DNA from: a virus
Lineage: Duplodnaviria; Caudoviricetes
Direction: 5' to 3' (one strand)
DNA: 63,405 nt
Virus record (IMG/VR): IMGVR_UViG_3300032285_003896
Coordinates: 1 to 63,405 of that record
In this document: positions 1 to 63,405 of the stretch, one piece after another
How positions within the stretch are numbered: position 1 is the first letter of the stretch
Layout: each line of letters begins with the position of its first letter
Notes under the pieces: generated by a model
What the model was told of the DNA's origin: nothing
Databases searched by the model: none
The model's input: only the letters and a program-made list of their open reading frames with translations
Program-made: the position numbers and the translations under genes

Positions 1-105
1 GTTGGAACTGTGACTATAGAAGATAGATTAGTTGGAACAATTAAAGAAAAGCAATTAGAACTTTATATGAAACCTACTTGGGTTAATGCAGAATACAAAT
101 TTTAA
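1..105 (+). CDS. 3' end of a truncated hypothetical protein
   Basis: Frame 1 is open from the window edge to TAA at 103-105. Confidence 0.5.
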   Translation, partial: VGTVTIEDRLVGTIKEKQLELYMKPTWVNAEYKF

Positions 106-119
106 TAAAAAAATAAGTT

Positions 120-335
120 ATGAGAATACAAAAAACAACTTTGCCTGAAGAAATCATAGAAATTAATAAGTGGTTCCAGACTTTTAATGTAGGATCTAGA
201 TGTGAGAAGCATACAAGATTTGCAAATGAAAATTTAAATGATCAGTATGATTTTAGTGGATTTAAACGTAAACAAGATAGATATCGTAAATTACAATTTT
301 TTAAGAATATTAAATTAGCAGATATATGGTCATAA
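120..335 (+). CDS. hypothetical protein
   Basis: ORF with typical AAAATAAGTTATG leader. Confidence 0.6.
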   Translation: MRIQKTTLPEEIIEINKWFQTFNVGSRCEKHTRFANENLNDQYDFSGFKRKQDRYRKLQFFKNIKLADIWS

Positions 336-646
336 TCCACAGTTTCCAAGTGCCTTTTGTTATCAATGATGAATCAGGAAGATATATTTTTGTTGACGGT
401 AAGAGAACAGATCTTCCAAGTAAGTCAGATAAGAAGGACTATATTTGGTTCAGAAGACCTTATCCAGGTGGAAAGAATGAAGCCTTTAAAATCCACTTGG
501 ATTGGGAAGTAAAAGGAAATGCCGGTAGATCATACAAAGTGGAAGTGGATCATAACAAGTGGTCATGTAACTGCCATTCTTTCAAGTTTAGTGGAAATAA
601 AAAATTCTGTAAACACATAGAGGAAATTAAGGCGTCATATTTATAA
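326..646 (+). CDS. SWIM zinc-finger protein
   Basis: WSCNC...FCKHI motif (CxC-Xn-CxH) preceded by Y-x-V. Confidence 0.8.
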   Translation: MVIIHSFQVPFVINDESGRYIFVDGKRTDLPSKSDKKDYIWFRRPYPGGKNEAFKIHLDWEVKGNAGRSYKVEVDHNKWSCNCHSFKFSGNKKFCKHIEEIKASYL

Positions 647-675
647 TAGACTTAAGGTTGCCTAAATTATAATTT

Positions 676-1275
676 ATGAACAAGAAAACACAGGATTTCA
701 TAGCTCATGTAAAAGCAGAGTGTAAAAAGAATGGAGTTAAGTGTGATTTAAGGAAAGTATCCTACGTCAGACTGAGTAAAGGAATGAAATGCTCAGGGTG
801 GTTTGATTCTGACGGTGATCAACCAACACTTGTTTGTTCTATGAATAGGCCTGATTTTTTAGAAATACTTGTGCATGAATTTTGCCACATGCAACAATGG
901 ATAGAACAATGTCCAGAGTGGATAAGCTCAGATAATTCCATGAACTATGTGGATGATTGGCTTTCTGGTAAAGAAGTAAAGAACATTAAAAAATATATTG
1001 GATTAAGCAGAGATCTTGAATTGGATAATGAAAAGAGATCTGTTAAAATGATAAAAAAATTTAACTTAGATATAGATATACAATCGTATATTAAAAAAGC
1101 TAATTCATATATCCTATTCTATAATTGGTTATTAGAATCTAGAAAATGGAGTACACCTCAAAATTCACCTTATAAGAATAAAAAACTCCTATCAGTAATG
1201 CCTTCTACTTTTAGAATGGACTACACTAAAATCCCTGAGAAAATTAGAAAGGTGTATGAAGAAGAAAATATTTAG
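676..1275 (+). CDS. zincin-like metallopeptidase
   Basis: ILVHEFCH motif with downstream ELDNE. Confidence 0.7.
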   Translation: MNKKTQDFIAHVKAECKKNGVKCDLRKVSYVRLSKGMKCSGWFDSDGDQPTLVCSMNRPDFLEILVHEFCHMQQWIEQCPEWISSDNSMNYVDDWLSGKEVKNIKKYIGLSRDLELDNEKRSVKMIKKFNLDIDIQSYIKKANSYILFYNWLLESRKWSTPQNSPYKNKKLLSVMPSTFRMDYTKIPEKIRKVYEEENI

Positions 1276-1278
1276 AGT

Positions 1279-1668
1279 ATGGAACCCGAAGTAAAACTTA
1301 CGAGAAGTCACGTTAACAAAATATTAGATTGGTGTATAAATACCTACGGTAAATCAAATTTCAATAAAGAAATTCCTGTAGTAGAATTTAAAAAGCCAGA
1401 CTATAGCAATGAAGATTGCTGGGCATTCTATGATGAAATTGAAGGTGTCATTTTTATTAACAAAGAAAAGAATACCACACTATATGATCTAACAAATAGT
1501 ATCATTCATGAGTATACACACTATAAACAAAACATGAAGCATTACCAGATACTAAGTCTATATCTTCCTGATCATAAAAATCCAATGGAAATAGAAGCAG
1601 AAAAAGTAGCTAAAAAGGATAGTAAAAAATGTCTAAAAGAAGTATTTAATATTAAAAGTATCAAGTAA
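1279..1668 (+). CDS. zincin-like (SprT/IrrE-type) metallopeptidase
   Basis: IIHEYTHYKQ...NPMEIEA motif. Confidence 0.75.
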   Translation: MEPEVKLTRSHVNKILDWCINTYGKSNFNKEIPVVEFKKPDYSNEDCWAFYDEIEGVIFINKEKNTTLYDLTNSIIHEYTHYKQNMKHYQILSLYLPDHKNPMEIEAEKVAKKDSKKCLKEVFNIKSIK

Positions 1669-1685
1669 CTTAGATATTTATTGTT

Positions 1686-1901
1686 ATGTTATATTATGAC
1701 GTCCTGGATGAAATAGCAGGTTCATCAGAAATACCAAATGAGATCCATCCTTTATTCCATGTTAATCCTAGAGAAGCGTGGATAGAGATAATGGTTCAAC
1801 TTATAGAAAGAGGTGTTGTAAAAAATAGTTATGATAGTTTACAAAGCTACTCTACTATTTGGGAGGGTATGTTATACACTAAATTTAGCACTGTAAATTA
1901 A
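1686..1901 (+). CDS. hypothetical protein
   Basis: ORF downstream of ATATTTAT motif at 1674. Confidence 0.55.
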   Translation: MLYYDVLDEIAGSSEIPNEIHPLFHVNPREAWIEIMVQLIERGVVKNSYDSLQSYSTIWEGMLYTKFSTVN

Positions 1902-1906
1902 ATTGA

Positions 1907-2197
1907 ATGCTTTTACAACAACAAATTAGTGACACTTACGTACAGAGTCATTTAATGGAATATGGGATTTTAGGATTTTTAGCTTTTGTTCTAGGATATT
2001 TTGCTTGGATTCAATATAAAAGACTTGTCCAAAAAAATGACGAACTAGAAGTTAAAGTAGATAAATTGCAGGAAGAAATGATGGGTTTGTTAGTTGAGGA
2101 AAGAGATCGATTAGCACAATTAATAAGAGATAATACTGCTGCTCTTCAAGAATTGCAGAAAACAATATTTAAATTCATGGTTAAAAAAGGAGAATGA
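1907..2197 (+). CDS. single-TM coiled-coil protein, possible holin
   Basis: YGILGFLAFVLGYFAW TM segment followed by a coiled coil, resembling BhlA/UviB-type architecture. Confidence 0.45.
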   Translation: MLLQQQISDTYVQSHLMEYGILGFLAFVLGYFAWIQYKRLVQKNDELEVKVDKLQEEMMGLLVEERDRLAQLIRDNTAALQELQKTIFKFMVKKGE

Positions 2198-2505
2198 TGG
2201 ATTTCAAATCAAAGTCTTTACTCAAATTAGCAGATAAACTAATTAAATCTCATGAGGCTAAAGAACATTTTGATAGATCCCAAAAAGAAAAAGAATACTC
2301 CAAAAAAATAATGATACTCAAAGAGATCTTAACTACTGAGTATAAATTCGCCAATCAGCATAAAGTACTTCATCCAGAGTATAATATCAAATTAGATGTT
2401 ATCAGAAAACATATAGACTACGTAAAAAAGATCCAAGGATATAAAACACTAGATACTTCTGATAAACAGATCGTAGATCAATTAATGAACAAGTACGGAG
2501 TTTAA
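2194..2505 (+). CDS. hypothetical protein
   Basis: ATGA-coupled to the upstream ORF. Confidence 0.6.
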   Translation: MMDFKSKSLLKLADKLIKSHEAKEHFDRSQKEKEYSKKIMILKEILTTEYKFANQHKVLHPEYNIKLDVIRKHIDYVKKIQGYKTLDTSDKQIVDQLMNKYGV

Positions 2506-2575
2506 CTAACTACAAACAATTATTTTTTTATTGGAATTAAATAGCTTAATTTTATTTTGAAATAAAAATAATACT

Positions 2576-2668
2576 ATGAGCACCATCGATAAAGTAGCAA
2601 TTATAACTATAGCACTTAATTTAGTAATAGTTGTATTAGTTCTTAGATACGGAAACAAAAAAAAATAA
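2576..2668 (+). CDS. 30-aa membrane peptide (not in ORF track)
   Basis: MSTIDKVAIITIALNLVIVVLVLRYGNKKK; A-rich leader and promoter-like sequence upstream. Confidence 0.5.
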   Translation: MSTIDKVAIITIALNLVIVVLVLRYGNKKK

Positions 2669-2673
2669 AGATT

Positions 2674-2982
2674 ATGAAAGACATTTTTTACGACATTAAT
2701 GATTTTAGATGGTCCAAAGAAAACAATTCATTTTATGCAGATGCAAATTATCTTTACACATTAGGAGATTATAACAATGCTTTTCCAAATGGTAAAAGTA
2801 AATTCTATATAAAGAATTTTAAGACTAATGACTTTCGTTCATTTATTTTTCAAGAAGAAAGTATTTCACGTTTTATTGAAAAGTCTGATCCAGATTATGG
2901 AATACAAGAATATGCAATAGAAGAGACTGTCTGGATATACAAAAGTGAAGACGGGATCTTATGCCAAATAGCCCTTCCTTAG
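2674..2982 (+). CDS. hypothetical protein
   Basis: ORF with AAATAAAGATTATG leader. Confidence 0.6.
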   Translation: MKDIFYDINDFRWSKENNSFYADANYLYTLGDYNNAFPNGKSKFYIKNFKTNDFRSFIFQEESISRFIEKSDPDYGIQEYAIEETVWIYKSEDGILCQIALP

Positions 2983-3004
2983 GCCAACTCTAGGCCATAT
3001 ACTA

Positions 3005-3156
3005 TAACTGATTGATTTTCAATACTTTATAACCTATTGATTATCAACAAGTTATAACTGATTGATTTTCAATCGAGAATTTTTGAAAATAGCTAAAATA
3101 AATTTTTTTATTTGAAAAATTTGTTATAATTTTACTATATAACAAATCAATCAAGT
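3005..3156 (+). promoter_or_regulatory. early promoter cassette 1: three 25-bp IHF-like palindromic units, A/T tracts and a Bacteroidota-type -7 box
   Basis: TAAnnnnTTGATT at 3005, 3030 and 3055; AAAATAAATTTTTTT at 3095; TTGTTATAATTTTACTATATAACAAATCAA at 3121. Confidence 0.75.
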
Positions 3157-3519
3157 ATGACTATTAAGATCTTCGTTTTCAACTACCTTACACATGAGAC
3201 AATTATTGACAGTACGATCGAAGTAAATGGTGACTACGCTGTAGCAGAAGCAAACCACAAGGCTTTTAGCGAAATGTATCCAGATTGTCAAGTTAACTTT
3301 GTTATTGACAAAGACAATTTCATCTTTGCTCCTCCTATTAACATGACACAGGACGAAATAGCTTACGACGAAGGTCGTATGACTTGGAACGAGTATATGA
3401 CTAAGTGGCATAACGGTGCAATGGAAAGCGATAGCGATATGCCCGACTACGAAGTAGAGAGACAGATCGACGAGCTTCTTGAGGCCGATTGGAACGAACG
3501 CGATGCTATCTGCCAATAA
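3157..3519 (+). CDS. early hypothetical protein (paralog of 4161..4553)
   Basis: First ORF after cassette 1; P.NM..D...DE..M...KW pattern. Confidence 0.7.
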   Translation: MTIKIFVFNYLTHETIIDSTIEVNGDYAVAEANHKAFSEMYPDCQVNFVIDKDNFIFAPPINMTQDEIAYDEGRMTWNEYMTKWHNGAMESDSDMPDYEVERQIDELLEADWNERDAICQ

Positions 3520-3544
3520 TTAATTAATCTTAAAAATAAAAGTT

Positions 3545-3769
3545 ATGTTATACACAAAAAGAGACTTACAAAATTTAGACGCGATCGAACAAGCTTGGGA
3601 CGGAGACGAACTTAAGATAGAAGAGCAAGGATATAGAGTATGGCTTACGCATCCTGAAAATAGAAAGTACAGTGGCGACTACACTGTAGAAACTTTAGTT
3701 AACGGTAAATGGGAACAACAATCATGTTTATTTGATTTTGAATACAAAAATCTTCCATATATAAAATAA
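3545..3769 (+). CDS. hypothetical protein
   Basis: AAATAAAAGTTATG leader. Confidence 0.65.
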   Translation: MLYTKRDLQNLDAIEQAWDGDELKIEEQGYRVWLTHPENRKYSGDYTVETLVNGKWEQQSCLFDFEYKNLPYIK

Positions 3770-3774
3770 AAGTT

Positions 3775-4071
3775 ATGATGTTTAAACAAAATGTAAACGC
3801 GTCAGCCGGTACTTCTTTTTTCGGTACCACTTTAAAAGCCTCAGTTAATGAATTAATCCAGATTTTTGGAAAGCCTACAATTCAAGATAATACTGGAGAA
3901 GATAAAGTAAATTTTGAGTGGGATGTAGAATGCCATGATGGAACTGTCTTTACTGTATATGATTGGAAAGAATACCGACCGATCGGTCTAGATGAACAAA
4001 TAGAGTGGCATATAGGTGGTATGAGTGAAGCAGATACAGAAAAAGCAAAAAGAGAAATCATTATATTTTAA
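3775..4071 (+). CDS. conserved phage hypothetical protein
   Basis: FGKP...DKVNFEW...FTVYDWK...WHIGG motif seen in many phage early proteins. Confidence 0.7.
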   Translation: MMFKQNVNASAGTSFFGTTLKASVNELIQIFGKPTIQDNTGEDKVNFEWDVECHDGTVFTVYDWKEYRPIGLDEQIEWHIGGMSEADTEKAKREIIIF

Positions 4072-4160
4072 AATAAAAGTTATGGAAGTTACAATAATCC
4101 CGATCTTAGTTTATCCAAATTTTCCTAAAGAAATTAATACAATACATTTAAATTAAAGTT

Positions 4161-4553
4161 ATGAATAAAAATTTTACAGTAGCTAAACAAACTCAAGACA
4201 CTTCTAAATTAACTCTTTGCACTTTAACAATCAAAGATTGGTTCACTGCAAAAGCACAAGTGAAAAAGATCATGCCAAAAGATCCTGAGAAAGCATTAAG
4301 TATTCACAGTAAATTAAATCCTAATGCTATAGTTACAATATCTTGGGATAGTAAAGGTAAGCCAATGAGTAAGACTTTGGTTCCAGATAACATGAGACGT
4401 GATCAGGAGCTTGTGGACGAGCTAGAAATGGAGGTTGAATACTTCACAAAGAAGTGGTATGGTAAGATCAGTAAGGCTAAAATGGCTCAAATTCAAGCAG
4501 AAATAGAGTCAGAAACACAACTTATTGATAATGAATCAGTTGTAATGGGTTGA
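4161..4553 (+). CDS. hypothetical protein (paralog of 3157..3519)
   Basis: AAAGTTATG leader; shared motif pattern. Confidence 0.65.
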   Translation: MNKNFTVAKQTQDTSKLTLCTLTIKDWFTAKAQVKKIMPKDPEKALSIHSKLNPNAIVTISWDSKGKPMSKTLVPDNMRRDQELVDELEMEVEYFTKKWYGKISKAKMAQIQAEIESETQLIDNESVVMG

Positions 4554-4670
4554 TTTTCAATCAGTTATAACTAGTTGATTACCAATAAAAACTTTTAAAA
4601 ATAGCTAAAATAAATTTTTTTATCTCGTAGAATCGTTATAATTTTACTATGAAACAAAACAATAAAGGTT
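4543..4670 (+). promoter_or_regulatory. early promoter cassette 2
   Basis: 25-bp units at 4543 and 4568; CCAATAAAAACTTTT; AAAATAAATTTTTTT at 4607; GTTATAATTTTACTAT. Confidence 0.75.
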
Positions 4671-5546
4671 ATGAATAATCAAATTATCCTCTCTGCTCTA
4701 GAATGTCAATTAGTTGCTAAACAATCTGAATTAGAATCGCACTCAACATTAGTATCAGATCCCGCTTTAAAAGCGCACACTCAAAATGTTTTACAGTCTC
4801 TTCGTGAGAATGTATCTACACTTATCCCTAATATTTCTGTTACTTCAGATCGTATAGAAATTATGAAGTCAGATAAAGATAGGTGGTCAAGTATAACTAT
4901 CTATTTAGAACACGATTGGAGATCTGAGGACAAGACAAAGTATGCTAAAATTAATTGGTATGGATCTTCTGCTACTTTAAAAGATGAAAATACCTTAAAT
5001 GATCTTCAAATATTTGGCGCGGTTGCTGCTAAACTTGCTTGGATCGAATATGAATTCGTAAATAATTGGAGACCGGCTATTTTGGCAATTGATAAAATAC
5101 CACAAAATATACAAAATGAAATCCGCCAAATTAATTATAGCATTCAATCAGTAAAAAATCAAATGAGAAATGACGGAATTGATAGCTATAAAAAAGAGGG
5201 ATTTGTTTGTACTCTTACTCCAACTTTGAATATATCAAGAGATTGGGATACAGAAGGTAATCCATACCAATTACAATCAAGTATTCCTAACATACAGCTA
5301 TCAACAGGTCGTGGTAAGTGGGATTATGTTTTTGCTAAGTCGTTCAAAATTTTAAAAACTAATAAGTACAAGACTACTTTAGAAGTAACTCAAAGCGATG
5401 ATAGAGTTATAGAACGTACAGTTACGGCTAGATCTTTCGATCAATTCATTTCTGAAGTTTACGATTGGCAGACAGATAAAGCTAAAGTGCATAATGATAA
5501 AATCACAGAAAGATTCAATACTCAGTACGCTAAACAATCTGTATAA
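4671..5546 (+). CDS. early hypothetical protein (coiled-coil rich)
   Basis: 291-aa ORF after cassette 2. Confidence 0.7.
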   Translation: MNNQIILSALECQLVAKQSELESHSTLVSDPALKAHTQNVLQSLRENVSTLIPNISVTSDRIEIMKSDKDRWSSITIYLEHDWRSEDKTKYAKINWYGSSATLKDENTLNDLQIFGAVAAKLAWIEYEFVNNWRPAILAIDKIPQNIQNEIRQINYSIQSVKNQMRNDGIDSYKKEGFVCTLTPTLNISRDWDTEGNPYQLQSSIPNIQLSTGRGKWDYVFAKSFKILKTNKYKTTLEVTQSDDRVIERTVTARSFDQFISEVYDWQTDKAKVHNDKITERFNTQYAKQSV

Positions 5547-5566
5547 TTAATTATAAAATAAAAGTT

Positions 5567-5944
5567 ATGAAAAAAATAAGTAGGAAGAAGTCCTTAGTGG
5601 ACTACATGATCGAGAATGGAAACAATTTTAGGTATAGCGACATGATAAAATATCTTGTCAAAATTTGTAGAGATAAAGATTATGAGTGGCAATATGATAG
5701 AGGATTCTATTCAGCAAATTTTGGTTTTAGTGGATACATGACTAGAGGTTGTGGTACTTGTGGAGTATATAAAAATCCCTCAGGTAAATGGAGTGCTAAG
5801 TATTATACAGAAGATGAAATCATGTTGTACAAAATAGAACGATTTGTGAATCCTGCAGTTCGTAAACTAGTAAGATATCCTTCGATATGGAAAGATACAA
5901 AATTAGATCTTATTAAAAAAATAGCTAAACTAGTTAAAAAATAA
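5567..5944 (+). CDS. hypothetical protein
   Basis: AAAGTTATG leader. Confidence 0.6.
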   Translation: MKKISRKKSLVDYMIENGNNFRYSDMIKYLVKICRDKDYEWQYDRGFYSANFGFSGYMTRGCGTCGVYKNPSGKWSAKYYTEDEIMLYKIERFVNPAVRKLVRYPSIWKDTKLDLIKKIAKLVKK

Positions 5945-5949
5945 AAGTT

Positions 5950-6171
5950 ATGGAAGAAATAAAACTAGAAAAAGCAATGTTTGAATTTAGTCAAGATGGT
6001 AATTGTGTTGATGGAGATATTGAGACACTAGAAATTAGATGTGAATCATCTTTAGGCATTGATAATGATGGTGGATGTTTCTACGTATTAAAAACAGAAC
6101 AGTGGGCTATTGACTCTGCTGCGGACTTACAAAAATTATTTGATAGAATTCAAAAATCGATAAAAAAATAA
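5950..6171 (+). CDS. hypothetical protein
   Basis: AAAGTTATG leader. Confidence 0.6.
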   Translation: MEEIKLEKAMFEFSQDGNCVDGDIETLEIRCESSLGIDNDGGCFYVLKTEQWAIDSAADLQKLFDRIQKSIKK

Positions 6172-6174
6172 ATT

Positions 6175-6381
6175 ATGAGTACTAAATATTGTAAAGTGTG
6201 TCAGAAAGAAATTCATCCTAAACGTGTAGCATTAGGATACGGAACTACGTGTGTAGATCATAGTAGTGCAGAAAGATATACAGGAATTGTAGCCGCAGGA
6301 TCTAAGAATGACTTCGAAGTTCAGATCATTAAAGATCCTGAGATTGGTAGACAACTTGTACAGTTATCAAATATTTATTAA
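6175..6381 (+). CDS. TraR/DksA-like zinc-finger protein
   Basis: YCKVCQKEIHPKRV...TCVDH matches the DksA/TraR finger pattern CxxC.EI..R...C. Confidence 0.6.
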   Translation: MSTKYCKVCQKEIHPKRVALGYGTTCVDHSSAERYTGIVAAGSKNDFEVQIIKDPEIGRQLVQLSNIY

Positions 6382-6391
6382 AAAACAAAAA

Positions 6392-6664
6392 ATGAATTAT
6401 TTAAGCCCGGTAGAATATAGTAAAAAAATGAAAGCACTAATGGAAGACGATTCAATTGCTGCAGAAGAAGTAGTACCTGTAAAAGGAGAGACTACTATGA
6501 AAGAAAGACTTTCACGACTTTCACCTGATGAAACAACTAAGCTTAAAGAATATATAGATAGTATCAAAGAGATCAAGAAAGCTATTGATGAATTATTAAA
6601 TAAAGAAGAGATAGAGGAAGGCGGAAACATGTCCTCAGGATTAGTACTTCCTGAAGAGGAATAA
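6392..6664 (+). CDS. late acidic hypothetical protein (start revised to MNYLSP)
   Basis: ATATTTAT at 6371 followed by an A-rich leader to ATG 6392. Confidence 0.6.
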   Translation: MNYLSPVEYSKKMKALMEDDSIAAEEVVPVKGETTMKERLSRLSPDETTKLKEYIDSIKEIKKAIDELLNKEEIEEGGNMSSGLVLPEEE

Positions 6665-6679
6665 AAAAAAATAATAGTT

Positions 6680-7021
6680 ATGCAAAATTTAGTTTCGGGA
6701 ATATTTTTTGGTGTCATAGGACAAGCACTCTCTTTTTTTCAATTACAAGCAGGAATAAGATTCGGTTGGACCGAGAAATGGAGTTGGGCTTTAATGCTAT
6801 TAGGCTTTCCAATTAGCTGGTCTTTCATGAAAAGTGTAAAGTACTTCATCGATGCATTTGATGGAGAGATCTATCCAAGTAGAATATTAGGATTTGCTGT
6901 AGGAATTATTGTGTTTAGTATTTTAGGATGGTTTCTGTTTAGAGAAGGAATCAGTTCTAAAACTGCAGTGTGTTTACTTTTAAGTTTGTGTATTATTCTT
7001 ATCCAAGTACTTTGGAAGTAA
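6680..7021 (+). CDS. small 4-TM DMT/SMR-like membrane protein
   Basis: Four hydrophobic segments; GWFLFREGIS motif typical of the EamA/DMT group. Confidence 0.6.
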   Translation: MQNLVSGIFFGVIGQALSFFQLQAGIRFGWTEKWSWALMLLGFPISWSFMKSVKYFIDAFDGEIYPSRILGFAVGIIVFSILGWFLFREGISSKTAVCLLLSLCIILIQVLWK

Positions 7022-7069
7022 ATTATTTTTTACCTTAATTATTTTATAATTTTATATAAATAAGTTATT

Positions 7070-7792
7070 TTGAAAACGGTGGTTATAGGAGATATTCATG
7101 GTAGATCTATTTGGAAATCAATAGTACAAAAAGAAAATCCTGACAGAGTAATTTTTGTTGGAGATTATTTTGATAGTTTCGATATCCCAGGATTAGATCA
7201 GATATATAATTTCAAAGAGATAATTTATTATAAAGAAAGCAACACTCAAGTTGAAGTTATATTGTTGATCGGTAACCACGACTATCATTATTTCCCGGAT
7301 GTCGGTTACAATGGAACATCAGGATATCAAACTGGAATTGCTCCTAACATTATTCAAGCGCTTCAAGAGAATAGACATTATTTACAAATGGCTTATCAAA
7401 TGGGTGAATTTGTATTCACTCATGCAGGTATAAGTAGCCAATTTATGGATGAAGTATTCGGAACTAACGGATGGAAAGTAGATACTTTAGCAGAAGATTT
7501 AAATGAGCTATTCAAATATAAACCTAAAGCTTTTGAATTTAGTGGTAAAAATCCTTATGGAGATGATCCAGAACAAGGTCCACTTTGGATTAGACCAAAG
7601 TCACTAATGAAAATAAATAGAGACACTTTAAGAAAGAAAATCATCCAAGTAGTAGGTCATACTGCAGTTCATAAAATAGATAAAGGAAGTAAAGCTACAG
7701 GAGGTAGATATTATTTCATAGACACTCTAGACACTAGTCAAGAATATATGATCATAGAAAATAATCAAATCTCATTTAATACAGTAAACTAA
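7070..7792 (+). CDS. calcineurin-like metallophosphoesterase
   Basis: GDIHG, GDYFD, GNHD, HAG and VGHT motifs; TTG start. Confidence 0.9.
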   Translation: MKTVVIGDIHGRSIWKSIVQKENPDRVIFVGDYFDSFDIPGLDQIYNFKEIIYYKESNTQVEVILLIGNHDYHYFPDVGYNGTSGYQTGIAPNIIQALQENRHYLQMAYQMGEFVFTHAGISSQFMDEVFGTNGWKVDTLAEDLNELFKYKPKAFEFSGKNPYGDDPEQGPLWIRPKSLMKINRDTLRKKIIQVVGHTAVHKIDKGSKATGGRYYFIDTLDTSQEYMIIENNQISFNTVN

Positions 7793-7798
7793 AAAGTT

Positions 7799-8008
7799 AT
7801 GGATAGAATAGAAATGTTATATGATAATATGGATCGCTTCGATAAAGAACAAATGGCAGAGTATCTAATGAAAGATGGATATCCCACTCCGTATTCCCAT
7901 CCAGAAGAATTTAAATATCAAAATGAAATTCTAAAGTTGTATGACAAGTGGAATATGCTTACTCAAGAAGAAGAGGAAACTATTTTAAGAATAGCAAATA
8001 AATTTTAA
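7799..8008 (+). CDS. hypothetical protein
   Basis: AAAAGTTATG leader. Confidence 0.55.
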   Translation: MDRIEMLYDNMDRFDKEQMAEYLMKDGYPTPYSHPEEFKYQNEILKLYDKWNMLTQEEEETILRIANKF

Positions 8009-8010
8009 TC

Positions 8011-8175
8011 ATGTCTTTAATGGTAGATCTAATAGAAAATGTAGAGAATCTGTATTCTAATATGCCCGATAAAAGAAAAAGAAAAGAGTATCAAGATTGG
8101 AAACAAACTATAAACATTGTTATACAAGATATAAATAAATTGTGTAAATTTAAAATGTATAACGAAATAAAATAA
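8011..8175 (+). CDS. 54-aa hypothetical protein (not in ORF track)
   Basis: MSLMVDLIENVENLY...YNEIK fills the gap between neighbours. Confidence 0.5.
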   Translation: MSLMVDLIENVENLYSNMPDKRKRKEYQDWKQTINIVIQDINKLCKFKMYNEIK

Positions 8176-8180
8176 AATAT

Positions 8181-8405
8181 ATGGCAGTAAGTCAAAAACC
8201 TAGAAAGAAAAGAGTAGAACCTAAAGTTGTTACTATGCAATCTGTACAAGAGCCATTATGGTTTCCTATTGATTGGGATAAAGTAGAGACTTTAGAAGAC
8301 ATGAAATTTATAATTAAAAACATGGGTTTAGGTTGTTCTAATCAAGCTCCTAGTTATGCAGAACTTAAAAAGTATTTGTCTGATAAACCTACAATTCAAA
8401 ATTAA
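8181..8405 (+). CDS. hypothetical protein
   Basis: ORF in operon-like packing. Confidence 0.6.
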   Translation: MAVSQKPRKKRVEPKVVTMQSVQEPLWFPIDWDKVETLEDMKFIIKNMGLGCSNQAPSYAELKKYLSDKPTIQN

Positions 8406-8407
8406 TA

Positions 8408-8521
8408 ATGATAAATAAAATACTCTATCTTATATTTGGTTTATTTTGTACGGCAGCATTTCCTTTAGGATTATTACTTCTAGGAATTTATTTTGCTAAT
8501 AAACAAGAAAAAAGTAAATAA
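8408..8521 (+). CDS. 37-aa membrane peptide (not in ORF track)
   Basis: MINKILYLIFGLFCTAAFPLGLLLLGIYFANKQEKSK. Confidence 0.45.
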   Translation: MINKILYLIFGLFCTAAFPLGLLLLGIYFANKQEKSK

Positions 8522-8522
8522 T

Positions 8523-8795
8523 ATGGCAGACTTTAGTAAACAGTATTGTGAAATATACGACCATGGATTTCCTTGGGATTTTGATATAGAAGAAATAGCA
8601 AATGAATTAGATCCTGGTTATATGAATAATGTTATTTGTGAAGGTTTTGGATTTGACGCAATAGGTAAAAAAGAATCTGGTGAAATTATACTACACTTTA
8701 GAGATTGGGAAACAGGAAAAAAATCTTGGGTTAACTATAAAGATTATATGGCAAAACAAAAATTAATGACTAATGAACAGTTGGATAGATCCTAG
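8523..8795 (+). CDS. hypothetical protein (start revised to MADFSKQYCE)
   Basis: MADFS..C...ICEG.G pattern; start follows the upstream peptide stop. Confidence 0.6.
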   Translation: MADFSKQYCEIYDHGFPWDFDIEEIANELDPGYMNNVICEGFGFDAIGKKESGEIILHFRDWETGKKSWVNYKDYMAKQKLMTNEQLDRS

Positions 8796-8952
8796 AATTA
8801 ATAGGATAATAGAATTAGAGTTAGAGATAACAGACGCGGTCTCTAAAGGACATAAAGCGGCAGATAATGATAAGTTTAAAGAGCATAGAGAAGAGCTAAA
8901 GCGATTAAGAGAGGAGCTAAAAATAGAGCGGCGCGCGCAAGGGCGGGGATAA
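8773..8952 (+). CDS. 59-aa coiled-coil hypothetical protein (not in ORF track)
   Basis: MNSWIDPRINRIIELELE...ERRAQGRG on the + strand. Confidence 0.45.
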   Translation: MNSWIDPRINRIIELELEITDAVSKGHKAADNDKFKEHREELKRLREELKIERRAQGRG

Positions 8953-9003
8953 AATTTCGCGAGGGCCTCAAAATTCATAAATACAAATATACAATAATAA
9001 GTT

Positions 9004-9345
9004 ATGCAATACCCAACCTTTGAAAAAATAATGCTTACCTACAAGCGTGCCTTAGAGGACATGACTGCGCTTCACAAGATTGGGTTAGACCTTTCCGAAG
9101 GCCCGTACGACCTCATGAGCCACATGTACGAAATGTTTAATGAATCTATGGGAATTCAATACAACGCCAATGGCGTGGACTGGATTGATTGGTACATATT
9201 CGAAACCGACTGGCAGCAGGCCAAGCACTACGAGGCCTATAATGAAAAGAACCAATTGATAGCCCAAGACTTGCGAGGCCTTTGGGAACTCCTAGAATCA
9301 GAATACAGACTTGATAAAAAACCAGAAATGCCACTAGACTTATGA
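9004..9345 (+). CDS. hypothetical protein
   Basis: GVDWIDWYIFE motif; typical leader. Confidence 0.65.
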   Translation: MQYPTFEKIMLTYKRALEDMTALHKIGLDLSEGPYDLMSHMYEMFNESMGIQYNANGVDWIDWYIFETDWQQAKHYEAYNEKNQLIAQDLRGLWELLESEYRLDKKPEMPLDL

Positions 9346-9587
9346 AAACAAAACCGCAGCAAGACTACATAATCTGCTATAGAGATGTCGACCCGTACAC
9401 TATGCATATCGATGATGAAGGTGAAGTGTGCAGGACCGGTACCCGTGCCGGAGCGGAAAAGATTATCGAGGCGCTAATGGAGTTTAATCTGAAGTCTAAA
9501 CAAGGACGTCCTAATAGAGAATACCACATAGTAATTCAAGAGAGTCGTGGCCCGATAGAGAAGCCCAATCCCTGGTGGACTTGGTAG
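9342..9587 (+). CDS. hypothetical protein
   Basis: ATGA-coupled ORF. Confidence 0.55.
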   Translation: MKTKPQQDYIICYRDVDPYTMHIDDEGEVCRTGTRAGAEKIIEALMEFNLKSKQGRPNREYHIVIQESRGPIEKPNPWWTW

Positions 9588-9595
9588 AACGAATT

Positions 9596-9695
9596 AGTCA
9601 GGTGGCGGAATTGGTAGACGCAATAGGTAAAAATGCCATACGGATGTTTACCCATCTTATGCAAAGGCTTACAGGTTCGAATCCTGTCCTGACTA
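9596..9695 (+). tRNA. tRNA-like RNA (Leu-type D and T arms) with a non-canonical anticodon region
   Basis: Acceptor AGTCAGG/CCTGACT+A, D arm GCGGAATTGGTAGACGC, T arm ACAGGTTCGAATCCTGT; the 49-nt central region has no canonical 5-bp/7-nt anticodon arm. Confidence 0.75.
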
Positions 9696-9757
9696 CTATG
9701 GATTTAAATAGCCCTATCTCATAGGGAATTAGTACATTTATATAAATAATAAAGGTT

Positions 9758-10651
9758 ATGAATCTAGGATACGCTTGCATAAACATGACACTAGGAAAGG
9801 CTGTAACCACTAATCGTGGTATGGTCAAGCGTACGTTTCTCGCGAAGGGCCCGGATTGGGTATCCGAACTGGCGCTTGCTAATTCTAAGGATATAATTAA
9901 AATCCTAGAGTGGAATAGATTAAACGGTATCCGGCTGTTTCGCTTGACGTCTGCCCTTATCCCTTGGGGAGATAGTCTAGATCTCACACAATTAAAAGAC
10001 TACGAAGAGATTCGGTCAGAACTTAAAAAAGCAGGTGACTTTGCCAGGTTTCATGGCATTCGTATCACTTCACATCCTGGTCCATTCAATGTACTTGTGT
10101 CTCCAAATGCTGCAGTTGTAGATAAAACAATTCAAGATCTGGAAATGCACGGCAAGATATTTGATATGATGGGACTCGATGAGACCCCGTATAACAAGAT
10201 CAATATACATTGTAATGGTGTGTATGGAGATAAGAAAGCTGCAATGGATAGATTCATTACAAACTTTAGGAGACTTTCCAAGTCTGTAAGGTCTAGGCTT
10301 ACTGTAGAGAACGATGATAAAGCTAGTATGTATTCTGTTATGGATCTGTGGTATATCTGGAGTAAGATAGGTATTCCTATTGTGTTTGATTATCATCATC
10401 ATGGTTTTTGTACAGGAGATCTTACTGAGGAACAGGCTTTAAAGTTGGCAGCAGAGACCTGGCCTAAAGGCATTAAACAGTTAGTCCATTATTCAGAATC
10501 AAAAGCTCTACATGAAGGGGATGCTAAACAAAAACCTCAAGCACATTCAGATTATATCAAGGCACTACCCAATACTTATGGTCTTGATGTAGATATTATG
10601 GTTGAGGCAAAAGCTAAAGAGTTAGCTATACTACCATTCATTAAAAAATAA
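9758..10651 (+). CDS. uvsE: UV-damage endonuclease
   Basis: LGYACIN, FRLTS, SHPG, VENDD, FDYHHH, HYSES, AHSD and EAKAKE motifs of UvdE. Confidence 0.95.
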   Translation: MNLGYACINMTLGKAVTTNRGMVKRTFLAKGPDWVSELALANSKDIIKILEWNRLNGIRLFRLTSALIPWGDSLDLTQLKDYEEIRSELKKAGDFARFHGIRITSHPGPFNVLVSPNAAVVDKTIQDLEMHGKIFDMMGLDETPYNKINIHCNGVYGDKKAAMDRFITNFRRLSKSVRSRLTVENDDKASMYSVMDLWYIWSKIGIPIVFDYHHHGFCTGDLTEEQALKLAAETWPKGIKQLVHYSESKALHEGDAKQKPQAHSDYIKALPNTYGLDVDIMVEAKAKELAILPFIKK

Positions 10652-10661
10652 AACCATATAT

Positions 10662-10880
10662 ATGAAAAACAAAAACCAAAGTTTTTTTATTCTAATTCTA
10701 TTTATGTTAGTCCTATCAACTACGAGTTGTAATGTTATCATGAAAGCCATTCATCCATTTAATGCACAGAATGACTGCCCTTCAAACAACCCTAAATACT
10801 TCTTTAAAAAGGCTGGCGCAAAACCTACTAAAGCTTATGTAAGAAATAATAGATTTACTCAAAGAAGATATAAGTATTAA
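10662..10880 (+). CDS. putative lipoprotein
   Basis: Basic N-terminus, hydrophobic stretch and TTSC lipobox of the Bacteroidota type. Confidence 0.55.
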   Translation: MKNKNQSFFILILFMLVLSTTSCNVIMKAIHPFNAQNDCPSNNPKYFFKKAGAKPTKAYVRNNRFTQRRYKY

Positions 10881-10881
10881 T

Positions 10882-11028
10882 ATGGAAACTAAACTCGTAA
10901 GATTTGCAAACGAATCTGAGTTTCTGGAAGCAGAAATAGACATGAGTCAGTTTATACCTGAAAAAGTATTTGATACAGAAGTATTTGGCTGGTATCAAGA
11001 CGTGGTATACATATCAATTAAAAAATAA
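10882..11028 (+). CDS. 48-aa hypothetical protein (not in ORF track)
   Basis: METKLVRFANESE...YISIKK fills the gap. Confidence 0.5.
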   Translation: METKLVRFANESEFLEAEIDMSQFIPEKVFDTEVFGWYQDVVYISIKK

Positions 11029-11031
11029 CCG

Positions 11032-11799
11032 ATGTCATCTAGTAATTTTTTTAATCCTAAGAGTAATCAAACTAATCTAAAGAAAGGATTTGTACACTTT
11101 AATGATCCAGGAGATAAACCCATTCTAGGACCTTTTCCAAGTCCTAGTCCAAGTCCTATGCCACTTCCGCCACTTCCGGATATAGTAATGTCAGGTTTAG
11201 TGCTGTGGTTAGATGCGTCTAGATATACTAGAGGTAATTGGGTAAGTTTAGTTGGTACAGATGTTGCAGTACTAACTAATGACTATGGAACAATTACTAG
11301 AGAGTCTAATAATGGTGGCGTGATCCAATCTACAGGCCTTAGTGATCAAGACGGATTTTTAGTAGAGAAGTATTACTCAGGAAGTTCTACAGTAATGACC
11401 GCAACTAAATATATGCCAGGAGGTGTTGATGGATATCAAGGCAGAGTAGTAGGTGCTTACTATAATAATTGGCTATTAGGAAACTGGAATGGATCCATTA
11501 ATCAATACTACGCAGAAGGTTGGATATACAATCCAGATGCACCAGATAATACTGATTGGAATATCTATACAGGAACTAGAAATAATTCTAATGTGTATAA
11601 ATTTTATAACGGATCAAATTTAATTGCATCAAATTCTAATGGTCTTCAAGGTCCAAATGGTTTAGGTATATTTAAACACGAATATTCAAACGAAGTAAGT
11701 TATGCTCAGTGTGGATTTGTATTAGTATATGATAGAGAACTTAGCAGCTCTGAAGTATTACAGAATTATGAAGGATATAAATCAAGATATGGATTATAG
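11032..11799 (+). CDS. LamG/concanavalin-like domain protein with Pro-rich linker
   Basis: SGLVLWLDAS...VYDRELSSSEVLQNY...RYGL signature; PSPSPSPMPLPP linker. Confidence 0.75.
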   Translation: MSSSNFFNPKSNQTNLKKGFVHFNDPGDKPILGPFPSPSPSPMPLPPLPDIVMSGLVLWLDASRYTRGNWVSLVGTDVAVLTNDYGTITRESNNGGVIQSTGLSDQDGFLVEKYYSGSSTVMTATKYMPGGVDGYQGRVVGAYYNNWLLGNWNGSINQYYAEGWIYNPDAPDNTDWNIYTGTRNNSNVYKFYNGSNLIASNSNGLQGPNGLGIFKHEYSNEVSYAQCGFVLVYDRELSSSEVLQNYEGYKSRYGL

Positions 11800-12019
11800 T
11801 AAAACTTGTTATACTTGTAATATTAAGTGGCCTTTGTTTATGTTTAAAAAAGATAGGCGAAAGTTCCAATTAAAAATTGCTTTAGGCAGAGTAAGAAACT
11901 GTAGAATTTGTACTCATAAAGAATCAAGAAATCCAGTTACTAGATTCAATTTTGATATTAATAAATTTGAAATAGTTAAATTGAATTGGAAACAAAGATT
12001 AAAAGAATTCCTTTCATGA
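11789..12019 (+). CDS. zinc-finger hypothetical protein (start revised)
   Basis: KTCYTC...NCRIC. Confidence 0.55.
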   Translation: MDYSKTCYTCNIKWPLFMFKKDRRKFQLKIALGRVRNCRICTHKESRNPVTRFNFDINKFEIVKLNWKQRLKEFLS

Positions 12020-12068
12020 ATTATTGGTTATTACAAGCAATCGTTAAACAAATTAAAGCAGAAAAGAA

Positions 12069-12314
12069 ATGAAAACTGCAATGCAAGAACTTATTGAGTG
12101 GGGAGATGGTATGCTTATCAATAATCCAAGTAAGTTATTAAGTTTTGGAGAGGCTATTGATAAAGCCGTAGAACTTCTTGAAAAAGAAAAGAAGCAGATA
12201 CTAGATGCTATGTTATATGCTCTTGATGAAGACGGGCATAATGGAGCATGGATGATTAATTTTGTTGAATCTTATTATAAAAAAATGTATGAAAAGGAAT
12301 CAAACTCTAAGTAA
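12069..12314 (+). CDS. hypothetical protein, 'QTAVEW...EKEQI' paralog family
   Basis: MKTAMQELIEW...LLEKEKKQILDA. Confidence 0.65.
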   Translation: MKTAMQELIEWGDGMLINNPSKLLSFGEAIDKAVELLEKEKKQILDAMLYALDEDGHNGAWMINFVESYYKKMYEKESNSK

Positions 12315-12432
12315 AGTAGAAGATCTAGGATTTTATATTGTTATGTCTATTGCTTCTGTAATAGGAGGATTTGGTATTTTAGGCTTAATAGCAAAATTAG
12401 TAATAGAAATATCAAGTATATTTAAGCATTGA
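12289..12432 (+). CDS. 47-aa membrane peptide (not in ORF track)
   Basis: GFYIVMSIASVIGGFGILGLIAKLVI TM segment. Confidence 0.45.
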   Translation: MKRNQTLSKVEDLGFYIVMSIASVIGGFGILGLIAKLVIEISSIFKH

Positions 12433-12436
12433 TTAT

Positions 12437-12673
12437 ATGATAGAAATATTAGGTTATATAGCAACAATAGCAACAATAGGATCATTCATGATCAAAGATA
12501 TGTTTCCTTTAAGGATTATGAATGGACTTGCATGCTTACTATGGATTGTATATGGTATTGTGAGACAAGATACCCCAATTATAGTAGTTAACACATCAAT
12601 CATGCTTATTAATCTAGTATGGATCTTTAAATATATAAAACAGTCTGGATATTTATATAAAAGTATAAAATGA
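12437..12673 (+). CDS. YgjV-like inner membrane protein
   Basis: LGYIAT...SF...LRIMNGLACLLWIVYG...PIIVVN, three TM segments. Confidence 0.65.
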   Translation: MIEILGYIATIATIGSFMIKDMFPLRIMNGLACLLWIVYGIVRQDTPIIVVNTSIMLINLVWIFKYIKQSGYLYKSIK

Positions 12674-13272
12674 ATTTAAGGAAATTATTATCAGAAGTTT
12701 TAAGTGAACTGAATCTTCCCAAGCCAGAAGATGCATACCCTTTTGATAGTATTAATAAATCTAGAGAAAAAGAAGGTCCTAATGCTAATGCAACAATGTA
12801 TTCATATAGATATACCAATAATAAAGGAGACGATATGGAGATCACTGTTCGTTGTGAGAAAGTTACAGATATAAATAATCCAGGACCGATGAGACCTAAA
12901 ATGACAGTTGCGTTCTCTAAATACGAAAAAGAACCATCAGAAGGTGAGTTGTATGCACGAATGTTAAGAAGAGACGATGATGAAGAATACGATGATGATC
13001 CAGATGACGAAAGAAAATATAGTGAAAAGACCGGAGCCGGTGATTTTATAAAAGTTTTAGCTACTGTAGTTGAGGCTGTAAAAAAGACTGCGGATGATTA
13101 TGCTAAAGGTATTGACAACATATATGAAATAGCATTTGCTCCATCAGATAAAAAAAGAAAGAGTGTCTATGACCACTATGTACAAAGTCTATTCCCTTCC
13201 TGGAAAAAAGATCTAACTAAAACTAGCAATTCCTGGATTTATTTAATCAACAAAAATTATAAAGGAAAGTAG
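12670..13272 (+). CDS. late protein, probably head-packaged
   Basis: ATATTTAT at 12649; N-terminal MNLRKLLSE. Confidence 0.6.
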   Translation: MNLRKLLSEVLSELNLPKPEDAYPFDSINKSREKEGPNANATMYSYRYTNNKGDDMEITVRCEKVTDINNPGPMRPKMTVAFSKYEKEPSEGELYARMLRRDDDEEYDDDPDDERKYSEKTGAGDFIKVLATVVEAVKKTADDYAKGIDNIYEIAFAPSDKKRKSVYDHYVQSLFPSWKKDLTKTSNSWIYLINKNYKGK

Positions 13273-13291
13273 AATATTTATTCTAAAAGCC

Positions 13292-13408
13292 ATGGCAAGA
13301 GCAAAGAAAACCTGGAGACCAATGAAATCCAGAAAGAACGGTCTAAAGCATCGAGACAGGATAAATGAGAATAATAAGATACTAAAAAGATTAAAAGAGA
13401 TCCACTAA
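13292..13408 (+). CDS. 38-aa highly basic late peptide (not in ORF track)
   Basis: MARAKKTWRPMKSRKNGLKHRDRINENNKILKRLKEIH after ATATTTAT at 13274. Confidence 0.5.
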   Translation: MARAKKTWRPMKSRKNGLKHRDRINENNKILKRLKEIH

Positions 13409-13424
13409 AAACGGATCTTTTTTT
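13396..13424 (+). terminator. intrinsic terminator
   Basis: AGATCC-loop-GGATCT hairpin followed by a T run. Confidence 0.5.
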
Positions 13425-13467
13425 ATTTAAATGGATTGTGTTATATTTGATTAATAAGAAACAAATT

Positions 13468-13875
13468 ATGGCACGATTTACATATTATACAGTGGGTTAT
13501 GGTGTATTTAGTTTGCTGGGTGAACGATACAGGATGGGTAGGATAGAAATATATGATAGCCAAGATGAAAGCGGTTACGCTGTCTCAGAAGGGGAATATT
13601 GTATGCCATTTGAAGCAGCCCGTAAATTTGAGGAATTTATAGAAGCCTTAACAACAGATCTACCAATACAAATAGATATAGGTTCAGTTAAATGGTGTAA
13701 TAAAGAATGCGCTGATGAATTAGGTATAGATCCCGAACTAATGCATGATGATGCAACTAAGAAAGCCTATTGGAGAAAGAAAAACGATATATATGCCGTT
13801 GAAAAAGGCTACAAAGATTGGGATGATTTAGTAGCACATTCAAAATTTGCACCTAAAAATAAAGAAAAGCTATGA
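13468..13875 (+). CDS. hypothetical protein (start revised to MARFTYY)
   Basis: Perfect Bacteroidota -7 box TATATTTG at 13442 precedes ATG 13468. Confidence 0.6.
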   Translation: MARFTYYTVGYGVFSLLGERYRMGRIEIYDSQDESGYAVSEGEYCMPFEAARKFEEFIEALTTDLPIQIDIGSVKWCNKECADELGIDPELMHDDATKKAYWRKKNDIYAVEKGYKDWDDLVAHSKFAPKNKEKL

Positions 13876-14081
13876 CAGCAGCAGAAAAAGCATATGAATT
13901 AGTCTTAAAATTCCAATTCAAGCAAGAAGGTATAAGGAAAGAACTTGCTAAGAGGAGTGCATTAATAGCAGTGCACGAAATGATGAGAATAGCTCCTTGG
14001 GGAGGTGATATAGATACACAAATAGAAGATGGTTCTAAAGAGTTTTATATGAATGTAAAAAAAGAAATAGAAAAACTATGA
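13872..14081 (+). CDS. hypothetical protein, 'EKAxELVxKF...EIEKL' paralog family
   Basis: Similar to 14282..14515. Confidence 0.65.
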   Translation: MTAAEKAYELVLKFQFKQEGIRKELAKRSALIAVHEMMRIAPWGGDIDTQIEDGSKEFYMNVKKEIEKL

Positions 14082-14278
14082 TATCAAAAGAAGACTATTG
14101 GAAGCAGGTAGATTATATAAACAGTATGAAATCAACTGTTACACTAGAACCTAAAATAATACCAAGTGAGAAGTTTACAGTTAAAATCAAATCAACAGAA
14201 AACATATTTTCCAGAATATGGCAAATGATTGTAACTCCTTTTACTTGGATATTTTTTGGCTATATTAAAATTAAATAA
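14078..14278 (+). CDS. hypothetical protein
   Basis: ATGA-coupled ORF. Confidence 0.55.
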   Translation: MISKEDYWKQVDYINSMKSTVTLEPKIIPSEKFTVKIKSTENIFSRIWQMIVTPFTWIFFGYIKIK

Positions 14279-14281
14279 CAT

Positions 14282-14515
14282 ATGACACCACAAGAGAAAG
14301 CAGCAGAATTAGTACGCAAGTTTAAACCATTGGTGACGTTTTCTATGGGCGTTGATCCCTCTTATGTATTAAGAATAGCTAAGAAATGTGCATTAGTGGA
14401 AGTGGATGATATATTAAAAGTTGTACAAAGCTTAAACAGACATGATACTGAATATATTAGGGATGAACACATTCCATACTGGGAGGAAGTAAAACAAGAA
14501 ATAGAAAAACTATGA
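14282..14515 (+). CDS. hypothetical protein, 'EKAxELVxKF...EIEKL' paralog family
   Basis: Similar to 13872..14081. Confidence 0.65.
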   Translation: MTPQEKAAELVRKFKPLVTFSMGVDPSYVLRIAKKCALVEVDDILKVVQSLNRHDTEYIRDEHIPYWEEVKQEIEKL

Positions 14516-14742
14516 GATGGAGAGGTAAGAAAGAATTACAAGACGGAGCTGAACGATTGCGTAAGCGATTTGCTTGGTTTCCTGTTGAAGTATCTACTCA
14601 AAGTAGTAAGAATGATAGATATTGGGTTTGGTTAGAAAGATACTATCAATATCAAAAATACTCAGTAAGTTATGACGTAATTGCAGGGGTAAGTGTTATG
14701 AGGTGGATAACAATTGATAATGTTATATGGGAAAATTTATAA
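14512..14742 (+). CDS. hypothetical protein
   Basis: FAWFPV...WVWLERY motif. Confidence 0.6.
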   Translation: MRWRGKKELQDGAERLRKRFAWFPVEVSTQSSKNDRYWVWLERYYQYQKYSVSYDVIAGVSVMRWITIDNVIWENL

Positions 14743-14745
14743 GTT

Positions 14746-15033
14746 ATGAAACAACAAACAGTAATAGAATACTTAATTGAGCAACTACCTATAAGAATGC
14801 AAAACTATCTACAAAAGGAGATAGAACAAGCCAAAGAAATGGAAAAAGCTCAACGCATCAAGGATTATAATGCGGGTTATGTTGATGCACAACTCAATCA
14901 TGTTAATGATGTAGAGAATTATGTTTATGAAAGTGAATACCTTAAATCAAGAATAGACGAGCTTGATAATCAAATAAAAGATAAGCAAAATAACATTGCA
15001 AATATGTTAATTAATGGAGAGTTAAATAAATAA
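14746..15033 (+). CDS. hypothetical protein, 'QTAVEW...AKEMEK' family
   Basis: QQTVIEYLIEQL...QAKEMEK. Confidence 0.65.
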   Translation: MKQQTVIEYLIEQLPIRMQNYLQKEIEQAKEMEKAQRIKDYNAGYVDAQLNHVNDVENYVYESEYLKSRIDELDNQIKDKQNNIANMLINGELNK

Positions 15034-15036
15034 ACT

Positions 15037-15270
15037 ATGACACAACAAGACATTGAAATCAAAAAAGTGCAAGCAAAAGAGATTGCTATTGCTACAAAGA
15101 AAACTCTATACACATGTGTCTATTGGAATAGCAATGGTGTGATGTTCACTAATTCTCCATCAGAAGATAAAAAATACCAAGAATCTTTAGCCCTAAGTAT
15201 GTCTAAGCACGCAGAACATACATGTATTTATTCATTCGATATTGATATACCCAATTTTAAAAATAAATAA
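15037..15270 (+). CDS. hypothetical protein
   Basis: AATAAACTATG leader. Confidence 0.55.
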   Translation: MTQQDIEIKKVQAKEIAIATKKTLYTCVYWNSNGVMFTNSPSEDKKYQESLALSMSKHAEHTCIYSFDIDIPNFKNK

Positions 15271-15273
15271 ACT

Positions 15274-15495
15274 ATGACAGTCAAAGAACTAATAGAACAA
15301 CTCAGTACCTTAGATCCAGAGATGCAGGTATTTACCACAGGTTATGAAGGAGGATTTGAATCAGTAGAGAATATTAATAGTATTGAAGATATTGTACTAA
15401 ACTACCATGAAGAATGGTACTACGGACCTCACGAAAGCATAAACAATGTCTCAAACTCAAAAGATTATACCACAGTTAAAGGATTAATACTATGA
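15274..15495 (+). CDS. hypothetical protein (MTVKELIEQL...GYEGG family)
   Basis: Common phage small-protein N-terminus. Confidence 0.6.
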   Translation: MTVKELIEQLSTLDPEMQVFTTGYEGGFESVENINSIEDIVLNYHEEWYYGPHESINNVSNSKDYTTVKGLIL

Positions 15496-15707
15496 AACAA
15501 ACAGCAACAGAGTGGTTATTCACTCAGTTATATGAAAAGTTTGAGATGAAGGGTGATGGTAAAGAGATGAATGCGATACTCGAACGGGCAAAGGAAATGG
15601 AGAAAGAGCAGATAATAAGTACCTACTTAGATGGAATAATACACCCTCTTGAGATGGAAGCAACTAAACAAGCTGAACAATACTATAACGAAAGATATAA
15701 CCAATAA
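15492..15707 (+). CDS. hypothetical protein, 'QTAVEW...AKEMEK' family
   Basis: QTATEWL...AKEMEKEQI...EQYYNE. Confidence 0.65.
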   Translation: MKQTATEWLFTQLYEKFEMKGDGKEMNAILERAKEMEKEQIISTYLDGIIHPLEMEATKQAEQYYNERYNQ

Positions 15708-15710
15708 ACT

Positions 15711-15869
15711 ATGTCACACTATATAGACGAAGAAGGTATACTAAAAATAGAAGTATTCACCATAAGTGCTGACTACAAGTTGCTTGACAAAGAAAGTAGA
15801 ATGGAAGTGCTTTCTTTGCTTAAGGATTGGCTTGATATGGAAGTAATTAAAATACAATTCGAAGATTAA
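15711..15869 (+). CDS. 52-aa hypothetical protein (not in ORF track)
   Basis: AATAAACTATG leader; fills the gap. Confidence 0.5.
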   Translation: MSHYIDEEGILKIEVFTISADYKLLDKESRMEVLSLLKDWLDMEVIKIQFED

Positions 15870-15879
15870 ACAAATAACT

Positions 15880-16146
15880 ATGACACAACAAACAGCAGTA
15901 GAATGGTTTTATCAAAGAATATTAGCGGAAGATATTAAATTAGTATTTGAACAAGCCAAACAAATGGAGAAAGGGCAGATAATGAAAGCATACGATGACG
16001 GAGCAATAGAAACAATGCAGGAACAAGAGGGTTTAGATATAAGTAAGGATCAGAATGGTGAAGAATCAGGAAGATACTACAATAAAACGTATAAGGAAGA
16101 TAAGCCAAAGAGAATCCATATAGAAAGAAGCCCGGAATGGCCATAA
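15880..16146 (+). CDS. hypothetical protein, 'QTAVEW...AKEMEK' family
   Basis: QTAVEWF...QAKQMEKGQI...YYNKTY. Confidence 0.65.
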   Translation: MTQQTAVEWFYQRILAEDIKLVFEQAKQMEKGQIMKAYDDGAIETMQEQEGLDISKDQNGEESGRYYNKTYKEDKPKRIHIERSPEWP

Positions 16147-16156
16147 ATATAAAAAC

Positions 16157-16774
16157 ATGATCATACATACAATATGGATAGGATCTGAGATACCTGTTAG
16201 ATACCATGGTAACTTAGATAGACTCAGGATCTTAAATCCAGGCTTTCAACACATACATTGGGGACAAAATGATATAATCAATATTTTGACATATTTCAAT
16301 TTAATAGAATTATATAACTCTATGCCTAGTTTTATAACTAAATTAAATTTAGCAAAGTATTTAATACTAGATAAATTTGGCGGCATATTCACAGACTTAG
16401 ATATAGAATGGAAAAAGTCATTTATAGAAATTATGAATGATCAGCAGTTTAATGATATAGATATATTACTAACACATCCAGCAGATACTCCACATTACTA
16501 TATAAATAATCAACAGGTTTATCTTTTAGATGATCCATTTATTATAGCTAGACCAAATCTACTTAGTCAATGTGTTGACTTTAGATTTAAAAGAGAGTTA
16601 AGAATAGATCCAAAAACAAAAGCTATACATAAAGCAGAACCTATAGGTCCTTTTCTATTAACAGAGTGGATCTATACTAATCAAATAAGGCACAGTGCAT
16701 TTAGCCAAACTGCATTTTTAAGTCTAAACGGTCTTTACGGATATCATCAACAGTTAGATCTGTGGAATAAATAA
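16157..16774 (+). CDS. GT32/OCH1-like glycosyltransferase
   Basis: IIHTIWIG...LNP...KYLILDKFGGIFTDLD (DxD)...IGPFLLT. Confidence 0.8.
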   Translation: MIIHTIWIGSEIPVRYHGNLDRLRILNPGFQHIHWGQNDIINILTYFNLIELYNSMPSFITKLNLAKYLILDKFGGIFTDLDIEWKKSFIEIMNDQQFNDIDILLTHPADTPHYYINNQQVYLLDDPFIIARPNLLSQCVDFRFKRELRIDPKTKAIHKAEPIGPFLLTEWIYTNQIRHSAFSQTAFLSLNGLYGYHQQLDLWNK

Positions 16775-16821
16775 AAAGATATCGACCGGCCCAAGAAATA
16801 ATAAATACTATAAACACCAGA

Positions 16822-17025
16822 ATGCCAGATAAGAATAATAAGGATAATAATCCAGATACACATCCAAAGGTATATATAGCCCTAAATAAAGCAGAGATAG
16901 AGGAATTAAAACAAAAGGTAAAAGAATACATAAACCATAATAATAAAGAAAAGGCAGCAGGTATACAAGAAGCCATAGACTGGATAATAGCACATGATAT
17001 ATACACAAGACCATGGACAAAATAA
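16822..17025 (+). CDS. hypothetical protein
   Basis: ORF on the dominant strand. Confidence 0.5.
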   Translation: MPDKNNKDNNPDTHPKVYIALNKAEIEELKQKVKEYINHNNKEKAAGIQEAIDWIIAHDIYTRPWTK

Positions 17026-17183
17026 AATCACGGCCACTTACCGATAAAGATAGAGAAGCCATAAGCCTATGGATACTAAAGGCCAAACAAGACAAGGCAC
17101 AAAGCTGGCTCGGTAAATGGTATTGGCAGATAAGAATAGATAAGGAAAAGAATAGGAATAGGAATAAGGCTGGAGAGATCTAG
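17013..17183 (+). CDS. 56-aa hypothetical protein (not in ORF track)
   Basis: MDKIKSRPLTDKDREAISLW...AGEI. Confidence 0.4.
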   Translation: MDKIKSRPLTDKDREAISLWILKAKQDKAQSWLGKWYWQIRIDKEKNRNRNKAGEI

Positions 17184-17197
17184 CCTTTCCCTTTTCT

Positions 17198-17235
17198 GCC
17201 AAACTAGTAGGTAAAACATCGCCAAACTAGTAGGT
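17198..17235. repeat. 15-bp direct repeat x2
   Basis: GCCAAACTAGTAGGT at 17198 and 17221. Confidence 0.8.
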
Positions 17236-17391
17236 GGATATATTTGGGTATAAAGATATAAAGATATACTAGGAAAAAAAAGTGTAGCTATAAAATATAA
17301 AGTGTAGGATAGTGTTAGAATGTGTCAATTTGTGTTAGAAAGTGAAAAAACTAGAATCTATAGCAAGGAGCTGTATCCTGCCCGCGTCACC

Positions 17392-17537
17392 TAAGTGATT
17401 GATTATCAACAGGTTAGGGATTATAAATAAAGATATACATAAAGTGTTGGTTACCAATAAAAACTTTTGAAAATAGTTACTCAAATATTTTTTTATATCA
17501 CTGGATTGTCTTACTTTTACTATATAACAAATCAATT
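17392..17537 (+). promoter_or_regulatory. early promoter cassette 3
   Basis: TAAGTGATTGATTATCAACAGGTTA at 17392; degenerate unit at 17440; CCAATAAAAACTTTTGAAAATA; TTGTCTTACTTTTACTATATAACAAATCAA. Confidence 0.75.
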
Positions 17538-17846
17538 ATGACTATGAACAGAATGACTATCCGCCTTACACACTCTAGATCTTATGCAAGACTTGCTAAA
17601 GCAGTTAAAGATATGAATGAGAATATCTATGGTTCTGATCTCTTTGCCGAAGACAGGATCGAATTTAAGGACATCTACGACAAGAACGGAAACTTAATGC
17701 ACTTTGAACTTACAGGAAGCCCTCTAGATATGTTCCAGATCGGCCTAAGATACGGACACATGGAAGAAAGGGAATACCTATCACCTTACTTAAACCAAAC
17801 CTATAAAGATATCTTTACTCCTACACCAGAAACCATTGCACAGTAA
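17538..17846 (+). CDS. early hypothetical protein
   Basis: First ORF after cassette 3. Confidence 0.65.
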   Translation: MTMNRMTIRLTHSRSYARLAKAVKDMNENIYGSDLFAEDRIEFKDIYDKNGNLMHFELTGSPLDMFQIGLRYGHMEEREYLSPYLNQTYKDIFTPTPETIAQ

Positions 17847-17868
17847 TTAAAAAATAAAAATATATAAT

Positions 17869-18078
17869 ATGAAGATGAATGAATTAAAGAGGCTAGCGAC
17901 AATGACTAGCACACAGTATCAGACAGAGAATCCTAATTATGAACCAATGTTCCCTGCCGGTTGGGTAGACGATAAGAATTGGCCTGATCTTACCTATAAC
18001 TATGAGGGCTTTAGGAAGACTCAGATCGAGATCGATGACTATCAAGAGCGTATGGCCGGCTGCTACGATACAGAATAA
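17869..18078 (+). CDS. hypothetical protein
   Basis: ORF with A-rich leader. Confidence 0.55.
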   Translation: MKMNELKRLATMTSTQYQTENPNYEPMFPAGWVDDKNWPDLTYNYEGFRKTQIEIDDYQERMAGCYDTE

Positions 18079-18120
18079 AAGTGTGGCACTTTGGGGATCG
18101 GCTACAATAGGTTGAATGAA

Positions 18121-18145
18121 TTGTCTTATATTTACTATATAACAA
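18121..18145 (+). promoter_or_regulatory. early promoter core
   Basis: TTGTCTTATATTTACTATATAACAA, same core as the cassettes. Confidence 0.65.
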
Positions 18146-18171
18146 TTAGCAATAAACAAAAACAAACAGTT

Positions 18172-18417
18172 ATGCAAAATTCAAACAGGCCTTCGAGCTA
18201 CCAAAAGTTGACTTACATCCAAAAGGTAAGTCGTATTAATCGCAAGCTCCGTACTGGAGACATCACAACCGTAGCTGAGACTACCGGTTTTTCTACCACT
18301 CACGTATCTGACGTGATCTCTGGCAAGTACTTCAACGACAAGATCGTTAACGAAGCCTATGACATGACACGTGGTCGTCTGTCAAATGCAGTTAAGCTGT
18401 CTAGCTTAGAGGCATAA
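18172..18417 (+). CDS. small helix-turn-helix DNA-binding protein (start revised to MQNSNRP)
   Basis: GDITTVAETTGFSTTHVSDVISG HTH; own promoter and terminator. Confidence 0.7.
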   Translation: MQNSNRPSSYQKLTYIQKVSRINRKLRTGDITTVAETTGFSTTHVSDVISGKYFNDKIVNEAYDMTRGRLSNAVKLSSLEA

Positions 18418-18444
18418 TCTATTCGCTTTTTATGATTTGTTACC

Positions 18445-18476
18445 GGCCTGGGGTTTTCACCCTGGGCCTCTTTTTT
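18445..18476 (+). terminator. intrinsic terminator
   Basis: GGCCTGGGG-loop-CCCTGGGCC followed by a T tract. Confidence 0.75.
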
Positions 18477-18477
18477 A

Positions 18478-18638
18478 TAAGTGGTTGATAACCAATAGGT
18501 TAGGATCCCCATAACTGATTGATTTCCAAGCCTTTATAACTGATTGATTGCCAATAAAAACTTTTGAAAATACTCAAAATAAATTTTTTTATTTGAGAAA
18601 TTTGTTATAATTTTACTATATAACAAATCACAAACAGT
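18478..18638 (+). promoter_or_regulatory. early promoter cassette 4
   Basis: Units at 18478, 18512 and 18537; CCAATAAAAACTTTTGAAAATA; AAAATAAATTTTTTT; TTGTTATAATTTTACTATATAACAAATCA. Confidence 0.75.
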
Positions 18639-19061
18639 ATGACACAGATTATCAACACAACCACAATTTCAGATGTAGATTTCATTAACGGCCAGAAAGG
18701 AGAATACAGAGCCATAGTAAAGGTTAAAGCCGGATTCGTAACAGTAGTTGATGATCTAGGATCGACAGCCAATTGGAGTACAGGACCACAATGGAAAAGA
18801 GCCATTGATGTCTTCAGAGGTTTTAAGAAAGGTGCACTACAGACAATCCAATTCCGTGCAGAAGGTTCAAAGACCTGGTTAACAGTGTTCGCAAGATCAG
18901 GTAATAAGATCAGACTTATGGATAAAGAATTGTTCAGAGATATGGAAGTTGGAGATATCAACCAAAGTTGGAGTAATACCAACCTATGTGATCAGAAACA
19001 ATATGGCATGGTAAATGCCAAGACTTGGGCAAGTAAAGCATTTGTTAAGAATGCTGCCTAG
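18639..19061 (+). CDS. early hypothetical protein
   Basis: First ORF after cassette 4. Confidence 0.65.
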   Translation: MTQIINTTTISDVDFINGQKGEYRAIVKVKAGFVTVVDDLGSTANWSTGPQWKRAIDVFRGFKKGALQTIQFRAEGSKTWLTVFARSGNKIRLMDKELFRDMEVGDINQSWSNTNLCDQKQYGMVNAKTWASKAFVKNAA

Positions 19062-19065
19062 TCCA

Positions 19066-19120
19066 AAAATAAATTTTTTTATATCAAAATAAAGTCTTAT
19101 ATTTACTTATACAAACAAAT
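19066..19120 (+). promoter_or_regulatory. early/middle promoter
   Basis: AAAATAAATTTTTTTAT...GTCTTATATTTAC. Confidence 0.65.
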
Positions 19121-19132
19121 AAAATAAAGGTT

Positions 19133-19936
19133 ATGTCAAAATTATCAATGTCAGCTATCAGCCCAATCAGTTTAGAAACAGCAAGAGAACAAGCACCAGC
19201 TATCTTCGCAACCTCACCGGCTCCTACAATCAAGAGTCCTAAGTATCAGTTCACACCTACCTTCGAGGTTATTGACCATATGAAGAATATGGGTTATGAG
19301 TTAACAGCTGCTAAGCAGTCTAGATCTGGAGTAGACCTCCGTAAGAATTGGGGTATCCACATCACTGAGTTCCAACATCCTGATCTATACATCAAGGATC
19401 CTCAAGGTGATATCGAGGCCCGTCCAACAGTTGTGTTGATCAACTCACATGACGGTACACGTCCACTTCAATTTGAGATGGGTCTCTTCCGTCTTGTATG
19501 TTCTAATGGTCTGATCATCAAAGACAAAGACCTAGGATCATTCCGTGAGAGGCACACTAAGTACAACTTCCAAGAGGTAAAGGACCTGATCGATTCAAAG
19601 GTATCTGGACTCCAAGACGTTGTAGGTAAGATTAGCCAATGGAATATGGTAGAGATGACAGACAAACAAAGGTATCAGTTTGCTGTAGAAGCCTTGGCCT
19701 TAAGATTGAATACTGATCGTCAGCCTGAACAGTACGAGGTATTAGATATCCTTAATGCTAAACGTAAGGTAGATGCCCAACCTACACTATGGCACACCTA
19801 CAATACCGTACAGGAGAACCTGATCAAAGGTGGCTTCCAATTGAACAATAGGCAGGCTAGGGCTATCAAAAACCCTGTAGAGGATCTAGTTCTTAACCAA
19901 GGCCTATGGCAGCTAGCCGATGCTTACGCTAACTAG
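19133..19936 (+). CDS. DUF932 (DUF945-like) family protein
   Basis: LINSHDG...GLFRLVCSNG...LWHTYNTVQENLIKGG...LNQGLWQLA. Confidence 0.9.
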   Translation: MSKLSMSAISPISLETAREQAPAIFATSPAPTIKSPKYQFTPTFEVIDHMKNMGYELTAAKQSRSGVDLRKNWGIHITEFQHPDLYIKDPQGDIEARPTVVLINSHDGTRPLQFEMGLFRLVCSNGLIIKDKDLGSFRERHTKYNFQEVKDLIDSKVSGLQDVVGKISQWNMVEMTDKQRYQFAVEALALRLNTDRQPEQYEVLDILNAKRKVDAQPTLWHTYNTVQENLIKGGFQLNNRQARAIKNPVEDLVLNQGLWQLADAYAN

Positions 19937-19938
19937 TT

Positions 19939-20092
19939 GGTTAGAGAGGCGGTGTGCTAGTACGTCATTAGCGCCTTGCTCTCGACCTTTAGCATGGAGC
20001 TAGCATGATGGCAAAGGGATAGTTCTTGTAGATAGGGGCTTGCTGGCAGGGGGGCCCCGCGTTGACCACTCCTGCACACCGGGGAAATTCCC
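19939..20092 (+). ncRNA. candidate GC-rich structured RNA or DNA element
   Basis: Hairpins at 19939-19987 (many G-U pairs), 20046-20075 and 20082-20092 in an intergenic GC-rich patch. Confidence 0.35.
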
Positions 20093-20135
20093 AAATTGGT
20101 ATAAAAAGTAAATACGTAAATAAAAAATAAAAGTT

Positions 20136-20429
20136 ATGTCAAAGAAACTATTTGAAAAGGCCTATCCATTTGGATTTGAAGTTAACAAGTTCGAAGGAGA
20201 CCGGAATTACACGATCACCGGTAATCTTACAAGAGAGTATTGTTTTAAGGAGTACGACAGTAACTATGATGTTGAGGAACATATACAAGATCATGTAAAT
20301 TGTGAAGGGATCGGCTTTGATTCAGAGTTTAGCCAGTTCTTTGCCCATGCGGATACAGAAGAGAGAGCCATACAGTTTTGCGAAGACATCCAGGCTTGGT
20401 TTAATAATATAAAAGAGTTAGTAGGTTAA
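20136..20429 (+). CDS. hypothetical protein
   Basis: AAAGTTATG leader; FDSEFSQFFAHA motif. Confidence 0.6.
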   Translation: MSKKLFEKAYPFGFEVNKFEGDRNYTITGNLTREYCFKEYDSNYDVEEHIQDHVNCEGIGFDSEFSQFFAHADTEERAIQFCEDIQAWFNNIKELVG

Positions 20430-20458
20430 TAATTAAATAAAAACAAAAACAGAATAAC

Positions 20459-20602
20459 ATGAATGAGTACAGAATCTTATCGACAACGACAGCAGACAAT
20501 TTATCAGAGGTAGTAACAAAGTATCTCCAGCAAGGTTGGGAACTTTGGGGTGATCCATTTATAAAAGAAGGTGTCTATTGCCAAGCTATTACTAAAAAAT
20601 AA
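20459..20602 (+). CDS. DUF1737-like small protein (not in ORF track)
   Basis: YRIL...LSEVVTKYLQQGWELWGDP...CQAITK. Confidence 0.65.
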   Translation: MNEYRILSTTTADNLSEVVTKYLQQGWELWGDPFIKEGVYCQAITKK

Positions 20603-20607
20603 TCCCT

Positions 20608-20763
20608 ATGAGAAAATTAGAATTCTTATTTATGATCTTGGCCGGGGCGTCTGCCTCGGTCTCCATCATCATCAATAGAGATGGTGGTTGGCAAGCCATT
20701 GGTTGGCAGGTATGTACTCTCCTATGGATAGGAACCTGTTGGTTAAAAACCCTTAAAAATTAA
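20608..20763 (+). CDS. 51-aa membrane protein (not in ORF track)
   Basis: Two hydrophobic segments. Confidence 0.45.
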   Translation: MRKLEFLFMILAGASASVSIIINRDGGWQAIGWQVCTLLWIGTCWLKTLKN

Positions 20764-20767
20764 TTTT

Positions 20768-20932
20768 ATGGTGAAGATTTTTATGATAACCTTAGCCATT
20801 ATATTATTCCTTTCAGCCTTAGTGCTTCTTTTTCTCTTAGGAGGCCAAGGGATAACAAACGCATTCCCTAATTCAGGATTTGCTAATTGGTGGAGAAAAC
20901 AAATTGTTGACGAAAACCCTTCGGAGGAATAA
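20768..20932 (+). CDS. 54-aa membrane protein (not in ORF track)
   Basis: N-terminal TM then FPNSGFANWWRKQIVD. Confidence 0.55.
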   Translation: MVKIFMITLAIILFLSALVLLFLLGGQGITNAFPNSGFANWWRKQIVDENPSEE

Positions 20933-20934
20933 TT

Positions 20935-21189
20935 ATGGACATATATAAATTGTTAGACAGTATGACTAAAGAGGATATAGACGAGGCCTTAAGGTATCTT
21001 CCAGATCTTAATAAGGCAGGCCTTATAAAAGAGTTTGCCAAGAGAGTAATAGCAGCAGACGGGATTCCTAGCATTTCCGATGCTATGTACTATGCCTATT
21101 ATGATCTAATGATAGATTCCGATACCGGGAAATTCAAGCTCGAATACCAAAACCTATTCCCAAGCTCCGGGAAAGACCCAATTTTCTAA
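20935..21189 (+). CDS. hypothetical protein
   Basis: Operon packing. Confidence 0.55.
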   Translation: MDIYKLLDSMTKEDIDEALRYLPDLNKAGLIKEFAKRVIAADGIPSISDAMYYAYYDLMIDSDTGKFKLEYQNLFPSSGKDPIF

Positions 21190-21208
21190 AAACCTTAAAT
21201 ATAGATTT

Positions 21209-21448
21209 ATGAAAAAAGTGGATAAAGATTACACCCCGCATTTCTTGACCCATGTTCCAGGAGGAAAGAGGTTAGATATCGTATACCATTCTGGTAAAAC
21301 CTTTAGACAGAATAACTGCCATTACCCAGAGAGGTACGTTAAGACTCTAATAGATAACCCTGAACTAGAACCCGTTCGTGAGGCTTATTATAATGGAAAA
21401 CCTTTTTACTTCAATGGGAAATTTAATTATGCAGAATCTAAGGCCTAG
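21209..21448 (+). CDS. hypothetical protein
   Basis: ORF with A-rich leader. Confidence 0.55.
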   Translation: MKKVDKDYTPHFLTHVPGGKRLDIVYHSGKTFRQNNCHYPERYVKTLIDNPELEPVREAYYNGKPFYFNGKFNYAESKA

Positions 21449-21523
21449 AGGATGTTTCTAGTGCTCAAAAGGGTTTAGAGTGATAAATTTGTATATATGG
21501 TATTTTAGGGCCCCTTCAAAAAC

Positions 21524-21820
21524 GTGCTTTTTATGACATTCATAATCGTTTTACTTATAGCAAGTCTTATTATTTGTGTAGCTTATCTATTTAGAAAATT
21601 TCTATGGTATATAACTTGGTTTCTATTTGGTATAGCTATGCTAGGGCTTCCTGTAATGTTCTTAGATCTTGATATCGGTCTATCAATGTTAATCTATGGA
21701 TTAGTATTCTTGGTCACAACCTGGCTAGTCATATCGGCTTCTGCGGCTATCGTTGCATTTGTTGCCCTACCCGTATCAATTCTCGTAGGATTCTTTAAAA
21801 GTCTTTTTAGAATACGCTAA
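21524..21820 (+). CDS. multi-pass membrane protein
   Basis: Nearly all hydrophobic; alternative ATG at 21533. Confidence 0.55.
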   Translation: MLFMTFIIVLLIASLIICVAYLFRKFLWYITWFLFGIAMLGLPVMFLDLDIGLSMLIYGLVFLVTTWLVISASAAIVAFVALPVSILVGFFKSLFRIR

Positions 21821-21846
21821 TATTTATTAATAGTAAAAACAATATA

Positions 21847-22605
21847 ATGGCAGATAATTTTAACATTGCAAAATTCCTTAAAGAGAATGCTTTAGGACCT
21901 CATGGAATCTTAGGTAGATATGTAGACCTTAAACCTCTTAAAGAAGCTGATAAAGAAGATCTTGGTGGTTGGGATGGAGATGGAAAGCATGATCAATATG
22001 ACGGTAAATATGATGCTGAACACGGACCAGCTATTACTAATGAATTAGAAAAGCCTGAGCAGATCTATACCAATGATTGGATGAATGATAGTATTGAAGG
22101 TAAGAAAGTAGGTGCTTGGACATGCTATTATGAGGATCATCAAGATGTTATTTATTGGCTTCATGACAAGATTAACTCAGAAGATGTCGTTGTTTATGCT
22201 ACTCCAGGTTGGGATGGTGCTAAAGGTATTGCTTGTGAAACTTCAGTTGATAGTGGCGAAGCAGTTATAGATCATGAAACTATAGGAGATAATTCTTATC
22301 CTGATTTTGAATCTTATGCTGAAGCCGTTACTCCTTATCTTAATAAGGTAGAAAAGAAGTACAGTGATATGAATGAAGAAGTGTCAGTTAGTTCATCAGG
22401 TGTAGAAATGGAAGAGGCGCAAGATTATGAATATCAAAGTGCAGAAGAATTTGATCTTGAACCACAAGAAGGGCCAAACGATCCACTAGGACCAGATGCT
22501 CCTAAATATCCAAGAGCGGATTTTGCAGACGCAGTATATGCAGCAAATCAAGCAGGATTAAGTAAAGATGAACTAATTAGATTAGTAAATCAAAACGCTA
22601 AATAA
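21847..22605 (+). CDS. acidic late protein, probably head-packaged
   Basis: ATATTTAT at 21820; MADNFNIAKFLKEN N-terminus. Confidence 0.65.
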   Translation: MADNFNIAKFLKENALGPHGILGRYVDLKPLKEADKEDLGGWDGDGKHDQYDGKYDAEHGPAITNELEKPEQIYTNDWMNDSIEGKKVGAWTCYYEDHQDVIYWLHDKINSEDVVVYATPGWDGAKGIACETSVDSGEAVIDHETIGDNSYPDFESYAEAVTPYLNKVEKKYSDMNEEVSVSSSGVEMEEAQDYEYQSAEEFDLEPQEGPNDPLGPDAPKYPRADFADAVYAANQAGLSKDELIRLVNQNAK

Positions 22606-22632
22606 AAGAACCCCTTGCGACTCCCAGATATT

Positions 22633-22659
22633 AAAGCTCCACTAGTTGGGGCTTTTTTA
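22633..22659 (+). terminator. intrinsic terminator at the end of the + block
   Basis: AAAGCTCCA-loop-TGGGGCTTT followed by Ts. Confidence 0.7.
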
Positions 22660-22671
22660 TTATATGAGCAC

Positions 22672-22695
22672 AAAAAAAGCCAGCAAAAGCTGGCC
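22672..22695 (-). terminator. intrinsic terminator at the end of the - block
   Basis: Minus strand GCCAGC-TTTT-GCTGGC-T7. Confidence 0.8.
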
Positions 22696-22729
22696 TCTTA
22701 TTAATATAAAAATTAATAAAGAATTAAAA

Positions 22730-22897
22730 CTAAGCGGCTTTCTTTTTAGACGCAATTGACCAGCCAGCTCCTGCAAGAGTCATTACTGCTCCTAGGATCT
22801 CTTGAAATAAAGCATCGTCAACTAATCCTTTTGCAACGATAATACCGCCTACAAAAGTTAATGCATGTCTAATTAGACCTAAAGTTTGATCTTTCAT
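22730..22897 (-). CDS. 55-aa two-TM holin-like protein (not in ORF track)
   Basis: MKDQTLGLIRHALTFVGGIIVAKG...GAVMTLAGAGWSIASKKKAA; late motif at 22940. Confidence 0.7.
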   Translation of the reverse strand: MKDQTLGLIRHALTFVGGIIVAKGLVDDALFQEILGAVMTLAGAGWSIASKKKAA

Positions 22898-22956
22898 AAT
22901 ATTACTTTTTAGTTAAAAATATGTACCATTGGTACTATAATAAATATCTTTGATTT

Positions 22957-23409
22957 CTATTCTAAGTCCTTTCTGTAAAATCTGCCCTGTATATTATCAT
23001 TATAGGAATCTATACGAAGTACATCAAATTTCATTTGCCAATAAACTTCCCAATAAGTAAGTTGTTTTTTAGAGTAGCACAATTGAAGGATCTCTCTAGT
23101 GAATATTTCGTTTCCTAATTCCTTTCTTTCTAAGTTTAAATTCTTATTACTTCCATAATAAGTTAGCCAGTCACTTTCTTTAGTGACTTTCTTCTTCTTT
23201 GGGACGCGCCCAGGTTTGATCCAGGCCTCTGTTTCCTTTTTGGTTAATGTTTTATTAGTATTGTTATAAAGAACCTTTCTACCTATGTAGAATCGATTCG
23301 TGATAATGTTTGTTACCCTATATATAAAGCCAATTGCATTCTCTGGAAAATCTTCTATCTTCTTGAATTCTCGATAGCTTCCAAGTGCATCTACATAAAA
23401 CCATTTCAT
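22957..23409 (-). CDS. GIY-YIG nuclease (T4 EndoII/DenA-like)
   Basis: GFIYRVTN...YIGRK...ESDWLTYYGS...REIL...YNDNI. Confidence 0.8.
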   Translation of the reverse strand: MKWFYVDALGSYREFKKIEDFPENAIGFIYRVTNIITNRFYIGRKVLYNNTNKTLTKKETEAWIKPGRVPKKKKVTKESDWLTYYGSNKNLNLERKELGNEIFTREILQLCYSKKQLTYWEVYWQMKFDVLRIDSYNDNIQGRFYRKDLE

Positions 23410-23419
23410 ACTTTAAAGT

Positions 23420-23725
23420 TTAACTATCCCATCTGACTATGAAAGTCATATCTGTATTTTGTGGGATGGGATACGGTCTTGATAATTTTCCTACTACTAA
23501 AAGTTCATCTTGATCATTATATAATCCAACCATAGTAGTGTATGGATGAAAGTCTGATCCTGTTACTGCGTCTATATAAGATCCTGATGTACCTGCTTTA
23601 TTTGCGCTAGGATTTAATGTGTAGTTAAAATCATTCTCATCAACATGACATCTAATCTCATTTTGATAAATGGTAGATTCAGCAACGAATGATACAGTAA
23701 AAGGTTTATAGGGAATAATAGCCAT
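23420..23725 (-). CDS. tail-collar/baseplate-like C-terminal domain as a stand-alone ORF
   Basis: YTTMVGLYNDQDELLVVGKLSRP aligns with the C-terminus of 36487..37521. Confidence 0.7.
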   Translation of the reverse strand: MAIIPYKPFTVSFVAESTIYQNEIRCHVDENDFNYTLNPSANKAGTSGSYIDAVTGSDFHPYTTMVGLYNDQDELLVVGKLSRPYPIPQNTDMTFIVRWDS

Positions 23726-23739
23726 ATTATATATAAATA

Positions 23740-26124
23740 TTAGTTCTCACGTCTTTCTTCAGGACTATAATGAGCAATTCTATTATGATTTATTGGACTA
23801 GCTAATAATATCGCGGGTTTAAGATTTCCTTTTTTAGTTTCTTGAAACATATAACTCATCCAAGTTTGTTCATAAGGATTTGCCCATACAGTATCTAAAA
23901 ACATTTTTTGATTTCCTTTCTTATTAGTTATAGTTGGCCAATTACAGTAGTATATATCACCAGTAATATAACTTAATCCATCAATAACTTCTATTTTATC
24001 AAATTTAGTTCTAGGAGAATCTGGATCTAAACCTGTTATTGGTAGTTTATCATATGTTGGCCAAAATTCTGATCTAATAGATTGAGGAACATTGTACCAA
24101 GAAACCTGAATATTATTATCCATGTAAACTTCAGTATAAGACAGCTTAAGAAAATCTATATCCGAAGATTCCATTATTTTTAATGCTTTAGTATATAAAT
24201 CTGGTACATGGGTTCTAAAACCGTTTCTACAGTATCCATCTACAGGTTCATGTATTCCCATATCGTCTTCTAAAAAAATATAGTAATCGCTATCTGATTC
24301 TTGGAAGTGCTGAGCGGCTCTAAAACGTCCTCCATTTATTCCTGTATTTTCATTAGTTATGATATGTTCAAAATTATACTTCTTACAAATTTCTGCGTTA
24401 GCTAATCTCGCTTCATCATTAGTAGAATTATCTATCAAAATATTTCTAGTATCTGTTATCCACTTAGGATGCTTAAGCCATGTTTGTATGGTATATTCTA
24501 ATTGATGAGGAAAATTAAATGTTAACATATACAATGACAGTTTTAATTTTTTTGTGTCAATGTATTTTCTAATAATTTTTATTTCATTTTGTGGTATGTC
24601 TTCTAACTCTACTTTATCATCTAATAGAGCTTGAACAAATTTAACTATTAAACCATTGTAATCTAAAGCGTATCTTCTATATGTATTAGGTTCTAGGTAA
24701 GACATTATAGTAAATATACTCTCTTCAGTTCCCATATATCCAGATCCTAAAGATCTTTGTAATATAGCATAATACGTAGAATTAGCTTGATTTATTATTT
24801 CTTTTCTACCACCAAATAAACCCCCTCTACAAACATGTTCAACTTTTTTTCCAGCATATTCATTAATAGCAGAGTAATTAAATCCATGAATTTCATTTAC
24901 TGCGTCATAAGGATAACTTAAAAATAAAAATGATTCTAAGTATGGAAGTATTTTATCTAACGCTTTATTATCTGTAAAATATTTTTCATATACGCTATTA
25001 GTAATACCTGCATCTAACCAAATAAAATGATTAGTATCAAAAGGGTTCCATATAGTAACATCATTAAGCATAAACATCTTAGATTGAACTATTGGATTAT
25101 ACCATTCTAATGAGGCTTGAGGACTTGTTTTTAACCAACCTCCTTCGCCTGTTTGATTATACCAATCTGGATTGTTTCTTACTTTTTGTGTTTGATCCCA
25201 AAAAGGAGCATATAAATTTTTTACATCTTCTAATTCATACACTTTAACAAACGTATTTTCTTTAGATCTTTTTTGCCAAACTAAATATTCATATTCTTTA
25301 GGAATATAGATAAACATATTAACATCAATATCTAAAAATTTATTGAAGTTTTCTATGTAGTGACTAAAATCTCTATTAGGCCTTCCTATATTCCAAAGAC
25401 CAGTAACCACAGTTAAATCTAAATTAGATTTTTTTGATTCAATAGGTTTTAAATTTTGTACATATTCTTTAACTTTTTGTATATCCCACAAAGCTAAAAC
25501 TTTTCTATTTCCATTTTCAAAATTATCGACTCTAACATCTTCCTCTAAATATACATCAGCATCAGGAAAATTAAATGGAGATGCCATTAAATTAACTGGA
25601 TAAAATCTCCCAAAATCTACACCTTCGTTTTCTCTATGAACATCATTAGGATTACACCTACTCCAACCTTGATCTGTTTTTTTAGCCCATGTAGTACTTA
25701 AAAGATATTTACAATTTGATCTTAAAATATTTTCTACTATTTTTTTTCCTTCTTCAATAGGAAAGTGTCCTATAATATCTCTGACAATTAATAGATCTGA
25801 TTCTGGTATATCGTCTTTTACTAAATCAAAATTAATAAATTTTATTCTTGGACTATTATACTTTTCATTATTTTGTTGAATACATTTATCTACTATATCA
25901 CCGCCAATGTAACTCTCAAAATTAAAAACAATTTCTTTCATCCAATGAAAGTCTCCGCACGGAATGTCAACTACAGATTTAATATTTTTTTGTAATACTA
26001 ACTCTTTTATTTTTTCTCTAAGTAATTTAGTTTCTTCTAATGTACTGCCAGGACCAGATCTACTTTCAGTACTACCAAAACCAAATGTATCATATATGTT
26101 AGAAAATGTTTCTTTATATTGCAT
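23740..26124 (-). CDS. fusion of SAM methyltransferase, HtrL/YibB-like domain and GT-A glycosyltransferase
   Basis: SGPGS...VVDIPCGDFHW (MTase); TVVTGLWNIGR, IWLDAG, GGLFGG, GTEE (HtrL-like); IDNS...IFLEDD (GT2-like). Confidence 0.75.
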   Translation of the reverse strand: MQYKETFSNIYDTFGFGSTESRSGPGSTLEETKLLREKIKELVLQKNIKSVVDIPCGDFHWMKEIVFNFESYIGGDIVDKCIQQNNEKYNSPRIKFINFDLVKDDIPESDLLIVRDIIGHFPIEEGKKIVENILRSNCKYLLSTTWAKKTDQGWSRCNPNDVHRENEGVDFGRFYPVNLMASPFNFPDADVYLEEDVRVDNFENGNRKVLALWDIQKVKEYVQNLKPIESKKSNLDLTVVTGLWNIGRPNRDFSHYIENFNKFLDIDVNMFIYIPKEYEYLVWQKRSKENTFVKVYELEDVKNLYAPFWDQTQKVRNNPDWYNQTGEGGWLKTSPQASLEWYNPIVQSKMFMLNDVTIWNPFDTNHFIWLDAGITNSVYEKYFTDNKALDKILPYLESFLFLSYPYDAVNEIHGFNYSAINEYAGKKVEHVCRGGLFGGRKEIINQANSTYYAILQRSLGSGYMGTEESIFTIMSYLEPNTYRRYALDYNGLIVKFVQALLDDKVELEDIPQNEIKIIRKYIDTKKLKLSLYMLTFNFPHQLEYTIQTWLKHPKWITDTRNILIDNSTNDEARLANAEICKKYNFEHIITNENTGINGGRFRAAQHFQESDSDYYIFLEDDMGIHEPVDGYCRNGFRTHVPDLYTKALKIMESSDIDFLKLSYTEVYMDNNIQVSWYNVPQSIRSEFWPTYDKLPITGLDPDSPRTKFDKIEVIDGLSYITGDIYYCNWPTITNKKGNQKMFLDTVWANPYEQTWMSYMFQETKKGNLKPAILLASPINHNRIAHYSPEERREN

Positions 26125-26129
26125 AAAAA

Positions 26130-26942
26130 TTATTTTGAATAACCATGATCTATAAAAATTTTATATAAATTATTTCCATTATCACTAACCTCAGTTTGTC
26201 TAAATATATTACATCCTTCATAAGATTCGTGATGAGTATGTCTTAATACAGGAAATGTAGACACTCCTCCGCCATTTATCCAGTCATCAAAAGTAGGAAA
26301 ATTAGGTATTGATTCGTGTGTTTCAACTATTCTATCTCTTTTTTTACTAGAAAAATAAGCTGCCATTAATATATCATCTGCCCAAGAATAATACTCTTTT
26401 ACAAAATCAAAAAAATCTTCTTCAAAATAACGTCTTTTATATGATACTGTTTTATAATGCTGAATTATATCTACTCTGATACTTATTTTTTGGGATGTGA
26501 AATAGTAGTCTCTACTATCACCAAAATTAGATGCAAAATTTCCATTTTCGTCTCTAGATCTCATTCCATCATATCCAACAATACCTTCTTGCCATTTATT
26601 TTGATTTTCAATTTGAGTCTTTACCATATCAGGATCATAAACTAGGTCATCATCAACTACAATTATTATAGTTTCAGGATCAGTTATTCTTTGTACTGTT
26701 GGTATTAATTTAGTTGCTGGACCTAAATCTTCTGTTCTAAAAATTTTAATTTTACTGCACTCCTCTAACCATTCAGGAATAATATATTCTTCTCTAGTTA
26801 AATTATTAATATAAGGAATATTAAAATGTATTTCATAATCATCATAATTTTGATTAATTAATGAATTAATACATAATTTTATTCCTTGATCATCTAATAC
26901 TGAAAGCCTTGAAGGTATTGTTGTTAGTGTTACTATTGCCAT
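26130..26942 (-). CDS. GT-A fold glycosyltransferase
   Basis: VTLTTIPSR...DLGPATKL...IIVVDDD...ADDI. Confidence 0.8.
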   Translation of the reverse strand: MAIVTLTTIPSRLSVLDDQGIKLCINSLINQNYDDYEIHFNIPYINNLTREEYIIPEWLEECSKIKIFRTEDLGPATKLIPTVQRITDPETIIIVVDDDLVYDPDMVKTQIENQNKWQEGIVGYDGMRSRDENGNFASNFGDSRDYYFTSQKISIRVDIIQHYKTVSYKRRYFEEDFFDFVKEYYSWADDILMAAYFSSKKRDRIVETHESIPNFPTFDDWINGGGVSTFPVLRHTHHESYEGCNIFRQTEVSDNGNNLYKIFIDHGYSK

Positions 26943-26951
26943 ATTTTTTAA

Positions 26952-27875
26952 TTAATTGTAATTCCAAAGTTGACCTCTACTTATATAAAAAGATTTTAGT
27001 CTTTCATAATTTATTTTTATAAATTCCTCTTTACTTTCTAATGTACAAATAAAATCTCCTTGACACCAATTCCAAAATCTATCTTCTGGAAATGTTAGTA
27101 TAGAAAACCCTCTATTTACTTCAAAGGTAAGTGATGCTACATCTATATCTAATATAGAATGAACTATAGATTGAATGGGTTCATTATTTACTGCCCAAAT
27201 TCCATGACGGCCTAAAATAAATAAATCTTCACGGTTATTTACTAATATTTCGTAGACTATATTATTAAAAATATCTAAATAATTTTTTATATTATTTTTA
27301 TTTTTAAAAGTATAGCAAAAAAAGTTGCCATCATTAGAATATAATCTAGGATTTAATTGTTGATAATTATTTTCTTTAATAATTATATTAGCTAAATCAC
27401 CAAATCTATCTGTAAAATCATAACCTCCATTTCCTATTACCATATCTTTATTTAAAGAACTGAAAGAATTTTTTATAGAGTCATATATTAACTGATCAGC
27501 TTTACATTCAATATCGCAATTGCAAACAAAAATAGCATCATACTTTTCTATTTCTGGTAAGCAGAATACAAATCTCCATATAGAACCAGGTATTACCCAA
27601 TCTTTTTCAAGTACATATGTAGCGTATTCTTTTTCATTTAATGTTTTTATTGGTAATTTTTCGTACTCAATAGACCACGGATAATCCTTTCTTAATTCAT
27701 CAATATCTTTTATTATTATATTTTTGTAACTTTCTAATGATTTAAATATAGGATCTTCTTTCATATCCGTCATAATAAGGACATCAAATAAAGAATAACT
27801 TTCTATATTTTTTAAAATACTATAAACTATACGATTTCTAAATGTTGGACCTATTGTATAATATACTAGAAGCAT
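26952..27875 (-). CDS. putative glycosyltransferase-like protein
   Basis: Island context; MTD and CDIE motifs; DIDELRKDYPWS shared with its neighbour. Confidence 0.45.
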   Translation of the reverse strand: MLLVYYTIGPTFRNRIVYSILKNIESYSLFDVLIMTDMKEDPIFKSLESYKNIIIKDIDELRKDYPWSIEYEKLPIKTLNEKEYATYVLEKDWVIPGSIWRFVFCLPEIEKYDAIFVCNCDIECKADQLIYDSIKNSFSSLNKDMVIGNGGYDFTDRFGDLANIIIKENNYQQLNPRLYSNDGNFFCYTFKNKNNIKNYLDIFNNIVYEILVNNREDLFILGRHGIWAVNNEPIQSIVHSILDIDVASLTFEVNRGFSILTFPEDRFWNWCQGDFICTLESKEEFIKINYERLKSFYISRGQLWNYN

Positions 27876-27891
27876 TATTTATTTTTTTAAT

Positions 27892-28908
27892 TTATATATT
27901 TTTATGTTTAATAATAATATTATTATTTTCTGTTATGTTATACGTAGCATGTGTTGCATGATTATTATAATAATTTATTAAAGCATCTTTATTCTTTTTG
28001 ATATATTCTTCAGTTGTAAACACTGTTTCATTTTTATTAGGAGGTAAAAGATTCCAATTAGGAAGCATATTAGAATAATACCATGAATCATGCGGTGTTG
28101 ACATATGAAATCCTAATGTATCATCTTCCCAATAGTGAAGACGATTTTTTATTTTATAATTAAAATTAATTTCAAAAATTCTTAATAAGTATCCAACTAT
28201 ATCATCTATTTTAGTATACCCATGATTTTTTTGAAAAAAATGATTTTTAATATGTATGTTATCAGAAAAATTATAACAGTAAGTTATATAATCAAAAATT
28301 TCGTAAAATAATTTTATATCTTCTTTATTTTTAAAACTAAAATCACAAGTAAATAATTCACAATACCAATAATCTTCTGGAATGGTTAACTGTGGAAATT
28401 TACTTTTTAATAGATTTCCTATATGACCAAATATCGGTGATGAGTATGTTTCATCCATAGGACCTATATGAGGAATACCAAGTACGCCCTCAGGAATTTT
28501 TTTAAAAAAGTTATCTATAATTTTTTGTTGGTTGGTTATAAAAACATTATTTCCTACATAACTAAATTTTAAAATATTATTTTCGTACATATATGGAAAC
28601 AAAAATCTCATCGTACAAAAAGGAAGTAGGCTATTTTTTTGTTTATAAAATTGATGAAAATTTTTGGCATATAATTCTGGATCTTTTTCTTTATAATGAA
28701 CTTCAATATCATTAGTACTCCACGGATGATTTTTTCTGGCATCTTCTATATCTATAATAGTTAGAAGATTTTTATAAGGTTCGTATAGTTCATAGTTATC
28801 TACTAAATAGATATAATTATGTGTGGTCTCTTTATTATTTTCTATAAATGGTAGAAACCTAGTTTTAAAATGTACCGATCCAAATACTTGCCTTATAAAT
28901 TTACTCAT
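27892..28908 (-). CDS. putative glycosyltransferase-like protein (paralog of 26952..27875)
   Basis: DIEDARKNHPWS motif; island context. Confidence 0.4.
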   Translation of the reverse strand: MSKFIRQVFGSVHFKTRFLPFIENNKETTHNYIYLVDNYELYEPYKNLLTIIDIEDARKNHPWSTNDIEVHYKEKDPELYAKNFHQFYKQKNSLLPFCTMRFLFPYMYENNILKFSYVGNNVFITNQQKIIDNFFKKIPEGVLGIPHIGPMDETYSSPIFGHIGNLLKSKFPQLTIPEDYWYCELFTCDFSFKNKEDIKLFYEIFDYITYCYNFSDNIHIKNHFFQKNHGYTKIDDIVGYLLRIFEINFNYKIKNRLHYWEDDTLGFHMSTPHDSWYYSNMLPNWNLLPPNKNETVFTTEEYIKKNKDALINYYNNHATHATYNITENNNIIIKHKNI

Positions 28909-29603
28909 ATTTGATTTTTTAAAAAGACAGTTTGTCTACCCCATAATACTTTAACATAATTATTTTCAAGTAAATAAGGAGTTAGTAATTTGTCTTTACC
29001 AGCGCTATCTGTATTAAAATCAGTATCATCAATAGAAATAATATGTAAATCTGATAATTTATTTTGAGCAGCTAAAAAAGCTTCTAAATGTCTTTCTGCA
29101 TATTCATGAGTTCCTTTATCCCAGCCATCTAAAAAAAGAAAATCAATTTTTTTATCAAAGTCTTTTAAAAATTGAATACCATCTTGAGGAATACAGATAT
29201 GTAAATTATCTGGAATTGGTTCTTTTATATGATATTGATATTGTTTTTCTAGTTCTGTTTTACAATGTTCATCAATATCTACGGTGTAAACATCAAATCC
29301 TTCTCTAGCCCAAAAATAAGTTGAATGCCCATCTTGACAACACGGAGGTGCATCTTTACTTTCTAAATTAATAGAATTATTATAATAATTAATGCATGAT
29401 TGAGTTAACTCTCTTCTTGTTGATCCAATTTCTACTACAACTTTAGCATCGATTATTTTTAATAGTTCAATTGTTTTTGTTATCCATGGAGCTGGGTAAT
29501 TTCTAATGCTATTTTCTTCATGAGTTAAAACATCATGAGTCCAATAATAAGTGTTTTTTTTAAAACTATCACATGCTTTTAAAACTTCAATAAATTTATT
29601 CAT
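28905..29603 (-). CDS. class I SAM-dependent methyltransferase (Methyltransf_24-like)
   Basis: VVEIGS...YTVDID...IDFLFLDG...ISIDD...GK. Confidence 0.8.
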   Translation of the reverse strand: MNKFIEVLKACDSFKKNTYYWTHDVLTHEENSIRNYPAPWITKTIELLKIIDAKVVVEIGSTRRELTQSCINYYNNSINLESKDAPPCCQDGHSTYFWAREGFDVYTVDIDEHCKTELEKQYQYHIKEPIPDNLHICIPQDGIQFLKDFDKKIDFLFLDGWDKGTHEYAERHLEAFLAAQNKLSDLHIISIDDTDFNTDSAGKDKLLTPYLLENNYVKVLWGRQTVFLKNQI

Positions 29604-29606
29604 ATA

Positions 29607-30878
29607 CTATATTATTTCTTCTTTACGTTCACACCACCCTCTTTCATTACTATATCCCCATAGTACTAATCTAGATGGTTTTTTATTTACTAAAAATATT
29701 TCTTCAAAATCAAAATAACCTGATTCAGTACTTAATACTCTTTTTATATAATCTTTTTCTAAATTTCTTACATATATAGGTTTACCTGCTTCATCATCAA
29801 ATGCCATATGAATAAATTCATAATCATCAAAAGGAAAATCAGTTTTATATAATTTTACTAAATGATAAAATGATTGTGTAAAAGATAATTCCCATAAACT
29901 GTCATCTTTGATAAGAGGATTAGGAGGGTACTTATTATCTAAAGTATATTGCTGAACTGATTTATTTTTAAAATGAAAACCTGCGTATTTTTCGTAGTCT
30001 CGTAAACTTCTAACTGTTCCTAAATCATATCCTGTTAAGTCTATATTTGGATCTTCTTCTGTTCCTAATAAAACTCTTATTTTTTTTCTAGCATATTCTT
30101 GTTTATTCCACCAATCTACTCCTAATTTAGAATCATCATCCCATTTTAACATACCTGATCTTTCTTCACGCATAGTAGAATGCCACACTACTAATTTATG
30201 TGGATGAAATAAATCATACCCATGAGTATATGATCTTACTGTTAAATTTAATTCTTCACCTGAAAAATAGATATCTGGATCGTGTCTTATTTCTTTAGCC
30301 CACTCTGATCTTGCAAAACAAAAATGCCCTGATAAAAATCTACTCATTGGAGGTTCCGTCATAGTCTCCCATCCTGTAAGTAAGCCTGGTCTAATGAATA
30401 TCGTTCCATGAGGATAGAAGCAAGCAAAATGCTGTTGCCACGGCTCCATTGTGCGGCCACCAGGATCATCAAATGGTGTATATAATGGTAGATAGGCTGC
30501 AAGAATTGGTTTGTAACCACGAGCCTCTAAACCACTATGCATATCTATTAAAGTCTCATCCCAATCTTTAGCAAATCTATGATGTGAATCTAATTGACAA
30601 ATGTAATCTTCATCTGTTAATAATTTTTCGTTTATAATGGCTCTTGCCCAAGGAAGTCCTTGAGCTTCATTATATAAACACTCATAAATTTTAAATCGAG
30701 TATCTCCTTCAAATTCAGATAAATCATCAAATTTATCATCAGGATGATATTGTCTACAAATACCAAAATGTATTCTTTTTGGATATTTAGCATTTGCTAA
30801 TGCGTCTTTAATAGTAGGAATTAATTCTGGATCTCTGTAAGCCGGTAAATGTACTAGTATTGTTTTTTTCTTATTCAT
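29607..30878 (-). CDS. GT60-like (Skp1/polypeptide) alpha-GlcNAc transferase
   Basis: AYRDPEL, QLDSHHRF (DxH), FSGEE, SYTHGYDLFHP, GTVRSLRDYEKYAG. Confidence 0.85.
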   Translation of the reverse strand: MNKKKTILVHLPAYRDPELIPTIKDALANAKYPKRIHFGICRQYHPDDKFDDLSEFEGDTRFKIYECLYNEAQGLPWARAIINEKLLTDEDYICQLDSHHRFAKDWDETLIDMHSGLEARGYKPILAAYLPLYTPFDDPGGRTMEPWQQHFACFYPHGTIFIRPGLLTGWETMTEPPMSRFLSGHFCFARSEWAKEIRHDPDIYFSGEELNLTVRSYTHGYDLFHPHKLVVWHSTMREERSGMLKWDDDSKLGVDWWNKQEYARKKIRVLLGTEEDPNIDLTGYDLGTVRSLRDYEKYAGFHFKNKSVQQYTLDNKYPPNPLIKDDSLWELSFTQSFYHLVKLYKTDFPFDDYEFIHMAFDDEAGKPIYVRNLEKDYIKRVLSTESGYFDFEEIFLVNKKPSRLVLWGYSNERGWCERKEEII

Positions 30879-32127
30879 ATTCTATAACTTGATCTATTCT
30901 TTCTAACCAACCTTTTGATTCACTATGAGGCCAAACTCTCCAAGAATACGGTTGTTTATTATCTTCGTAATCTCTCCATATGTGTATAAACTGATCATTT
31001 TTATCTTGACTAAATAAAGATATAATTTCACTTTTATCGCAATCTTTTCTATATACGTCATTACCATTTTCATCTAAAAAGGCTACAGCAAATGAATCAT
31101 AATCAGATTCAGTAAGAGATCCTTTATATACATCTATACAATGTTTTATTCTTGATGCTAAACCTGATTCATAATCTCCTTTTATTGGAGGAAAATTATT
31201 TTGTATAGTCTCAACATGAATTTGTCTAGTACTAAATTTTAATCCGGCATATTTTTCAAAATCTTCTAAAGATCTTGTAGTTCCAAAATAATTTGGAGCT
31301 AATGCTCTTCTAGTGCATGAAGAACAACCTGGATCCATTCCCATTAATTTTCTATATCTTGCATAAGAAGCATCATCTCTTTGTTTCCAATCTCCTGAAT
31401 CATCCCAATGTTTTTTCTTTCCTTCTCTTGTATATTCATGCCAAATTACAGGTTTATGAGGAGAAAAAAGATCATACCCAAATGTATAAGCTCTAGCGGC
31501 TAAAGAACTTTCCTCACCATGAAAATATAATTCAGGATCATAAGGAACTTCTATAGGAAACGATCCTAAAGTAAAAATAAAATGTGCAGAGATAAATCTT
31601 GACGGGAAAGGTTCTTTTAAATCTTCCCAATTATCTACGTGATGAGGAGCTAAAAATATTGCACCTCCAGGCATAAACCTATCTATATTCAATCCCCAAA
31701 CTTCATTAACCCTACCTTTTGGATCTTTATCTGGATAATATCCTGGTATATAAGCTGATAATAAAGGTTTTTCGTGGCCTTTACATTGTAAATAGTGCAA
31801 ATAATCCTTTATTGTAATATCCCAATCTTTACTAAATCTATGATGAGAATCTAATTGTAAATAATATTTTTCTCCATTATAATTTTTTTGGATTTCTGAC
31901 CTCATCCAGCAAACTCCTTTAGCTTCTTTATAAGGAATATCTAATATAATAAATCTTGGATCATCTTTATATAAATCTAAAGTATCCCAAGTATCTTGTT
32001 CTGCATGTTGCCAACCAATACAAATAGTTAAATCTTGTGGATTAGCACAATTCTCTAATAAGTTATTTATAGTAGGGAGTAATTCAGGGTCCCTATAGGA
32101 GGCTATCGAAACAAAAATTTTTGACAT
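30871..32127 (-). CDS. GT60-like (Skp1/polypeptide) alpha-GlcNAc transferase
   Basis: IFVSIASYRDPEL, YYLQLDSHHRF, VPYDP, FHGEE, RAYTFGYDLFSP. Confidence 0.9.
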   Translation of the reverse strand: MSKIFVSIASYRDPELLPTINNLLENCANPQDLTICIGWQHAEQDTWDTLDLYKDDPRFIILDIPYKEAKGVCWMRSEIQKNYNGEKYYLQLDSHHRFSKDWDITIKDYLHYLQCKGHEKPLLSAYIPGYYPDKDPKGRVNEVWGLNIDRFMPGGAIFLAPHHVDNWEDLKEPFPSRFISAHFIFTLGSFPIEVPYDPELYFHGEESSLAARAYTFGYDLFSPHKPVIWHEYTREGKKKHWDDSGDWKQRDDASYARYRKLMGMDPGCSSCTRRALAPNYFGTTRSLEDFEKYAGLKFSTRQIHVETIQNNFPPIKGDYESGLASRIKHCIDVYKGSLTESDYDSFAVAFLDENGNDVYRKDCDKSEIISLFSQDKNDQFIHIWRDYEDNKQPYSWRVWPHSESKGWLERIDQVIEYE

Positions 32128-32130
32128 AAC

Positions 32131-32171
32131 TTAAATATACTAAATTAATTTGATATAAAAAAATTTATTTT
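32131..32171 (-). promoter_or_regulatory. host-type promoter of the glycosylation island
   Basis: Minus strand AAAATAAATTTTTTTATATC...TATATTTA. Confidence 0.6.
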
Positions 32172-35100
32172 AAGGAGCTGGGCAATACTCAAAATACTGT
32201 CCTTTAGCACCAAAATCTATTACTGTAGCTCTTACATATAAAGTAAGATTTCCAGTTATTGTAATGCTAGATCCAAGTCCTGGTCCAGCACTAAATGGTT
32301 TACCACATCCTGGTGTAGCTGCAGCAGCGCAACTGGAATTCAATCCATAATTGTAATATACTCCATTATCTGAAGAATTACTACCTCCAAAATATAGAGT
32401 ATCTCCGTATTTTAAACCGGTAATTGTTCCTAATAAAGTACATGTTACGGTATTAAGCGATCCACCTAATTGAGTTACAGTAGGACCTGCTGTAGTATAA
32501 TAGAATTTCCATGAATCTGTTGGAGTAGGACTTGTTATTGCTACATCTTGGTTAGCATATACCGTTACAGTATATCTAGGAGATGATGGAGTTATACTAG
32601 GAGTCTTAGTTATACTAGGCGTTTTACTTACAGTAGGAGTAGGTGATGGAGCGACAGGACAATCAGTATAATTTCCTGATCCATCAATGTTAGCAGTGAA
32701 TGCTAATTGAGTACCTGTAGTTATTACATAAGATGCATAACAAGATGTTCCGCCATTTGCAGGACATGTTGTAGTACCACTAACAGAATCAAATTGTACT
32801 GGTGCTGATGTAACATCATGAAGTAGTCTAAAATATACTAATGTACCACTTGGTACAGATAATCCTGTCATTGATCTACATATAGTATCGTTATTAACAG
32901 TAGGAAGCATACTGGACCAAGGACCATTTACGCCGACGGTAGAATATTGAAGTTTAAATGCATCCGATGTTGGTGTAGCTCCATTAGTAGCTTTTATAGC
33001 TGGAGTTACAATTGGAGGACTCGCTGAAATACTTGGAGTTACACTAGGCGTCTTAGATGGAGTTGGCGTTGGTGATGGACATACAGCTGTTGATGTTATA
33101 GTTCCATTTCCATCTATTTGGCCATATATACTACCGTCTGAATAATACCCAATAGGAGCGTAATTAGCTGATGATAGAGGATGTGTAAGCACAGTATATA
33201 ATGTATCTCCTACTCCAAAAGTTGAACTATATGAATAATAAGTTGTTCTAGATGCTATACACGCAGAATAAGGAGACGATGAACTATATCCTAAACTGAA
33301 TGAGTATATTGTTGGCTCTGATTGAGAAGGAGACAAAGATATACTAGGAGTAGGAGTAGGCGATTTAGTAACTGTTATACTAGGAGTCTTAGTTAAACTA
33401 GGTGTTACTGATGGAGTTCTACTAATCGTTATACTAGGAGTCTTAGTTAAACTAGGTGTTACTGATGGTGTTTTAGTAACACTAGGCGTAGCTGTTAAAC
33501 TTGGTGTTGTAGTTATACTAGGTGTTAAACTAGGAGTTATACTAATACTAGGAGTGACACTAGGAGTAGCTGATATCGATGGAATAGTTGTACAATCAAC
33601 AACGTCTACTATTATACCATTTACGTTTACCTGTACTGCCCAAGTACTTGATCCTTTAGTAAATAAAAACCAACCATTAGAACCTATAGTAGGAGCCCAA
33701 TTAGTTGATAATCCTAAATTAGTATAAAGTTGCTGTAGTGTAGTAGGTATAGTGTAAACAGGACTTTGATAAATAGTACCATTATTGGCTGATCCTACAC
33801 GACAGGCAGTTGTATAATCTATGAAATCTGTATTAGATATAACAAACGCAGTCGGTGGAGTAGATATACTAGGAGTTACTGTTGGTGTTATACTAGGTGT
33901 AATTGTTAAACTTGGTGTTATACTAGGTGTAATTGTTAAACTTGGAGTTATAGATACGCTAGGTGTTATACTAGGCGTAGCTGTTAAACTAGGTGTTTTA
34001 GTAATACTAGGTGTTATAGTTACGCTAGGTGTTATAGATACGCTAGGTGTTAAACTAGGGGTAGCTGTTATACTAGGCGTTGCTGTTAAACTAGGTGTTA
34101 TAGATATACTAGGTGATACACTAGCTGCCGGTGAAGAACTAGGTGTTATAGATACACTAGGGGTAGCTGTTATACTAGGCGTTATAGATACACTAGGTGT
34201 TAAACTAGGCGTTTTAGTAATACTAGGTGTTATAGTTACACTAGGCGTTATAGATACACTAGGTGTTAAACTGGGGGTAGCTGTTATACTAGGCGTTATA
34301 GATACACTAGGTGTTAAACTAGGAGTAGATGTTATACTAGGTGTTAAACTAGGGGTAGCTGTTATACTAGGTGTAGCTGTTAAACTAGGTGTTATAGATA
34401 CACTAGGTGTTATACTAGCTCCTGGTGAAGAACTAGGTGTAGCTGTTATGCTTGGTGTCGCTGTAATACTAGGCGTAGCTGTAATACTAGGCGTAGCTGT
34501 TAAACTAGGTGTAGTTGTAATACTAGGTGTAGCTGTTATGCTAGGTGTAGCTGTAATACTAGGAGTTAAACTAGGAGTAGCTGTTAAAGTAGGTGTAGCT
34601 GTAATACTAGGTGTTTTAGTAATACTAGGTGTTATAGTTACGCTAGGTGTTATAGATACACTAGGTGTTATGCTAGGTGTTGTAGTTATGCTTGGCGTAG
34701 CTGTTATGCTTGGCGTAGCTGTTAAACTAGGTGTAGTTGTAATACTAGGTGTGGCTGTTAAACTAGGTGTAGCTGTTATGCTTGGCGTAGCTGTTAAACT
34801 AGGTGTAGTTGTAATACTAGGTGTTAAACTAGGTGTGGCGGTAATACTAGGTGTAGCTGTTAAACTTGGAGTTATACTAGGAGTACGACTTGGAGTTTTA
34901 CTAATAGATATACTAGGTGTTATACTTGGAGTAGCCGATAAACTAGGAGTTAAACTAGGTGTTATAGATATACTAGGTGTTATACTTGGAGTGGGACTAG
35001 GGCTTGGAGCGACTACATATTGTACTGAAAAATTACCATAATCGTAAGGATCAGTATCAACTTCTTTAACATAATTTGTATCATCTGGAACAGTTAGTGG

Positions 35101-35235
35101 ATATCCAGCTAATAATTCGTCTATAGTTACTCCGGTAGCTATTAGTGTATCAAGGCCACCATTATTATAGTATATATCAAATGGGCCGACAACTCCATTA
35201 CCAAAATTAGGATCCAATGTTATTATTATATCCAT
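32170..35235 (-). CDS. mucin-like Thr/Pro/Ser-repeat virion (tail fibre-like) protein
   Basis: About 380 aa of TPS(I/L/V)(T/S)x repeats plus Cys-containing beta-rich modules; late motif variant at 35241; adjacent to tail genes. Confidence 0.75.
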   Translation of the reverse strand: MDIIITLDPNFGNGVVGPFDIYYNNGGLDTLIATGVTIDELLAGYPLTVPDDTNYVKEVDTDPYDYGNFSVQYVVAPSPSPTPSITPSISITPSLTPSLSATPSITPSISISKTPSRTPSITPSLTATPSITATPSLTPSITTTPSLTATPSITATPSLTATPSITTTPSLTATPSITATPSITTTPSITPSVSITPSVTITPSITKTPSITATPTLTATPSLTPSITATPSITATPSITTTPSLTATPSITATPSITATPSITATPSSSPGASITPSVSITPSLTATPSITATPSLTPSITSTPSLTPSVSITPSITATPSLTPSVSITPSVTITPSITKTPSLTPSVSITPSITATPSVSITPSSSPAASVSPSISITPSLTATPSITATPSLTPSVSITPSVTITPSITKTPSLTATPSITPSVSITPSLTITPSITPSLTITPSITPTVTPSISTPPTAFVISNTDFIDYTTACRVGSANNGTIYQSPVYTIPTTLQQLYTNLGLSTNWAPTIGSNGWFLFTKGSSTWAVQVNVNGIIVDVVDCTTIPSISATPSVTPSISITPSLTPSITTTPSLTATPSVTKTPSVTPSLTKTPSITISRTPSVTPSLTKTPSITVTKSPTPTPSISLSPSQSEPTIYSFSLGYSSSSPYSACIASRTTYYSYSSTFGVGDTLYTVLTHPLSSANYAPIGYYSDGSIYGQIDGNGTITSTAVCPSPTPTPSKTPSVTPSISASPPIVTPAIKATNGATPTSDAFKLQYSTVGVNGPWSSMLPTVNNDTICRSMTGLSVPSGTLVYFRLLHDVTSAPVQFDSVSGTTTCPANGGTSCYASYVITTGTQLAFTANIDGSGNYTDCPVAPSPTPTVSKTPSITKTPSITPSSPRYTVTVYANQDVAITSPTPTDSWKFYYTTAGPTVTQLGGSLNTVTCTLLGTITGLKYGDTLYFGGSNSSDNGVYYNYGLNSSCAAAATPGCGKPFSAGPGLGSSITITGNLTLYVRATVIDFGAKGQYFEYCPAP
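33340..33570 (-). repeat. second TPS coding repeat tract
   Basis: TPSV/TPSL/TKTPS units. Confidence 0.8.
33860..35010 (-). repeat. degenerate 12/18-bp coding tandem repeat (TPSI/TPSLTA)
   Basis: Recurrent ACTAGGTGT(T/A) and GCTGTTAAACTAGG units on the + strand. Confidence 0.9.
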
Positions 35236-35254
35236 TTAATATAAATACTTTTTT

Positions 35255-36481
35255 TTATAATGCTCCACATACGTTATAACCTATTATTTTATAGTCATTA
35301 CTACCTATGGTAACAATTTGAGGACTAGATGTTATAGTAGTTCCGTTTACAACTAATGCTGTAGGCTTCCAACTATTAGCTCCTCCATTGGCACATAAAG
35401 GAAGCGTATCTGTAAAAGTTCCATTTGGTGTTCCATTAGGAATAAATAGTTGCGTTGATCCAATAAATGAACATCCACCTAAAAGGGTAGTACAATTAGT
35501 ACCACTATATCTTGATATAGTTCCTGTTATAGTAATATCATCTTTAATATCTCCATTATTATCTGCTTCTGCTAAAACAAATCCACTTCCATTATTAAAA
35601 CCATAAACATATATAGTAGCTTGTATATCTGGTGAAGGACTAGGAGTCACGGTCATAGTAGGTGTAACTGTAGGTGTTGAAGTTACAGTAGGTGTTATTG
35701 TTTTACTCGGTGTTTTAGTCGGAGTAGGTGTTTTACTAGCTCCTGGTGAAGGACTAGCAGTTTTTGTAATCGTTATACTCGGAGTTACAGTAGGAGTCCT
35801 TGTCAGACTTGGTGTTATAGTCGGAGTAGGGGTTTTACTAGCATTTGGTGTAGTACTTACTGTTGGAGTAGGTGTAGGACTTGGACCCGTAGCTACACTT
35901 ATATTAAATGTAAAATTAAAATTTAATATTATCCCGACATAATCAGGATTAGTTATTGTAACTATAGCTTGAGAATATATAATATTTCCTACGTGAACAT
36001 TATTATTAAATGTGTCTACTATATTTCCATTACCATCATCAATAATACTATAAGTTAATCCATCTGTTGAAAGTAACTTAAAAGTTTTTCTACTAATTTG
36101 TTCACCAAATTGAGTCCTTGGGATCGCTAGAAAACTTATATTACTTCCAGTAGCAGAAGGAAAATATCTATAATCATCATCTAAAGTTCCTGAAGCTGCT
36201 GTGGATTGTAAAGAAGAATCCCAATAAGAAGCTGATTGATTACTAACTGAACCGGTTAAATAATTTTGATAATACAGCTGTCTAATTACAGCATAATTAT
36301 TTCTTGCTGTATATGTTGTACTTCCTGGTTTTCCTGCTTTATTAGCAGTATAATATATACCCCTATTAGTAGTTATTCCATTGCTATACAAAGACTGACT
36401 AGCATAGGTATTAGAATACTTTACTTTTATAGGAGTCGAAGAAGCATCTGATTTTTTTATTGTATTCTTCGATCTGCTCAT
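35255..36481 (-). CDS. tail/baseplate protein N-terminal domain with TP-rich linker and beta domain
   Basis: FLAIPRTQFGEQI...DDGNGNI...GNIIYSQ aligns with the N-part of 36487..37521; TPTP repeats. Confidence 0.65.
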   Translation of the reverse strand: MSRSKNTIKKSDASSTPIKVKYSNTYASQSLYSNGITTNRGIYYTANKAGKPGSTTYTARNNYAVIRQLYYQNYLTGSVSNQSASYWDSSLQSTAASGTLDDDYRYFPSATGSNISFLAIPRTQFGEQISRKTFKLLSTDGLTYSIIDDGNGNIVDTFNNNVHVGNIIYSQAIVTITNPDYVGIILNFNFTFNISVATGPSPTPTPTVSTTPNASKTPTPTITPSLTRTPTVTPSITITKTASPSPGASKTPTPTKTPSKTITPTVTSTPTVTPTMTVTPSPSPDIQATIYVYGFNNGSGFVLAEADNNGDIKDDITITGTISRYSGTNCTTLLGGCSFIGSTQLFIPNGTPNGTFTDTLPLCANGGANSWKPTALVVNGTTITSSPQIVTIGSNDYKIIGYNVCGAL

Positions 36482-36486
36482 TTATT

Positions 36487-37521
36487 TTACCAATCTAGTT
36501 TTACACGAATAAGTGCTTCCTTAGTAAAGTCTTTTGTTAAAGGCTTTGATAGTTTAGCTACAGCTACTAATTCATTATTATCATTATACATACCTACAGT
36601 TGTTGGATATGTTTGAGGACTATTGATAAAGTTTGAATATATTAATGTTCCCGAACCAGATATAAATGATGGATTAGTTGTGTAGTTATATTCTCCATTC
36701 TTTACTCTTACAAATATATAATCTGAAGAAATTGTTTCTTGAGAATTTAATTGGAAATTTGCTCCTTGACTAATTGCTAGATATATTAAATTATGATTAT
36801 AAGAACTAGCTCCTACAGTATTTGCTGTGCTAAGTGTATAACCTAAACCACCAGCAGTAGTTGCTAATTGTAAAGCTTTCGGATTTAAAACTAATAGTCC
36901 AAGATCAGGAAGCATTAGCCCATAACTTCCGGATGCTGTGTAACCTTTAGCGCTAGCTCCAGATAGTAAAGGACTATTTACAGAAGTTCCATTAGATCCA
37001 GATATGATATCATAAACTCTACCTCCATCTACATAATTTACAGTTGTAACATCATTAGAGTTGTCTGTTAATTTTAAAATAGTTCCAGAACCGTCACTCA
37101 ATTTAAGATTAAATGTACCAGGAAAAAGACTTTCTTTATACCTATTTCTATCTATTGGTATTGCAATTAGATCAACTGATGAAGTATTTCCTGTTCCAAA
37201 GTTTACTGCACTTTCTGCATCTCCATAAATTAAGTTTCTATACTGTCCGAAAGTTATTCTAGAAGGAGTATTTCCAGGGACTAAAGAATTTAAAGGAGCT
37301 GATCCTAAACCTGTATAGTTGCCATAAGCAATAGAGAATTGTACAGATGAAGTTGCTTGAGTTACTGGTGCATTATAAATGTCTATGTAATAACTTCCTG
37401 TTGTACTTGCAGAAGCTGTATAAAATGAAGATAATACAGTAGCTCCGTTACTCCATGCTGGAGCCACAACTGCGTCGGATGATACTACAAAATCTGTTGG
37501 GTCTAATCTTGTGAATGACAT
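36487..37521 (-). CDS. baseplate/tail-collar protein
   Basis: C-terminal TTVGMYNDNNELVAVAKLSKP resembles the tail-collar (DUF3751-like) motif. Confidence 0.6.
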   Translation of the reverse strand: MSFTRLDPTDFVVSSDAVVAPAWSNGATVLSSFYTASASTTGSYYIDIYNAPVTQATSSVQFSIAYGNYTGLGSAPLNSLVPGNTPSRITFGQYRNLIYGDAESAVNFGTGNTSSVDLIAIPIDRNRYKESLFPGTFNLKLSDGSGTILKLTDNSNDVTTVNYVDGGRVYDIISGSNGTSVNSPLLSGASAKGYTASGSYGLMLPDLGLLVLNPKALQLATTAGGLGYTLSTANTVGASSYNHNLIYLAISQGANFQLNSQETISSDYIFVRVKNGEYNYTTNPSFISGSGTLIYSNFINSPQTYPTTVGMYNDNNELVAVAKLSKPLTKDFTKEALIRVKLDW

Positions 37522-37532
37522 ATCTTAATTTA

Positions 37533-38192
37533 TTATTGATTTACTTTTGTAATAGTTACAGGAATAGATATCCTAGCTCCAGAATCACGACCAACAACAA
37601 TTAGTGTTGTGTATAGTGAAGTATTAGATCCAAATAGAGTGTTAACAGTTGTTGCACTTATATTAATAGTCGTTCCAATTACTGTCTTACTTACATTAGT
37701 ACCAATAGTAGTTGTTGAATTTAATTGAGTAGCTTCTGCTGTATTAATGCCAACTCCATTAAATGAACTCATAGTTCTAACGTCACCTATAGTAGCTACG
37801 TATCCTGATTGTTCAAATGTAGATGTTGCACCTAAATAATTTAGGGTCTGCGGAGTTATTGAAAGAGATGCTCCTTGACGAAGAGTAATTGCTGTATATC
37901 CAAGATCAAGAACTGGTATTTTAGCTGTTCCTCTTGGGAGAGTAATAAGTTTATATTTCATTATCTCTGTGTCGTTAGGATATGCTTGAAGAATAGGCAT
38001 TGCTTCAATAGCTTCACCATAAAAAGCAGAACCAGATGGGTGGACTGGATTATATAAGGTATAATCAATCTCATCATCAGCTAATGAAAATTGAGTAATT
38101 CTAAATGACCCATCATTCCGGGCTAGAAGTTCTCTACCTTTTTTAGTTAAGATAGCATCTACAATTACTGAGGTATTACTTAAATATGACAT
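37533..38192 (-). CDS. baseplate/tail structural protein
   Basis: DAILTKKGRELLA...ITQFSLADDEIDY resembles the tail-collar N-terminal motif; late motif at 38210. Confidence 0.6.
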   Translation of the reverse strand: MSYLSNTSVIVDAILTKKGRELLARNDGSFRITQFSLADDEIDYTLYNPVHPSGSAFYGEAIEAMPILQAYPNDTEIMKYKLITLPRGTAKIPVLDLGYTAITLRQGASLSITPQTLNYLGATSTFEQSGYVATIGDVRTMSSFNGVGINTAEATQLNSTTTIGTNVSKTVIGTTINISATTVNTLFGSNTSLYTTLIVVGRDSGARISIPVTITKVNQ

Positions 38193-38264
38193 AAAAAATG
38201 GGCTTTTAAATAAATATAATGAATTCTATTTTATTTTACACTATTAAAAAATAAGTGTATTGTA

Positions 38265-41200
38265 TTATTGTGGTATTAAATTTTGTTGTTTTAAGGCTTT
38301 TACTACATTTCCTGAATTATCTTTTACATCTTGTTCTATATATTGAGGAAATAATAAACCATCTTGGGTAATTGGCGTGCCTAAATCATAATTTAATATG
38401 ACATTAGTTTCATCAGGAAGTCTTTTTAGTAACATATATTTGGATATCTTTCCGGGTATAGTTTTATTGTCTGTATCTCCTGGATCTAGATCTCTATCTA
38501 GATTTAATACCCAAAAAGATCCACTATCATCTGTAAGTTGTGTAACAGACTCAATTCTATATTCTGAGTTATTTGTCCAACGACCTGTTTGATTATATAG
38601 TCTAATTAAATCCATTTGAGATCCAGATAAAGAAAATACTGGCGTATCCATTCCGCCTGTAGACTCATTAGATGCTGGTGTAAATATAAAACTGTTATAA
38701 TATGCAGATTGCGATGCAGATAATTTTATACTGTTTGTGTCTATTGCATACCAAGCATTATTTCCAGTTACATCCTCAATAGTAGTTATATAATTAGTAA
38801 CAATAGAACTGCCTCCAGTAGGATCGTAAGTTTCTTCATAAGATATACTCGCACTCACGCTGTCTCCATTTATCCATACACCTTTAAAATTTGAAGGCAA
38901 ATATATATTAGATGTAATTGGACCAGATGATCCAGCTGGTATTGTTGTAATCCCACCATAACTTTGTGGACTAACTACCCTACTAGTATTTGTTAATCTA
39001 TAAATAATTCTAGTTTGTAAAGGTGTTGGTGATGTTACCGGCGAAGATATCGTTAAAGGTACAATTGTAGGATAATATGTCCCTGCATCATTTACAACAC
39101 CCGCAGATAAAGTTCTCCAATAACTACCACTCGTAGAATCTATAATTGCATAGTTTGGGGTGTTAATACTAGATGTAGTACTAGTAGGTTCATTTAATTT
39201 GTAATACATACTTTGATTACCAGCCAAATTATATATCATAGGAGAATATCTAAAACCTCCTTCATAAATAGAAAAATTACTATTATTAGTTAATTTTTGT
39301 ATATATGGTTGTGTTGGATCATAATTAAATAGTGAAACGTTTGTTGTTTCTCCTGACTTAAATATATTTTGAGTATAGAATATATTAGTATTAGTTTTAG
39401 TTAAGTCTAATACATTTTGATTGTTATCTATAATATATTTAATTTGAGCGTTAGCTCTTTTAGGAAGCTGAAATGATGATGAAAATATATCTACTAAATA
39501 AGCATACTGATATTTTAATTTATCAACAGCGGCAGTCTTACCATAAGAATTATCTCCAGGAGTATATGTGGTCCAAGTAGCACTAGTAGTTTTTGATCCT
39601 ATATATCTAGGAATAATTGATCTTTGTAAAAAATAATTATAGTCTTGAACCTGGGCATATGGACTATTTGGATTATTATAGTCATTATAATTATCATTCT
39701 GAGAATCATTTATTGACTTAGTTATTATTCCTAAGTTAACAGGGGTTTGTTGATTTGTACTATAATCTAAATCCCAAAGATAAATTGATCTAACAGAAGA
39801 AGTTACATTTTGATATAAAGCGCCTCTAGAAACTCTAATAGGATCTGTAAATGACGGATCGATATTATTTGAATTTTCTGTTTCGTCAAATGCATTACCT
39901 GTAGTAACAACTATTTTTGATCCACTTAATTCTCCATTAAATCTTTCCATTCCTTGAGAACTAGTGTACGCAGCTGGTCCTAAAGGTGTGTTTACAAATG
40001 AACTCCAATAAGTAGATCCAGATAGCATGCCGCCTTCAGAACCTGATACTTTAACCATTTGTATAGACTGTGAATAATTATTAGTAAAACTAATATCAGG
40101 TTCATGTCTTGCATACTTATTTCTTTCTAGCATGTGAGATTTTACAATAATACCTGTAGCAAGATTTGCTCTGGCAGGTACATAATCTTTAATCATTTTG
40201 AATAAAGAGTTATTGTAAAATTTAATTAGTCTTATATATTCCCAAATACTACTAGGTTGAGTATAGTTTGAAAAATATGCATTACTAGCGCTAACTAAAC
40301 TAGAGTACGATGAAGAATATTGATCATCAGGATGACCTATTAATTGATTAATATCAAAATATCCTAATGAAGCAGTTATATTTGTATTAATAGTATCTGC
40401 TGGAGAAAATCCTACTTCAATATTTGTACTATTAATTCTATTATCTTTATCGTAGTATTGTAACGTAGTAAATGGAGATAGCAGTGATGATGATAATTCT
40501 AAACTACCGCTTACATTTCCATTACTTCCTGTTGAAATAGTTAGTTTATACTGAGTTGTATTAAGATCAAAAACTCCATCAATAGCATTTATAGGACTTC
40601 CTCCAAATTCTCTAACTGTTAAAATTTCTTCCGGTATACCAAAAGTACTTATTAAAGCTTTTACACCTCTTTGAGTTCCTTTTGTTTTAAGTAAATATGG
40701 TAAGTTATGATAAAGTCTTTTATATAATTCGTCTTGAATAGTAGCCGCAGGAAGTGTTGTTAAACTTGAAGTAACATAATTAGTTATTAATTCAGATCCT
40801 GTTGGAGGTAGTAAACTGCCGTCAGGATTAATACCAAATAGTGTATAATACAGGTTATCAGATACATTTGAGTTTGTATATAATTGTATTCCAAATCCCT
40901 TTAATGCGTCAGAAACAACATCTAATGATATTCCTGTATCTGGATTATTTGTTGCATTATATCTATTAGATAAGTCTTTATAATATATCCAAATATTATC
41001 AAAGTGTTGACCTATCATATCCAAAAAAGTAACATAAGAGTCATTATTTGGATCGTCTAAAAGATATTGAGGAATACTATTATGAAGCAGATCTTTATTA
41101 GTACTATCATAATAAGATGCTGAAAACAATAAAGATTGTGTTATTGCATTTGGTACTATATTTGTGGATCCTAAGAAGCTAAGAGCTTGAGAAGATGTTA

Positions 41201-42344
41201 CAGAATATAACTGATATGGTTGTGTGGTTGTTGACTTAGGCCACGCAAAAGATGCAGATTGAAAATATAAAAAGTATTCGTAAGTATCAAAATTTTGAAT
41301 AATATTGTTTATAGAAGATTGAATATATCCTATTGATGATGAAGCAATTGTAGAAGTCGACGGTCCTCCATTTATAGATAATTGCTCAACTAATTGAGCA
41401 TTATAAGATTCTATTAATCCTAATTTGTAAACAAAATTATTTACTCTTTCTGTAGCACTAGAAAAGTGTATAAAATTACTAAAATTACTATAGTCAATGT
41501 TTATATCAACAGACTTATCTTGATAATAGCTAAGTAATTTTTGATAAGAAGAAGTTACCGGACTAGATAATAAATTATTGTAATTGTAATATGGAGTAGT
41601 TTGTCCATTTTTACTATTTACAACAACATTATAATTTGGCCCTCTTAAAGAATTTATATCTTGAGTTGATTCTGCTTGAACTTGGATATTTACATTAAAA
41701 CTAACAGACTCAGCTATTTTATCTACTATCCATAATTGTGTCTTTAAATCATATTCTGGAGATAGTGGAGCATATAATTTTACTAATAAGTAACCTCCAT
41801 CAGCATCTTCAGTATAAGCTACGTTATCTGCAATTATAGTTTGATTATTGCCTAAATTAAGATAAAATACAGGATAATAATTTTTATTACCAATATAAAC
41901 TTGATATTGATTAAAACCGTTTTTAATTTCAGAATTGCTAATTGCTTGAGATGCTAATTTTAATTCTGTCCTTGAAGTAGATATTTCTTTTATCCAATAA
42001 AATCTACCATAAGCAGAATTAAATAATTTTTTATGAAAATGATATTGTATATTTAAATTACCTCTATTATACCCTCTATTTTTTAGATCTTTTTCAGGAT
42101 CTAATGTAAGACTAGAATAGGTGTTATTTTGTGGATTTGCTGTTAAATATGGATAATAGTCTGTAGCGTCGTAATCAAAATCTAATAACTGACTCTTTTC
42201 ATCATAGATATATAATTCTATATAATCATTTGTATCACCAAATTGAGTGTTAATATAGTTGGATGTAACTAATTGTCTATCTAATGGAGATAAATTTTGA
42301 CTCTCTGCTCCCTGCCCTGCGTATGTTATATTAACTAATTCCAT
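38265..42344 (-). CDS. large baseplate wedge-like structural protein
   Basis: IPQYL...FLDMIGQHFD...LLKTKGTQRGVKALISTFGIP wedge motif; follows the gp6-like gene. Confidence 0.65.
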   Translation of the reverse strand: MELVNITYAGQGAESQNLSPLDRQLVTSNYINTQFGDTNDYIELYIYDEKSQLLDFDYDATDYYPYLTANPQNNTYSSLTLDPEKDLKNRGYNRGNLNIQYHFHKKLFNSAYGRFYWIKEISTSRTELKLASQAISNSEIKNGFNQYQVYIGNKNYYPVFYLNLGNNQTIIADNVAYTEDADGGYLLVKLYAPLSPEYDLKTQLWIVDKIAESVSFNVNIQVQAESTQDINSLRGPNYNVVVNSKNGQTTPYYNYNNLLSSPVTSSYQKLLSYYQDKSVDINIDYSNFSNFIHFSSATERVNNFVYKLGLIESYNAQLVEQLSINGGPSTSTIASSSIGYIQSSINNIIQNFDTYEYFLYFQSASFAWPKSTTTQPYQLYSVTSSQALSFLGSTNIVPNAITQSLLFSASYYDSTNKDLLHNSIPQYLLDDPNNDSYVTFLDMIGQHFDNIWIYYKDLSNRYNATNNPDTGISLDVVSDALKGFGIQLYTNSNVSDNLYYTLFGINPDGSLLPPTGSELITNYVTSSLTTLPAATIQDELYKRLYHNLPYLLKTKGTQRGVKALISTFGIPEEILTVREFGGSPINAIDGVFDLNTTQYKLTISTGSNGNVSGSLELSSSLLSPFTTLQYYDKDNRINSTNIEVGFSPADTINTNITASLGYFDINQLIGHPDDQYSSSYSSLVSASNAYFSNYTQPSSIWEYIRLIKFYNNSLFKMIKDYVPARANLATGIIVKSHMLERNKYARHEPDISFTNNYSQSIQMVKVSGSEGGMLSGSTYWSSFVNTPLGPAAYTSSQGMERFNGELSGSKIVVTTGNAFDETENSNNIDPSFTDPIRVSRGALYQNVTSSVRSIYLWDLDYSTNQQTPVNLGIITKSINDSQNDNYNDYNNPNSPYAQVQDYNYFLQRSIIPRYIGSKTTSATWTTYTPGDNSYGKTAAVDKLKYQYAYLVDIFSSSFQLPKRANAQIKYIIDNNQNVLDLTKTNTNIFYTQNIFKSGETTNVSLFNYDPTQPYIQKLTNNSNFSIYEGGFRYSPMIYNLAGNQSMYYKLNEPTSTTSSINTPNYAIIDSTSGSYWRTLSAGVVNDAGTYYPTIVPLTISSPVTSPTPLQTRIIYRLTNTSRVVSPQSYGGITTIPAGSSGPITSNIYLPSNFKGVWINGDSVSASISYEETYDPTGGSSIVTNYITTIEDVTGNNAWYAIDTNSIKLSASQSAYYNSFIFTPASNESTGGMDTPVFSLSGSQMDLIRLYNQTGRWTNNSEYRIESVTQLTDDSGSFWVLNLDRDLDPGDTDNKTIPGKISKYMLLKRLPDETNVILNYDLGTPITQDGLLFPQYIEQDVKDNSGNVVKALKQQNLIPQ

Positions 42345-42682
42345 TACATTAATTGATTAATATTGGTGAATGTCTGATTAAGATCTAATAATTGTTGACG
42401 AAGTGAATTAATCTCTTCTATTAAGGCTTGTTTTTCAGCATCGATTACTGAACCTCCTATATATTGTTGACTTCTTTCTACTAAATATTTATGAGAATTT
42501 ATATTTCCATCAACAGGAATATCAAAAAATAATTGATCATAATAAGTAAAAAAATCATCTACTGTTACAGCAGTTAATGTTGGTGCAGTTACTGGAGTTA
42601 TCAACTCACTAAAACTGGTATCGATGGCCTTTGTATAGGTATTAAGACCATAAATTTGTTTTACTAAATCTACATTTGCCAT
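42344..42682 (-). CDS. hypothetical structural protein
   Basis: TAATG-coupled within the baseplate operon. Confidence 0.6.
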   Translation of the reverse strand: MANVDLVKQIYGLNTYTKAIDTSFSELITPVTAPTLTAVTVDDFFTYYDQLFFDIPVDGNINSHKYLVERSQQYIGGSVIDAEKQALIEEINSLRQQLLDLNQTFTNINQLM

Positions 42683-43791
42683 TATCTAACTACTTTAAAT
42701 ATTAAATTATTATCAGTATCGTAAGACTCTCCGTCTGGTAGTACTGTTCTTATAAGTACTTTATAATATCTTTCTGGCTCTAATCCATTCATATATAAAT
42801 TAAAATAACTATTAGTTCCATCACAACTTATTTTAGTATAATTAGTATCAAAATCTATAACAATATCATCTGTTTTTGCATCTTGAAGTGCCCAATAAGA
42901 TGTTTCTGGTAGGGCTTTATTAGTTGTATAAAAAGAAGATGTAGTAAATACCCTCGCAGGATATTTATCTCTTGCATTAATTATAATCTTATATTTTGAT
43001 GTTCCGTATTTATAGTTACCATTGTTGTTGGCTAATGTTATTATAGTATTAGAATTATCAACAATAGATAAATTTCCATTGTCATATGAACTATCATCCC
43101 ATTTTATTTCTAAAGTAGGAGGGTATATGGTGTGGGTATCAACAGAAAAAAAACTTAATCCTATATAACTAGTATCATTTTGTTCTATAGCATCTGTGTG
43201 TTTTATAATAAATCCATTATTATATTGAGATCCATCAAACCAGGTATTTACTATATCTGTAACATCTATATTAATATCTTTATTATCCTTATATCCAAAT
43301 GATTGAGTAACATATACATCAGTCCATGAACCACCTCCAGGAGTTAAATGCGCAGATCTAAAAAATCCCCAGTTATTAACAGTGGTTGTAAAAGATCCAG
43401 TATTATACCAACAAACACCGTTTCTAGTTTCTGGGTTATCTGAAGCTTTTCCTGTTCCCATTGACCAAGACTGAGAAATTTGTCTTATTTCTAAACTATA
43501 TGTAGTAGTTAAATTTTCTGCATTAGCAAGATATAATCTTAGATTTGTTTGATAAGATCCTGTTGTAAATGATTTAATAGTACTTAAATCTTTACCATCA
43601 AATAATATAAGAGATCTTCTTAAGTCATCACTTAGTAACGGAGTATTTGGTACTGGATCAACAAAATAATTCAATGGATATTGATTATTTTTTACTGATA
43701 CTTCTAATATTTCATCTAGTCCTGCATTGGCTGCCGGTCTACTTGAATATATTGAGGCATCTGCTGAAGGAAATATTTTATATACGGCCAT
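42682..43791 (-). CDS. structural protein with DNRLRE-like beta domain
   Basis: DASIYS...N.G.DEILEV...RSLILFD...SQSWSMG...NNGFIIK...PTLEI. Confidence 0.55.
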   Translation of the reverse strand: MAVYKIFPSADASIYSSRPAANAGLDEILEVSVKNNQYPLNYFVDPVPNTPLLSDDLRRSLILFDGKDLSTIKSFTTGSYQTNLRLYLANAENLTTTYSLEIRQISQSWSMGTGKASDNPETRNGVCWYNTGSFTTTVNNWGFFRSAHLTPGGGSWTDVYVTQSFGYKDNKDINIDVTDIVNTWFDGSQYNNGFIIKHTDAIEQNDTSYIGLSFFSVDTHTIYPPTLEIKWDDSSYDNGNLSIVDNSNTIITLANNNGNYKYGTSKYKIIINARDKYPARVFTTSSFYTTNKALPETSYWALQDAKTDDIVIDFDTNYTKISCDGTNSYFNLYMNGLEPERYYKVLIRTVLPDGESYDTDNNLIFKVVR

Positions 43792-43801
43792 TTTTTATTT
43801 T

Positions 43802-45658
43802 TTACATTGTTACTACGCGTCCTTGAATATCTGTATTAGGATATTTAACTTCGAATATAGATGGATCTAAAGAAGGATATATTACATTATTTAAAGTACC
43901 AGCAGAGATATCATAAGAATATCTAGAATATCCTGAAGCCTCTCCTGATTTATTAACTATTCTTACATCTTTAACTGTTTGCACTCCTTCTACTTGATCT
44001 AGAGTTGAATATATATCTCCTAATATAATAGGTTCATTTATTTGCCAATTATCAATATTAAAGAAATTTTGCATTTGAATTATGCATCTAGCAATAACAT
44101 CTTGACTTGTATAATTAGGTCTAATAACAATATCAAAATTACATGCTATGTTTATAATATACGCAGGTTTGATATTAATTGAATCAGTCATCATTCTATA
44201 ATCTGAAAGATATGTCTGAATATTCTGTAATAATGCTGGGGAAGGATCTGCTAGTTGATTTGCATTATTTAATCCTAGCAAATAAAGACTTACTAATATT
44301 TGATCTTTTTGGCTTATATCTGATTGCATGTAATTATTAAATGTAGCATCGTCTTTTGTTACATAAGCTTTAGATACTTTACCATATTGTCCTGGCATAC
44401 TAAGAGTCCTAGATAGATAATCTTGTTGAGTAACTGCTCTTAACTGTGTAGGAAATTCATTAGCTATATTAAATCTTAACTCTTCAACAGTATCACCATC
44501 CCCACCACCTACAGCAGGATTTGGGTTATTTACAGCTATAGTATTTTGGAAACTAGTATTTCCAGTAACAGTATAAGATGATATTTGAGTTAGTTGATTA
44601 GATAGAGCGTTAGCACTTGCACCACCACCTACTAAATAATTAAATGTAATTGTGGTATTTTTAGGAGCTAGTCCATAAGTTTGCGTAGTTACAAAATTAG
44701 TTGGATCAAATGAACTAGATAGTTGACTAAGACCACCTCCTGTTAATCCAACACTTACTGAATTAGGGTTAGGAATAACTGCAGTATCAGCTACTGAATT
44801 TATGCCAGATCCAAATTCAATTTCTAATGATCCATCAGTTCTAAACCTAGAAACAAAACGTCTAGGTACTTGAAGTTTTTGAATCATATAAGGAACCTGA
44901 TTTGAATACTGGTATAAACTTGGATAGTTTAATGCCGTATTTTGTACTGGTGTTAATATATAATCTTGAGCTAAATAAGGTACTTCATACCAAGTATTAC
45001 CATTAGAATCTATAGCACTTAATATAGATATAATAGATGTATCTTGTATTGTTACTGTAGAAAATCTTTGAGGAGAAGAAAATGAAAATGCTGCAATTTT
45101 ACTTTGTCCTGAAAGTGCTTGAACAGTTTTCTTTAATAAATAAGTACTAGGATTTCCTCCACCATCAATAGTATAAACTTCTATAGTAGTTGGATCATAT
45201 GAAGAAGAGGTAGTAAAATCTACTTTTTGAGGAGTATAAAATACAACTGAGCTATTAATTGAAGATTTTACCTGCATTCCTTGTTGTATAGTCATTGCAT
45301 ATGAAAAGTCAGGTGTTGTATCTGTTCCGTTTGTTATAGAAGGAACTTGTTGATACACGTCTAAATCTACTATTGCGGCAGAAGATACTTTAGGTCTATA
45401 ACCTAACATATATGCTAATGTATAAAGATTATTTTTTTGTTTAGCATATTGTAAAAAAGTTTCTTGAAGTTGATTATCAAGATAGAACGACATAACATCA
45501 CCAACGTATGAAGCCATTTCAATAAACATACTACCAGGACTAGCTTGACTAAAGTCATTATAAACTGTAGGATAGTACGCTTTAGCATAGTCTATTAGAT
45601 CTGCTTTAAAAGAACTAAAATCTTTATTTAAATATTTAATGTCGATTTCGTTAGGCAT
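43802..45658 (-). CDS. baseplate wedge subunit (T4 gp6-like)
   Basis: YLNKDF...YVGDVMSFYLD...LAYMLGY...EIEFGSG...GGGDGDT...QLRAVTQQDY. Confidence 0.9.
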   Translation of the reverse strand: MPNEIDIKYLNKDFSSFKADLIDYAKAYYPTVYNDFSQASPGSMFIEMASYVGDVMSFYLDNQLQETFLQYAKQKNNLYTLAYMLGYRPKVSSAAIVDLDVYQQVPSITNGTDTTPDFSYAMTIQQGMQVKSSINSSVVFYTPQKVDFTTSSSYDPTTIEVYTIDGGGNPSTYLLKKTVQALSGQSKIAAFSFSSPQRFSTVTIQDTSIISILSAIDSNGNTWYEVPYLAQDYILTPVQNTALNYPSLYQYSNQVPYMIQKLQVPRRFVSRFRTDGSLEIEFGSGINSVADTAVIPNPNSVSVGLTGGGLSQLSSSFDPTNFVTTQTYGLAPKNTTITFNYLVGGGASANALSNQLTQISSYTVTGNTSFQNTIAVNNPNPAVGGGDGDTVEELRFNIANEFPTQLRAVTQQDYLSRTLSMPGQYGKVSKAYVTKDDATFNNYMQSDISQKDQILVSLYLLGLNNANQLADPSPALLQNIQTYLSDYRMMTDSINIKPAYIINIACNFDIVIRPNYTSQDVIARCIIQMQNFFNIDNWQINEPIILGDIYSTLDQVEGVQTVKDVRIVNKSGEASGYSRYSYDISAGTLNNVIYPSLDPSIFEVKYPNTDIQGRVVTM

Positions 45659-45660
45659 TT

Positions 45661-46074
45661 TTACATATTTTGTATTGTCAAGATAACCGAATCATTTTCA
45701 TTTGATCTTAATAATCTATAACTAAATTTTATATTAATTGAATTATAATCTGGATTTCCTATTATTTCTAATTGAGTTACTTGTATTTGAGGAAAATAAT
45801 TTTCCATCTGAGTCATTATAGACTGTTTTAAATCTTCAAAAGATAGTCTATCAATTTGTTCAAATAACCTAGATCTCAATCCAGCTCCAAAAGTAGGATT
45901 AAATGGTCTTTCTTTAGGGTCTGTTAATAGATAATTTATTATATTATATTTTATCTGTTCCTTTGTAGTATATACAGAAGTAAATACATTAGCAGCCTGA
46001 AAAGGTATTTTAACTCCAATACCTGTTGAAGGTTTAAGATCTAAAGGTGATATTTGTTTTAATCCGTATGCCAT
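45661..46074 (-). CDS. baseplate gp25/GPW-like protein
   Basis: IKYNIINYLLTDPKERPFNPTFGAGLR..LFE. Confidence 0.9.
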   Translation of the reverse strand: MAYGLKQISPLDLKPSTGIGVKIPFQAANVFTSVYTTKEQIKYNIINYLLTDPKERPFNPTFGAGLRSRLFEQIDRLSFEDLKQSIMTQMENYFPQIQVTQLEIIGNPDYNSINIKFSYRLLRSNENDSVILTIQNM

Positions 46075-46526
46075 TAAATAGCTCCTTGTGCTTTAAGTTT
46101 TGACATTAAACCTGTAAAATCTGGCACCTCATTTATTTGTACTGCATCTAAATTTGAACTTGCTCTAGCAGTTCCTAGCATACTTTCTACAGAACCAACA
46201 CTTGCCTCAGCTGGTTGGAATGCCATAGTTGGACTAGAATATTCACTATTAAATGACATTGCATTATCAGAAGTCATACTTAGTGCTGTCTCATTTAAAA
46301 GACTTGCCATAGGGCTACTTCCTTGGAATTTAACACCGGCAACTGGATTTGATCTATGTGTATTAAGGGTTCCTGGTATTTTTGTTTTAACCTCTTCTTG
46401 TAATGCTTTTTTCTGATCTACATAAACTGGTTGTTTGATCTCCTTTAGCATTTTAGGGAGTTCTTCCTTTAGAACCGCACGGAGTTCTTCTCTGATTAAT
46501 TTTCTTAGTAAGTCTACTTGTGCCAT
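46074..46526 (-). CDS. late hypothetical protein
   Basis: Late motif at 46532; LLRKLIREE N-terminus. Confidence 0.6.
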   Translation of the reverse strand: MAQVDLLRKLIREELRAVLKEELPKMLKEIKQPVYVDQKKALQEEVKTKIPGTLNTHRSNPVAGVKFQGSSPMASLLNETALSMTSDNAMSFNSEYSSPTMAFQPAEASVGSVESMLGTARASSNLDAVQINEVPDFTGLMSKLKAQGAI

Positions 46527-46544
46527 ATTTTATAAATATTATTT

Positions 46545-48584
46545 TTAATGGTTTTTAAGATCCCTTATCTGATCATCTATGTCTTTTATTTTCCTAACTA
46601 TAGCTGCAGTACTTGCAGGATTTGTAGTCGTTGCTAGTGTTTCTTTTAATTTTTTCTTTTCTGCCTCAAGATCATCTATTTTTAACTGATTAATTTCACT
46701 ATCATTTTTTTTAATAACATCACTAGTATATTTACCATTAGGATCTGTCTTTTTTAAATCAGTTTTAAGCTGTTCACTGTTTTTAATCATCAATTTACGC
46801 ATTCTTCTCTTAAGCGCCTTACCTCCAGGTAAGTTATTTATAAATGCATTAAGACCACTACCTTGCTCAGGATCAGTATTATCTGGGGCGTCTAATCCGG
46901 AATCAAAATTAGTAATTTGCATATCATCAATATTAATATCTACTTCTCCTGTATAATTTAATGCCTCATTCATGATTTCTATATCTCCTATAGGAAATGC
47001 ACTGAAAGCTGAATTAACTAATCCTTTAGATACTAAAAGAACTTTTACTTCATTTATTATTATTTGATCTAATGAAGCAAATGTTGGAGTAGTTTGAACA
47101 GCTAAAACGCCATTAATATCTAAAGCAACTCCGTACCTTCTTTTTAATCCGATACCCTGATCAGTTATTTCTTCATCAACTATTTTAATTTGGTATTTTC
47201 CAAAATTAGTATTTAGTTTATTTTTATTATCTTCGTATTCGCTAATAAATTTTTGTAAGTCATTTGTTGTTCCAACTAAATTATTTATAGTGTCTTTAAT
47301 TTCTTCTGCTAAACTAGGATCTACATTATCACAATTCTCTATATTAAGTAAAATCAGTTCTAATTTTCCAATAATATTAACCATCCCAGATATTAATAAT
47401 ACTGCAAATGAAGATAGTAAACTCAAAACTGAATTGATTTGTCCTAGCCTTCTTATAAGTCTTTTATTTCCTTCTATAGTTAATTTATTTTGAACTACGT
47501 CACTTAACTTTGCAGTAGCTCCTATAGGAGGCGGTCCTAATGGTATTGCAAAAAAGTATGCTTTAATTAGATTAAATATCCAAATTAATCCCATAAGTAG
47601 TTTAATTAAAAACCTAGATGAATTTATAAACCCAACTATTTTCCTTCCAACAGAATTAATCTTATTAGCAGTTTTTAATATAGACTTTAGCGTAGGAATA
47701 AGTTTAGTTACAGGTATTTGACTACTTAATTTAGCTATTTCATCTGAAACTGCTCCATTTGTAAAAGTGTCTGCTAAACTTACTGCAGAAGCGGCTGAAT
47801 TTAATCCTTGAATAGCAATAGAAATGCCTCTTACCTTATCTACGTAACCAATTATTTTTTGTAATTCTGAATTAGGAATCTGTCTAAGATCTGTGTACTT
47901 ATTAAATATGCCTAATGAATTTTGTAAAAAATTATTAAATATAGAAAGTTGTGGAAATGCACTAGTTAAATCAGGATCATTTAAACCTGAGTTTGGATTT
48001 AATAAAGAATCAAATATATTAGATATTTCCTTTGTCAATGCATAAAGCCCTAATTTACTTTCAGGATTTTTTGCATCTCCATATTGAGTATAATAACCAT
48101 CTATAAAAGATTGAATCTGAAATGCTTTATTTTGAATATACCACTTTTTTTTACCTAATGAATCTGTTGGCGGAGTATCTTTTGGATTAAATTTTTTACC
48201 GCCTGGTACATTATTTATAGCATAATTAATCAAATTACAGAAGTCAACACCGGCAACTACTTCAAGAAGTTTAATTATACCTTTATCAAGTGCTTTTTTA
48301 ATTGGATTTATTTCGTCTTCACTAACACTATACTTTCCGTATAATAATTCGCTAGTTTTTGTTTGGGCATCAATAATAAAATGTGCAGTAACTCCAATAG
48401 CTCTTTCTAATCCTTTTGAATTTCCTTTACTAATATCTATATCTTTAGCATTACGACTAAGTACTTTTACAGCTGGTAATCCAGGCGGTGTTTTATTTGC
48501 TGTAGCTAAGGCAGCAGGATTTAGTTTAGTACTTACATTTGTAGGTGCACTAATTTTAGTATTTATAGTTACTGGATCTGACAT
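46545..48584 (-). CDS. helical structural protein of unknown function
   Basis: 679-aa ORF in the tail operon with hydrophobic segments. Confidence 0.55.
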   Translation of the reverse strand: MSDPVTINTKISAPTNVSTKLNPAALATANKTPPGLPAVKVLSRNAKDIDISKGNSKGLERAIGVTAHFIIDAQTKTSELLYGKYSVSEDEINPIKKALDKGIIKLLEVVAGVDFCNLINYAINNVPGGKKFNPKDTPPTDSLGKKKWYIQNKAFQIQSFIDGYYTQYGDAKNPESKLGLYALTKEISNIFDSLLNPNSGLNDPDLTSAFPQLSIFNNFLQNSLGIFNKYTDLRQIPNSELQKIIGYVDKVRGISIAIQGLNSAASAVSLADTFTNGAVSDEIAKLSSQIPVTKLIPTLKSILKTANKINSVGRKIVGFINSSRFLIKLLMGLIWIFNLIKAYFFAIPLGPPPIGATAKLSDVVQNKLTIEGNKRLIRRLGQINSVLSLLSSFAVLLISGMVNIIGKLELILLNIENCDNVDPSLAEEIKDTINNLVGTTNDLQKFISEYEDNKNKLNTNFGKYQIKIVDEEITDQGIGLKRRYGVALDINGVLAVQTTPTFASLDQIIINEVKVLLVSKGLVNSAFSAFPIGDIEIMNEALNYTGEVDINIDDMQITNFDSGLDAPDNTDPEQGSGLNAFINNLPGGKALKRRMRKLMIKNSEQLKTDLKKTDPNGKYTSDVIKKNDSEINQLKIDDLEAEKKKLKETLATTTNPASTAAIVRKIKDIDDQIRDLKNH

Positions 48585-48585
48585 T

Positions 48586-49023
48586 TTATCTTGTATAAGT
48601 ATTTTTAGACAAAATAGAGTCTGCTATTAATGAAGTACGTAAACTCTCAGCAGAATTAAATAATAATTGACCGGCATCTCTTATACTTTGCATAGTAGCT
48701 CCCATTGTATCAGGTTCAGAAGACGCTAGTTGCATGTATCTGCCTGCTTGCATAATATTAGATAATAATACCTGTAATTGTGTATTTAGCGTTCTTCCTA
48801 ATACTACAGGTTCACCTAGTTTTTTTGCTTCATGACCTAATTCTATATTAGGAGAATCTATTTTTACTCCCTCTACTGCATCAAGATTTATAGTTTTTGT
48901 AGATGATAGTGAAACAGCTTGTTTTCCAAATAGAAATATAGCATCAGTTTTAGAATGCAGTGTTACTCTATCTGATGATATTATAATTTGATTACCTTTA
49001 TATGGAAATTCTGGTTTAAACAT
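48586..49023 (-). CDS. baseplate spike-like protein (gp5 C-terminal-like)
   Basis: IIISSDRVTLHSK beta repeats...EPVVLG; coupled to the upstream ORF. Confidence 0.5.
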   Translation of the reverse strand: MFKPEFPYKGNQIIISSDRVTLHSKTDAIFLFGKQAVSLSSTKTINLDAVEGVKIDSPNIELGHEAKKLGEPVVLGRTLNTQLQVLLSNIMQAGRYMQLASSEPDTMGATMQSIRDAGQLLFNSAESLRTSLIADSILSKNTYTR

Positions 49024-49925
49024 TACTTATTACTATTTTTATCTTGAAATTGAGCAGAAGTTACTTCATCAGATATAAAAGGTTTAACTAATTGTACAGG
49101 AGGTTGAATTATAGCACCTGTACTTGTTCTAAAAGATGCAAGAGGAAATAAAGTTAAGTCTTCTATGTTTATTTCTTGCCCTGCGGTTAAATATATAGAC
49201 GATTTATCTTTATTTATATCTTCTACTATAGGATCAAATTTACTTAGCGTAGAAGATCTACCCTGTCCATTAACTATAATAGTTATAGGATCTCCATTAT
49301 TTCCAGAATTAGACCAGTTATTACTTTTTTTCATTACTGGAACTGTGCTACCAAATCTTATTGATTGACCGAATCTAGATTCTAATATTGTATCTCCTTC
49401 AAATGGCTGCAAATTTCTTACAGTTTCTTTTTCTTGAAAAGTATATCCTAAAGGAAGTTTTGTTCCTTGAACAGCAGATCCTTGATATCCTGGTTGATTT
49501 GCATATTGATTTAGGAATTTTGAATATTCTGACATATTTGGAAATGCAGCATGATTAACATGATTCCATAAATCATAAGGAGGGAAATAAAAAAATTTTT
49601 GATTAGAAAAATTATCATTTAATCCATCGGTAGGTCCGGCTATAATTAGTACTATTTCATTTATAGTAGGATATTGTTTTATAAAACTAAATATAGGCCA
49701 TGCTGGAGGAGATATTCCTTTTGATTTTGACGTAGCAAGACTTGAATATAATAATTCATAGCTTATCTTTCCTATATCACTAGGACTTCCATAATCAGGA
49801 TTAGGTAATTTGCTATTTCCTGAATAAGGTCCCATTACAATAGACTTAACCCTTCCTATTTGAAAGTAATGACCACCTACTTTGGCTAAATCAGAATCAA
49901 TTTTATTTCCAAATACATATCCCAT
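49023..49925 (-). CDS. baseplate hub/spike N-terminal protein (gp5 OB-fold-like)
   Basis: YPTINEIVLI...EGDTILESRFGQSIRF. Confidence 0.55.
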   Translation of the reverse strand: MGYVFGNKIDSDLAKVGGHYFQIGRVKSIVMGPYSGNSKLPNPDYGSPSDIGKISYELLYSSLATSKSKGISPPAWPIFSFIKQYPTINEIVLIIAGPTDGLNDNFSNQKFFYFPPYDLWNHVNHAAFPNMSEYSKFLNQYANQPGYQGSAVQGTKLPLGYTFQEKETVRNLQPFEGDTILESRFGQSIRFGSTVPVMKKSNNWSNSGNNGDPITIIVNGQGRSSTLSKFDPIVEDINKDKSSIYLTAGQEINIEDLTLFPLASFRTSTGAIIQPPVQLVKPFISDEVTSAQFQDKNSNK

Positions 49926-50287
49926 TATGCTTGAGGTAGTTGTTTAGGATCTTTAACTTTTAAACTAGTAACTTCACTAAATAGCTGTTCTATATCCTTT
50001 TCAGTAAGAATACCATTATCTTCAGCTCCATCTTTTTTAGAGTCAGTGGAGTCTTTTTGGAATATAGTAAGTAGCTTCATTAAGACTTCATCATTCTTTA
50101 AGCTAGAATCAAAGAAGCCTTTTAATAGAGGGACAATCACAATAGCGTCTCCGGCTGTTTCAATCATATCTGTCAGCCTCAAGATCTCATCTCGTAGTGT
50201 TTTATCTTGATTTTTATGCTTGTTATAAACTTCTTCTACGAGGTCTGCAATGGTTTTATCCTTGAATATGACTTTATCTAACTCCAT
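49925..50287 (-). CDS. helical late protein (possibly small-terminase-like)
   Basis: First gene after the late motif at 50299; function inferred only. Confidence 0.35.
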   Translation of the reverse strand: MELDKVIFKDKTIADLVEEVYNKHKNQDKTLRDEILRLTDMIETAGDAIVIVPLLKGFFDSSLKNDEVLMKLLTIFQKDSTDSKKDGAEDNGILTEKDIEQLFSEVTSLKVKDPKQLPQA

Positions 50288-50306
50288 AAAGGTTTAGAAT
50301 AAATAT

Positions 50307-51059
50307 TTAGTAATCATTATTTTCTAAATAGTTGTCTAATATCTGCTTATAGATGGTTTTTAACTTCTTGATCACTTTAGTTATAGTGTTAGATTGAGCA
50401 TCTGCCATCTCTTTTACGTAAATAAACACTGCTTTTTTATTAAAAATGTCTATATTTTCCCTTTTTTTAAATATTTCTAGTATTGCGTCAGCTATTTTAA
50501 GCTCATCATTCTTATCAAAAAGTTCTAGTAGATTATCGTCAACGTATTTAATAAATAACTCAACAACCTCTAATTTGTCTAATTCTGGTTCTGGTTCTTT
50601 AACAATTATACTGTTCAAGAGAGCATTATCATCGTTCTGTTCCCCTATCTCAGCCTTAGAAACTAATTTTTTATAGTTTTTCTGGTTGTAAATAATCAGA
50701 TATCTCTTAGCAATCGTTCCAAAATAGGAGTATGCCTTACCTTTTGATTGATCATAAAGGTCTAATTTTTGCAAAAGAAAAGAAATAACTTCATATTTTA
50801 AATCCTCTATATTATCAACCTCAGTATAATAAAATTTAAAAGTATGGATAATGTTTTCTACTAATTTATAAAATCCGTAATGGATATCTTGGTTATAAAT
50901 CCTATTCCTTTCAGCTAAAGATGTACTCATTCTATATCTAAGAATGGCCTCCTCAGTCTCAGAAGTAAAGTAGTTATTTTTTACCTTTGGTTTTCTTTTT
51001 CTAGGCTCTCCTTTCTTAGTTAAAAGAACAGCTTCCTCAAGTCCTGTTTTCACATCCAT
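50307..51059 (-). CDS. phage sigma factor (T4 gp55-like, sigma-70 region 2)
   Basis: EDLKYEVISFLLQKLDLYDQSKGKAYSYFGTIAKR resembles sigma region 2 (D.S KG..F..Y). Confidence 0.75.
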   Translation of the reverse strand: MDVKTGLEEAVLLTKKGEPRKRKPKVKNNYFTSETEEAILRYRMSTSLAERNRIYNQDIHYGFYKLVENIIHTFKFYYTEVDNIEDLKYEVISFLLQKLDLYDQSKGKAYSYFGTIAKRYLIIYNQKNYKKLVSKAEIGEQNDDNALLNSIIVKEPEPELDKLEVVELFIKYVDDNLLELFDKNDELKIADAILEIFKKRENIDIFNKKAVFIYVKEMADAQSNTITKVIKKLKTIYKQILDNYLENNDY

Positions 51060-51060
51060 A

Positions 51061-51333
51061 TTAAGCTTCTATATATTGATTAATTGAGTTTTGCATTGTC
51101 TTAACGTTCTCCATAAGACTTAAAAATTCAGGATCAGATTGAACCCACAATGTAGCATCTATCTGATCTGCAGCCTTATTGATATCTTTCATAGATTCTT
51201 TTATGCCATTAATAAAAGTTTGTTGTCCTAATACTAATGCTTCTAATTTTTTATTTTTTTGGAATAGATTCCATATCACGTATCCCACTACAGATACTAC
51301 CCATATTGATATAGAAATAATAATTGTTATCAT
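51061..51333 (-). CDS. single-TM coiled-coil protein
   Basis: N-terminal TM segment. Confidence 0.6.
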   Translation of the reverse strand: MITIIISISIWVVSVVGYVIWNLFQKNKKLEALVLGQQTFINGIKESMKDINKAADQIDATLWVQSDPEFLSLMENVKTMQNSINQYIEA

Positions 51334-51971
51334 AGTTTATTTATTTGAAGTTCTACTTTACTTGCCATCATATCCGCTTGATGTAAAATATAGGCAATGT
51401 TTGATCTTAATTCATTATCTTTATTATAAGTAATATAATAAGCCTTATTTGATTCTTCATATAACCCATCATGAAGTTTAATAGCTAGATATTCATTTTG
51501 AGTCACTGGAATACCAGCTTGCTGAAGATAAAATAAACTTCTATCTGCAACTCTCATGTATGTTATATTAGGATTGTATTTATATACGGCTCCTTGTTTT
51601 TCTACATGCCACTGAGAATCATTAGGAAGATACATAGGTTCATCATTAGTACCTAATTTTCCTAAATCATGATTGATTGCTGAGAATACTAATTCTTCTG
51701 TTGTATAATCTTTTCTCTGGCCAAATTTATCCCAAACCTTTTCAAATACCAACGATCCCTCAACTACTCTGATAACGTGATCTATATATCCACCAGCAAA
51801 GGCATTATGATGATCTAATTTTGTAGAAGCCGGTGAAGTAGCTAAAGTTTCTTCAATAGATTTATAAAATTCAATAAGTTTATCTCCTCTATCTTGACTT
51901 ATATACTTTTTTATTATCCCATAAAACTTATCCAGATTCTCTAACATCTGTTCAGGTTGTAATTGTTTCAT
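51330..51971 (-). CDS. HD-domain phosphohydrolase
   Basis: HHNAFAGGYIDHV...NHDLGK...LHDG...LHQAD. Confidence 0.85.
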   Translation of the reverse strand: MKQLQPEQMLENLDKFYGIIKKYISQDRGDKLIEFYKSIEETLATSPASTKLDHHNAFAGGYIDHVIRVVEGSLVFEKVWDKFGQRKDYTTEELVFSAINHDLGKLGTNDEPMYLPNDSQWHVEKQGAVYKYNPNITYMRVADRSLFYLQQAGIPVTQNEYLAIKLHDGLYEESNKAYYITYNKDNELRSNIAYILHQADMMASKVELQINKL

Positions 51972-51988
51972 AACTATTTAGTTTTAAA

Positions 51989-52159
51989 TTAATCTTCAGT
52001 ATTAATTAGTACTTCAATTTCTTTCATTTTATTTTCAATTTTTGCTATTTGATTAGCAAATTCTTCTCTAGGTCTATTATCAGACAGCATAGCTTTTTGA
52101 ACATTTATAAAATTTGTTATCTCAAAAAACTTTTTTAAAATCAATTGTTTATTTCTCAT
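51989..52159 (-). CDS. 56-aa hypothetical protein (not in ORF track)
   Basis: MRNKQLILKKFFE...LINTED. Confidence 0.55.
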   Translation of the reverse strand: MRNKQLILKKFFEITNFINVQKAMLSDNRPREEFANQIAKIENKMKEIEVLINTED

Positions 52160-52163
52160 ATTG

Positions 52164-52487
52164 CTAATTTAATTTATTTTTTAGATAATATAGCATACTA
52201 TCTATTGAGTGCATAGGTATTCCTGTTACTCCACCATCAAAATCTTTATTTTTTCCAATCATATCATAAGATTTTGCGATATATAAGATCTCTAAAATCC
52301 TATCTTCTTTATCTGTTATTAATACCATAGGATATTCTTCAATACCAAGTAAAGATTCTAGTGAATCACATTGGTTTGGATTATCTTCACAATTAGTATG
52401 TGTATAAAATATACTATTATCGGACAATTCTTTTTTTAATTTATTGCATCTATTGCAATTTTCTAATGTTATCAATTGTATTTTCAT
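52164..52487 (-). CDS. glutaredoxin/thioredoxin-fold protein
   Basis: N-terminal CNRC followed by the YP cis-Pro motif. Confidence 0.75.
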   Translation of the reverse strand: MKIQLITLENCNRCNKLKKELSDNSIFYTHTNCEDNPNQCDSLESLLGIEEYPMVLITDKEDRILEILYIAKSYDMIGKNKDFDGGVTGIPMHSIDSMLYYLKNKLN

Positions 52488-52654
52488 AATTGATCTTCTT
52501 TAAATTCAATATCTATTTTTTGCATTATGTAATACCAAGCTTTTTTCTCTTCATTATCCATGCTTTCATAATTCATAGATAGATATATATATAAAGCTTG
52601 TATTTGATCATCTGTTAATTTACCATCATCTATTTGTAAATCTTCTAGTTTCAT
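52484..52654 (-). CDS. 56-aa hypothetical protein (not in ORF track)
   Basis: MKLEDLQIDDG...; ATGA-coupled to the glutaredoxin gene. Confidence 0.55.
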   Translation of the reverse strand: MKLEDLQIDDGKLTDDQIQALYIYLSMNYESMDNEEKKAWYYIMQKIDIEFKEDQL

Positions 52655-52740
52655 AATAGGCTAGTTTAAAGGTATTTTACCTTTATTTAGAGTGTAAGTG
52701 ACTTTGTTTTTTATCGATAACTTATATTTAGAATCCTTTA

Positions 52741-52915
52741 GCGGACTAAACCGTCGGATATGGCCGATATTATTCTAAAATTTCTTTATCAACTATTTTT
52801 ATATACCTGAAGCATTATGCTTAGTCTTAGCTCCTGGTAGCCGTGTTGTTTACTTAGTCTAAAATCTCACTCATGGAATTTAACCAAGCTATGGTATAGA
52901 TCCTAAGTACACGGC
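52741..52915. ncRNA. candidate structured leader or ncRNA
   Basis: Long interrupted stem GCCGTG..TACTTAG..TCTA / TAGA..CTAAGTA.CACGGC (52840-52915) plus small hairpins; no ORF. Confidence 0.4.
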
Positions 52916-52924
52916 ATTAGTATA

Positions 52925-53010
52925 AATTAAATATACAACAAATAATTGAAACAAAAAAATTTATTTTAATAAATATTTTTTTATGTCAAATTAATGTCTT
53001 ATATTAGTAT
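52925..53010. promoter_or_regulatory. back-to-back divergent promoters
   Basis: Minus strand AAAATAAATTTTTTTG...TATATTTA; plus strand AAATATTTTTTTAT...GTCTTATATTAG. Confidence 0.65.
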
Positions 53011-53941
53011 AATGGATAATGAACTTTTAGTTTTAGGCTTATTAGAATCTGTTCTTGGTAAAGGAAAAGGATCAAAGACCACTATGGACTATGCTTTTTA
53101 TTGCCCTGTATGTAAGCATAAAAATCCTAAACTTATTGTTAATATTAAATCTGGACAATATAATTGTTGGACATGCCACCCAGCCACTAAAGGTAAAACT
53201 CCTGTATCATTATTGAAAAAAATAGATGCTCCAAATGATAGGATAATAGAAATGAAGAGTTATTTTAAAGGAGATAATACTAGAATTGATACAGTAAAGC
53301 CTGATAAAGTAACCCTACCAGAAGAATTTATTTCGCTAACCACTTCAGATAAATCACTAGAAACTAGACATGCTATAGCTTATTTACATAAGAGAGGAAT
53401 AACAGATAGCGATATTAAAAAGTATGGAATAGGATATTGTAAAACAGGAAGATATAGAAATAGGATCATAGTACCATCATACGACAAATCAGGAATTCTA
53501 AATTATTTTATTGCTAGATCATTTGAGAAAGATCCAGGACGTAAATATGATGCTCCTACTTGTAATAAGACTGAAATTATTGGTTTTGAGTATTTTATTA
53601 ATTGGTCTATTCCTATTATACTTTGCGAAGGCATATTTGATGCCATTTCAATTAAAAGAAATGCTATTCCTCTATTTGGAAAGACTATTCCAAAATCACT
53701 AATGATGAAATTAGTAGAATCTGAAGTAAAAACTATATATTTAGCATTAGATAAAGATGCTTTAAAAGAAGCTCTTGAATATTCACAAAATCTTTTGAAC
53801 CTCGGTAAAGAAGTTTACCTAATTGAACTAGAAGGGAAAGATCCTTCTGATCTTGGTTTTAGTAATATGACTAAGTTACTACACAAAGCAAAGCCACTAT
53901 CTTTTGGTGATCTACTTCTTAAAAAAATCCAACTACTATGA
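52994..53941 (+). CDS. DNA primase (Zn finger + TOPRIM; likely start 53012)
   Basis: CPVC...NCWTC; YL.KRGI; RIIVP; LCEGIFDA; LALDKD; KDPSD. Confidence 0.9.
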   Translation: MSYISIMDNELLVLGLLESVLGKGKGSKTTMDYAFYCPVCKHKNPKLIVNIKSGQYNCWTCHPATKGKTPVSLLKKIDAPNDRIIEMKSYFKGDNTRIDTVKPDKVTLPEEFISLTTSDKSLETRHAIAYLHKRGITDSDIKKYGIGYCKTGRYRNRIIVPSYDKSGILNYFIARSFEKDPGRKYDAPTCNKTEIIGFEYFINWSIPIILCEGIFDAISIKRNAIPLFGKTIPKSLMMKLVESEVKTIYLALDKDALKEALEYSQNLLNLGKEVYLIELEGKDPSDLGFSNMTKLLHKAKPLSFGDLLLKKIQLL

Positions 53942-54732
53942 TTGAACAATCAAAAAATATCTACAAAGATAACTTCTTAAGAAGAATTGTAGAGACAGAT
54001 CCTGAACTAAGACAGATAACTTTACACGATTCTAGATATTATCAAAGATCACCTGGGGTATTTTATCCTTCTGTTACTACAATATTAGGTTACTTTCCTA
54101 AAGGGCATTTTTTTGAGACGTGGATTAAGGATGTTGGGCATAATTCCGATATCATTATGCGTCGTGCAGGTGATGAAGGAACTCAAGTTCATACCGCCAT
54201 TGAGAAATATCTTAGCGGTGAAAGTATTAGGTGGATTGAATCTGATGGACGTGTTAATTATAGCACTCATGTATGGAAAATGATCCTTGGATTTACAGAT
54301 TTTTGGACTACTTATAAACCGACGCTGCTACTATCAGAAGAATTTATGTACTCAGATACACATAAATACTCTGGAACACTAGATTTATTAGTTGAAATAA
54401 ATGGAAAGAAGTGGTTACTTGATATAAAGACATCTAATAATATACATGAAAGCTATTATTTACAAATGTCAGCATATACAAAGGCATATGAGGAACGATA
54501 TCTTCAGAATGTAGATCACAATGGAATTATCTGGCTTAAGTCAACCAAGCGTGGCCCAGACAAGTATGGTAAGAAAATGCAAGGAGCTGGTTGGGAAATT
54601 ATTGAAGGTAAAAAAACAGTTGATGAATACTTCCAAATGTTCTTGCACACTTATGAAACATACAAAATAATGCATCCAGAGCAAGATATTGAGCTACTTA
54701 CGCTTCCAAACACTGTTAAACTTTCTGATTAA
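53938..54732 (+). CDS. PD-(D/E)XK exonuclease
   Basis: YPSVTTIL...GTQVH...YSGTLDL...LLDIKTS...QMSAY. Confidence 0.85.
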   Translation: MIEQSKNIYKDNFLRRIVETDPELRQITLHDSRYYQRSPGVFYPSVTTILGYFPKGHFFETWIKDVGHNSDIIMRRAGDEGTQVHTAIEKYLSGESIRWIESDGRVNYSTHVWKMILGFTDFWTTYKPTLLLSEEFMYSDTHKYSGTLDLLVEINGKKWLLDIKTSNNIHESYYLQMSAYTKAYEERYLQNVDHNGIIWLKSTKRGPDKYGKKMQGAGWEIIEGKKTVDEYFQMFLHTYETYKIMHPEQDIELLTLPNTVKLSD

Positions 54733-54746
54733 TATTTATAGGTAGT

Positions 54747-55532
54747 ATGATTAAGCTACTAGATATATTAAAAGAGGTTAAATCTCGAAAAAAAGCCATT
54801 ATTATGGCTGGAAGTGCCGGAGCTGGTAAATCGACATTTGTTAAACAAATTGAACCAGACCTAAAAAGTGCGCACTGGAATGAATTAAATGCAGATAAAT
54901 ACATTGAAGACAAAGATAGTCCAATGTATAATAATTTAGGTAAAGCTTCTGCATATATAGAGAAACAAGAACTACCCCAAACTATAAATAAAGGTCAAAA
55001 TTTCCTTTATGATACTACTGCTACCAATGTATCTAAGATACAAAATATAGCAGACTCAGGTTATGATACCAAGATGGTTATGGTATATACAAGTCCGATC
55101 GTTAGTTTCCTTCGTAACTTTAAAAGAGAAAGAAAAGTACCTACTGTAGGAGTTCTTTCTAGTTGGAATAATGTATATAAGAATTTATCTACTTATAAAG
55201 ATATGTTTGGAGATAATTTTTACTTAGTTGAAACAGGATTAACACCTGAAGAAGCAAAAATGGTAGAAAAATTTAATCAAGCTTATAATTCAGGAAAATT
55301 AAAAGAATTTTTTGAATCTTTATTAAACTCAGGAGAATTTAAATCAACATTTAGAAAAGATCCAACTAAACAAAAAACTCCTGAAGAAATAGCACAATCA
55401 AAAGCACTAGTAAATAAACAAATAGATATTCTAGCTAATCAATTTGATGATATAGAATCTCAAGTAAAGTCTTTAGGTAGTTATGATATGTCAAATGTTG
55501 TGAGTAAAGTAAAATCATTTATAAAATCATGA
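54747..55532 (+). CDS. zeta-toxin/AAA_33-like P-loop kinase
   Basis: MAGSAGAGKST Walker A, LNAD, YDTT, RN..RERKVP. Confidence 0.8.
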   Translation: MIKLLDILKEVKSRKKAIIMAGSAGAGKSTFVKQIEPDLKSAHWNELNADKYIEDKDSPMYNNLGKASAYIEKQELPQTINKGQNFLYDTTATNVSKIQNIADSGYDTKMVMVYTSPIVSFLRNFKRERKVPTVGVLSSWNNVYKNLSTYKDMFGDNFYLVETGLTPEEAKMVEKFNQAYNSGKLKEFFESLLNSGEFKSTFRKDPTKQKTPEEIAQSKALVNKQIDILANQFDDIESQVKSLGSYDMSNVVSKVKSFIKS

Positions 55533-56119
55533 TGAATTTTGATCATATAGGAAGACAAATTGTCGAAGATCTATTAAAAGAAGGAAGTCCTGATGTAGGA
55601 CCTTGCTTTTTTCCTGGTAAATTTAAACCTCCACATAAAGGACACTTTGAAGCTGCTAAATACCTAGCATCACTAAATTACATTAATAAGGTATATGTAA
55701 TTATATCGAATGTAACTAAATTCGGAATAACACCAGAAGATTCACTATATATTTGGCAAGAATATCTTAAAGCAGAACCTAATCCAAAAATAAGTGTATC
55801 AATATCTAAAGAATCTACTCCTATAAAAGATATATTTGCTTTTATGGTAGAAAATCCAGATGTTGATCCAATATACGTTGCAGGCGGTGCAGAAGAGGTA
55901 GAAGGTATAGGATATTTTAATAGTATTCAAAAAAGATATCCTAATAGAGTAAGAAAAGAAGTTATACCTGCTCAATTTGGAAGAATAACTGCAACAAATA
56001 TGAGAGGTGCAATTAAAAATGGTAACTTTGAAGAGTTTGCTAAATTTATTCCTGACGCTGCATATAATAAAGGAGTTGCAAAAGATGTATTTGGGCGTCT
56101 TATTAAAATAATAAAATGA
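55529..56119 (+). CDS. HxGH nucleotidyltransferase (cytidylyltransferase-like)
   Basis: FPGKFKPPHKGH and ITATNMR (SxT..R) motifs. Confidence 0.8.
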   Translation: MMNFDHIGRQIVEDLLKEGSPDVGPCFFPGKFKPPHKGHFEAAKYLASLNYINKVYVIISNVTKFGITPEDSLYIWQEYLKAEPNPKISVSISKESTPIKDIFAFMVENPDVDPIYVAGGAEEVEGIGYFNSIQKRYPNRVRKEVIPAQFGRITATNMRGAIKNGNFEEFAKFIPDAAYNKGVAKDVFGRLIKIIK

Positions 56120-57018
56120 CAGACGATTTAAAAAAGCAAATTATAGAAGAGTTTATACAGTATTGTAAATCTGTACTAAAAATAGAAGAACTACCTCCTA
56201 TTCAATTTACTAATGATAGAGCGTGGGCAGTAGAAAGACATAGTTTTGGAGAATTTGATCCAAATAAAAATACTCTTTTTGTTTATGTAGGTAATAGAAA
56301 TCTAGCAGACATACTTAGAACTCTAGGTCATGAGTTAGTTCATCGTAAACAAGCTGAACTTGGAATGATAAAAAATGGTTCTGGTAAAACAGGATCAGAA
56401 ATAGAGAATCAAGCTAATGCAGTAGCTGGTGTTTTAATGCGTAACTATGGTAAGACTAATGATCTTATATATGAAATTAAGACTCCTAGCCTAAAAGACA
56501 TTTATGAAGAGGAAAAAATATCTAGATTAAAGATATATTGTGATATGGATGGAGTACTTTGTGATTTTGATACTCAATTTGATCATTATTATGGAGTAAA
56601 TCCTAGAGATTATTCAAATGATAAAGGAAAAAAAGTATTTGAAGATGCTGTAGATAAGGCAGGCATACAATTTTGGACAAAAATGCCATGGTTTCCAGGA
56701 GGAAAAGAATTGTGGTCTAAAATATCTCCTTATAGTCCTTCTATAGTTACTAGTCCTGGAAATTTCAAATATGCATTAGAAGGAAAAAAGATCTGGATTA
56801 AAGAAAATCTATCTCCAGAACCAAAAAGTGTCTTTTTTGCTAAAGCAGGAAATAAACACCTAGTAATATCTACTAAACCAGAATCAGAAATTAAAAACTC
56901 TATTCTAATTGATGACTATTTTCCAAATTTAGCCCCATGGAAACAATTAGGAGCTATAGGAATCATGCATAAATCATTTGAAGGAACAAATAACATATTA
57001 AATAAATTTAAGTTATAA
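56116..57018 (+). CDS. fusion of zincin peptidase and HAD 5'(3')-nucleotidase-like domain
   Basis: RTLGHELVH...ENQAN; IYCDMDGVLCDF...TSP...K...ILIDD. Confidence 0.8.
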   Translation: MTDDLKKQIIEEFIQYCKSVLKIEELPPIQFTNDRAWAVERHSFGEFDPNKNTLFVYVGNRNLADILRTLGHELVHRKQAELGMIKNGSGKTGSEIENQANAVAGVLMRNYGKTNDLIYEIKTPSLKDIYEEEKISRLKIYCDMDGVLCDFDTQFDHYYGVNPRDYSNDKGKKVFEDAVDKAGIQFWTKMPWFPGGKELWSKISPYSPSIVTSPGNFKYALEGKKIWIKENLSPEPKSVFFAKAGNKHLVISTKPESEIKNSILIDDYFPNLAPWKQLGAIGIMHKSFEGTNNILNKFKL

Positions 57019-57028
57019 TAAAATTGTT

Positions 57029-57604
57029 ATGGAAGAGAAACAGTCTATGAAAAAGGAGTTCTCTAAAAAGGACGTCCAAAGAATGCGAAATATTATCACA
57101 GGAAAAACTGGAGATAAGACACAAACTCTAGCAGGTTGGGAAAAGAAGCGATCAGATTATAAAGAGGGAGACATTTGGGAAGAGCAAGGAAGATCTTGGA
57201 CTATTAAAAATGGTATAAAACAAACTCTAACTAAGTTAGATGGATTTAAAAAGTTAGTTGTCTTACCATTATGCTGTCCCAGATGTTCTAAACCTATGAA
57301 AGCTAATGATCTTAATAAAAAAATGTATTCTATATATAGCACCTGTTTAAACTGTGCTATTGATATTGAGGCTAAAATGAAATTAGAGGGTACTTTTGAA
57401 GATTATGAAAAAAGAATGATAAATTCTAATAAAAATGCTAGTTTAGAAGACTTTGAAAGAGCCGTAGATCAGTGGTTATTAGATAAAGATACCTTTGTAA
57501 GTGAGGCAGGAGATGTAGAAAGTTGGCAAGGTGGAGACAAAACAAAGATATACCAGGAAATAAAAGCTAACTTGGATAAACTAAAGAATACCGATATTTA
57601 TTAG
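57029..57604 (+). CDS. conserved hypothetical protein with Zn ribbon
   Basis: KEGDIWEE...CPRC...CLNC. Confidence 0.65.
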   Translation: MEEKQSMKKEFSKKDVQRMRNIITGKTGDKTQTLAGWEKKRSDYKEGDIWEEQGRSWTIKNGIKQTLTKLDGFKKLVVLPLCCPRCSKPMKANDLNKKMYSIYSTCLNCAIDIEAKMKLEGTFEDYEKRMINSNKNASLEDFERAVDQWLLDKDTFVSEAGDVESWQGGDKTKIYQEIKANLDKLKNTDIY

Positions 57605-57617
57605 CAAATTATATAGT

Positions 57618-58502
57618 ATGCCAGCAACTTCAAAAAAACAACAACAACTAATGGGCATAGTTCATGCTCTACAAACAGGAGACATGAAACCTTCACAAGC
57701 ATCAGGTAAAGCAAAAGAAATGGCTAAATCAATGAAAAAAGGAGATGTAACTGACTTTGCATCTACTAAACATAAAGGACTTCCTAAAAAAGTAAAAAAA
57801 GAAAACCTAGACGGAGCAATTGAAACCTTATATATGGTTCAAAAGCCATATGCAGGATGTGAATTAACTTCACTAGTAAAACCTATTGATCCATTAGTTG
57901 GTCTTGAAGGCAGTGAAATAGTTGCAGATCAAGTTCATGGAGTTTACCCTGATCAAGATCAAGCTGACGTAGTTGCCAATGAACTTTATGAAGCTTATTG
58001 TGCAAAAGAAGATATGCTTGAAGAGAAAAAAGGTCAGGTTGGAGAAAAAATTAAAAAGGCTATTGATCAACTTGAAAAAAAGCATAAAGAACATATTAAT
58101 TTAGCAAAAGAAGATCCTAAAAATGCTTCTAAACATAAAGAACATATTGCTAAAATAGCCCATCAGATCGACGATCTTATGACTAAATTAGAAAAGATTG
58201 AAAAATCTAAAAAAGAAATTAAAAAAGACGAAAAAAAGAGTCTTAAAGAAGCTTATGAAGTTCATTTTTCAGATGGAGTAAGACAAGCTAAAAAATTTAA
58301 AGATCCAAAAGCGGCACTTAGTTTTGCTAAGCAATTAATAAGCACTAATAAAAATTTACAAAGTGTAGATGTATTCAATGCTGGACCAAATTTTCATTCA
58401 ACAGCTGATACAGATGCAGTAATTGCTTGGTGGGGACCGGGTTCTTATATGGATAATAAATCAAAAAAAGATGCTAAATTAGCAGCTAAAAAAATAAAAT
58501 AA
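57618..58502 (+). CDS. modular late protein with DUF3008-like N-terminus
   Basis: MPATSKKQQQLMG...AKSM...DFASTKHKGLP; late motif at 57594. Confidence 0.6.
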   Translation: MPATSKKQQQLMGIVHALQTGDMKPSQASGKAKEMAKSMKKGDVTDFASTKHKGLPKKVKKENLDGAIETLYMVQKPYAGCELTSLVKPIDPLVGLEGSEIVADQVHGVYPDQDQADVVANELYEAYCAKEDMLEEKKGQVGEKIKKAIDQLEKKHKEHINLAKEDPKNASKHKEHIAKIAHQIDDLMTKLEKIEKSKKEIKKDEKKSLKEAYEVHFSDGVRQAKKFKDPKAALSFAKQLISTNKNLQSVDVFNAGPNFHSTADTDAVIAWWGPGSYMDNKSKKDAKLAAKKIK

Positions 58503-58864
58503 TGGAACCATACGCACTATTTATTGGAACTTTATTTCAATCTAGAAATCAAGCTCACATTTATCACTTGCAAACTAATTCTTTCGCAGTTCATAAAGCT
58601 CTACAAGAGTATTATGAAGAGATCGTTGAATTAGCTGATGGTCTAGTTGAATCATATCAAGGTAGATACGGTATTCTTCGTGGATATAAAATGGAAAATG
58701 CTATTAAAGAAGATGATAATCCTGTAATGTATTTTGATGCACTATCTAAATTTGTAGAAGTAATTAGAACAAAGGTACCGCAAGATTCTTATATTCAGAA
58801 TGAAATTGATAATGTAGTTGGTCTTATTGAATCAACAAAATATAAGCTTAAATTTTTACATTAA
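58502..58864 (+). CDS. ferritin/Dps-like four-helix protein (DUF5856-like)
   Basis: QAHIYHLQT.SFAVHKAL.EYYE...DGLVESYQG...YKLKFL. Confidence 0.75.
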   Translation: MEPYALFIGTLFQSRNQAHIYHLQTNSFAVHKALQEYYEEIVELADGLVESYQGRYGILRGYKMENAIKEDDNPVMYFDALSKFVEVIRTKVPQDSYIQNEIDNVVGLIESTKYKLKFLH

Positions 58865-59202
58865 TGTACGAATTAAACGAAGGCGAATTCTGCCCACAAT
58901 GTTTGGCTGAATACATTAAAGAGTGCTGGGGTAAACCTATGGAAGAGTTAGAGGAAGCAGAATATAGAGGCAGAAAAGTAACTCTAGGTAAACCCTTTTT
59001 AACACCAGACGGTCCTAAGAAAAGATCTGTATATGTTAAGAATGCTAAAGGAAATGTGGTTAAAGTTAACTTTGGACAAAAAGGAGTTGCAATAAAAAAG
59101 CATCTTCCAAAACATAGAAAAAGTTATAGAGCTAGACATCATTGTGATACTAATCCTGGACCTAGATGGAAAGCAAATTATTGGAGTTGTAGAGCATGGT
59201 AA
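58864..59202 (+). CDS. conserved basic phage protein
   Basis: KVNFG...RKSYRARHHCD...ANYWSC. Confidence 0.65.
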   Translation: MYELNEGEFCPQCLAEYIKECWGKPMEELEEAEYRGRKVTLGKPFLTPDGPKKRSVYVKNAKGNVVKVNFGQKGVAIKKHLPKHRKSYRARHHCDTNPGPRWKANYWSCRAW

Positions 59203-59672
59203 AAGATGAAGAAATAGTATGTAATAATTGTGGATGGCATTGGAAGCTGTCTGATGGTGGTAAAGACCCATATACCTGTCATAAATGTGGACATAATAAT
59301 AAAGAAATGAAACTAACAGAAATTTTAAAAGAAATGGCTAAAACTGATATTCACTTTCAGAATATAGTTGATACTTTTGTTAATAGTGATAATCACACTA
59401 AACAAAATATTGCCAAGTACGTATCAGGACAACCTCATTTAAATCTTGATAAATTAGAAAAAGACTTATTAGAATTAGGTCACGATGATGTTGTTGAGAT
59501 TGAAAAAGAATTAGGTATCTATGATTTAGAAGAGAAAAAAGAAAAGCCTGGTCTTTGGGCAAATATAAGAGCTCAAAGAGCTAGAGGCGAAAAACCTGCC
59601 AGAAAAGGATCAGAAGAATATAAAAAAGCAGTTAAAGCCGCAAAAGAAATTAATAAAGCAACAAAGAAATAA
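59196..59672 (+). CDS. modular hypothetical protein with Zn ribbon
   Basis: CNNC...CHKC; KPGLWANI module. Confidence 0.6.
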   Translation: MVKDEEIVCNNCGWHWKLSDGGKDPYTCHKCGHNNKEMKLTEILKEMAKTDIHFQNIVDTFVNSDNHTKQNIAKYVSGQPHLNLDKLEKDLLELGHDDVVEIEKELGIYDLEEKKEKPGLWANIRAQRARGEKPARKGSEEYKKAVKAAKEINKATKK

Positions 59673-59673
59673 A

Positions 59674-60327
59674 ATGAACAAAGTATCTTTTATCAAAGCC
59701 CTTCTTGAAATGGACGAAGCTTCATTTACTAAGAAATATAATGATGATCCTAAATTAAAAGGAGGACAAAAAAATCTTCCTGATGAATTACAGGCACAAA
59801 TAGTTAAAAAAGAAGGTGCTGACCACGAAGTATTTATGGCAGATGCTAGTTTACAACAAATTATTAAAGATGCTACAGAGTTACTAAATAAAATAGGAAC
59901 CCAAGAAAAAGATTTACCTGGTTGGATTCAAGATCACATAACTAATTCAGAAAATTATATAGCTCAAGCTAATAAAGGTTACCATGAATATAGTGAAGGT
60001 GCAACTAGTGAGTATGATATGGATGAACTTCCAGATGGTTCAGAAGAGAAGTTAGCCGGAGATCAAGAAGATAAAGAAGAAATGTTTCTTAAAAATATGA
60101 TGGAAGATCTTTTTGAAGTTAAAAAGAAAAAACCTTCTGCTGGACTTAGTAAAGCACAAAAATCTACTATAGCTAAGAAAGCTAAAGCTGGTAAAGATGT
60201 TGGAAAAAAAGGAAAAGGATTTGAAAAATTAGCGGCAACAGCAGCTAAAGAATATGGATCAAAAGAAAGAGGTCAAAAAGTAGCTGCTGCTGCAATGTGG
60301 AAAAATGCTGCAAAAAAAGCTAAATAA
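59674..60327 (+). CDS. modular hypothetical protein
   Basis: DHEVFMA...LPGWIQDHIT module and a Lys/Ala-rich tail. Confidence 0.6.
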   Translation: MNKVSFIKALLEMDEASFTKKYNDDPKLKGGQKNLPDELQAQIVKKEGADHEVFMADASLQQIIKDATELLNKIGTQEKDLPGWIQDHITNSENYIAQANKGYHEYSEGATSEYDMDELPDGSEEKLAGDQEDKEEMFLKNMMEDLFEVKKKKPSAGLSKAQKSTIAKKAKAGKDVGKKGKGFEKLAATAAKEYGSKERGQKVAAAAMWKNAAKKAK

Positions 60328-60329
60328 TT

Positions 60330-61814
60330 ATGCAAGTGAGTAATAACGATATATTAAGGACTATACTCTTACAAGAATTAGATAGGATGGAACCTGAAAC
60401 TTCTACGTTTGAGGATGATCCTATGAAATTTATATTAAATAAATATCAAGGTCTTAAAAGCACCTTAGAATATTTAATGACTCCGTCATTTGAAGAGTAT
60501 GTTACAGGTATATATGTTGTAGCTCCTAAACCAACTACATTTAAAATAGTTTTACATAACGGCCAATTTTTCTTTTTACAGTTTATGGGTAAAGCATATG
60601 AAGCAACTGTACAAGGAAAAAAATATTATTTAATGACCATTGGTGAGAAAGAAAGAGCGATGGTTGCTATTTCTAGATTATTAAGATATGGAAATCCTTT
60701 AAAGACTAAAGGTCCAGAAGGAGCAGAACAAGCAACTAGAGATTCAGAAGGACCTGCAGAAGAAGCAGGACCAACACCTCCTGCAGAGACTAGTGCACCA
60801 GAAGGAGAAGAGCCACTAAAAGAATCTAAAATATTAGAAGAAATTCTAAAAAAAGATTTGTTTGAAGCTGATACTTCAAGAGCTTCTAATTTTGAATTTG
60901 CTTTAGTTTTAGCTTGGTATGATACATTCAAACCAAAATCAGACGAAGTATATTCTGTAGGAGGATTAACTCCAGCTCTGATTAAAATTATTAAAGCGGA
61001 TAAAGAAATGTATGCGGGTGCTATGAATGCTATAAAAACTTATAAAAGTACATTCAAAGGAAAATCAGCATATAAAGTACCTCGAACAGCTTCTATTACT
61101 TCTTTTTGGAAAAGTTTTGGTGCATCAGACAATACACCAAAAACAGATGTGTTATTAGGAAGTGCTAGAGTATCTGTAAAAGTAGGAATTGCACAATTAT
61201 TATCTGCGGGAAAAAATGAATCTGAAGCTACTTTAGCTGCATCTGTAAAAAACACTCCTAGTATTAAAGAATCTGATTTATATACAGAATTAGAAAACAC
61301 AGTAAATCAATTTGTTAAAGTAGGTTACACTAAAAGTGGTACAGTAGGAGACGCTTTAAAAACAGGAAAAAATAAAGATATTAATAAAGCTGAAAAATTA
61401 CATAAAAGATCTATGGAACTTTTAAAACAGTTATTCAGTGAAAATAGAGATTTCAAAATAGCTTTTATGAAAGAGGCTATGTCTGGATCTGAAAAATTTG
61501 GACCAGGATCTCCTGCTTGTGCAGAATATGTTTTATCTACAACTAAAAATTTTAGTAATCCTAAATTACATGTTATAGATGATAGTTATTCTGAAAAAGT
61601 AGGAGACCAAGTTAGAATTCAAGTAAGATTTAAAAGTACTAGTGAAAAACTTAAATCTGGAAAAACAGGAAGATATAGATTCTGGACAGCGTTGTCTGGT
61701 ATTTTAGATCCATCAAAAATAAGTGAAGAAGAACTTATGGAAGATGGTGGTGATTCTAGCACTCCTATAGATGTTGACGTATTAGGTAACGATAGTGTTG
61801 ACTTTGGAGTATAA
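60330..61814 (+). CDS. two-domain protein with C-terminal PD-(D/E)XK-like nuclease
   Basis: Acidic Pro-rich linker, then FE...TPKTDV...VSVK. Confidence 0.5.
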   Translation: MQVSNNDILRTILLQELDRMEPETSTFEDDPMKFILNKYQGLKSTLEYLMTPSFEEYVTGIYVVAPKPTTFKIVLHNGQFFFLQFMGKAYEATVQGKKYYLMTIGEKERAMVAISRLLRYGNPLKTKGPEGAEQATRDSEGPAEEAGPTPPAETSAPEGEEPLKESKILEEILKKDLFEADTSRASNFEFALVLAWYDTFKPKSDEVYSVGGLTPALIKIIKADKEMYAGAMNAIKTYKSTFKGKSAYKVPRTASITSFWKSFGASDNTPKTDVLLGSARVSVKVGIAQLLSAGKNESEATLAASVKNTPSIKESDLYTELENTVNQFVKVGYTKSGTVGDALKTGKNKDINKAEKLHKRSMELLKQLFSENRDFKIAFMKEAMSGSEKFGPGSPACAEYVLSTTKNFSNPKLHVIDDSYSEKVGDQVRIQVRFKSTSEKLKSGKTGRYRFWTALSGILDPSKISEEELMEDGGDSSTPIDVDVLGNDSVDFGV

Positions 61815-61821
61815 TTTATAC

Positions 61822-61860
61822 AAAATAAATTTTTTTATATCAATTTTTTGTTGTATATTG
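61822..61860 (+). promoter_or_regulatory. early/middle promoter
   Basis: AAAATAAATTTTTTTATATC...GTATATTG. Confidence 0.6.
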
Positions 61861-61878
61861 TAAGAGTAAATTAAGTTT

Positions 61879-62124
61879 ATGGCTAAGAAAGAAATTGGTT
61901 TTAGAAAAATAAAGACTATAGAAGGCATTATTATGCAACTTTATGAGGACAAAGGAGGAATATATAAACCCCACTGCGCAACAGGTCCTGCAATAATTTA
62001 TCCAGATTCGGATAAAAGAACTTCAGAATACTATTTTTACGGCGTTAAATATGACCACAATAAGTGGTATGAATTAACTAAATCATATAGGACCCCAGAT
62101 CCTAAAGAAGATTTAGATGATTGA
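61879..62124 (+). CDS. hypothetical protein with one HxxxGPA...EYY unit
   Basis: PHCATGPAIIY...EYYFYG. Confidence 0.6.
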   Translation: MAKKEIGFRKIKTIEGIIMQLYEDKGGIYKPHCATGPAIIYPDSDKRTSEYYFYGVKYDHNKWYELTKSYRTPDPKEDLDD

Positions 62125-62148
62125 TAAATATTTATAAGTAAAAAGACA

Positions 62149-62511
62149 ATGCAACCATTTAACATCCAGAAATACTTAACCGAGAATAACCTCACTATTA
62201 TTTCTAAAATCAGAGAAGATGTTCAAGACTCTGAAGATCAAGAACCTACTAAAGATGATTTAAAATCAACAGAAAAAGATTTTAGAGATCTTGATAAAAA
62301 GAAAAAAGAATACGCAGATCTTCAATCAAAAGTAAAAGCTATTATAGCTAAATACACAGAAAAATCTCCAGATGGAACTTTAAAACTTAAAGATGTAGCT
62401 GGATATAAAATAGCTGTAGGTAATATTCCTGACAGATTAAGACTTCTTAAACAACAGATAGACTCTGTAGAACAACCTAAATTAGACCAAAATGAAAAAG
62501 ACACTGATTAG
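62149..62511 (+). CDS. late protein, probably head-packaged
   Basis: ATATTTAT at 62128; MQPFNIQKYLTEN. Confidence 0.6.
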   Translation: MQPFNIQKYLTENNLTIISKIREDVQDSEDQEPTKDDLKSTEKDFRDLDKKKKEYADLQSKVKAIIAKYTEKSPDGTLKLKDVAGYKIAVGNIPDRLRLLKQQIDSVEQPKLDQNEKDTD

Positions 62512-63184
62512 CATTTCCGTAATTCTTGTAGCATTAATTGCTATATGGTATTTATTTGTTTTTAGCCCTGCTAAATTTGATACTAAACCTTATGAAGCAA
62601 AAATAGATTCACTTCAACATGGGATTGATTCTATCGCTCTTGTAAATGATACATTAGAACTTGGTATAGATTCTCTACAAGGAGAAAATTTAATTTTAGT
62701 TGAAAAAACTGATTTACTTAAAGGTAAAATATCTGATTTAAAGTTTAGTTTAAAACAATCTGAATTATCTCATTTATATACTCCTAGTCAAGTAGATAGT
62801 TTCTTTGTAGCTAGATATCCTGAAAAATATGCTGAGGTATCTAATGATACAACTCAGCTTCCTATTCAAGTAAGTAAAGCTGTAATAGTTGATTTGCAGC
62901 AAGGAGATATTAATAAAAATATTGTAATTGCTCAAGATAGTGCTATTTTAAATTTAGATCAAACAATACTTAACACTAATCAAATTGTATCTACTTTAAG
63001 AGATAAAGAGGTTAATTATCAATCTATAATTCAAAAACAAATTGAGCAAGGCGATAATTATAAAACTCAAATTGATGGATTAAAAGAAGATATTAAAAAA
63101 AGCAATAGAAGATTTAAAATTGGTAAAATACAAAAATTTGTTCTAGCAGCTTTAGTAGTAAGTCTTGCTGTAACACACAAATAA
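62492..63184 (+). CDS. membrane-anchored coiled-coil protein (spanin-like)
   Basis: N-terminal TM, long coiled coil and hydrophobic C-terminus. Confidence 0.5.
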   Translation: MKKTLISISVILVALIAIWYLFVFSPAKFDTKPYEAKIDSLQHGIDSIALVNDTLELGIDSLQGENLILVEKTDLLKGKISDLKFSLKQSELSHLYTPSQVDSFFVARYPEKYAEVSNDTTQLPIQVSKAVIVDLQQGDINKNIVIAQDSAILNLDQTILNTNQIVSTLRDKEVNYQSIIQKQIEQGDNYKTQIDGLKEDIKKSNRRFKIGKIQKFVLAALVVSLAVTHK

Positions 63185-63405
63185 TGGCTGATACACAGAT
63201 CAATATAAAAGAAAGAATAAAGGAGGAATTTGTAAAATGCGCAACAGATCCTGTTTACTTTATGAAGAAGTATTACATGATTCAGCATCCACAAAGAGGC
63301 CGTCAATTATTTGATCTGTATCCATTCCAAGAGAAAGTACTAAGATTATTTCAAAAGCATGATTACTCTATAATAAATAAGTCCAGACAGTTAGGTATAT
63401 CTACA
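63184..63405 (+). CDS. terL: terminase large subunit, 5' partial (T4 gp17-like)
   Basis: EFVKCATDPVYF...LYPFQ...KSRQLGIST Walker A region; runs off the window. Confidence 0.9.
   Translation, partial: MADTQINIKERIKEEFVKCATDPVYFMKKYYMIQHPQRGRQLFDLYPFQEKVLRLFQKHDYSIINKSRQLGIST

What the first reader, a model, noticed from the sequence alone, without database searches (positions are those of the whole stretch)
3005..18638. Four dispersed early-promoter cassettes with tandem 25-bp palindromes matching the IHF consensus
At 3005, 4543, 17392 and 18478, units of TAAnnnnTTGATWnTCAAnnnnTTA repeat, often at an exact 25-bp period. The last unit sits about 40 bp upstream of AAAATAAATTTTTTT, followed by a conserved -7 core (TTTTACTAT). 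Each half matches the IHF consensus WATCAAnnnnTTR. They may be host IHF/HU-bent enhancer-like promoters or operators for the phage HTH at 18172. They may also act as homology blocks for shuffling early genes, as repeated early-promoter elements do in T4-like phages.
Basis: partly seen in the sequence, partly recalled or inferred. Interest (0 to 1): 0.7.

Follow-up and report, generated by a model that had tools for sequence, protein, structure and literature searches.

The report
Phage early promoters with host-type dyad sites
Four repeated promoter cassettes in an uncultured Bacteroidota phage each carry tandem copies of a 25-base two-fold symmetric protein-binding site that also occurs in many other phages and about 1,700 times in one bacterial genome, so the phage probably borrows an abundant host DNA-bending protein to drive its first genes.

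Summary
Four ~150-bp cassettes (3005-3156, 4518-4670, 17392-17537, 18478-18638) share a fixed layout: 1-3 dyad units of 25 bp, phased A/T tracts, a T-run, a TAnnTTTA -7 box, a conserved leader, then ATG. All 13 exact unit matches in the window lie in these cassettes; the reversed control gives 0.

Relatives (G001, G002) keep the cassettes in the same register.

The unit is a protein site, not a hairpin. Its spacer positions pair no more often than shuffled columns do. It reads as a two-fold symmetric version of the IHF half-site WATCAA-N4-TTR.

It is not private to this phage. Such arrays stand upstream of Bacteroidota-type promoters in 47 other viral loci. The perfect 25-mer occurs 1,705 times in one Cytophagales genome and in 45 of 121 genomes of that order, with 0 control hits.

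The phage HTH family is missing from 3 of 5 complete array-bearing phages and from 9 of 9 motif-rich bacteria. A host factor, most likely IHF/HU-like, is therefore the best candidate. Binding was not shown.

Mosaic cassettes and rearranged genes support the shuffling idea.

The parts
3005..3079 (+). Cassette 1: three 25-bp dyad units (3005-3029, 3030-3054, 3055-3079); core centres at 3017, 3042 and 3067
3073..3111 (+). Cassette 1: phased A/T tracts and T-run (3103-3109) in the -33 region
   Evidence: read; exact AAATAAATTTTTTTAT at 3096
3127..3156 (+). Cassette 1: -7 box TAATTTTA (3127-3134), inferred start near 3139, conserved leader up to the ATG at 3157 (ORF 3157-3519)
   Evidence: position rule for the -7 box (-12 to -5) from PMC9723704 passages. 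The start site is inferred, not measured.
4518..4592 (+). Cassette 2: degenerate unit 4518-4542 (inside the end of ORF 4161-4553), then units 4543-4567 and 4568-4592
4593..4670 (+). Cassette 2: A/T tracts, T-run 4615-4621, -7 box 4639-4646, inferred start near 4651, leader; ORF 4671-5546 follows
17392..17464 (+). Cassette 3: distal unit 17392-17416, a 23-bp A/T spacer, proximal unit 17440-17464
17465..17537 (+). Cassette 3: A/T tracts, T-run 17488-17494, -7 box 17512-17519, inferred start near 17524; ORF 17538-17846 follows
18445..18477 (+). Intrinsic-terminator-like hairpin and T-run that close the HTH gene just before cassette 4
   Evidence: 10 pairs, 7 G-C; -18.6 kcal/mol, z -3.3
18478..18561 (+). 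Cassette 4: units 18478-18502, 18512-18536 and 18537-18561
18562..18638 (+). Cassette 4: A/T tracts, T-run 18584-18590, -7 box 18608-18615, inferred start near 18620; ORF 18639-19061 follows
18112..18417 (+). Array-less promoter-like copy (18112-18152) and the 81-aa Cro/XRE-like HTH gene (18172-18417), lying between cassettes 3 and 4
   Evidence: (family D14)
19066..19107 (+). Promoter of the same T-run / TAnnTTTA type but without dyad units, before ORF 19133-19936. Further array-less copies lie at 61822-61863 (+), about 32130-32170 (-), 52926-52966 (-) and 52969-53010 (+).
   Evidence: (families D8, D10)

Best explanation
Each cassette is a self-contained early transcription unit read by the host RNA polymerase.

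Layout. Each has a Bacteroidota sigma-A-type promoter: a T-run where the -33 element should be, and a TAATTTTA -7 box. Phased A/T tracts precede it and should curve the DNA. Further upstream lie one to three 25-bp dyad sites. The promoter-proximal site is always centred about 71-72 bp upstream of the inferred start.

What the dyad sites are. They are protein-binding sites, not hairpins. They are most likely bound by an abundant host DNA-binding protein. The best candidate is a homodimeric IHF/HU-type bending protein, because each half-site reads WATCAA-N4-TTR and the two TT/AA steps are 9 bp apart.

Proposed action. After DNA injection, before any phage protein exists, this host protein would bend the upstream DNA. 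The bend would strengthen or gate transcription of the small genes of unknown function that follow.

Second role. The cassettes are about 150 bp long, all in one orientation, and repeated four to five times over 16-22 kb. They therefore also serve as patches of homology at which recombination deletes, moves and swaps the genes between them.

Shown here: the anatomy; its conservation; the absence of pairing covariation; the spread of the motif in phages and bacteria; the mosaic cassettes.

Inferred: who binds; activation rather than repression; the start sites; early timing.
For: Anatomy and register.
- Thirteen cassettes from the window, G001 and G002 keep the proximal unit 63-64 bp before the TTTAC anchor.
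- The exact unit pattern occurs only in the cassettes: window 13 of 13, G002 11 of 11, G001 13 of 14. The reversed control gives 0.

Promoter type.
- The -7 box has the form TAnnTTTA, against the sigma-A consensus TAnnTTTG, which lies at -12 to -5 (PMC9723704 passages).
- The same T-run plus -7 box recurs before other genes without arrays.

Protein site rather than hairpin.
- In 239 distinct units from viral contigs, positions -9 to -6 pair with +6 to +9 at 0.34, 0.44, 0.25 and 0.54. Shuffled columns give 0.41, 0.45, 0.28 and 0.53.
- The same holds for 77 distinct bacterial sites.
- Arrays 3 and 4 fold no better than shuffles, with z about -1.

IHF likeness.
- The information profile is high at TAA(C), TTGAT and CAA and lower in the spacers.
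- 10 of 11 units match WATCAANNNNTTR on the promoter-distal arm.
- The introduction of PMC1874591 describes WATCAA starting near the site centre, TTR 4 bp further on, and two AA steps 9 bp apart.

Host origin of the binder.
- The symmetric 25-mer has 1,705 sites in G029, a Microscillaceae MAG by its record title. Other genomes of that order have 86, 30, 25, 23, 19, 17, 14 and 12 sites. 45 of 121 genomes have at least one, and the reversed palindromic control gives 0 in all 121.
- 19 of 151 genomes of the order of a Chryseobacterium genome have 1-2 sites, against 0 for the control.
- In G029, 80 sites in 161 kb comprise 77 different sequences. 66 of them lie outside long open frames, which cover 65-85% of that DNA.
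- No PF00216 gene is found in 8 of 8 phage records, while 5 of 5 bacterial genomes have one.

Generality.
- 74 of 131 tandem-core matches in IMG/VR have TAA arms on both units.
- In 47 loci unlike the window, a -7-like box peaks 65-69 bp (11 cases), 50-54 bp (7) and 75-79 bp (6) after the proximal centre. Many of these follow a canonical TTTG -33 element.

Recombination.
- G001 cassette 1 has the upstream half of G001 cassette 2 and the downstream half of window cassette 1.
- Window cassette 4 carries the cassette-1 spacer, unlike its orthologues.
- The two G002 cassettes A and B are 87% alike and at most 64% like any other cassette.
- In G002, the homologue of ORF 3157 with its cassette lies upstream of the block homologous to 120-2505. 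Window ORFs 3545-4553 have no homologue there.
Against: - No binding, bending or transcription data exist. No RNA run holds the stretch.
- The binder is unidentified. A winged-helix dimer would also fit the spacing of the conserved blocks.
- E. coli IHF sites are asymmetric and protect about 34 bp (PMC1874591). Units packed every 25 bp may not all be occupied at once.
- The units have a polarity that a symmetric homodimer does not explain. The strong arm is always the promoter-distal one: 10 forward against 3 reverse matches.
- The host of this phage is unknown. The closest isolate is a Flavobacterium phage, at 45% amino-acid identity in a baseplate protein. That isolate has no such site. The Chryseobacterium-order sample (presumably Flavobacteriales, by the record title) has only 1-2 perfect sites per genome.
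- Across 300 sampled Bacteroidota, only G029, and weakly G161, stand out with the looser pattern.
- In G029 the sites show no fixed distance to TAnnTTTG boxes. A promoter role is therefore not general in bacteria.
- The -33 region of the window's cassettes is a T-run, not TTTG.
- Arrays 1 and 2 can fold, with z of -5.5 and -4.4.
Confidence: 0.5

Rival explanations
1. The units are operators for a phage-encoded regulator. One candidate is the Cro/XRE-like HTH at 18172-18417, made from its own array-less promoter. It would bind the arrays and shut off, or boost, the four early promoters as infection proceeds.
For: - The gene lies between cassettes 3 and 4.
- It is unusually conserved: 99% amino-acid identity to G001 and 84% to G002, while neighbouring genes are lost.
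- 120 listed clusters are at least 78% identical.
- The family profile hits Cro-like chains at E = 0.0012.
- 18 of 78 members hit HTH_31 and 14 of 78 hit HTH_3 at E up to 0.1.
- The model is a confident five-helix bundle with pLDDT 93.
- The sites are dyads, as operators are.
Against: - The family is found in only 2 of 5 array-bearing phage records that are at least 90% complete. Overall it is found in 3 of 20 records searched; 2 further records were not held.
- It is found in 0 of 9 motif-rich bacterial genomes at E below 0.001, including the one with 1,705 sites.
- The sites lie about 59-135 bp upstream of the inferred start and do not overlap the -33 or -7 elements, which is unusual for a repressor.
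- The structure search gave only weak HTH matches, with E about 1.
- Another, unidentified phage protein cannot be excluded.
Confidence: 0.17
2. The palindromes act as nucleic-acid structures. They would be stem-loops that terminate or insulate transcription coming from upstream, as in the terminator half of the PeSL cassettes of T4-like phages, or cruciforms.
For: - Arrays 1 and 2 fold well, at -20 and -22 kcal/mol with z of -5.5 and -4.4.
- In some other phages the proximal unit is a perfect palindrome followed by a T-run, for example loci L040, L043 and L076.
- Single perfect copies next to tRNA genes in bacteria look like terminators.
Against: - There is no pairing covariation in 239 viral or 77 bacterial units.
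- Arrays 3 and 4 fold like shuffles.
- The window's units average 7.3 of 12 symmetric pairs, and their proximal units lack the outer arm.
- Cassette 4 has its own separate G+C-rich terminator.
Confidence: 0.08
3. The unit is a selfish or structural repeat of the REP/BIME or MITE kind, or the target of a recombinase or replication protein, that spreads in genomes. Its place before promoters would be a by-product.
For: - Copy number is extreme in one genome: 1,705.
- Copies sit at several contig ends with one shared flank in one MAG and in a Chryseobacterium assembly.
- G029 holds 95-97-bp tandem repeats that combine the site with a G+C hairpin.
- Cassettes behave as recombination points.
Against: - 77 of 80 sampled bacterial sites differ in sequence. 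Conservation is position-specific rather than uniform, as expected for selected binding sites and not for decaying copies.
- In phages the proximal unit keeps a fixed register to the promoter in 13 of 13 cassettes, and a preferred distance in other phages.
- Association with a RAYT-type transposase was not tested.
Confidence: 0.1

Closest known systems
PeSL cassettes (promoter-early stem-loop) of T4-like phages (PMC2839356, passages read; PMC4122927, abstract read)
   Same: - Short composite regulatory cassettes, repeated in a region rich in small genes of unknown function.
- A strong host-type early promoter with an A/T-rich stretch upstream and a palindromic element before it.
- The copies serve as points of homologous exchange that insert, delete or swap the flanking genes.
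   Different: - The palindromic part of a PeSL is a stable, usually G/C-rich stem-loop shown to terminate transcription.
- Here it is an A/T-rich 25-bp dyad, in tandem, without pairing covariation. It also occurs as a motif in bacterial genomes.
- The promoter is of the Bacteroidota type, not sigma-70.
- The phage is not a close T4 relative. Its best isolate match is a Flavobacterium phage at 45% in one baseplate protein.
- No circular excision products were looked for.
Binding sites of E. coli integration host factor (consensus and geometry from the introduction of PMC1874591)
   Same: - The half-site letters and spacing are WATCAA-N4-TTR.
- WATCAA starts at the site centre.
- Two AA/TT steps lie 9 bp apart.
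- The context is A/T-rich.
   Different: - IHF sites are asymmetric, with the consensus on one side and an optional A-tract on the other, and they span about 34 bp.
- Here both sides carry the half-site, the site is 25 bp, and sites abut every 25 bp.
- The organisms are Bacteroidota, for which I found no described IHF consensus.
- No binding data exist.
IHF-assisted phage early promoters (lambda pL, Mu Pe) and SPO1 TF1, a phage HU-type protein that binds early promoters.
   Same: A DNA-bending protein of the HU/IHF family bound upstream of, or at, phage early promoters modulates host-polymerase transcription.
   Different: - Those systems use single asymmetric sites, or a phage-encoded protein (TF1).
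- Here there are up to three tandem symmetric sites, and no HU/IHF gene in 8 of 8 phage records.
REP/BIME elements of enterobacteria, some of which carry an IHF site (recalled; only the abstract start of PMC3733652 was seen, in the listing)
   Same: - Hundreds to thousands of short palindromic units in intergenic DNA of one genome.
- Occasional composite tandem repeats that join a hairpin and a protein site.
   Different: - REP copies are related hairpins.
- The sites here differ in their spacers (77 of 80 are distinct) and show no covariation.

Membership tests
IHF-type binding site | Consensus WATCAA-N4-TTR | tested here: met
   10 of 11 units match on the promoter-distal arm and 2 of 11 on the proximal arm. 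The window has 23 matches against 10.5 expected. The information profile agrees.
IHF-type binding site | Two AA/TT steps 9 bp apart at the centre of the site | tested here: met
   TT at -5/-4 and AA at +4/+5 are invariant or nearly so in 33 distinct units. The feature is as described in the introduction of PMC1874591.
IHF-type binding site | Asymmetric site of about 34 bp, with the consensus on one side only | tested here: not met
   The unit is a 25-bp dyad and units abut at a 25-bp period.
IHF-type binding site | Bound and bent by an HU/IHF-family protein | not testable with these tools
   PF00216 genes: 0 of 8 phage records and 5 of 5 bacterial genomes.
PeSL cassette | Strong host-type early promoter with an A/T-rich upstream region | tested here: inconclusive
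   By sequence there is a TAnnTTTA box, a T-run and phased A tracts. No start site or activity data exist.
PeSL cassette | Stable stem-loop that terminates transcription | tested here: not met
   z-scores are -5.5, -4.4, -1.0 and -1.1 for the four arrays. There is no covariation.
PeSL cassette | Several copies among variable small genes, with exchange between copies | tested here: met
   There are four copies in 16 kb of ORFs, most of which have no Pfam or PHROG hit. Cassettes are mosaic and gene order is rearranged in relatives. Exchange is inferred by comparison only.
Operator array of a phage Cro/CI-type repressor | Cognate HTH gene travels with the sites | tested here: not met
   The family is present in 2 of 5 complete array-bearing phage records and in 0 of 9 motif-rich bacteria at E below 0.001.
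Operator array of a phage Cro/CI-type repressor | Sites overlap the promoter elements | tested here: not met
   The proximal unit ends about 55 bp before the -7 box.
REP/MITE-type repeat | Many intergenic copies in a genome | tested here: met
   There are 1,705 perfect sites in G029. 66 of 80 sampled sites lie outside long open frames.
REP/MITE-type repeat | Copies related by descent and forming hairpins | tested here: not met
   77 of 80 sequences are distinct, and spacer pairing equals the shuffles.
Bacteroidota sigma-A promoter | -7 box TAnnTTTG and a -33 TTTG about 19-20 bp upstream | tested here: inconclusive
   The -7 box is TAATTTTA in 4 of 4 cassettes, with A in place of G. The -33 position holds a T-run, not TTTG. 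Canonical TTTG ... TAnnTTTG promoters follow the arrays in other phages. The consensus is from PMC9723704 passages; the -33 element and its spacing are recalled.

The most novel reading that the evidence does not exclude
Some Bacteroidota have a sequence-specific, homodimeric nucleoid protein of the IHF/HU type, or an unknown analogue. Its 25-bp palindromic site (TAA-N4-TTGAT-N-ATCAA-N4-TTA) marks up to about 1,700 intergenic places in a genome. Many unrelated large phages of these bacteria have captured tandem copies of the site as an enhancer for their first promoters, so that early transcription depends on, and reports, the state of the host nucleoid. The same cassettes would drive the turnover of early genes.
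Probability: 0.3. Interest if true: 0.8.

Novelty: new variant of a known kind. Interest (0 to 1): 0.68.

Why it matters
Transcription control in phages of Bacteroidota is almost unknown, and no sequence-specific nucleoid protein site has been described for this phylum in the papers I could search.

The cassettes give a compact, testable element: a defined 25-bp site, at a fixed distance from a host-type promoter, present in many uncultured freshwater phages. The same site is extremely frequent in the intergenic DNA of at least one Cytophagales genome.

- Finding the binder would identify a global DNA-organising protein of these bacteria.
- It would also show how phages plug into that protein at the moment of infection.
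- The motif may help assign hosts to uncultured phages.
- The cassettes also extend the PeSL idea, that repeated regulatory cassettes act as engines of gene shuffling, beyond T4-like phages of Proteobacteria.

Tried and rejected
- Close isolates. The only DNA match in the phage collection was a 247-bp gene fragment of Flavobacterium phage immuto. That phage has neither the promoter core beyond chance nor any dyad unit.
- The HTH protein. It has no Pfam hit at E up to 0.01; at E up to 0.1 the only hit is a chance Amidase_6 match. It has no PDB sequence hit and no tblastn hit in isolated phages. The fold search gave only weak HTH rows.
- Expression. No RNA holder was listed for window 2600-5600.
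- DNA contigs of four runs. They break or diverge at cassettes: ends at 3120 and 18601/18627, and loose ends at 3037, 3072 and 18537. One low-depth contig joins 3124 to 20123. These are short-word contigs laid at 85% likeness, so I treat them as a hint only.
- Bacterial sites as part of a fixed promoter layout. There is no preferred distance to TAnnTTTG in G029, and positions relative to crude ORF calls are mixed.
- Whole-phylum enrichment with the looser pattern. Most of 300 genomes have 0-6 matches against 0-4 for the control.
It is partly made up of chance terminator-like hairpins next to tRNA genes.
- Earlier notes of this scan gave nothing relevant.
- Not used: the complex-prediction job and the second structure job.
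- Not done: profiling which protein family tracks motif density, and a RAYT search.

Full report
**What the window is.** The window is the whole held record: 63,405 bp, one linear contig, with no terminal repeat. CheckV estimates it at 39% complete. It is a fragment of a large tailed phage.
- Positions 120-22605 hold about 60 small plus-strand ORFs. Almost none has a PHROG or Pfam match.
- Next come minus-strand genes: glycosyltransferases, a repetitive 1,021-aa protein and baseplate wedge proteins.
- Last comes a plus-strand replication block.
- The nearest isolate is Flavobacterium phage immuto, at 45% amino-acid identity over a baseplate protein.
- Relatives with the same cassettes exist in IMG/VR. 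G001 is 136 kb and 82% complete; G002 is 162 kb and 95% complete. Three shorter contigs also carry them. Of the 31 loci that hold the 17-base promoter word, 9 loci from these 5 contigs carry the cassette.

The four cassettes align at 77% mean column identity and appear as repeat families D6-D12.
- Cassette 1 has three units at an exact 25-bp period.
- Cassette 2 has two units plus a degenerate one inside the preceding ORF.
- Cassette 3 has two units whose cores are 48 bp apart.
- Cassette 4 has three units spaced 34 and 25 bp.
- The core TTGATNNNCAA occurs 22 times against 4.6 expected.
- The armed pattern TAANNNNTTGRTNNYCAA occurs 13 times exactly, always inside the cassettes, against 0 for the reversed control. 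In G002, 11 of 11 matches lie in its four cassettes. In G001, 13 of 14 lie in its five cassettes.
- G001 shows that a fifth cassette lies just upstream of where the window begins.

**Anatomy.** I anchored 13 cassettes (window 4, G001 5, G002 4) on the TTTAC of the promoter. From the proximal unit onward they stay in one register without gaps. The proximal unit's centre is 63-64 bp before the anchor in all 13 cassettes: 12, and the thirteenth (the proximal unit of G002's third cassette) added by that offset. The order of elements is:
- distal units;
- the proximal unit;
- a stretch with A-tracts about 10-11 bp apart, read directly from the sequence;
- a run of seven T;
- a variable 13-15-bp spacer;
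- TAATTTTA;
- a conserved CTATATAAC-type leader;
- the ATG, 14-20 nt after the inferred start.

A transcriptome study of Flavobacterium psychrophilum places the sigma-A box TAnnTTTG at -12 to -5 (PMC9723704, passages). By that rule the starts would lie near 3139, 4651, 17524 and 18620, and the proximal unit would be centred at -71 or -72. This is inference; no RNA data were available.

The same T-run and TAnnTTTA box, without units, stand before other genes at 19067, 61823, 32170(-), 52966(-) and 52969. The units are therefore an addition to a general promoter type of this phage.

**The unit is a protein site.** A profile of 33 distinct units (from 36) shows high information at T-A-A-C, T-T-G-A-T and C-A-A. 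Information is lower at the 3-4 spacer positions and weaker on the promoter-proximal outer arm. On average 7.3 of 12 positions are symmetric.

If the palindrome mattered as a hairpin, the variable spacer positions should co-vary. They do not.
- In 239 distinct units collected from many viral contigs, the four spacer pairs are complementary at 0.34, 0.44, 0.25 and 0.54. Shuffled partners give 0.41, 0.45, 0.28 and 0.53.
- The same holds for 77 bacterial sites.
- Arrays 1 and 2 fold well as RNA (z -5.5 and -4.4), as tandem dyads must. Arrays 3 and 4 do not (z about -1).
- Cassette 4 has its own G+C-rich terminator just upstream.

**Likeness to IHF sites.** The promoter-distal arm, read on the other strand, matches WATCAANNNNTTR in 10 of 11 units. 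The proximal arm matches in 2.

The introduction of PMC1874591 (passages) states that WATCAA starts near the centre of an IHF site. It also states that TTR lies four base pairs further on, and that two AA steps nine base pairs apart take the intercalating prolines. In the unit, W sits at the dyad centre, TTR-type letters lie at +/-10 to 12, and the invariant TT and AA steps are nine base pairs apart.

The unit is thus an IHF half-site written twice, head to head, as a homodimer would want. It differs from E. coli sites in being symmetric, 25 bp long and tandem. A winged-helix dimer could also fit the block spacing, so the protein family is a candidate, not a result.

**The motif is not private to this phage.** Of 131 matches, 74 carry TAA arms on both units.
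- 20 loci are window-like. 47 non-redundant loci have other downstream sequence.
- In those 47, a -7-like box peaks at 65-69 bp (11 cases), 50-54 bp (7) and 75-79 bp (6) after the proximal centre. Many are textbook Bacteroidota promoters with a TTTG -33 element.
- Complete phage genomes carry many units. G008 (274 kb) has 22 against 0 for the control, and G006 has 9 against 1.

Bacterial genomes carry it too.
- The Microscillaceae MAG G029 (family name from the record title; order Cytophagales) has 671+675 matches of the half-armed pattern against 0+1 for the control.
- G029 has 1,705 perfect symmetric 25-mers.
- In 161 kb of G029 there are 80 sites, one per 2 kb. 77 are different sequences, and 66 lie outside long open frames, although such frames cover 65-85% of the DNA.
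- In a sample of 121 genomes of that order, 45 have at least one perfect site. Nine, G029 among them, have 12 or more; the next highest counts are 86, 30 and 25. The reversed control, which is equally palindromic, has none in any genome.
- In 151 genomes of the order of a Chryseobacterium genome, 19 have one or two sites and the control none.
- Across 300 Bacteroidota with the looser pattern, only G029 is extreme.
- In G029 the sites keep no fixed distance to -7 boxes.

**Who binds?** No phage record searched encodes an HU/IHF-family protein: 0 of 3 and 0 of 5 complete array-bearing genomes. Five of five bacterial genomes do.

- Its family of 106 clusters at 50% identity gives HTH_31 hits in 18 of 78 members and HTH_3 hits in 14 of 78.
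- The family profile finds Cro-like chains at E = 0.0012.
- The model is a confident five-helix bundle.
- Structure matches are weak.

Yet the family is present in only 2 of 5 complete array-bearing phage genomes. It is present in 0 of 9 motif-rich bacteria at E below 0.001. It therefore cannot be the general reader of this motif.

Early promoters must also fire before any phage protein is made. Both points favour a host protein. The HTH may still act locally, for instance in early shut-off.

**Shuffling.** The cassettes are mosaics of each other.
- G001 cassette 1 shares its downstream half with window cassette 1, but its upstream half with G001 cassette 2. It is 87% identical to that paralogue and 80% to its orthologue.
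- Window cassette 4 carries the cassette-1 spacer. It is 85% identical to G001 cassette 1 and 77% to its own orthologue.
- G002 cassettes A and B are 87% alike and at most 64% like any other.

Gene order also differs at cassettes.
- In G002, a cassette plus the homologue of ORF 3157 (87% amino-acid identity) lies upstream of the block homologous to 120-2505. In the window it lies downstream of that block.
- The next G002 cassette is followed by the homologue of ORF 4671. Window ORFs 3545-4553 have no homologue in the G002 stretch.
- The ORFs right after cassettes 3 and 4 (17538, 17869, 18639) also lack G002 homologues, while the HTH gene and ORF 19133 are kept.

Contigs of four DNA runs end or diverge inside cassettes. 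This is only a hint, because repeats break short-word assemblies.

This pattern matches what was described for PeSL cassettes of T4-like phages (PMC2839356 passages; PMC4122927 abstract).

**Open points.**
- The polarity of the units is unexplained: the strong arm is always promoter-distal.
- It is unclear whether three sites 25 bp apart can be filled at once.
- The host of this phage is unknown.
- Activation against repression is undecided.
- I found no paper describing this motif or a Bacteroidota IHF consensus. These searches cover only the held library.

**Verdict.** The cassettes are real, conserved and promoter-linked. They are best read as host-factor-assisted early promoters that double as recombination modules. 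The cassette-like layout has a known analogue, while the site itself and its spread in phages and bacteria appear to be new.

Noticed in passing
G029 (loci L283-L296), not in the window: A Microscillaceae MAG carries 1,705 perfect copies of the 25-bp palindrome TAA-N4-TTGAT-N-ATCAA-N4-TTA, about one relaxed site per 2 kb, mostly intergenic. Some lie in 95-97-bp tandem repeats that pair the site with a G+C-rich hairpin (L283 positions 1601 and 1698; L296 positions 196 and 291).
   Followed up: partly
L162, L170, L209, L233, L244 and G026 contig ends: In one candidate-division MAG, and in a Chryseobacterium assembly, the palindrome sits at several contig ends with an identical flank. This suggests a multi-copy element that breaks assemblies.
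   Followed up: no
window 3005-18561: The units are polar. The well-conserved arm (TAAC-N3-TTGAT) is always on the promoter-distal side: 10 forward against 3 reverse exact matches. A symmetric binder does not explain this.
   Followed up: partly
window 32170-35235 (-) and 35255-36481 (-): A 1,021-aa ORF is built largely of 18-nt (six-residue) repeats, with dozens of copies at 60-80% identity. Its neighbour hits the same PHROG of unknown function. They are probably fibre-like structural proteins.
   Followed up: no
window 9587-9732: Contigs of three of the four runs laid (X2, X3, X4) replace these 144 bases by about 28 other bases. One run shows a depth spike (165) at 9108-9741. This may be a small variable or mobile insert just before the UvdE-like endonuclease gene (9758-10651).
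   Followed up: no
window 13872-16146: A run of about ten small (52-95 aa) paralogous ORFs shares a repeated 25-nt word (repeat family D15). Gene content here differs strongly from G001 and G002.
   Followed up: no
window 19133-19936: A DUF932 protein is 100% identical to its G001 homologue while neighbouring genes are 75-93% identical. It has its own array-less promoter at 19066-19107.
   Followed up: no
window 29607-32127 (-): Two adjacent paralogous glycosyltransferase genes (PHROG 24687) share a 69-nt repeat. The second has a T-run / TAnnTTTA promoter at about 32130-32170.
   Followed up: no

Follow-up and report, generated by a model that had tools for sequence, protein, structure and literature searches.

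Why would an uncultured large phage carry GT60 glycosyltransferases inside its tail-fibre module, directly beside genes for Thr/Pro/Ser-rich repeat proteins? We considered that the island at positions 23740-36481, on the minus strand of the window (the whole stretch of DNA analysed, 63,405 nucleotides), might be a self-contained cassette for cytoplasmic O-glycosylation of T-P-S (TPS) linkers, in which the GT60 pair initiates and further enzymes extend and methylate the sugars. We give this reading a probability of roughly 65%, in the absence of biochemical evidence; we found no prior report in the literature of a phage GT60/TPS-linker glycosylation cassette. This myovirus is a relative of Flavobacterium phage immuto, in which tail fibre and tail spike genes occupy the position that the island takes here. 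The cassette is a swappable island, variable and mobile, within the tail-fibre module. Upstream it is bordered by a 344-aa protein with 51% identity to the gene that follows the homolog of a 219-aa protein in immuto, and in the relatives compared a gene of the 408-aa family always comes next after it. The downstream border, a 101-aa protein similar to the C-terminal end of the 344-aa protein (39% across 70 aa), is 77-95% identical in L034, L035, L038 and L052, and 52-66% identical in L096 and L100. All ORFs were verified at the coordinates in Table 1.

Table 1. Features of the island and its borders, in order of transcription, with the rejected antisense frame last.
Feature	Coordinates	Strand	Basis or remark
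344-aa conserved structural protein	36487..37521	-	upstream border of variable island; 544 relatives in viral contigs
408-aa probable fibre or receptor-binding protein	35255..36481	-	phrog_15511 (function unknown)
1021-aa mucin-like protein	32170..35235	-	composition, repeat analysis
Main T-P-S-[ILV]-[TS]-x repeat, proposed acceptor region	33853..35010	-	aa 76-461, 386 aa
Cys-bracketed ~85-aa beta module, function unknown	33592..33852	-	aa 462-548 of 1021-aa protein
GT60-A, polypeptide HexNAc-transferase-like GT-A enzyme	30871..32127	-	PF11397 214.7 bits; phrog_24687 E 1.2e-146
GT60-B, tandem paralog of GT60-A	29607..30878	-	PF11397 168 bits; 38% identity to GT60-A
232-aa probable SAM-dependent methyltransferase	28905..29603	-	Methyltransf_24 22.4 bits (below cut-off 26.3)
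338-aa GT-A-like protein, lead only	27892..28908	-	Atlas neighbours GT8/Nucleotid_trans-like, TM 0.43-0.62
307-aa GT-A-like protein, lead only	26952..27875	-	Atlas neighbours GT8/GT15-like, TM 0.55-0.66
270-aa GT2-family glycosyltransferase	26130..26942	-	PF00535 33 bits vs cut-off 23.3
794-aa three-domain protein	23740..26124	-	methyltransferase aa ~16-196, HtrL/YibB-like 236-480, weak GT2-like 530-622
101-aa conserved protein	23420..23725	-	downstream border of island
406-aa ORF (L-G-V rich), rejected	33821..35041	+	artefact of the repeat's reverse complement, outside the system

Two proteins are the inferred acceptors. The 408-aa protein comprises a conserved N-terminal domain of ~190 aa (47-57% identity among the 13 relatives listed of 41 matches), a TP-rich linker at aa ~199-285 and a variable, Cys-containing C-terminal domain. 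The 1021-aa protein, for which no Pfam family, signal peptide or membrane segment was found, consists of a small N-terminal domain, the main TPS repeat and four globular modules with TPS linkers between them; it contains 212 T, 171 S and 134 P, with 83 TPS tripeptides and 60 [TS]PS[ILV][ST] motifs. Hexamers and tetramers, with 44 spacings of 6 and 16 of 4, respectively, make up the main repeat, in which 108 T, 89 S and 74 P are found among the 386 residues, together with 67 P-S dipeptides, and three shorter linkers (aa ~549-640, 720-741 and 860-886) separate Cys-bracketed globular modules. At the DNA level, tandem repeats span 33362-34992 within this gene. The antisense frame listed last in Table 1 lies wholly inside the TPS repeat, opposite to the minus strand, which encodes the conserved modules and the operon. 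The Cys-bracketed module recurs in phages, with five copies in a 1524-aa protein of L008/L009 and three in a 419-aa protein of L098; its AF2 model (pLDDT 90.9) had no match among PDB structures at E<=0.001 and seven in BFVD at that threshold, all of them uncharacterised phage proteins, including one of Cellulophaga phage phi17:1.

Both GT60 proteins score far above the PF11397 cut-off of 21 bits. The motifs DSH (D93 S94 H95), GEE (G204 E205 E206) and WDD show no or almost no variation across 20 aligned GT60 sequences, and the alignments indicate that GT60-B retains the catalytic motifs. The AF2 model of GT60-A (pLDDT 89.9), which carries an extra C-terminal beta domain of ~100 aa, finds its best PDB folds in the GT27 polypeptide GalNAc-transferases T2, T4, T1, T10, T12 and TgGalNAc-T3 (best E 1.5e-11, the others to 1e-8), at only 12-17% identity. 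Because PDB sequence searches with a single GT60 protein and with a profile returned nothing, the fold link between GT60 and GT27 rests on this predicted model. The two families are described as sharing the DxH motif and polypeptide Ser/Thr O-glycosylation (PMC7185993, PMC8724618). Modelling of a GT60-A/B complex gave an ipSAE of 0.76, against 0.00 for the best of three controls, with 100% of contacts agreeing between runs and a partner pLDDT of at least 86. Of 80 solved complexes, 58 reached the benchmark mark for ipSAE, as did 2 of 110 mismatched pairs, counts that are only rough for this pair because author-built alignments were used; the predicted complex could also be due to a dimer interface common across the family. 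The original prediction, made from the sequence alone, had proposed this gene set at the end of a tail operon, with ~380 aa of T-P-S repeats in the 1021-aa protein, a TP-rich 408-aa protein, and two tandem GT60-like enzymes bearing DSH and GEE motifs and akin to polypeptide GalNAc transferases; the genes are real, and each of these descriptions agrees with the results above.

Does GT60 travel with TPS linkers elsewhere? First, among 38 close relatives with a common capsid and tail backbone, each extending 8 kb or more downstream, 11 combine a TPS linker with GT60, nine a poly-Thr linker with an enzyme of the U318 family and one a mixed linker with U318, and 17 have neither linker nor such an enzyme; no row is discordant for GT60, and the U318-type relatives, both poly-Thr and mixed, lack GT60, their enzyme belonging to another family. 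A 45-locus version gave 26 loci with none, seven with TPS and GT60, 11 with poly-Thr and U318, and one mixed. L100 represents a minimal cassette of one TPS protein and one GT60. Second, the GT60-positive genomes G009 and G010 contain one and five TPS-repeat ORFs above a 40-residue bar, the GT60-negative genomes G007 (158 kb, complete) and G006 contain none at all, and GT60-negative G008 has none above the bar, with one 35-residue stretch. On three contigs whose GT60 cluster lies apart from the TPS gene, TPSITPS-type proteins are encoded elsewhere on the contig; G004 has only a T-rich repeat, no T/P/S-repeat ORF was seen on the 45-kb contig of G005 (17% complete), and the upstream fibre genes of L010, L012, L024 and L028 are S/T/A-rich and proline-poor. 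Third, among the best 80 of at least 588 viral GT60 relatives, a T/P/S-rich ORF ends within 500 bp upstream in 24 of 79 loci, a density of 0.61 per kb per locus compared with 0-0.09 at other distances; after dereplication at 90% identity, such an ORF is adjacent in 17/57 loci and present anywhere in the locus in 33/57. Fourth, among the best 80 of 303 bacterial relatives, a PT-rich ORF lies within 10 kb in 36 and is absent from that range in 44, and in 12 it immediately precedes GT60 on the same strand, at most 61 bp away; such ORFs number 0.38 per kb per locus upstream versus ~0.009 at 4-10 kb, and these PT proteins have no other domain in common. The predicted association of GT60 with repeat proteins is strong in close relatives, whole genomes, viral loci and bacterial loci. 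The phylogenetically independent contrasts behind it are few, however (four on supported branches, three to four in the same direction for GT60 and none opposite; sign-test p ~0.125), and co-occurrence within one mobile island can reflect hitch-hiking.

It is conceivable, if unlikely, that the sugars are added by these enzymes to other proteins of the virion (the capsid, tail tube or sheath), on the model of mycobacteriophages, and that the TPS linkers are plain flexible spacers co-travelling in the mobile island. Capsid and tail tube glycosylation is the only phage precedent for virion glycosylation that we found, and this only as a citation; some GT60 clusters lie far from fibre genes, and in 35 of the 80 viral loci a T/P/S-rich ORF is missing from the locus as retrieved. 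Against this, linker type follows enzyme family exactly in relatives whose capsid and tail backbone are the same, bacterial GT60 genes directly follow PT-rich genes of unrelated domain content, and the GT60-negative genomes lack TPS repeats above the bar.

The remaining enzymes of the island bear on a second alternative. The 794-aa protein contains an HtrL_YibB domain (47.2 vs cut-off 24.1 in Pfam), an N-terminal methyltransferase that is strong by PHROG (phrog_3382, E 3.7e-34) and weak by Pfam, and a third domain with a weak GT2 match (18.8 vs cut-off 23.3); its C-terminal ~560 aa accompany the GT60 pair as a conserved core element in nine of 11 relatives examined (L012, L020, L022, L023, L024, L025, L026, L028 and L029). 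Homologs of the 270-aa protein occur in the L020, L026, L028 and L029 clusters, and those of the 307-aa protein in L012 and L020. The 307-aa and 338-aa proteins are paralogs of each other without a Pfam family, and the 232-aa protein matches phrog_24975 (E 3e-15, unknown function). The prediction of further GT-A/HtrL-like enzymes and two methyltransferase domains stood only in part: the HtrL_YibB assignment holds, but the 338-aa and 307-aa proteins are not HtrL-like and resemble GT-A/GT8/GT15 enzymes only as Atlas leads (TM 0.5-0.66), the methyltransferase of the 794-aa protein is strong in PHROG alone, and the 232-aa protein falls short in Pfam. HtrL/YibB takes its name from an LPS-core locus. 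Together with the GT2 match and the PHROGs category of the GT60 family ('moron, auxiliary metabolic gene and host takeover'), this domain could suggest auxiliary genes that remodel host envelope glycans (LPS, capsule or exopolysaccharide) in the course of infection, for instance as a block to superinfection; envelope remodelling is also the usual reading of large cyanophage glycosyltransferase sets (PMC12801897). We consider this improbable: the nine island proteins all lack a membrane segment (maximum 19-residue hydropathy 1.25), a Pfam search found no flippase, polymerase or lipid-carrier transferase among them, the first fold matches of GT60 are polypeptide transferases, and the tight pairing of GT60 with T/P/S-repeat genes would be left unexplained.

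Sugar hypermodification of phage DNA for restriction evasion appears very unlikely. The GT60 cluster does abut a family-B DNA polymerase in L020 (a similar ~860-aa gene, unscanned, lies at that position in L022 and L024), in Xanthomonas phage Xoo-sp13 it is found close to replication genes, between RNase H/NUDIX and a carbamoyltransferase, and DNA-acting phage glycosyltransferases are well known (cited in PMC12619734). However, in the window the cluster lies within the fibre module, the fold neighbours of GT60 act on polypeptides, and thymidylate-synthase-family genes, present in GT60-positive G009 and G010 and in GT60-negative G007, do not track GT60. Addition of GlcNAc to hydroxyproline rather than Thr/Ser, which the prolines of the repeat and the soluble, cytoplasmic Skp1 Hyp GlcNAc-transferase branch of GT60 (PMC8724618) might suggest, seems the least credible possibility, as a 2OG-Fe(II) oxygenase is absent from the window and from near-complete, GT60-positive G009 and G010 in a search restricted to PF13640, although a host enzyme remains possible.

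Which known systems most resemble the proposed cassette? The protist CAZy GT60 polypeptide alpha-GlcNAc-transferases (Dictyostelium; Trypanosoma cruzi mucin-type; Skp1 Gnt1) share PF11397 and DxH, a GT-A fold closest to GT27 and a Thr/Ser/Pro-rich acceptor-like partner with the phage enzymes, and the cytoplasmic Skp1 enzyme is likewise soluble. The phage enzymes differ in their phage/bacterial origin, the conserved tandem A/B pair, the extra beta domain, the lack of a signal anchor and of a detected prolyl hydroxylase partner, and in that donor and acceptor are inferred. The metazoan and apicomplexan GT27 enzymes, the best structural matches, resemble them in DxH and, on the proposed reading, in initiating on dense Thr/Ser/Pro mucin domains with several isoforms per substrate; apart from the low identity, the phage GT60s have no ricin-type lectin domain by Pfam and are not Golgi membrane proteins. 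The serine-rich-repeat adhesins of Gram-positive bacteria receive cytoplasmic O-GlcNAc on long Ser/Thr repeats from a paralogous two-protein GtfA/GtfB complex, after which GT-A enzymes extend the sugars and a stalk-like adhesin results. GtfA/B have a GT-B fold (GT4), GtfB is non-catalytic and export is by the accessory Sec system, whereas both phage GT60 paralogs are GT-A and keep catalytic motifs. Chloroviruses and mimivirus encode their own soluble glycosylation and sugar-methylation enzymes, including an A064R-type three-domain GT/GT/MT protein, but these are eukaryotic viruses, and their GT families and acceptors differ; the 794-aa protein had no sequence or PDB match to their multi-domain GT-GT-methyltransferase proteins. 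In mycobacteriophages, Freeman and colleagues (2023) reportedly located glycans at the C-terminal ends of the subunits of capsid and tail tube. There, phage-encoded glycosyltransferases modify virion proteins in the cytoplasm, and they, often with methyltransferases, lie beside structural genes (described in part in PMC12619734); here, by contrast, we propose long TPS linkers inside fibre-module proteins as acceptors and a GT60 as initiator.

The original interpretation of glycosylated linkers is supported, in that both GT60 membership (Pfam, motifs and fold) and the GT60/TPS association held. According to this O-glycosylation reading, the 408-aa and 1021-aa proteins would supply mucin-like T-P-S-[ILV]-[TS] linkers, onto whose Thr/Ser the two soluble GT60 enzymes, probably as an A/B pair, would directly place a HexNAc in the infected cell; by family analogy, we infer that alpha-GlcNAc, taken from host UDP-GlcNAc, is the likeliest identity of this HexNAc. 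In an order of steps that is inferred, the 338-, 307- and 270-aa GT-A enzymes, as well as the HtrL/GT-A region of the 794-aa protein, may lengthen the sugars, and the two methyltransferase domains may cap them, their action on the glycan being an inference as well. What results would be a bottle-brush stalk, stiff and protease-resistant, which, if incorporated into the virion as we infer, would keep small binding modules off the baseplate or shield them, a presumed benefit of the glycan. Because the pairing of GT60 with TPS linkers recurs in other phages and in bacteria, part of the tail in these phages probably carries a coat of sugars.

Both tandem enzymes of the island belong to glycosyltransferase family GT60, as the original prediction had read from their motifs: the products score 214.7 and 168 bits with PF11397 ('GlcNAc'), whose cut-off is 21, a match confirmed on the DNA. 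They represent two conserved paralog classes encoded by tandem genes, GT60-A and GT60-B, both of which keep the DSH, GEE and WDD motifs, and in 20 aligned GT60 sequences D93 and H95 are invariant and S94 almost so, giving DxH instead of DxD. In the model of GT60-A (pLDDT 89.9), strands and helices alternate in a Rossmann-like manner, as required of a GT-A fold. Its PDB matches at ranks 1-36 are all polypeptide GalNAc-transferases, and GlfT2 appears earliest at rank 37. This ranking agrees with the published relationship of the families: DxH and the O-glycosylation of polypeptide Ser/Thr are described as common to GT27 and GT60, the latter being confined to prokaryotes and protists (PMC7185993; PMC8724618). 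Pfam detected no ricin-type lectin domain in either enzyme, only PF11397 and, in GT60-B, a GT2 match under threshold; the GT60 proteins carry a different C-terminal beta domain of about 100 aa. Sequence searches of the PDB with GT60-A, the 20-sequence profile and the 794-aa protein encoded downstream returned nothing useful. That the phage enzymes use GlcNAc from UDP-GlcNAc as donor, with retained configuration, is inferred, as there is no enzyme assay.

When GT60-A and GT60-B were modelled together, the complex reached an ipSAE of 0.76 (best of three controls, 0.00), with contacts agreeing 100% between runs and a partner pLDDT of at least 86. Among solved complexes, 58 of 80 attained this ipSAE mark, as did 2 of 110 mismatched pairs, a rough calibration only, made with our own alignments. 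In the model, the interface is formed by residues 104-117 of GT60-A and 300-334 of GT60-B. The model supports, but does not show, binding of the two enzymes to each other.

What might these enzymes modify? All of the open reading frames (ORFs) named in the original prediction are present, and the mucin-like repeat that it described in the 1021-aa protein holds up. This repeat (aa 76-461, 386 aa) consists of T-P-S-[ILV]-[TS]-x hexamers and T-P-S-[ILV] tetramers with a period of 6 or 4; the whole protein contains 83 TPS tripeptides, and T, S and P account for 271 of the 386 residues of the repeat, which satisfies the definition of a mucin-type (PTS) acceptor domain as a long tandem repeat dominated by Thr, Ser and Pro. 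Four Cys-bracketed globular modules follow, with shorter TPS linkers between them. The first (aa 462-548), modelled confidently (pLDDT 90.9), recurs five times in a 1524-aa protein of two related loci (L008/L009) and three times in a protein of another (L098); it has no relative among solved structures and matches only uncharacterised phage proteins. The 408-aa protein comprises a conserved N-terminal domain of about 190 aa, a TP linker of about 87 aa and a variable C-terminal domain. The GC skew turns positive over the repeat genes, and an antisense ORF of 406 aa, which mirrors the repeat, was rejected as an artefact; the T/P/S codon repeats give rise to both.

Coordinates of the features discussed; L-numbers are loci of relatives or of other genomes
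Feature	Record	Position	Strand	Remarks
UvdE UV-endonuclease	window	9758-10651	+	213.6 bits
Glycosyltransferase (Gly_transf_sug, DXD type)	window	16157-16774	+	42.3 bits; outside island, among early-type genes
DUF932 protein	window	19133-19936	+	
Baseplate and fibre module	window	51971-22957	-	myovirus type
SegE-like GIY-YIG endonuclease	window	22957-23409	-	93.4 bits
101-aa protein	window	23420-23725	-	downstream border of island
Island	window	23740-36481	-	
232-aa methyltransferase	window			downstream of GT60 pair; weak match
338-aa and 307-aa GT-A-like proteins	window			downstream of GT60 pair; mutual paralogs; Atlas leads only
270-aa GT2 enzyme	window			downstream of GT60 pair
794-aa methyltransferase-HtrL/YibB-weak-GT2 protein	window			downstream of GT60 pair
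GT60-B	window	29607-30878	-	
GT60-A	window	30871-32127	-	
Positive GC skew	window	32000-36000		
1021-aa protein	window	32170-35235	-	
Antisense ORF, 406 aa	window	33821-35041	+	artefact
408-aa protein	window	35255-36481	-	
344-aa protein	window	36487-37521	-	upstream border of island
gp6/J-like protein	window	43802-45658	-	in baseplate and fibre module
gp25-like wedge protein	window	45661-46074	-	in baseplate and fibre module
Zeta-toxin-family kinase-like protein	window	54747-55532	+	43.4 bits
Carbamoyltransferase	L012	15234-16916		NodU/CmcH-type
Carbamoyltransferase	L022	13394-15010		NodU/CmcH-type
Carbamoyltransferase	L032	13399-15696		NodU/CmcH-type; phage Xoo-sp13
Giant PT-segment protein	L032	21505-25347		phage Xoo-sp13
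Giant PT-segment protein	L322	30678-40094		phage RAS14
874-aa ORF with PT-dipeptide run	L031	11281-13905	-	
PqqD protein with PT-rich tail	L178	8510-9235		Gemmatimonadaceae
PqqD protein with PT-rich tail	L186	9314-9955		Gemmatimonadaceae
VgrG-type spike with PT repeat	L243	12267-15131		Ralstonia sp. chromosome
Poly-Thr linkers	L035	11046-18106		fibre module; GT60-negative
Poly-Thr linkers	L038	2397-5842		fibre module; GT60-negative
Poly-Thr linkers	L052	11059-15549		fibre module; GT60-negative

A polypeptide Thr/Ser (or Hyp) acceptor for the pair rests only on genomic association with T/P/S-repeat genes. To examine close relatives, we used the 344-aa protein as an anchor and fetched the best 80 of 544 relatives. 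In 34 loci the downstream sequence reached 8 kb or more; GT60 and TPS linkers were both absent from 26 of these and both present in 7, whereas 1 had TPS alone and none had GT60 alone. The filter behind this count demanded proline and so missed the poly-Thr linkers that are present in many GT60-negative relatives. When poly-Thr linkers were counted, in 45 loci whose downstream sequence reached 5 kb or more, 26 were devoid of linkers and of all these enzymes, 7 had TPS linkers with GT60 only, and 11 had poly-Thr linkers with U318, an unannotated protein family (six of them also with GT6-like or GT2 enzymes); the remaining locus (L096) combined a mixed linker with both U318 and a Fringe-like enzyme. 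The distribution of the three linker states on a tree of 38 rows requires 11 changes, and the nearest neighbours of the window are L034, without a linker, and L035, with poly-Thr. Independent contrasts on supported branches gave n=4 for TPS versus GT60 (3-4 in the same direction, 0 opposite, p ~0.125) and 3 of 3 in the same direction for poly-Thr versus U318. The partition of linkers and enzymes is clean, yet its statistical support comes from only a few swaps.

The association reaches further than the original prediction supposed. A profile search revealed at least 588 viral stretches encoding a GT60 relative, and in the best 80 loci a T/P/S-rich ORF was found in 45, many GT60 loci having no repeat gene nearby. 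In 24 of 79, the end of such an ORF lies no more than 500 bp upstream of GT60, a density of 0.61 per kb per locus compared with 0-0.09 elsewhere. After dereplication at 90% identity, the ORF was adjacent in 17 of 57 loci and anywhere in the locus in 33 of 57; at 70% identity, the counts were 10 and 18 of 28. On three contigs whose GT60 cluster does not adjoin a repeat gene (G001-G003), TPSITPS-type proteins are encoded elsewhere; a fourth (G004) has only a T-rich repeat and no TPSITPS-type protein, and no T/P/S-repeat protein was found on G005, a contig 17% complete. Two GT60-positive records (G009 and G010) contain 1 and 5 TPS-repeat ORFs above a bar of 40 residues. Of the GT60-negative records, G007 (158 kb, complete) and G006 (108 kb) have no TPS-repeat ORF, and G008 (103 kb) has none above the bar and one stretch of 35 residues. 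Two cultured jumbo phages, Xanthomonas phage Xoo-sp13 and Stenotrophomonas phage RAS14, encode a giant protein (~3100-3250 aa) with a PT-rich segment of ~50 aa, 8-9 kb from the GT60 gene; the RAS14 protein, WAX21643.1, has 3,138 aa and its gene is about 9 kb from GT60. On a contig labelled as a giant-virus MAG a lone GT60 gene adjoins an ORF with a PT-dipeptide run.

The association extends to bacteria, in which 303 GT60 relatives were found. In the best 80 loci, from many phyla, a PT-rich ORF lies within 10 kb of GT60 in 36 and directly upstream on the same strand (gap of at most 61 bp) in 12; the density is 0.38 per kb per locus directly upstream versus ~0.009 at 4-10 kb. Nine of ten bacterial PT proteins scanned match Pfam families (Rv2525c-like hydrolase, fn3, BNR, PqqD, laminin-G and VgrG); no domain is common to these proteins apart from the PT stretch. 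In Gemmatimonadaceae, small proteins with a PqqD domain, which serves in peptide recognition, and a PT-rich tail are encoded directly upstream of GT60 homologs and may form a glycosylated peptide system. On a Ralstonia sp. chromosome, a GT60 homolog is separated by ~1 kb from an oppositely oriented gene for a VgrG-type spike (Phage_GPD, gp5 C-terminal domain) that contains an extended PT repeat.

We also weighed what else the GT60 cluster might do. It could remodel envelope glycans of the LPS or capsule type, which are lipid-linked; any membrane component for this is missing. Membrane segments and signal peptides are absent from all nine proteins of the island, from which we deduce that the chemistry is cytoplasmic and direct, and no Pfam family of membrane-bound initiating transferases, flippases or polymerases was found among them. 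DNA modification receives no support from thymidylate-synthase-family genes, which occur with and without GT60 and do not track it, and for a Skp1-type hydroxyproline route no hydroxylase was found: PF13640 (prolyl 4-hydroxylase partner), the sole family searched, was absent from the window, G009 and G010 and present in control genomes. Four observations tell against glycosylation of the linkers. First, in many GT60 loci no repeat gene is nearby. Second, some GT60 clusters adjoin replication genes. Third, the upstream fibre genes in four loci (L010, L012, L024 and L028) are S/T/A-rich and proline-poor. Fourth, PHROGs labels the GT60 family as an auxiliary gene. On balance, we put the probability that the GT60 pair glycosylates the TPS linkers at about 65%, no chemistry having been tested. 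The original prediction of a glycosylated mucin-like structure on the tail appendages is supported by all computational tests available, and its chemistry and the glycan on virion proteins are only inferred.

The HtrL/YibB domain of the 794-aa protein scores 47.2 bits in Pfam (cut-off 24.1) but only 49.5 against 264.9 for the NCBIfam equivalog, which marks a domain relative and not an ortholog. In related clusters, carbamoyltransferase and FkbM methyltransferase genes replace or accompany the methyltransferases of the window, suggesting that glycan decoration varies between clusters. Carbamoyltransferases in or beside three GT60 clusters suggest that the sugars there are carbamoylated.

The island lies between conserved tail-module genes, so that its glycosyltransferases stand beside structural genes, as expected of virion glycosylation of the mycobacteriophage type. 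The backbone order in relatives is 219 aa, 344 aa, 408-aa family, variable genes, 101 aa and 150 aa (GIY-YIG). In L034, whose 344-aa protein is 81% identical, the 408-aa homolog is followed directly by the 101-aa gene, and in the Flavobacterium phage vB_FspM_immuto this position is occupied by genes that carry tail fibre and tail spike annotations; we therefore regard the island as a swappable cassette of the receptor-binding region. The SegE-like endonuclease gene flanking it is conserved with and without the cassette, and its product could promote exchange of the adjoining cassette. The 101-aa protein resembles the C-terminus of the 344-aa protein (39% over 70 aa), and in vB_FspM_immuto the matching domain sits at the end of a 357-aa protein.

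This phage is the nearest cultured relative of the window, sharing gene order and 45% (baseplate protein), 77% (219-aa protein) and 51% (344-aa protein) identity; from this, a host in Bacteroidota can reasonably be guessed but is not established. With 20 kb of the window as query, megablast against 50,697 cultured phage records gave no match, so that a close relative at the DNA level is lacking there. The window, a full IMG/VR record of 63,405 bases with a G+C content of ~30%, is an estimated 39% complete and contains no tRNA genes. A promoter scan was uninformative (86 promoter-like sites versus 95 expected), and no convincing terminator was found inside the operon.

U318 (~318 aa, with a DCD motif) accompanies poly-Thr linkers in 12 of 12 poly-Thr loci. 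Its 3579 database relatives are all 'hypothetical', and it has no match in Pfam or, even by profile, in the PDB; profile-profile comparison showed no kinship with GT60 (probability 0.1%). We consider it a candidate for a new polypeptide glycosyltransferase. Tentatively, and without holding it to be probable, we envisage a modular 'linker code' for cytoplasmic mucin-type O-glycosylation, widespread in phages and bacteria, in which each linker flavour would have its own initiating enzyme family (GT60 for T-P-S/PT and U318 for poly-Thr linkers) and the pairs would be exchanged as cassettes in receptor-binding modules. Under the same tentative scheme, GT60 polypeptide transferases would have arisen in prokaryotes and phages, and the mucin-type and Skp1 enzymes of protists would be their descendants.

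The proposed working mode of the window's GT60 enzymes is closest to protist mucin-type initiation, to the cytoplasmic glycosylation of serine-rich-repeat adhesins, and to mycobacteriophage virion glycosylation. The window differs from all three in its enzyme-acceptor combination, in having a tandem A/B pair that bears an additional C-terminal domain, and in the cassette-like joint exchange of linker type and enzyme family. To our knowledge, protein glycosylation of phage particles has been established experimentally in very few systems. In the literature, supplementary gene lists being outside our scope, we found no report tying GT60 to phage or bacterial T/P/S-repeat proteins; one preprint includes GT60 in a list of viral auxiliary genes but does not analyse it further.

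If glycosylation of the linkers is true, an abundant group of aquatic phages, judging from the at least 588 GT60-bearing viral contigs and the 544 relatives of the 344-aa backbone gene, uses enzymes of its own to produce mucin-like glycoproteins on its host-recognition apparatus. Host range, protease resistance and particle stickiness would be affected, as would the way in which these proteins behave in structural and proteomic studies. A first function would be assigned to the prokaryotic branch of GT60, together with a simple genomic rule for its substrates, namely a PT/TPS-rich gene directly upstream. These small soluble enzymes might glycosylate designed linkers in bacteria, and they would be candidate ancestors for eukaryotic mucin-type O-glycosylation.
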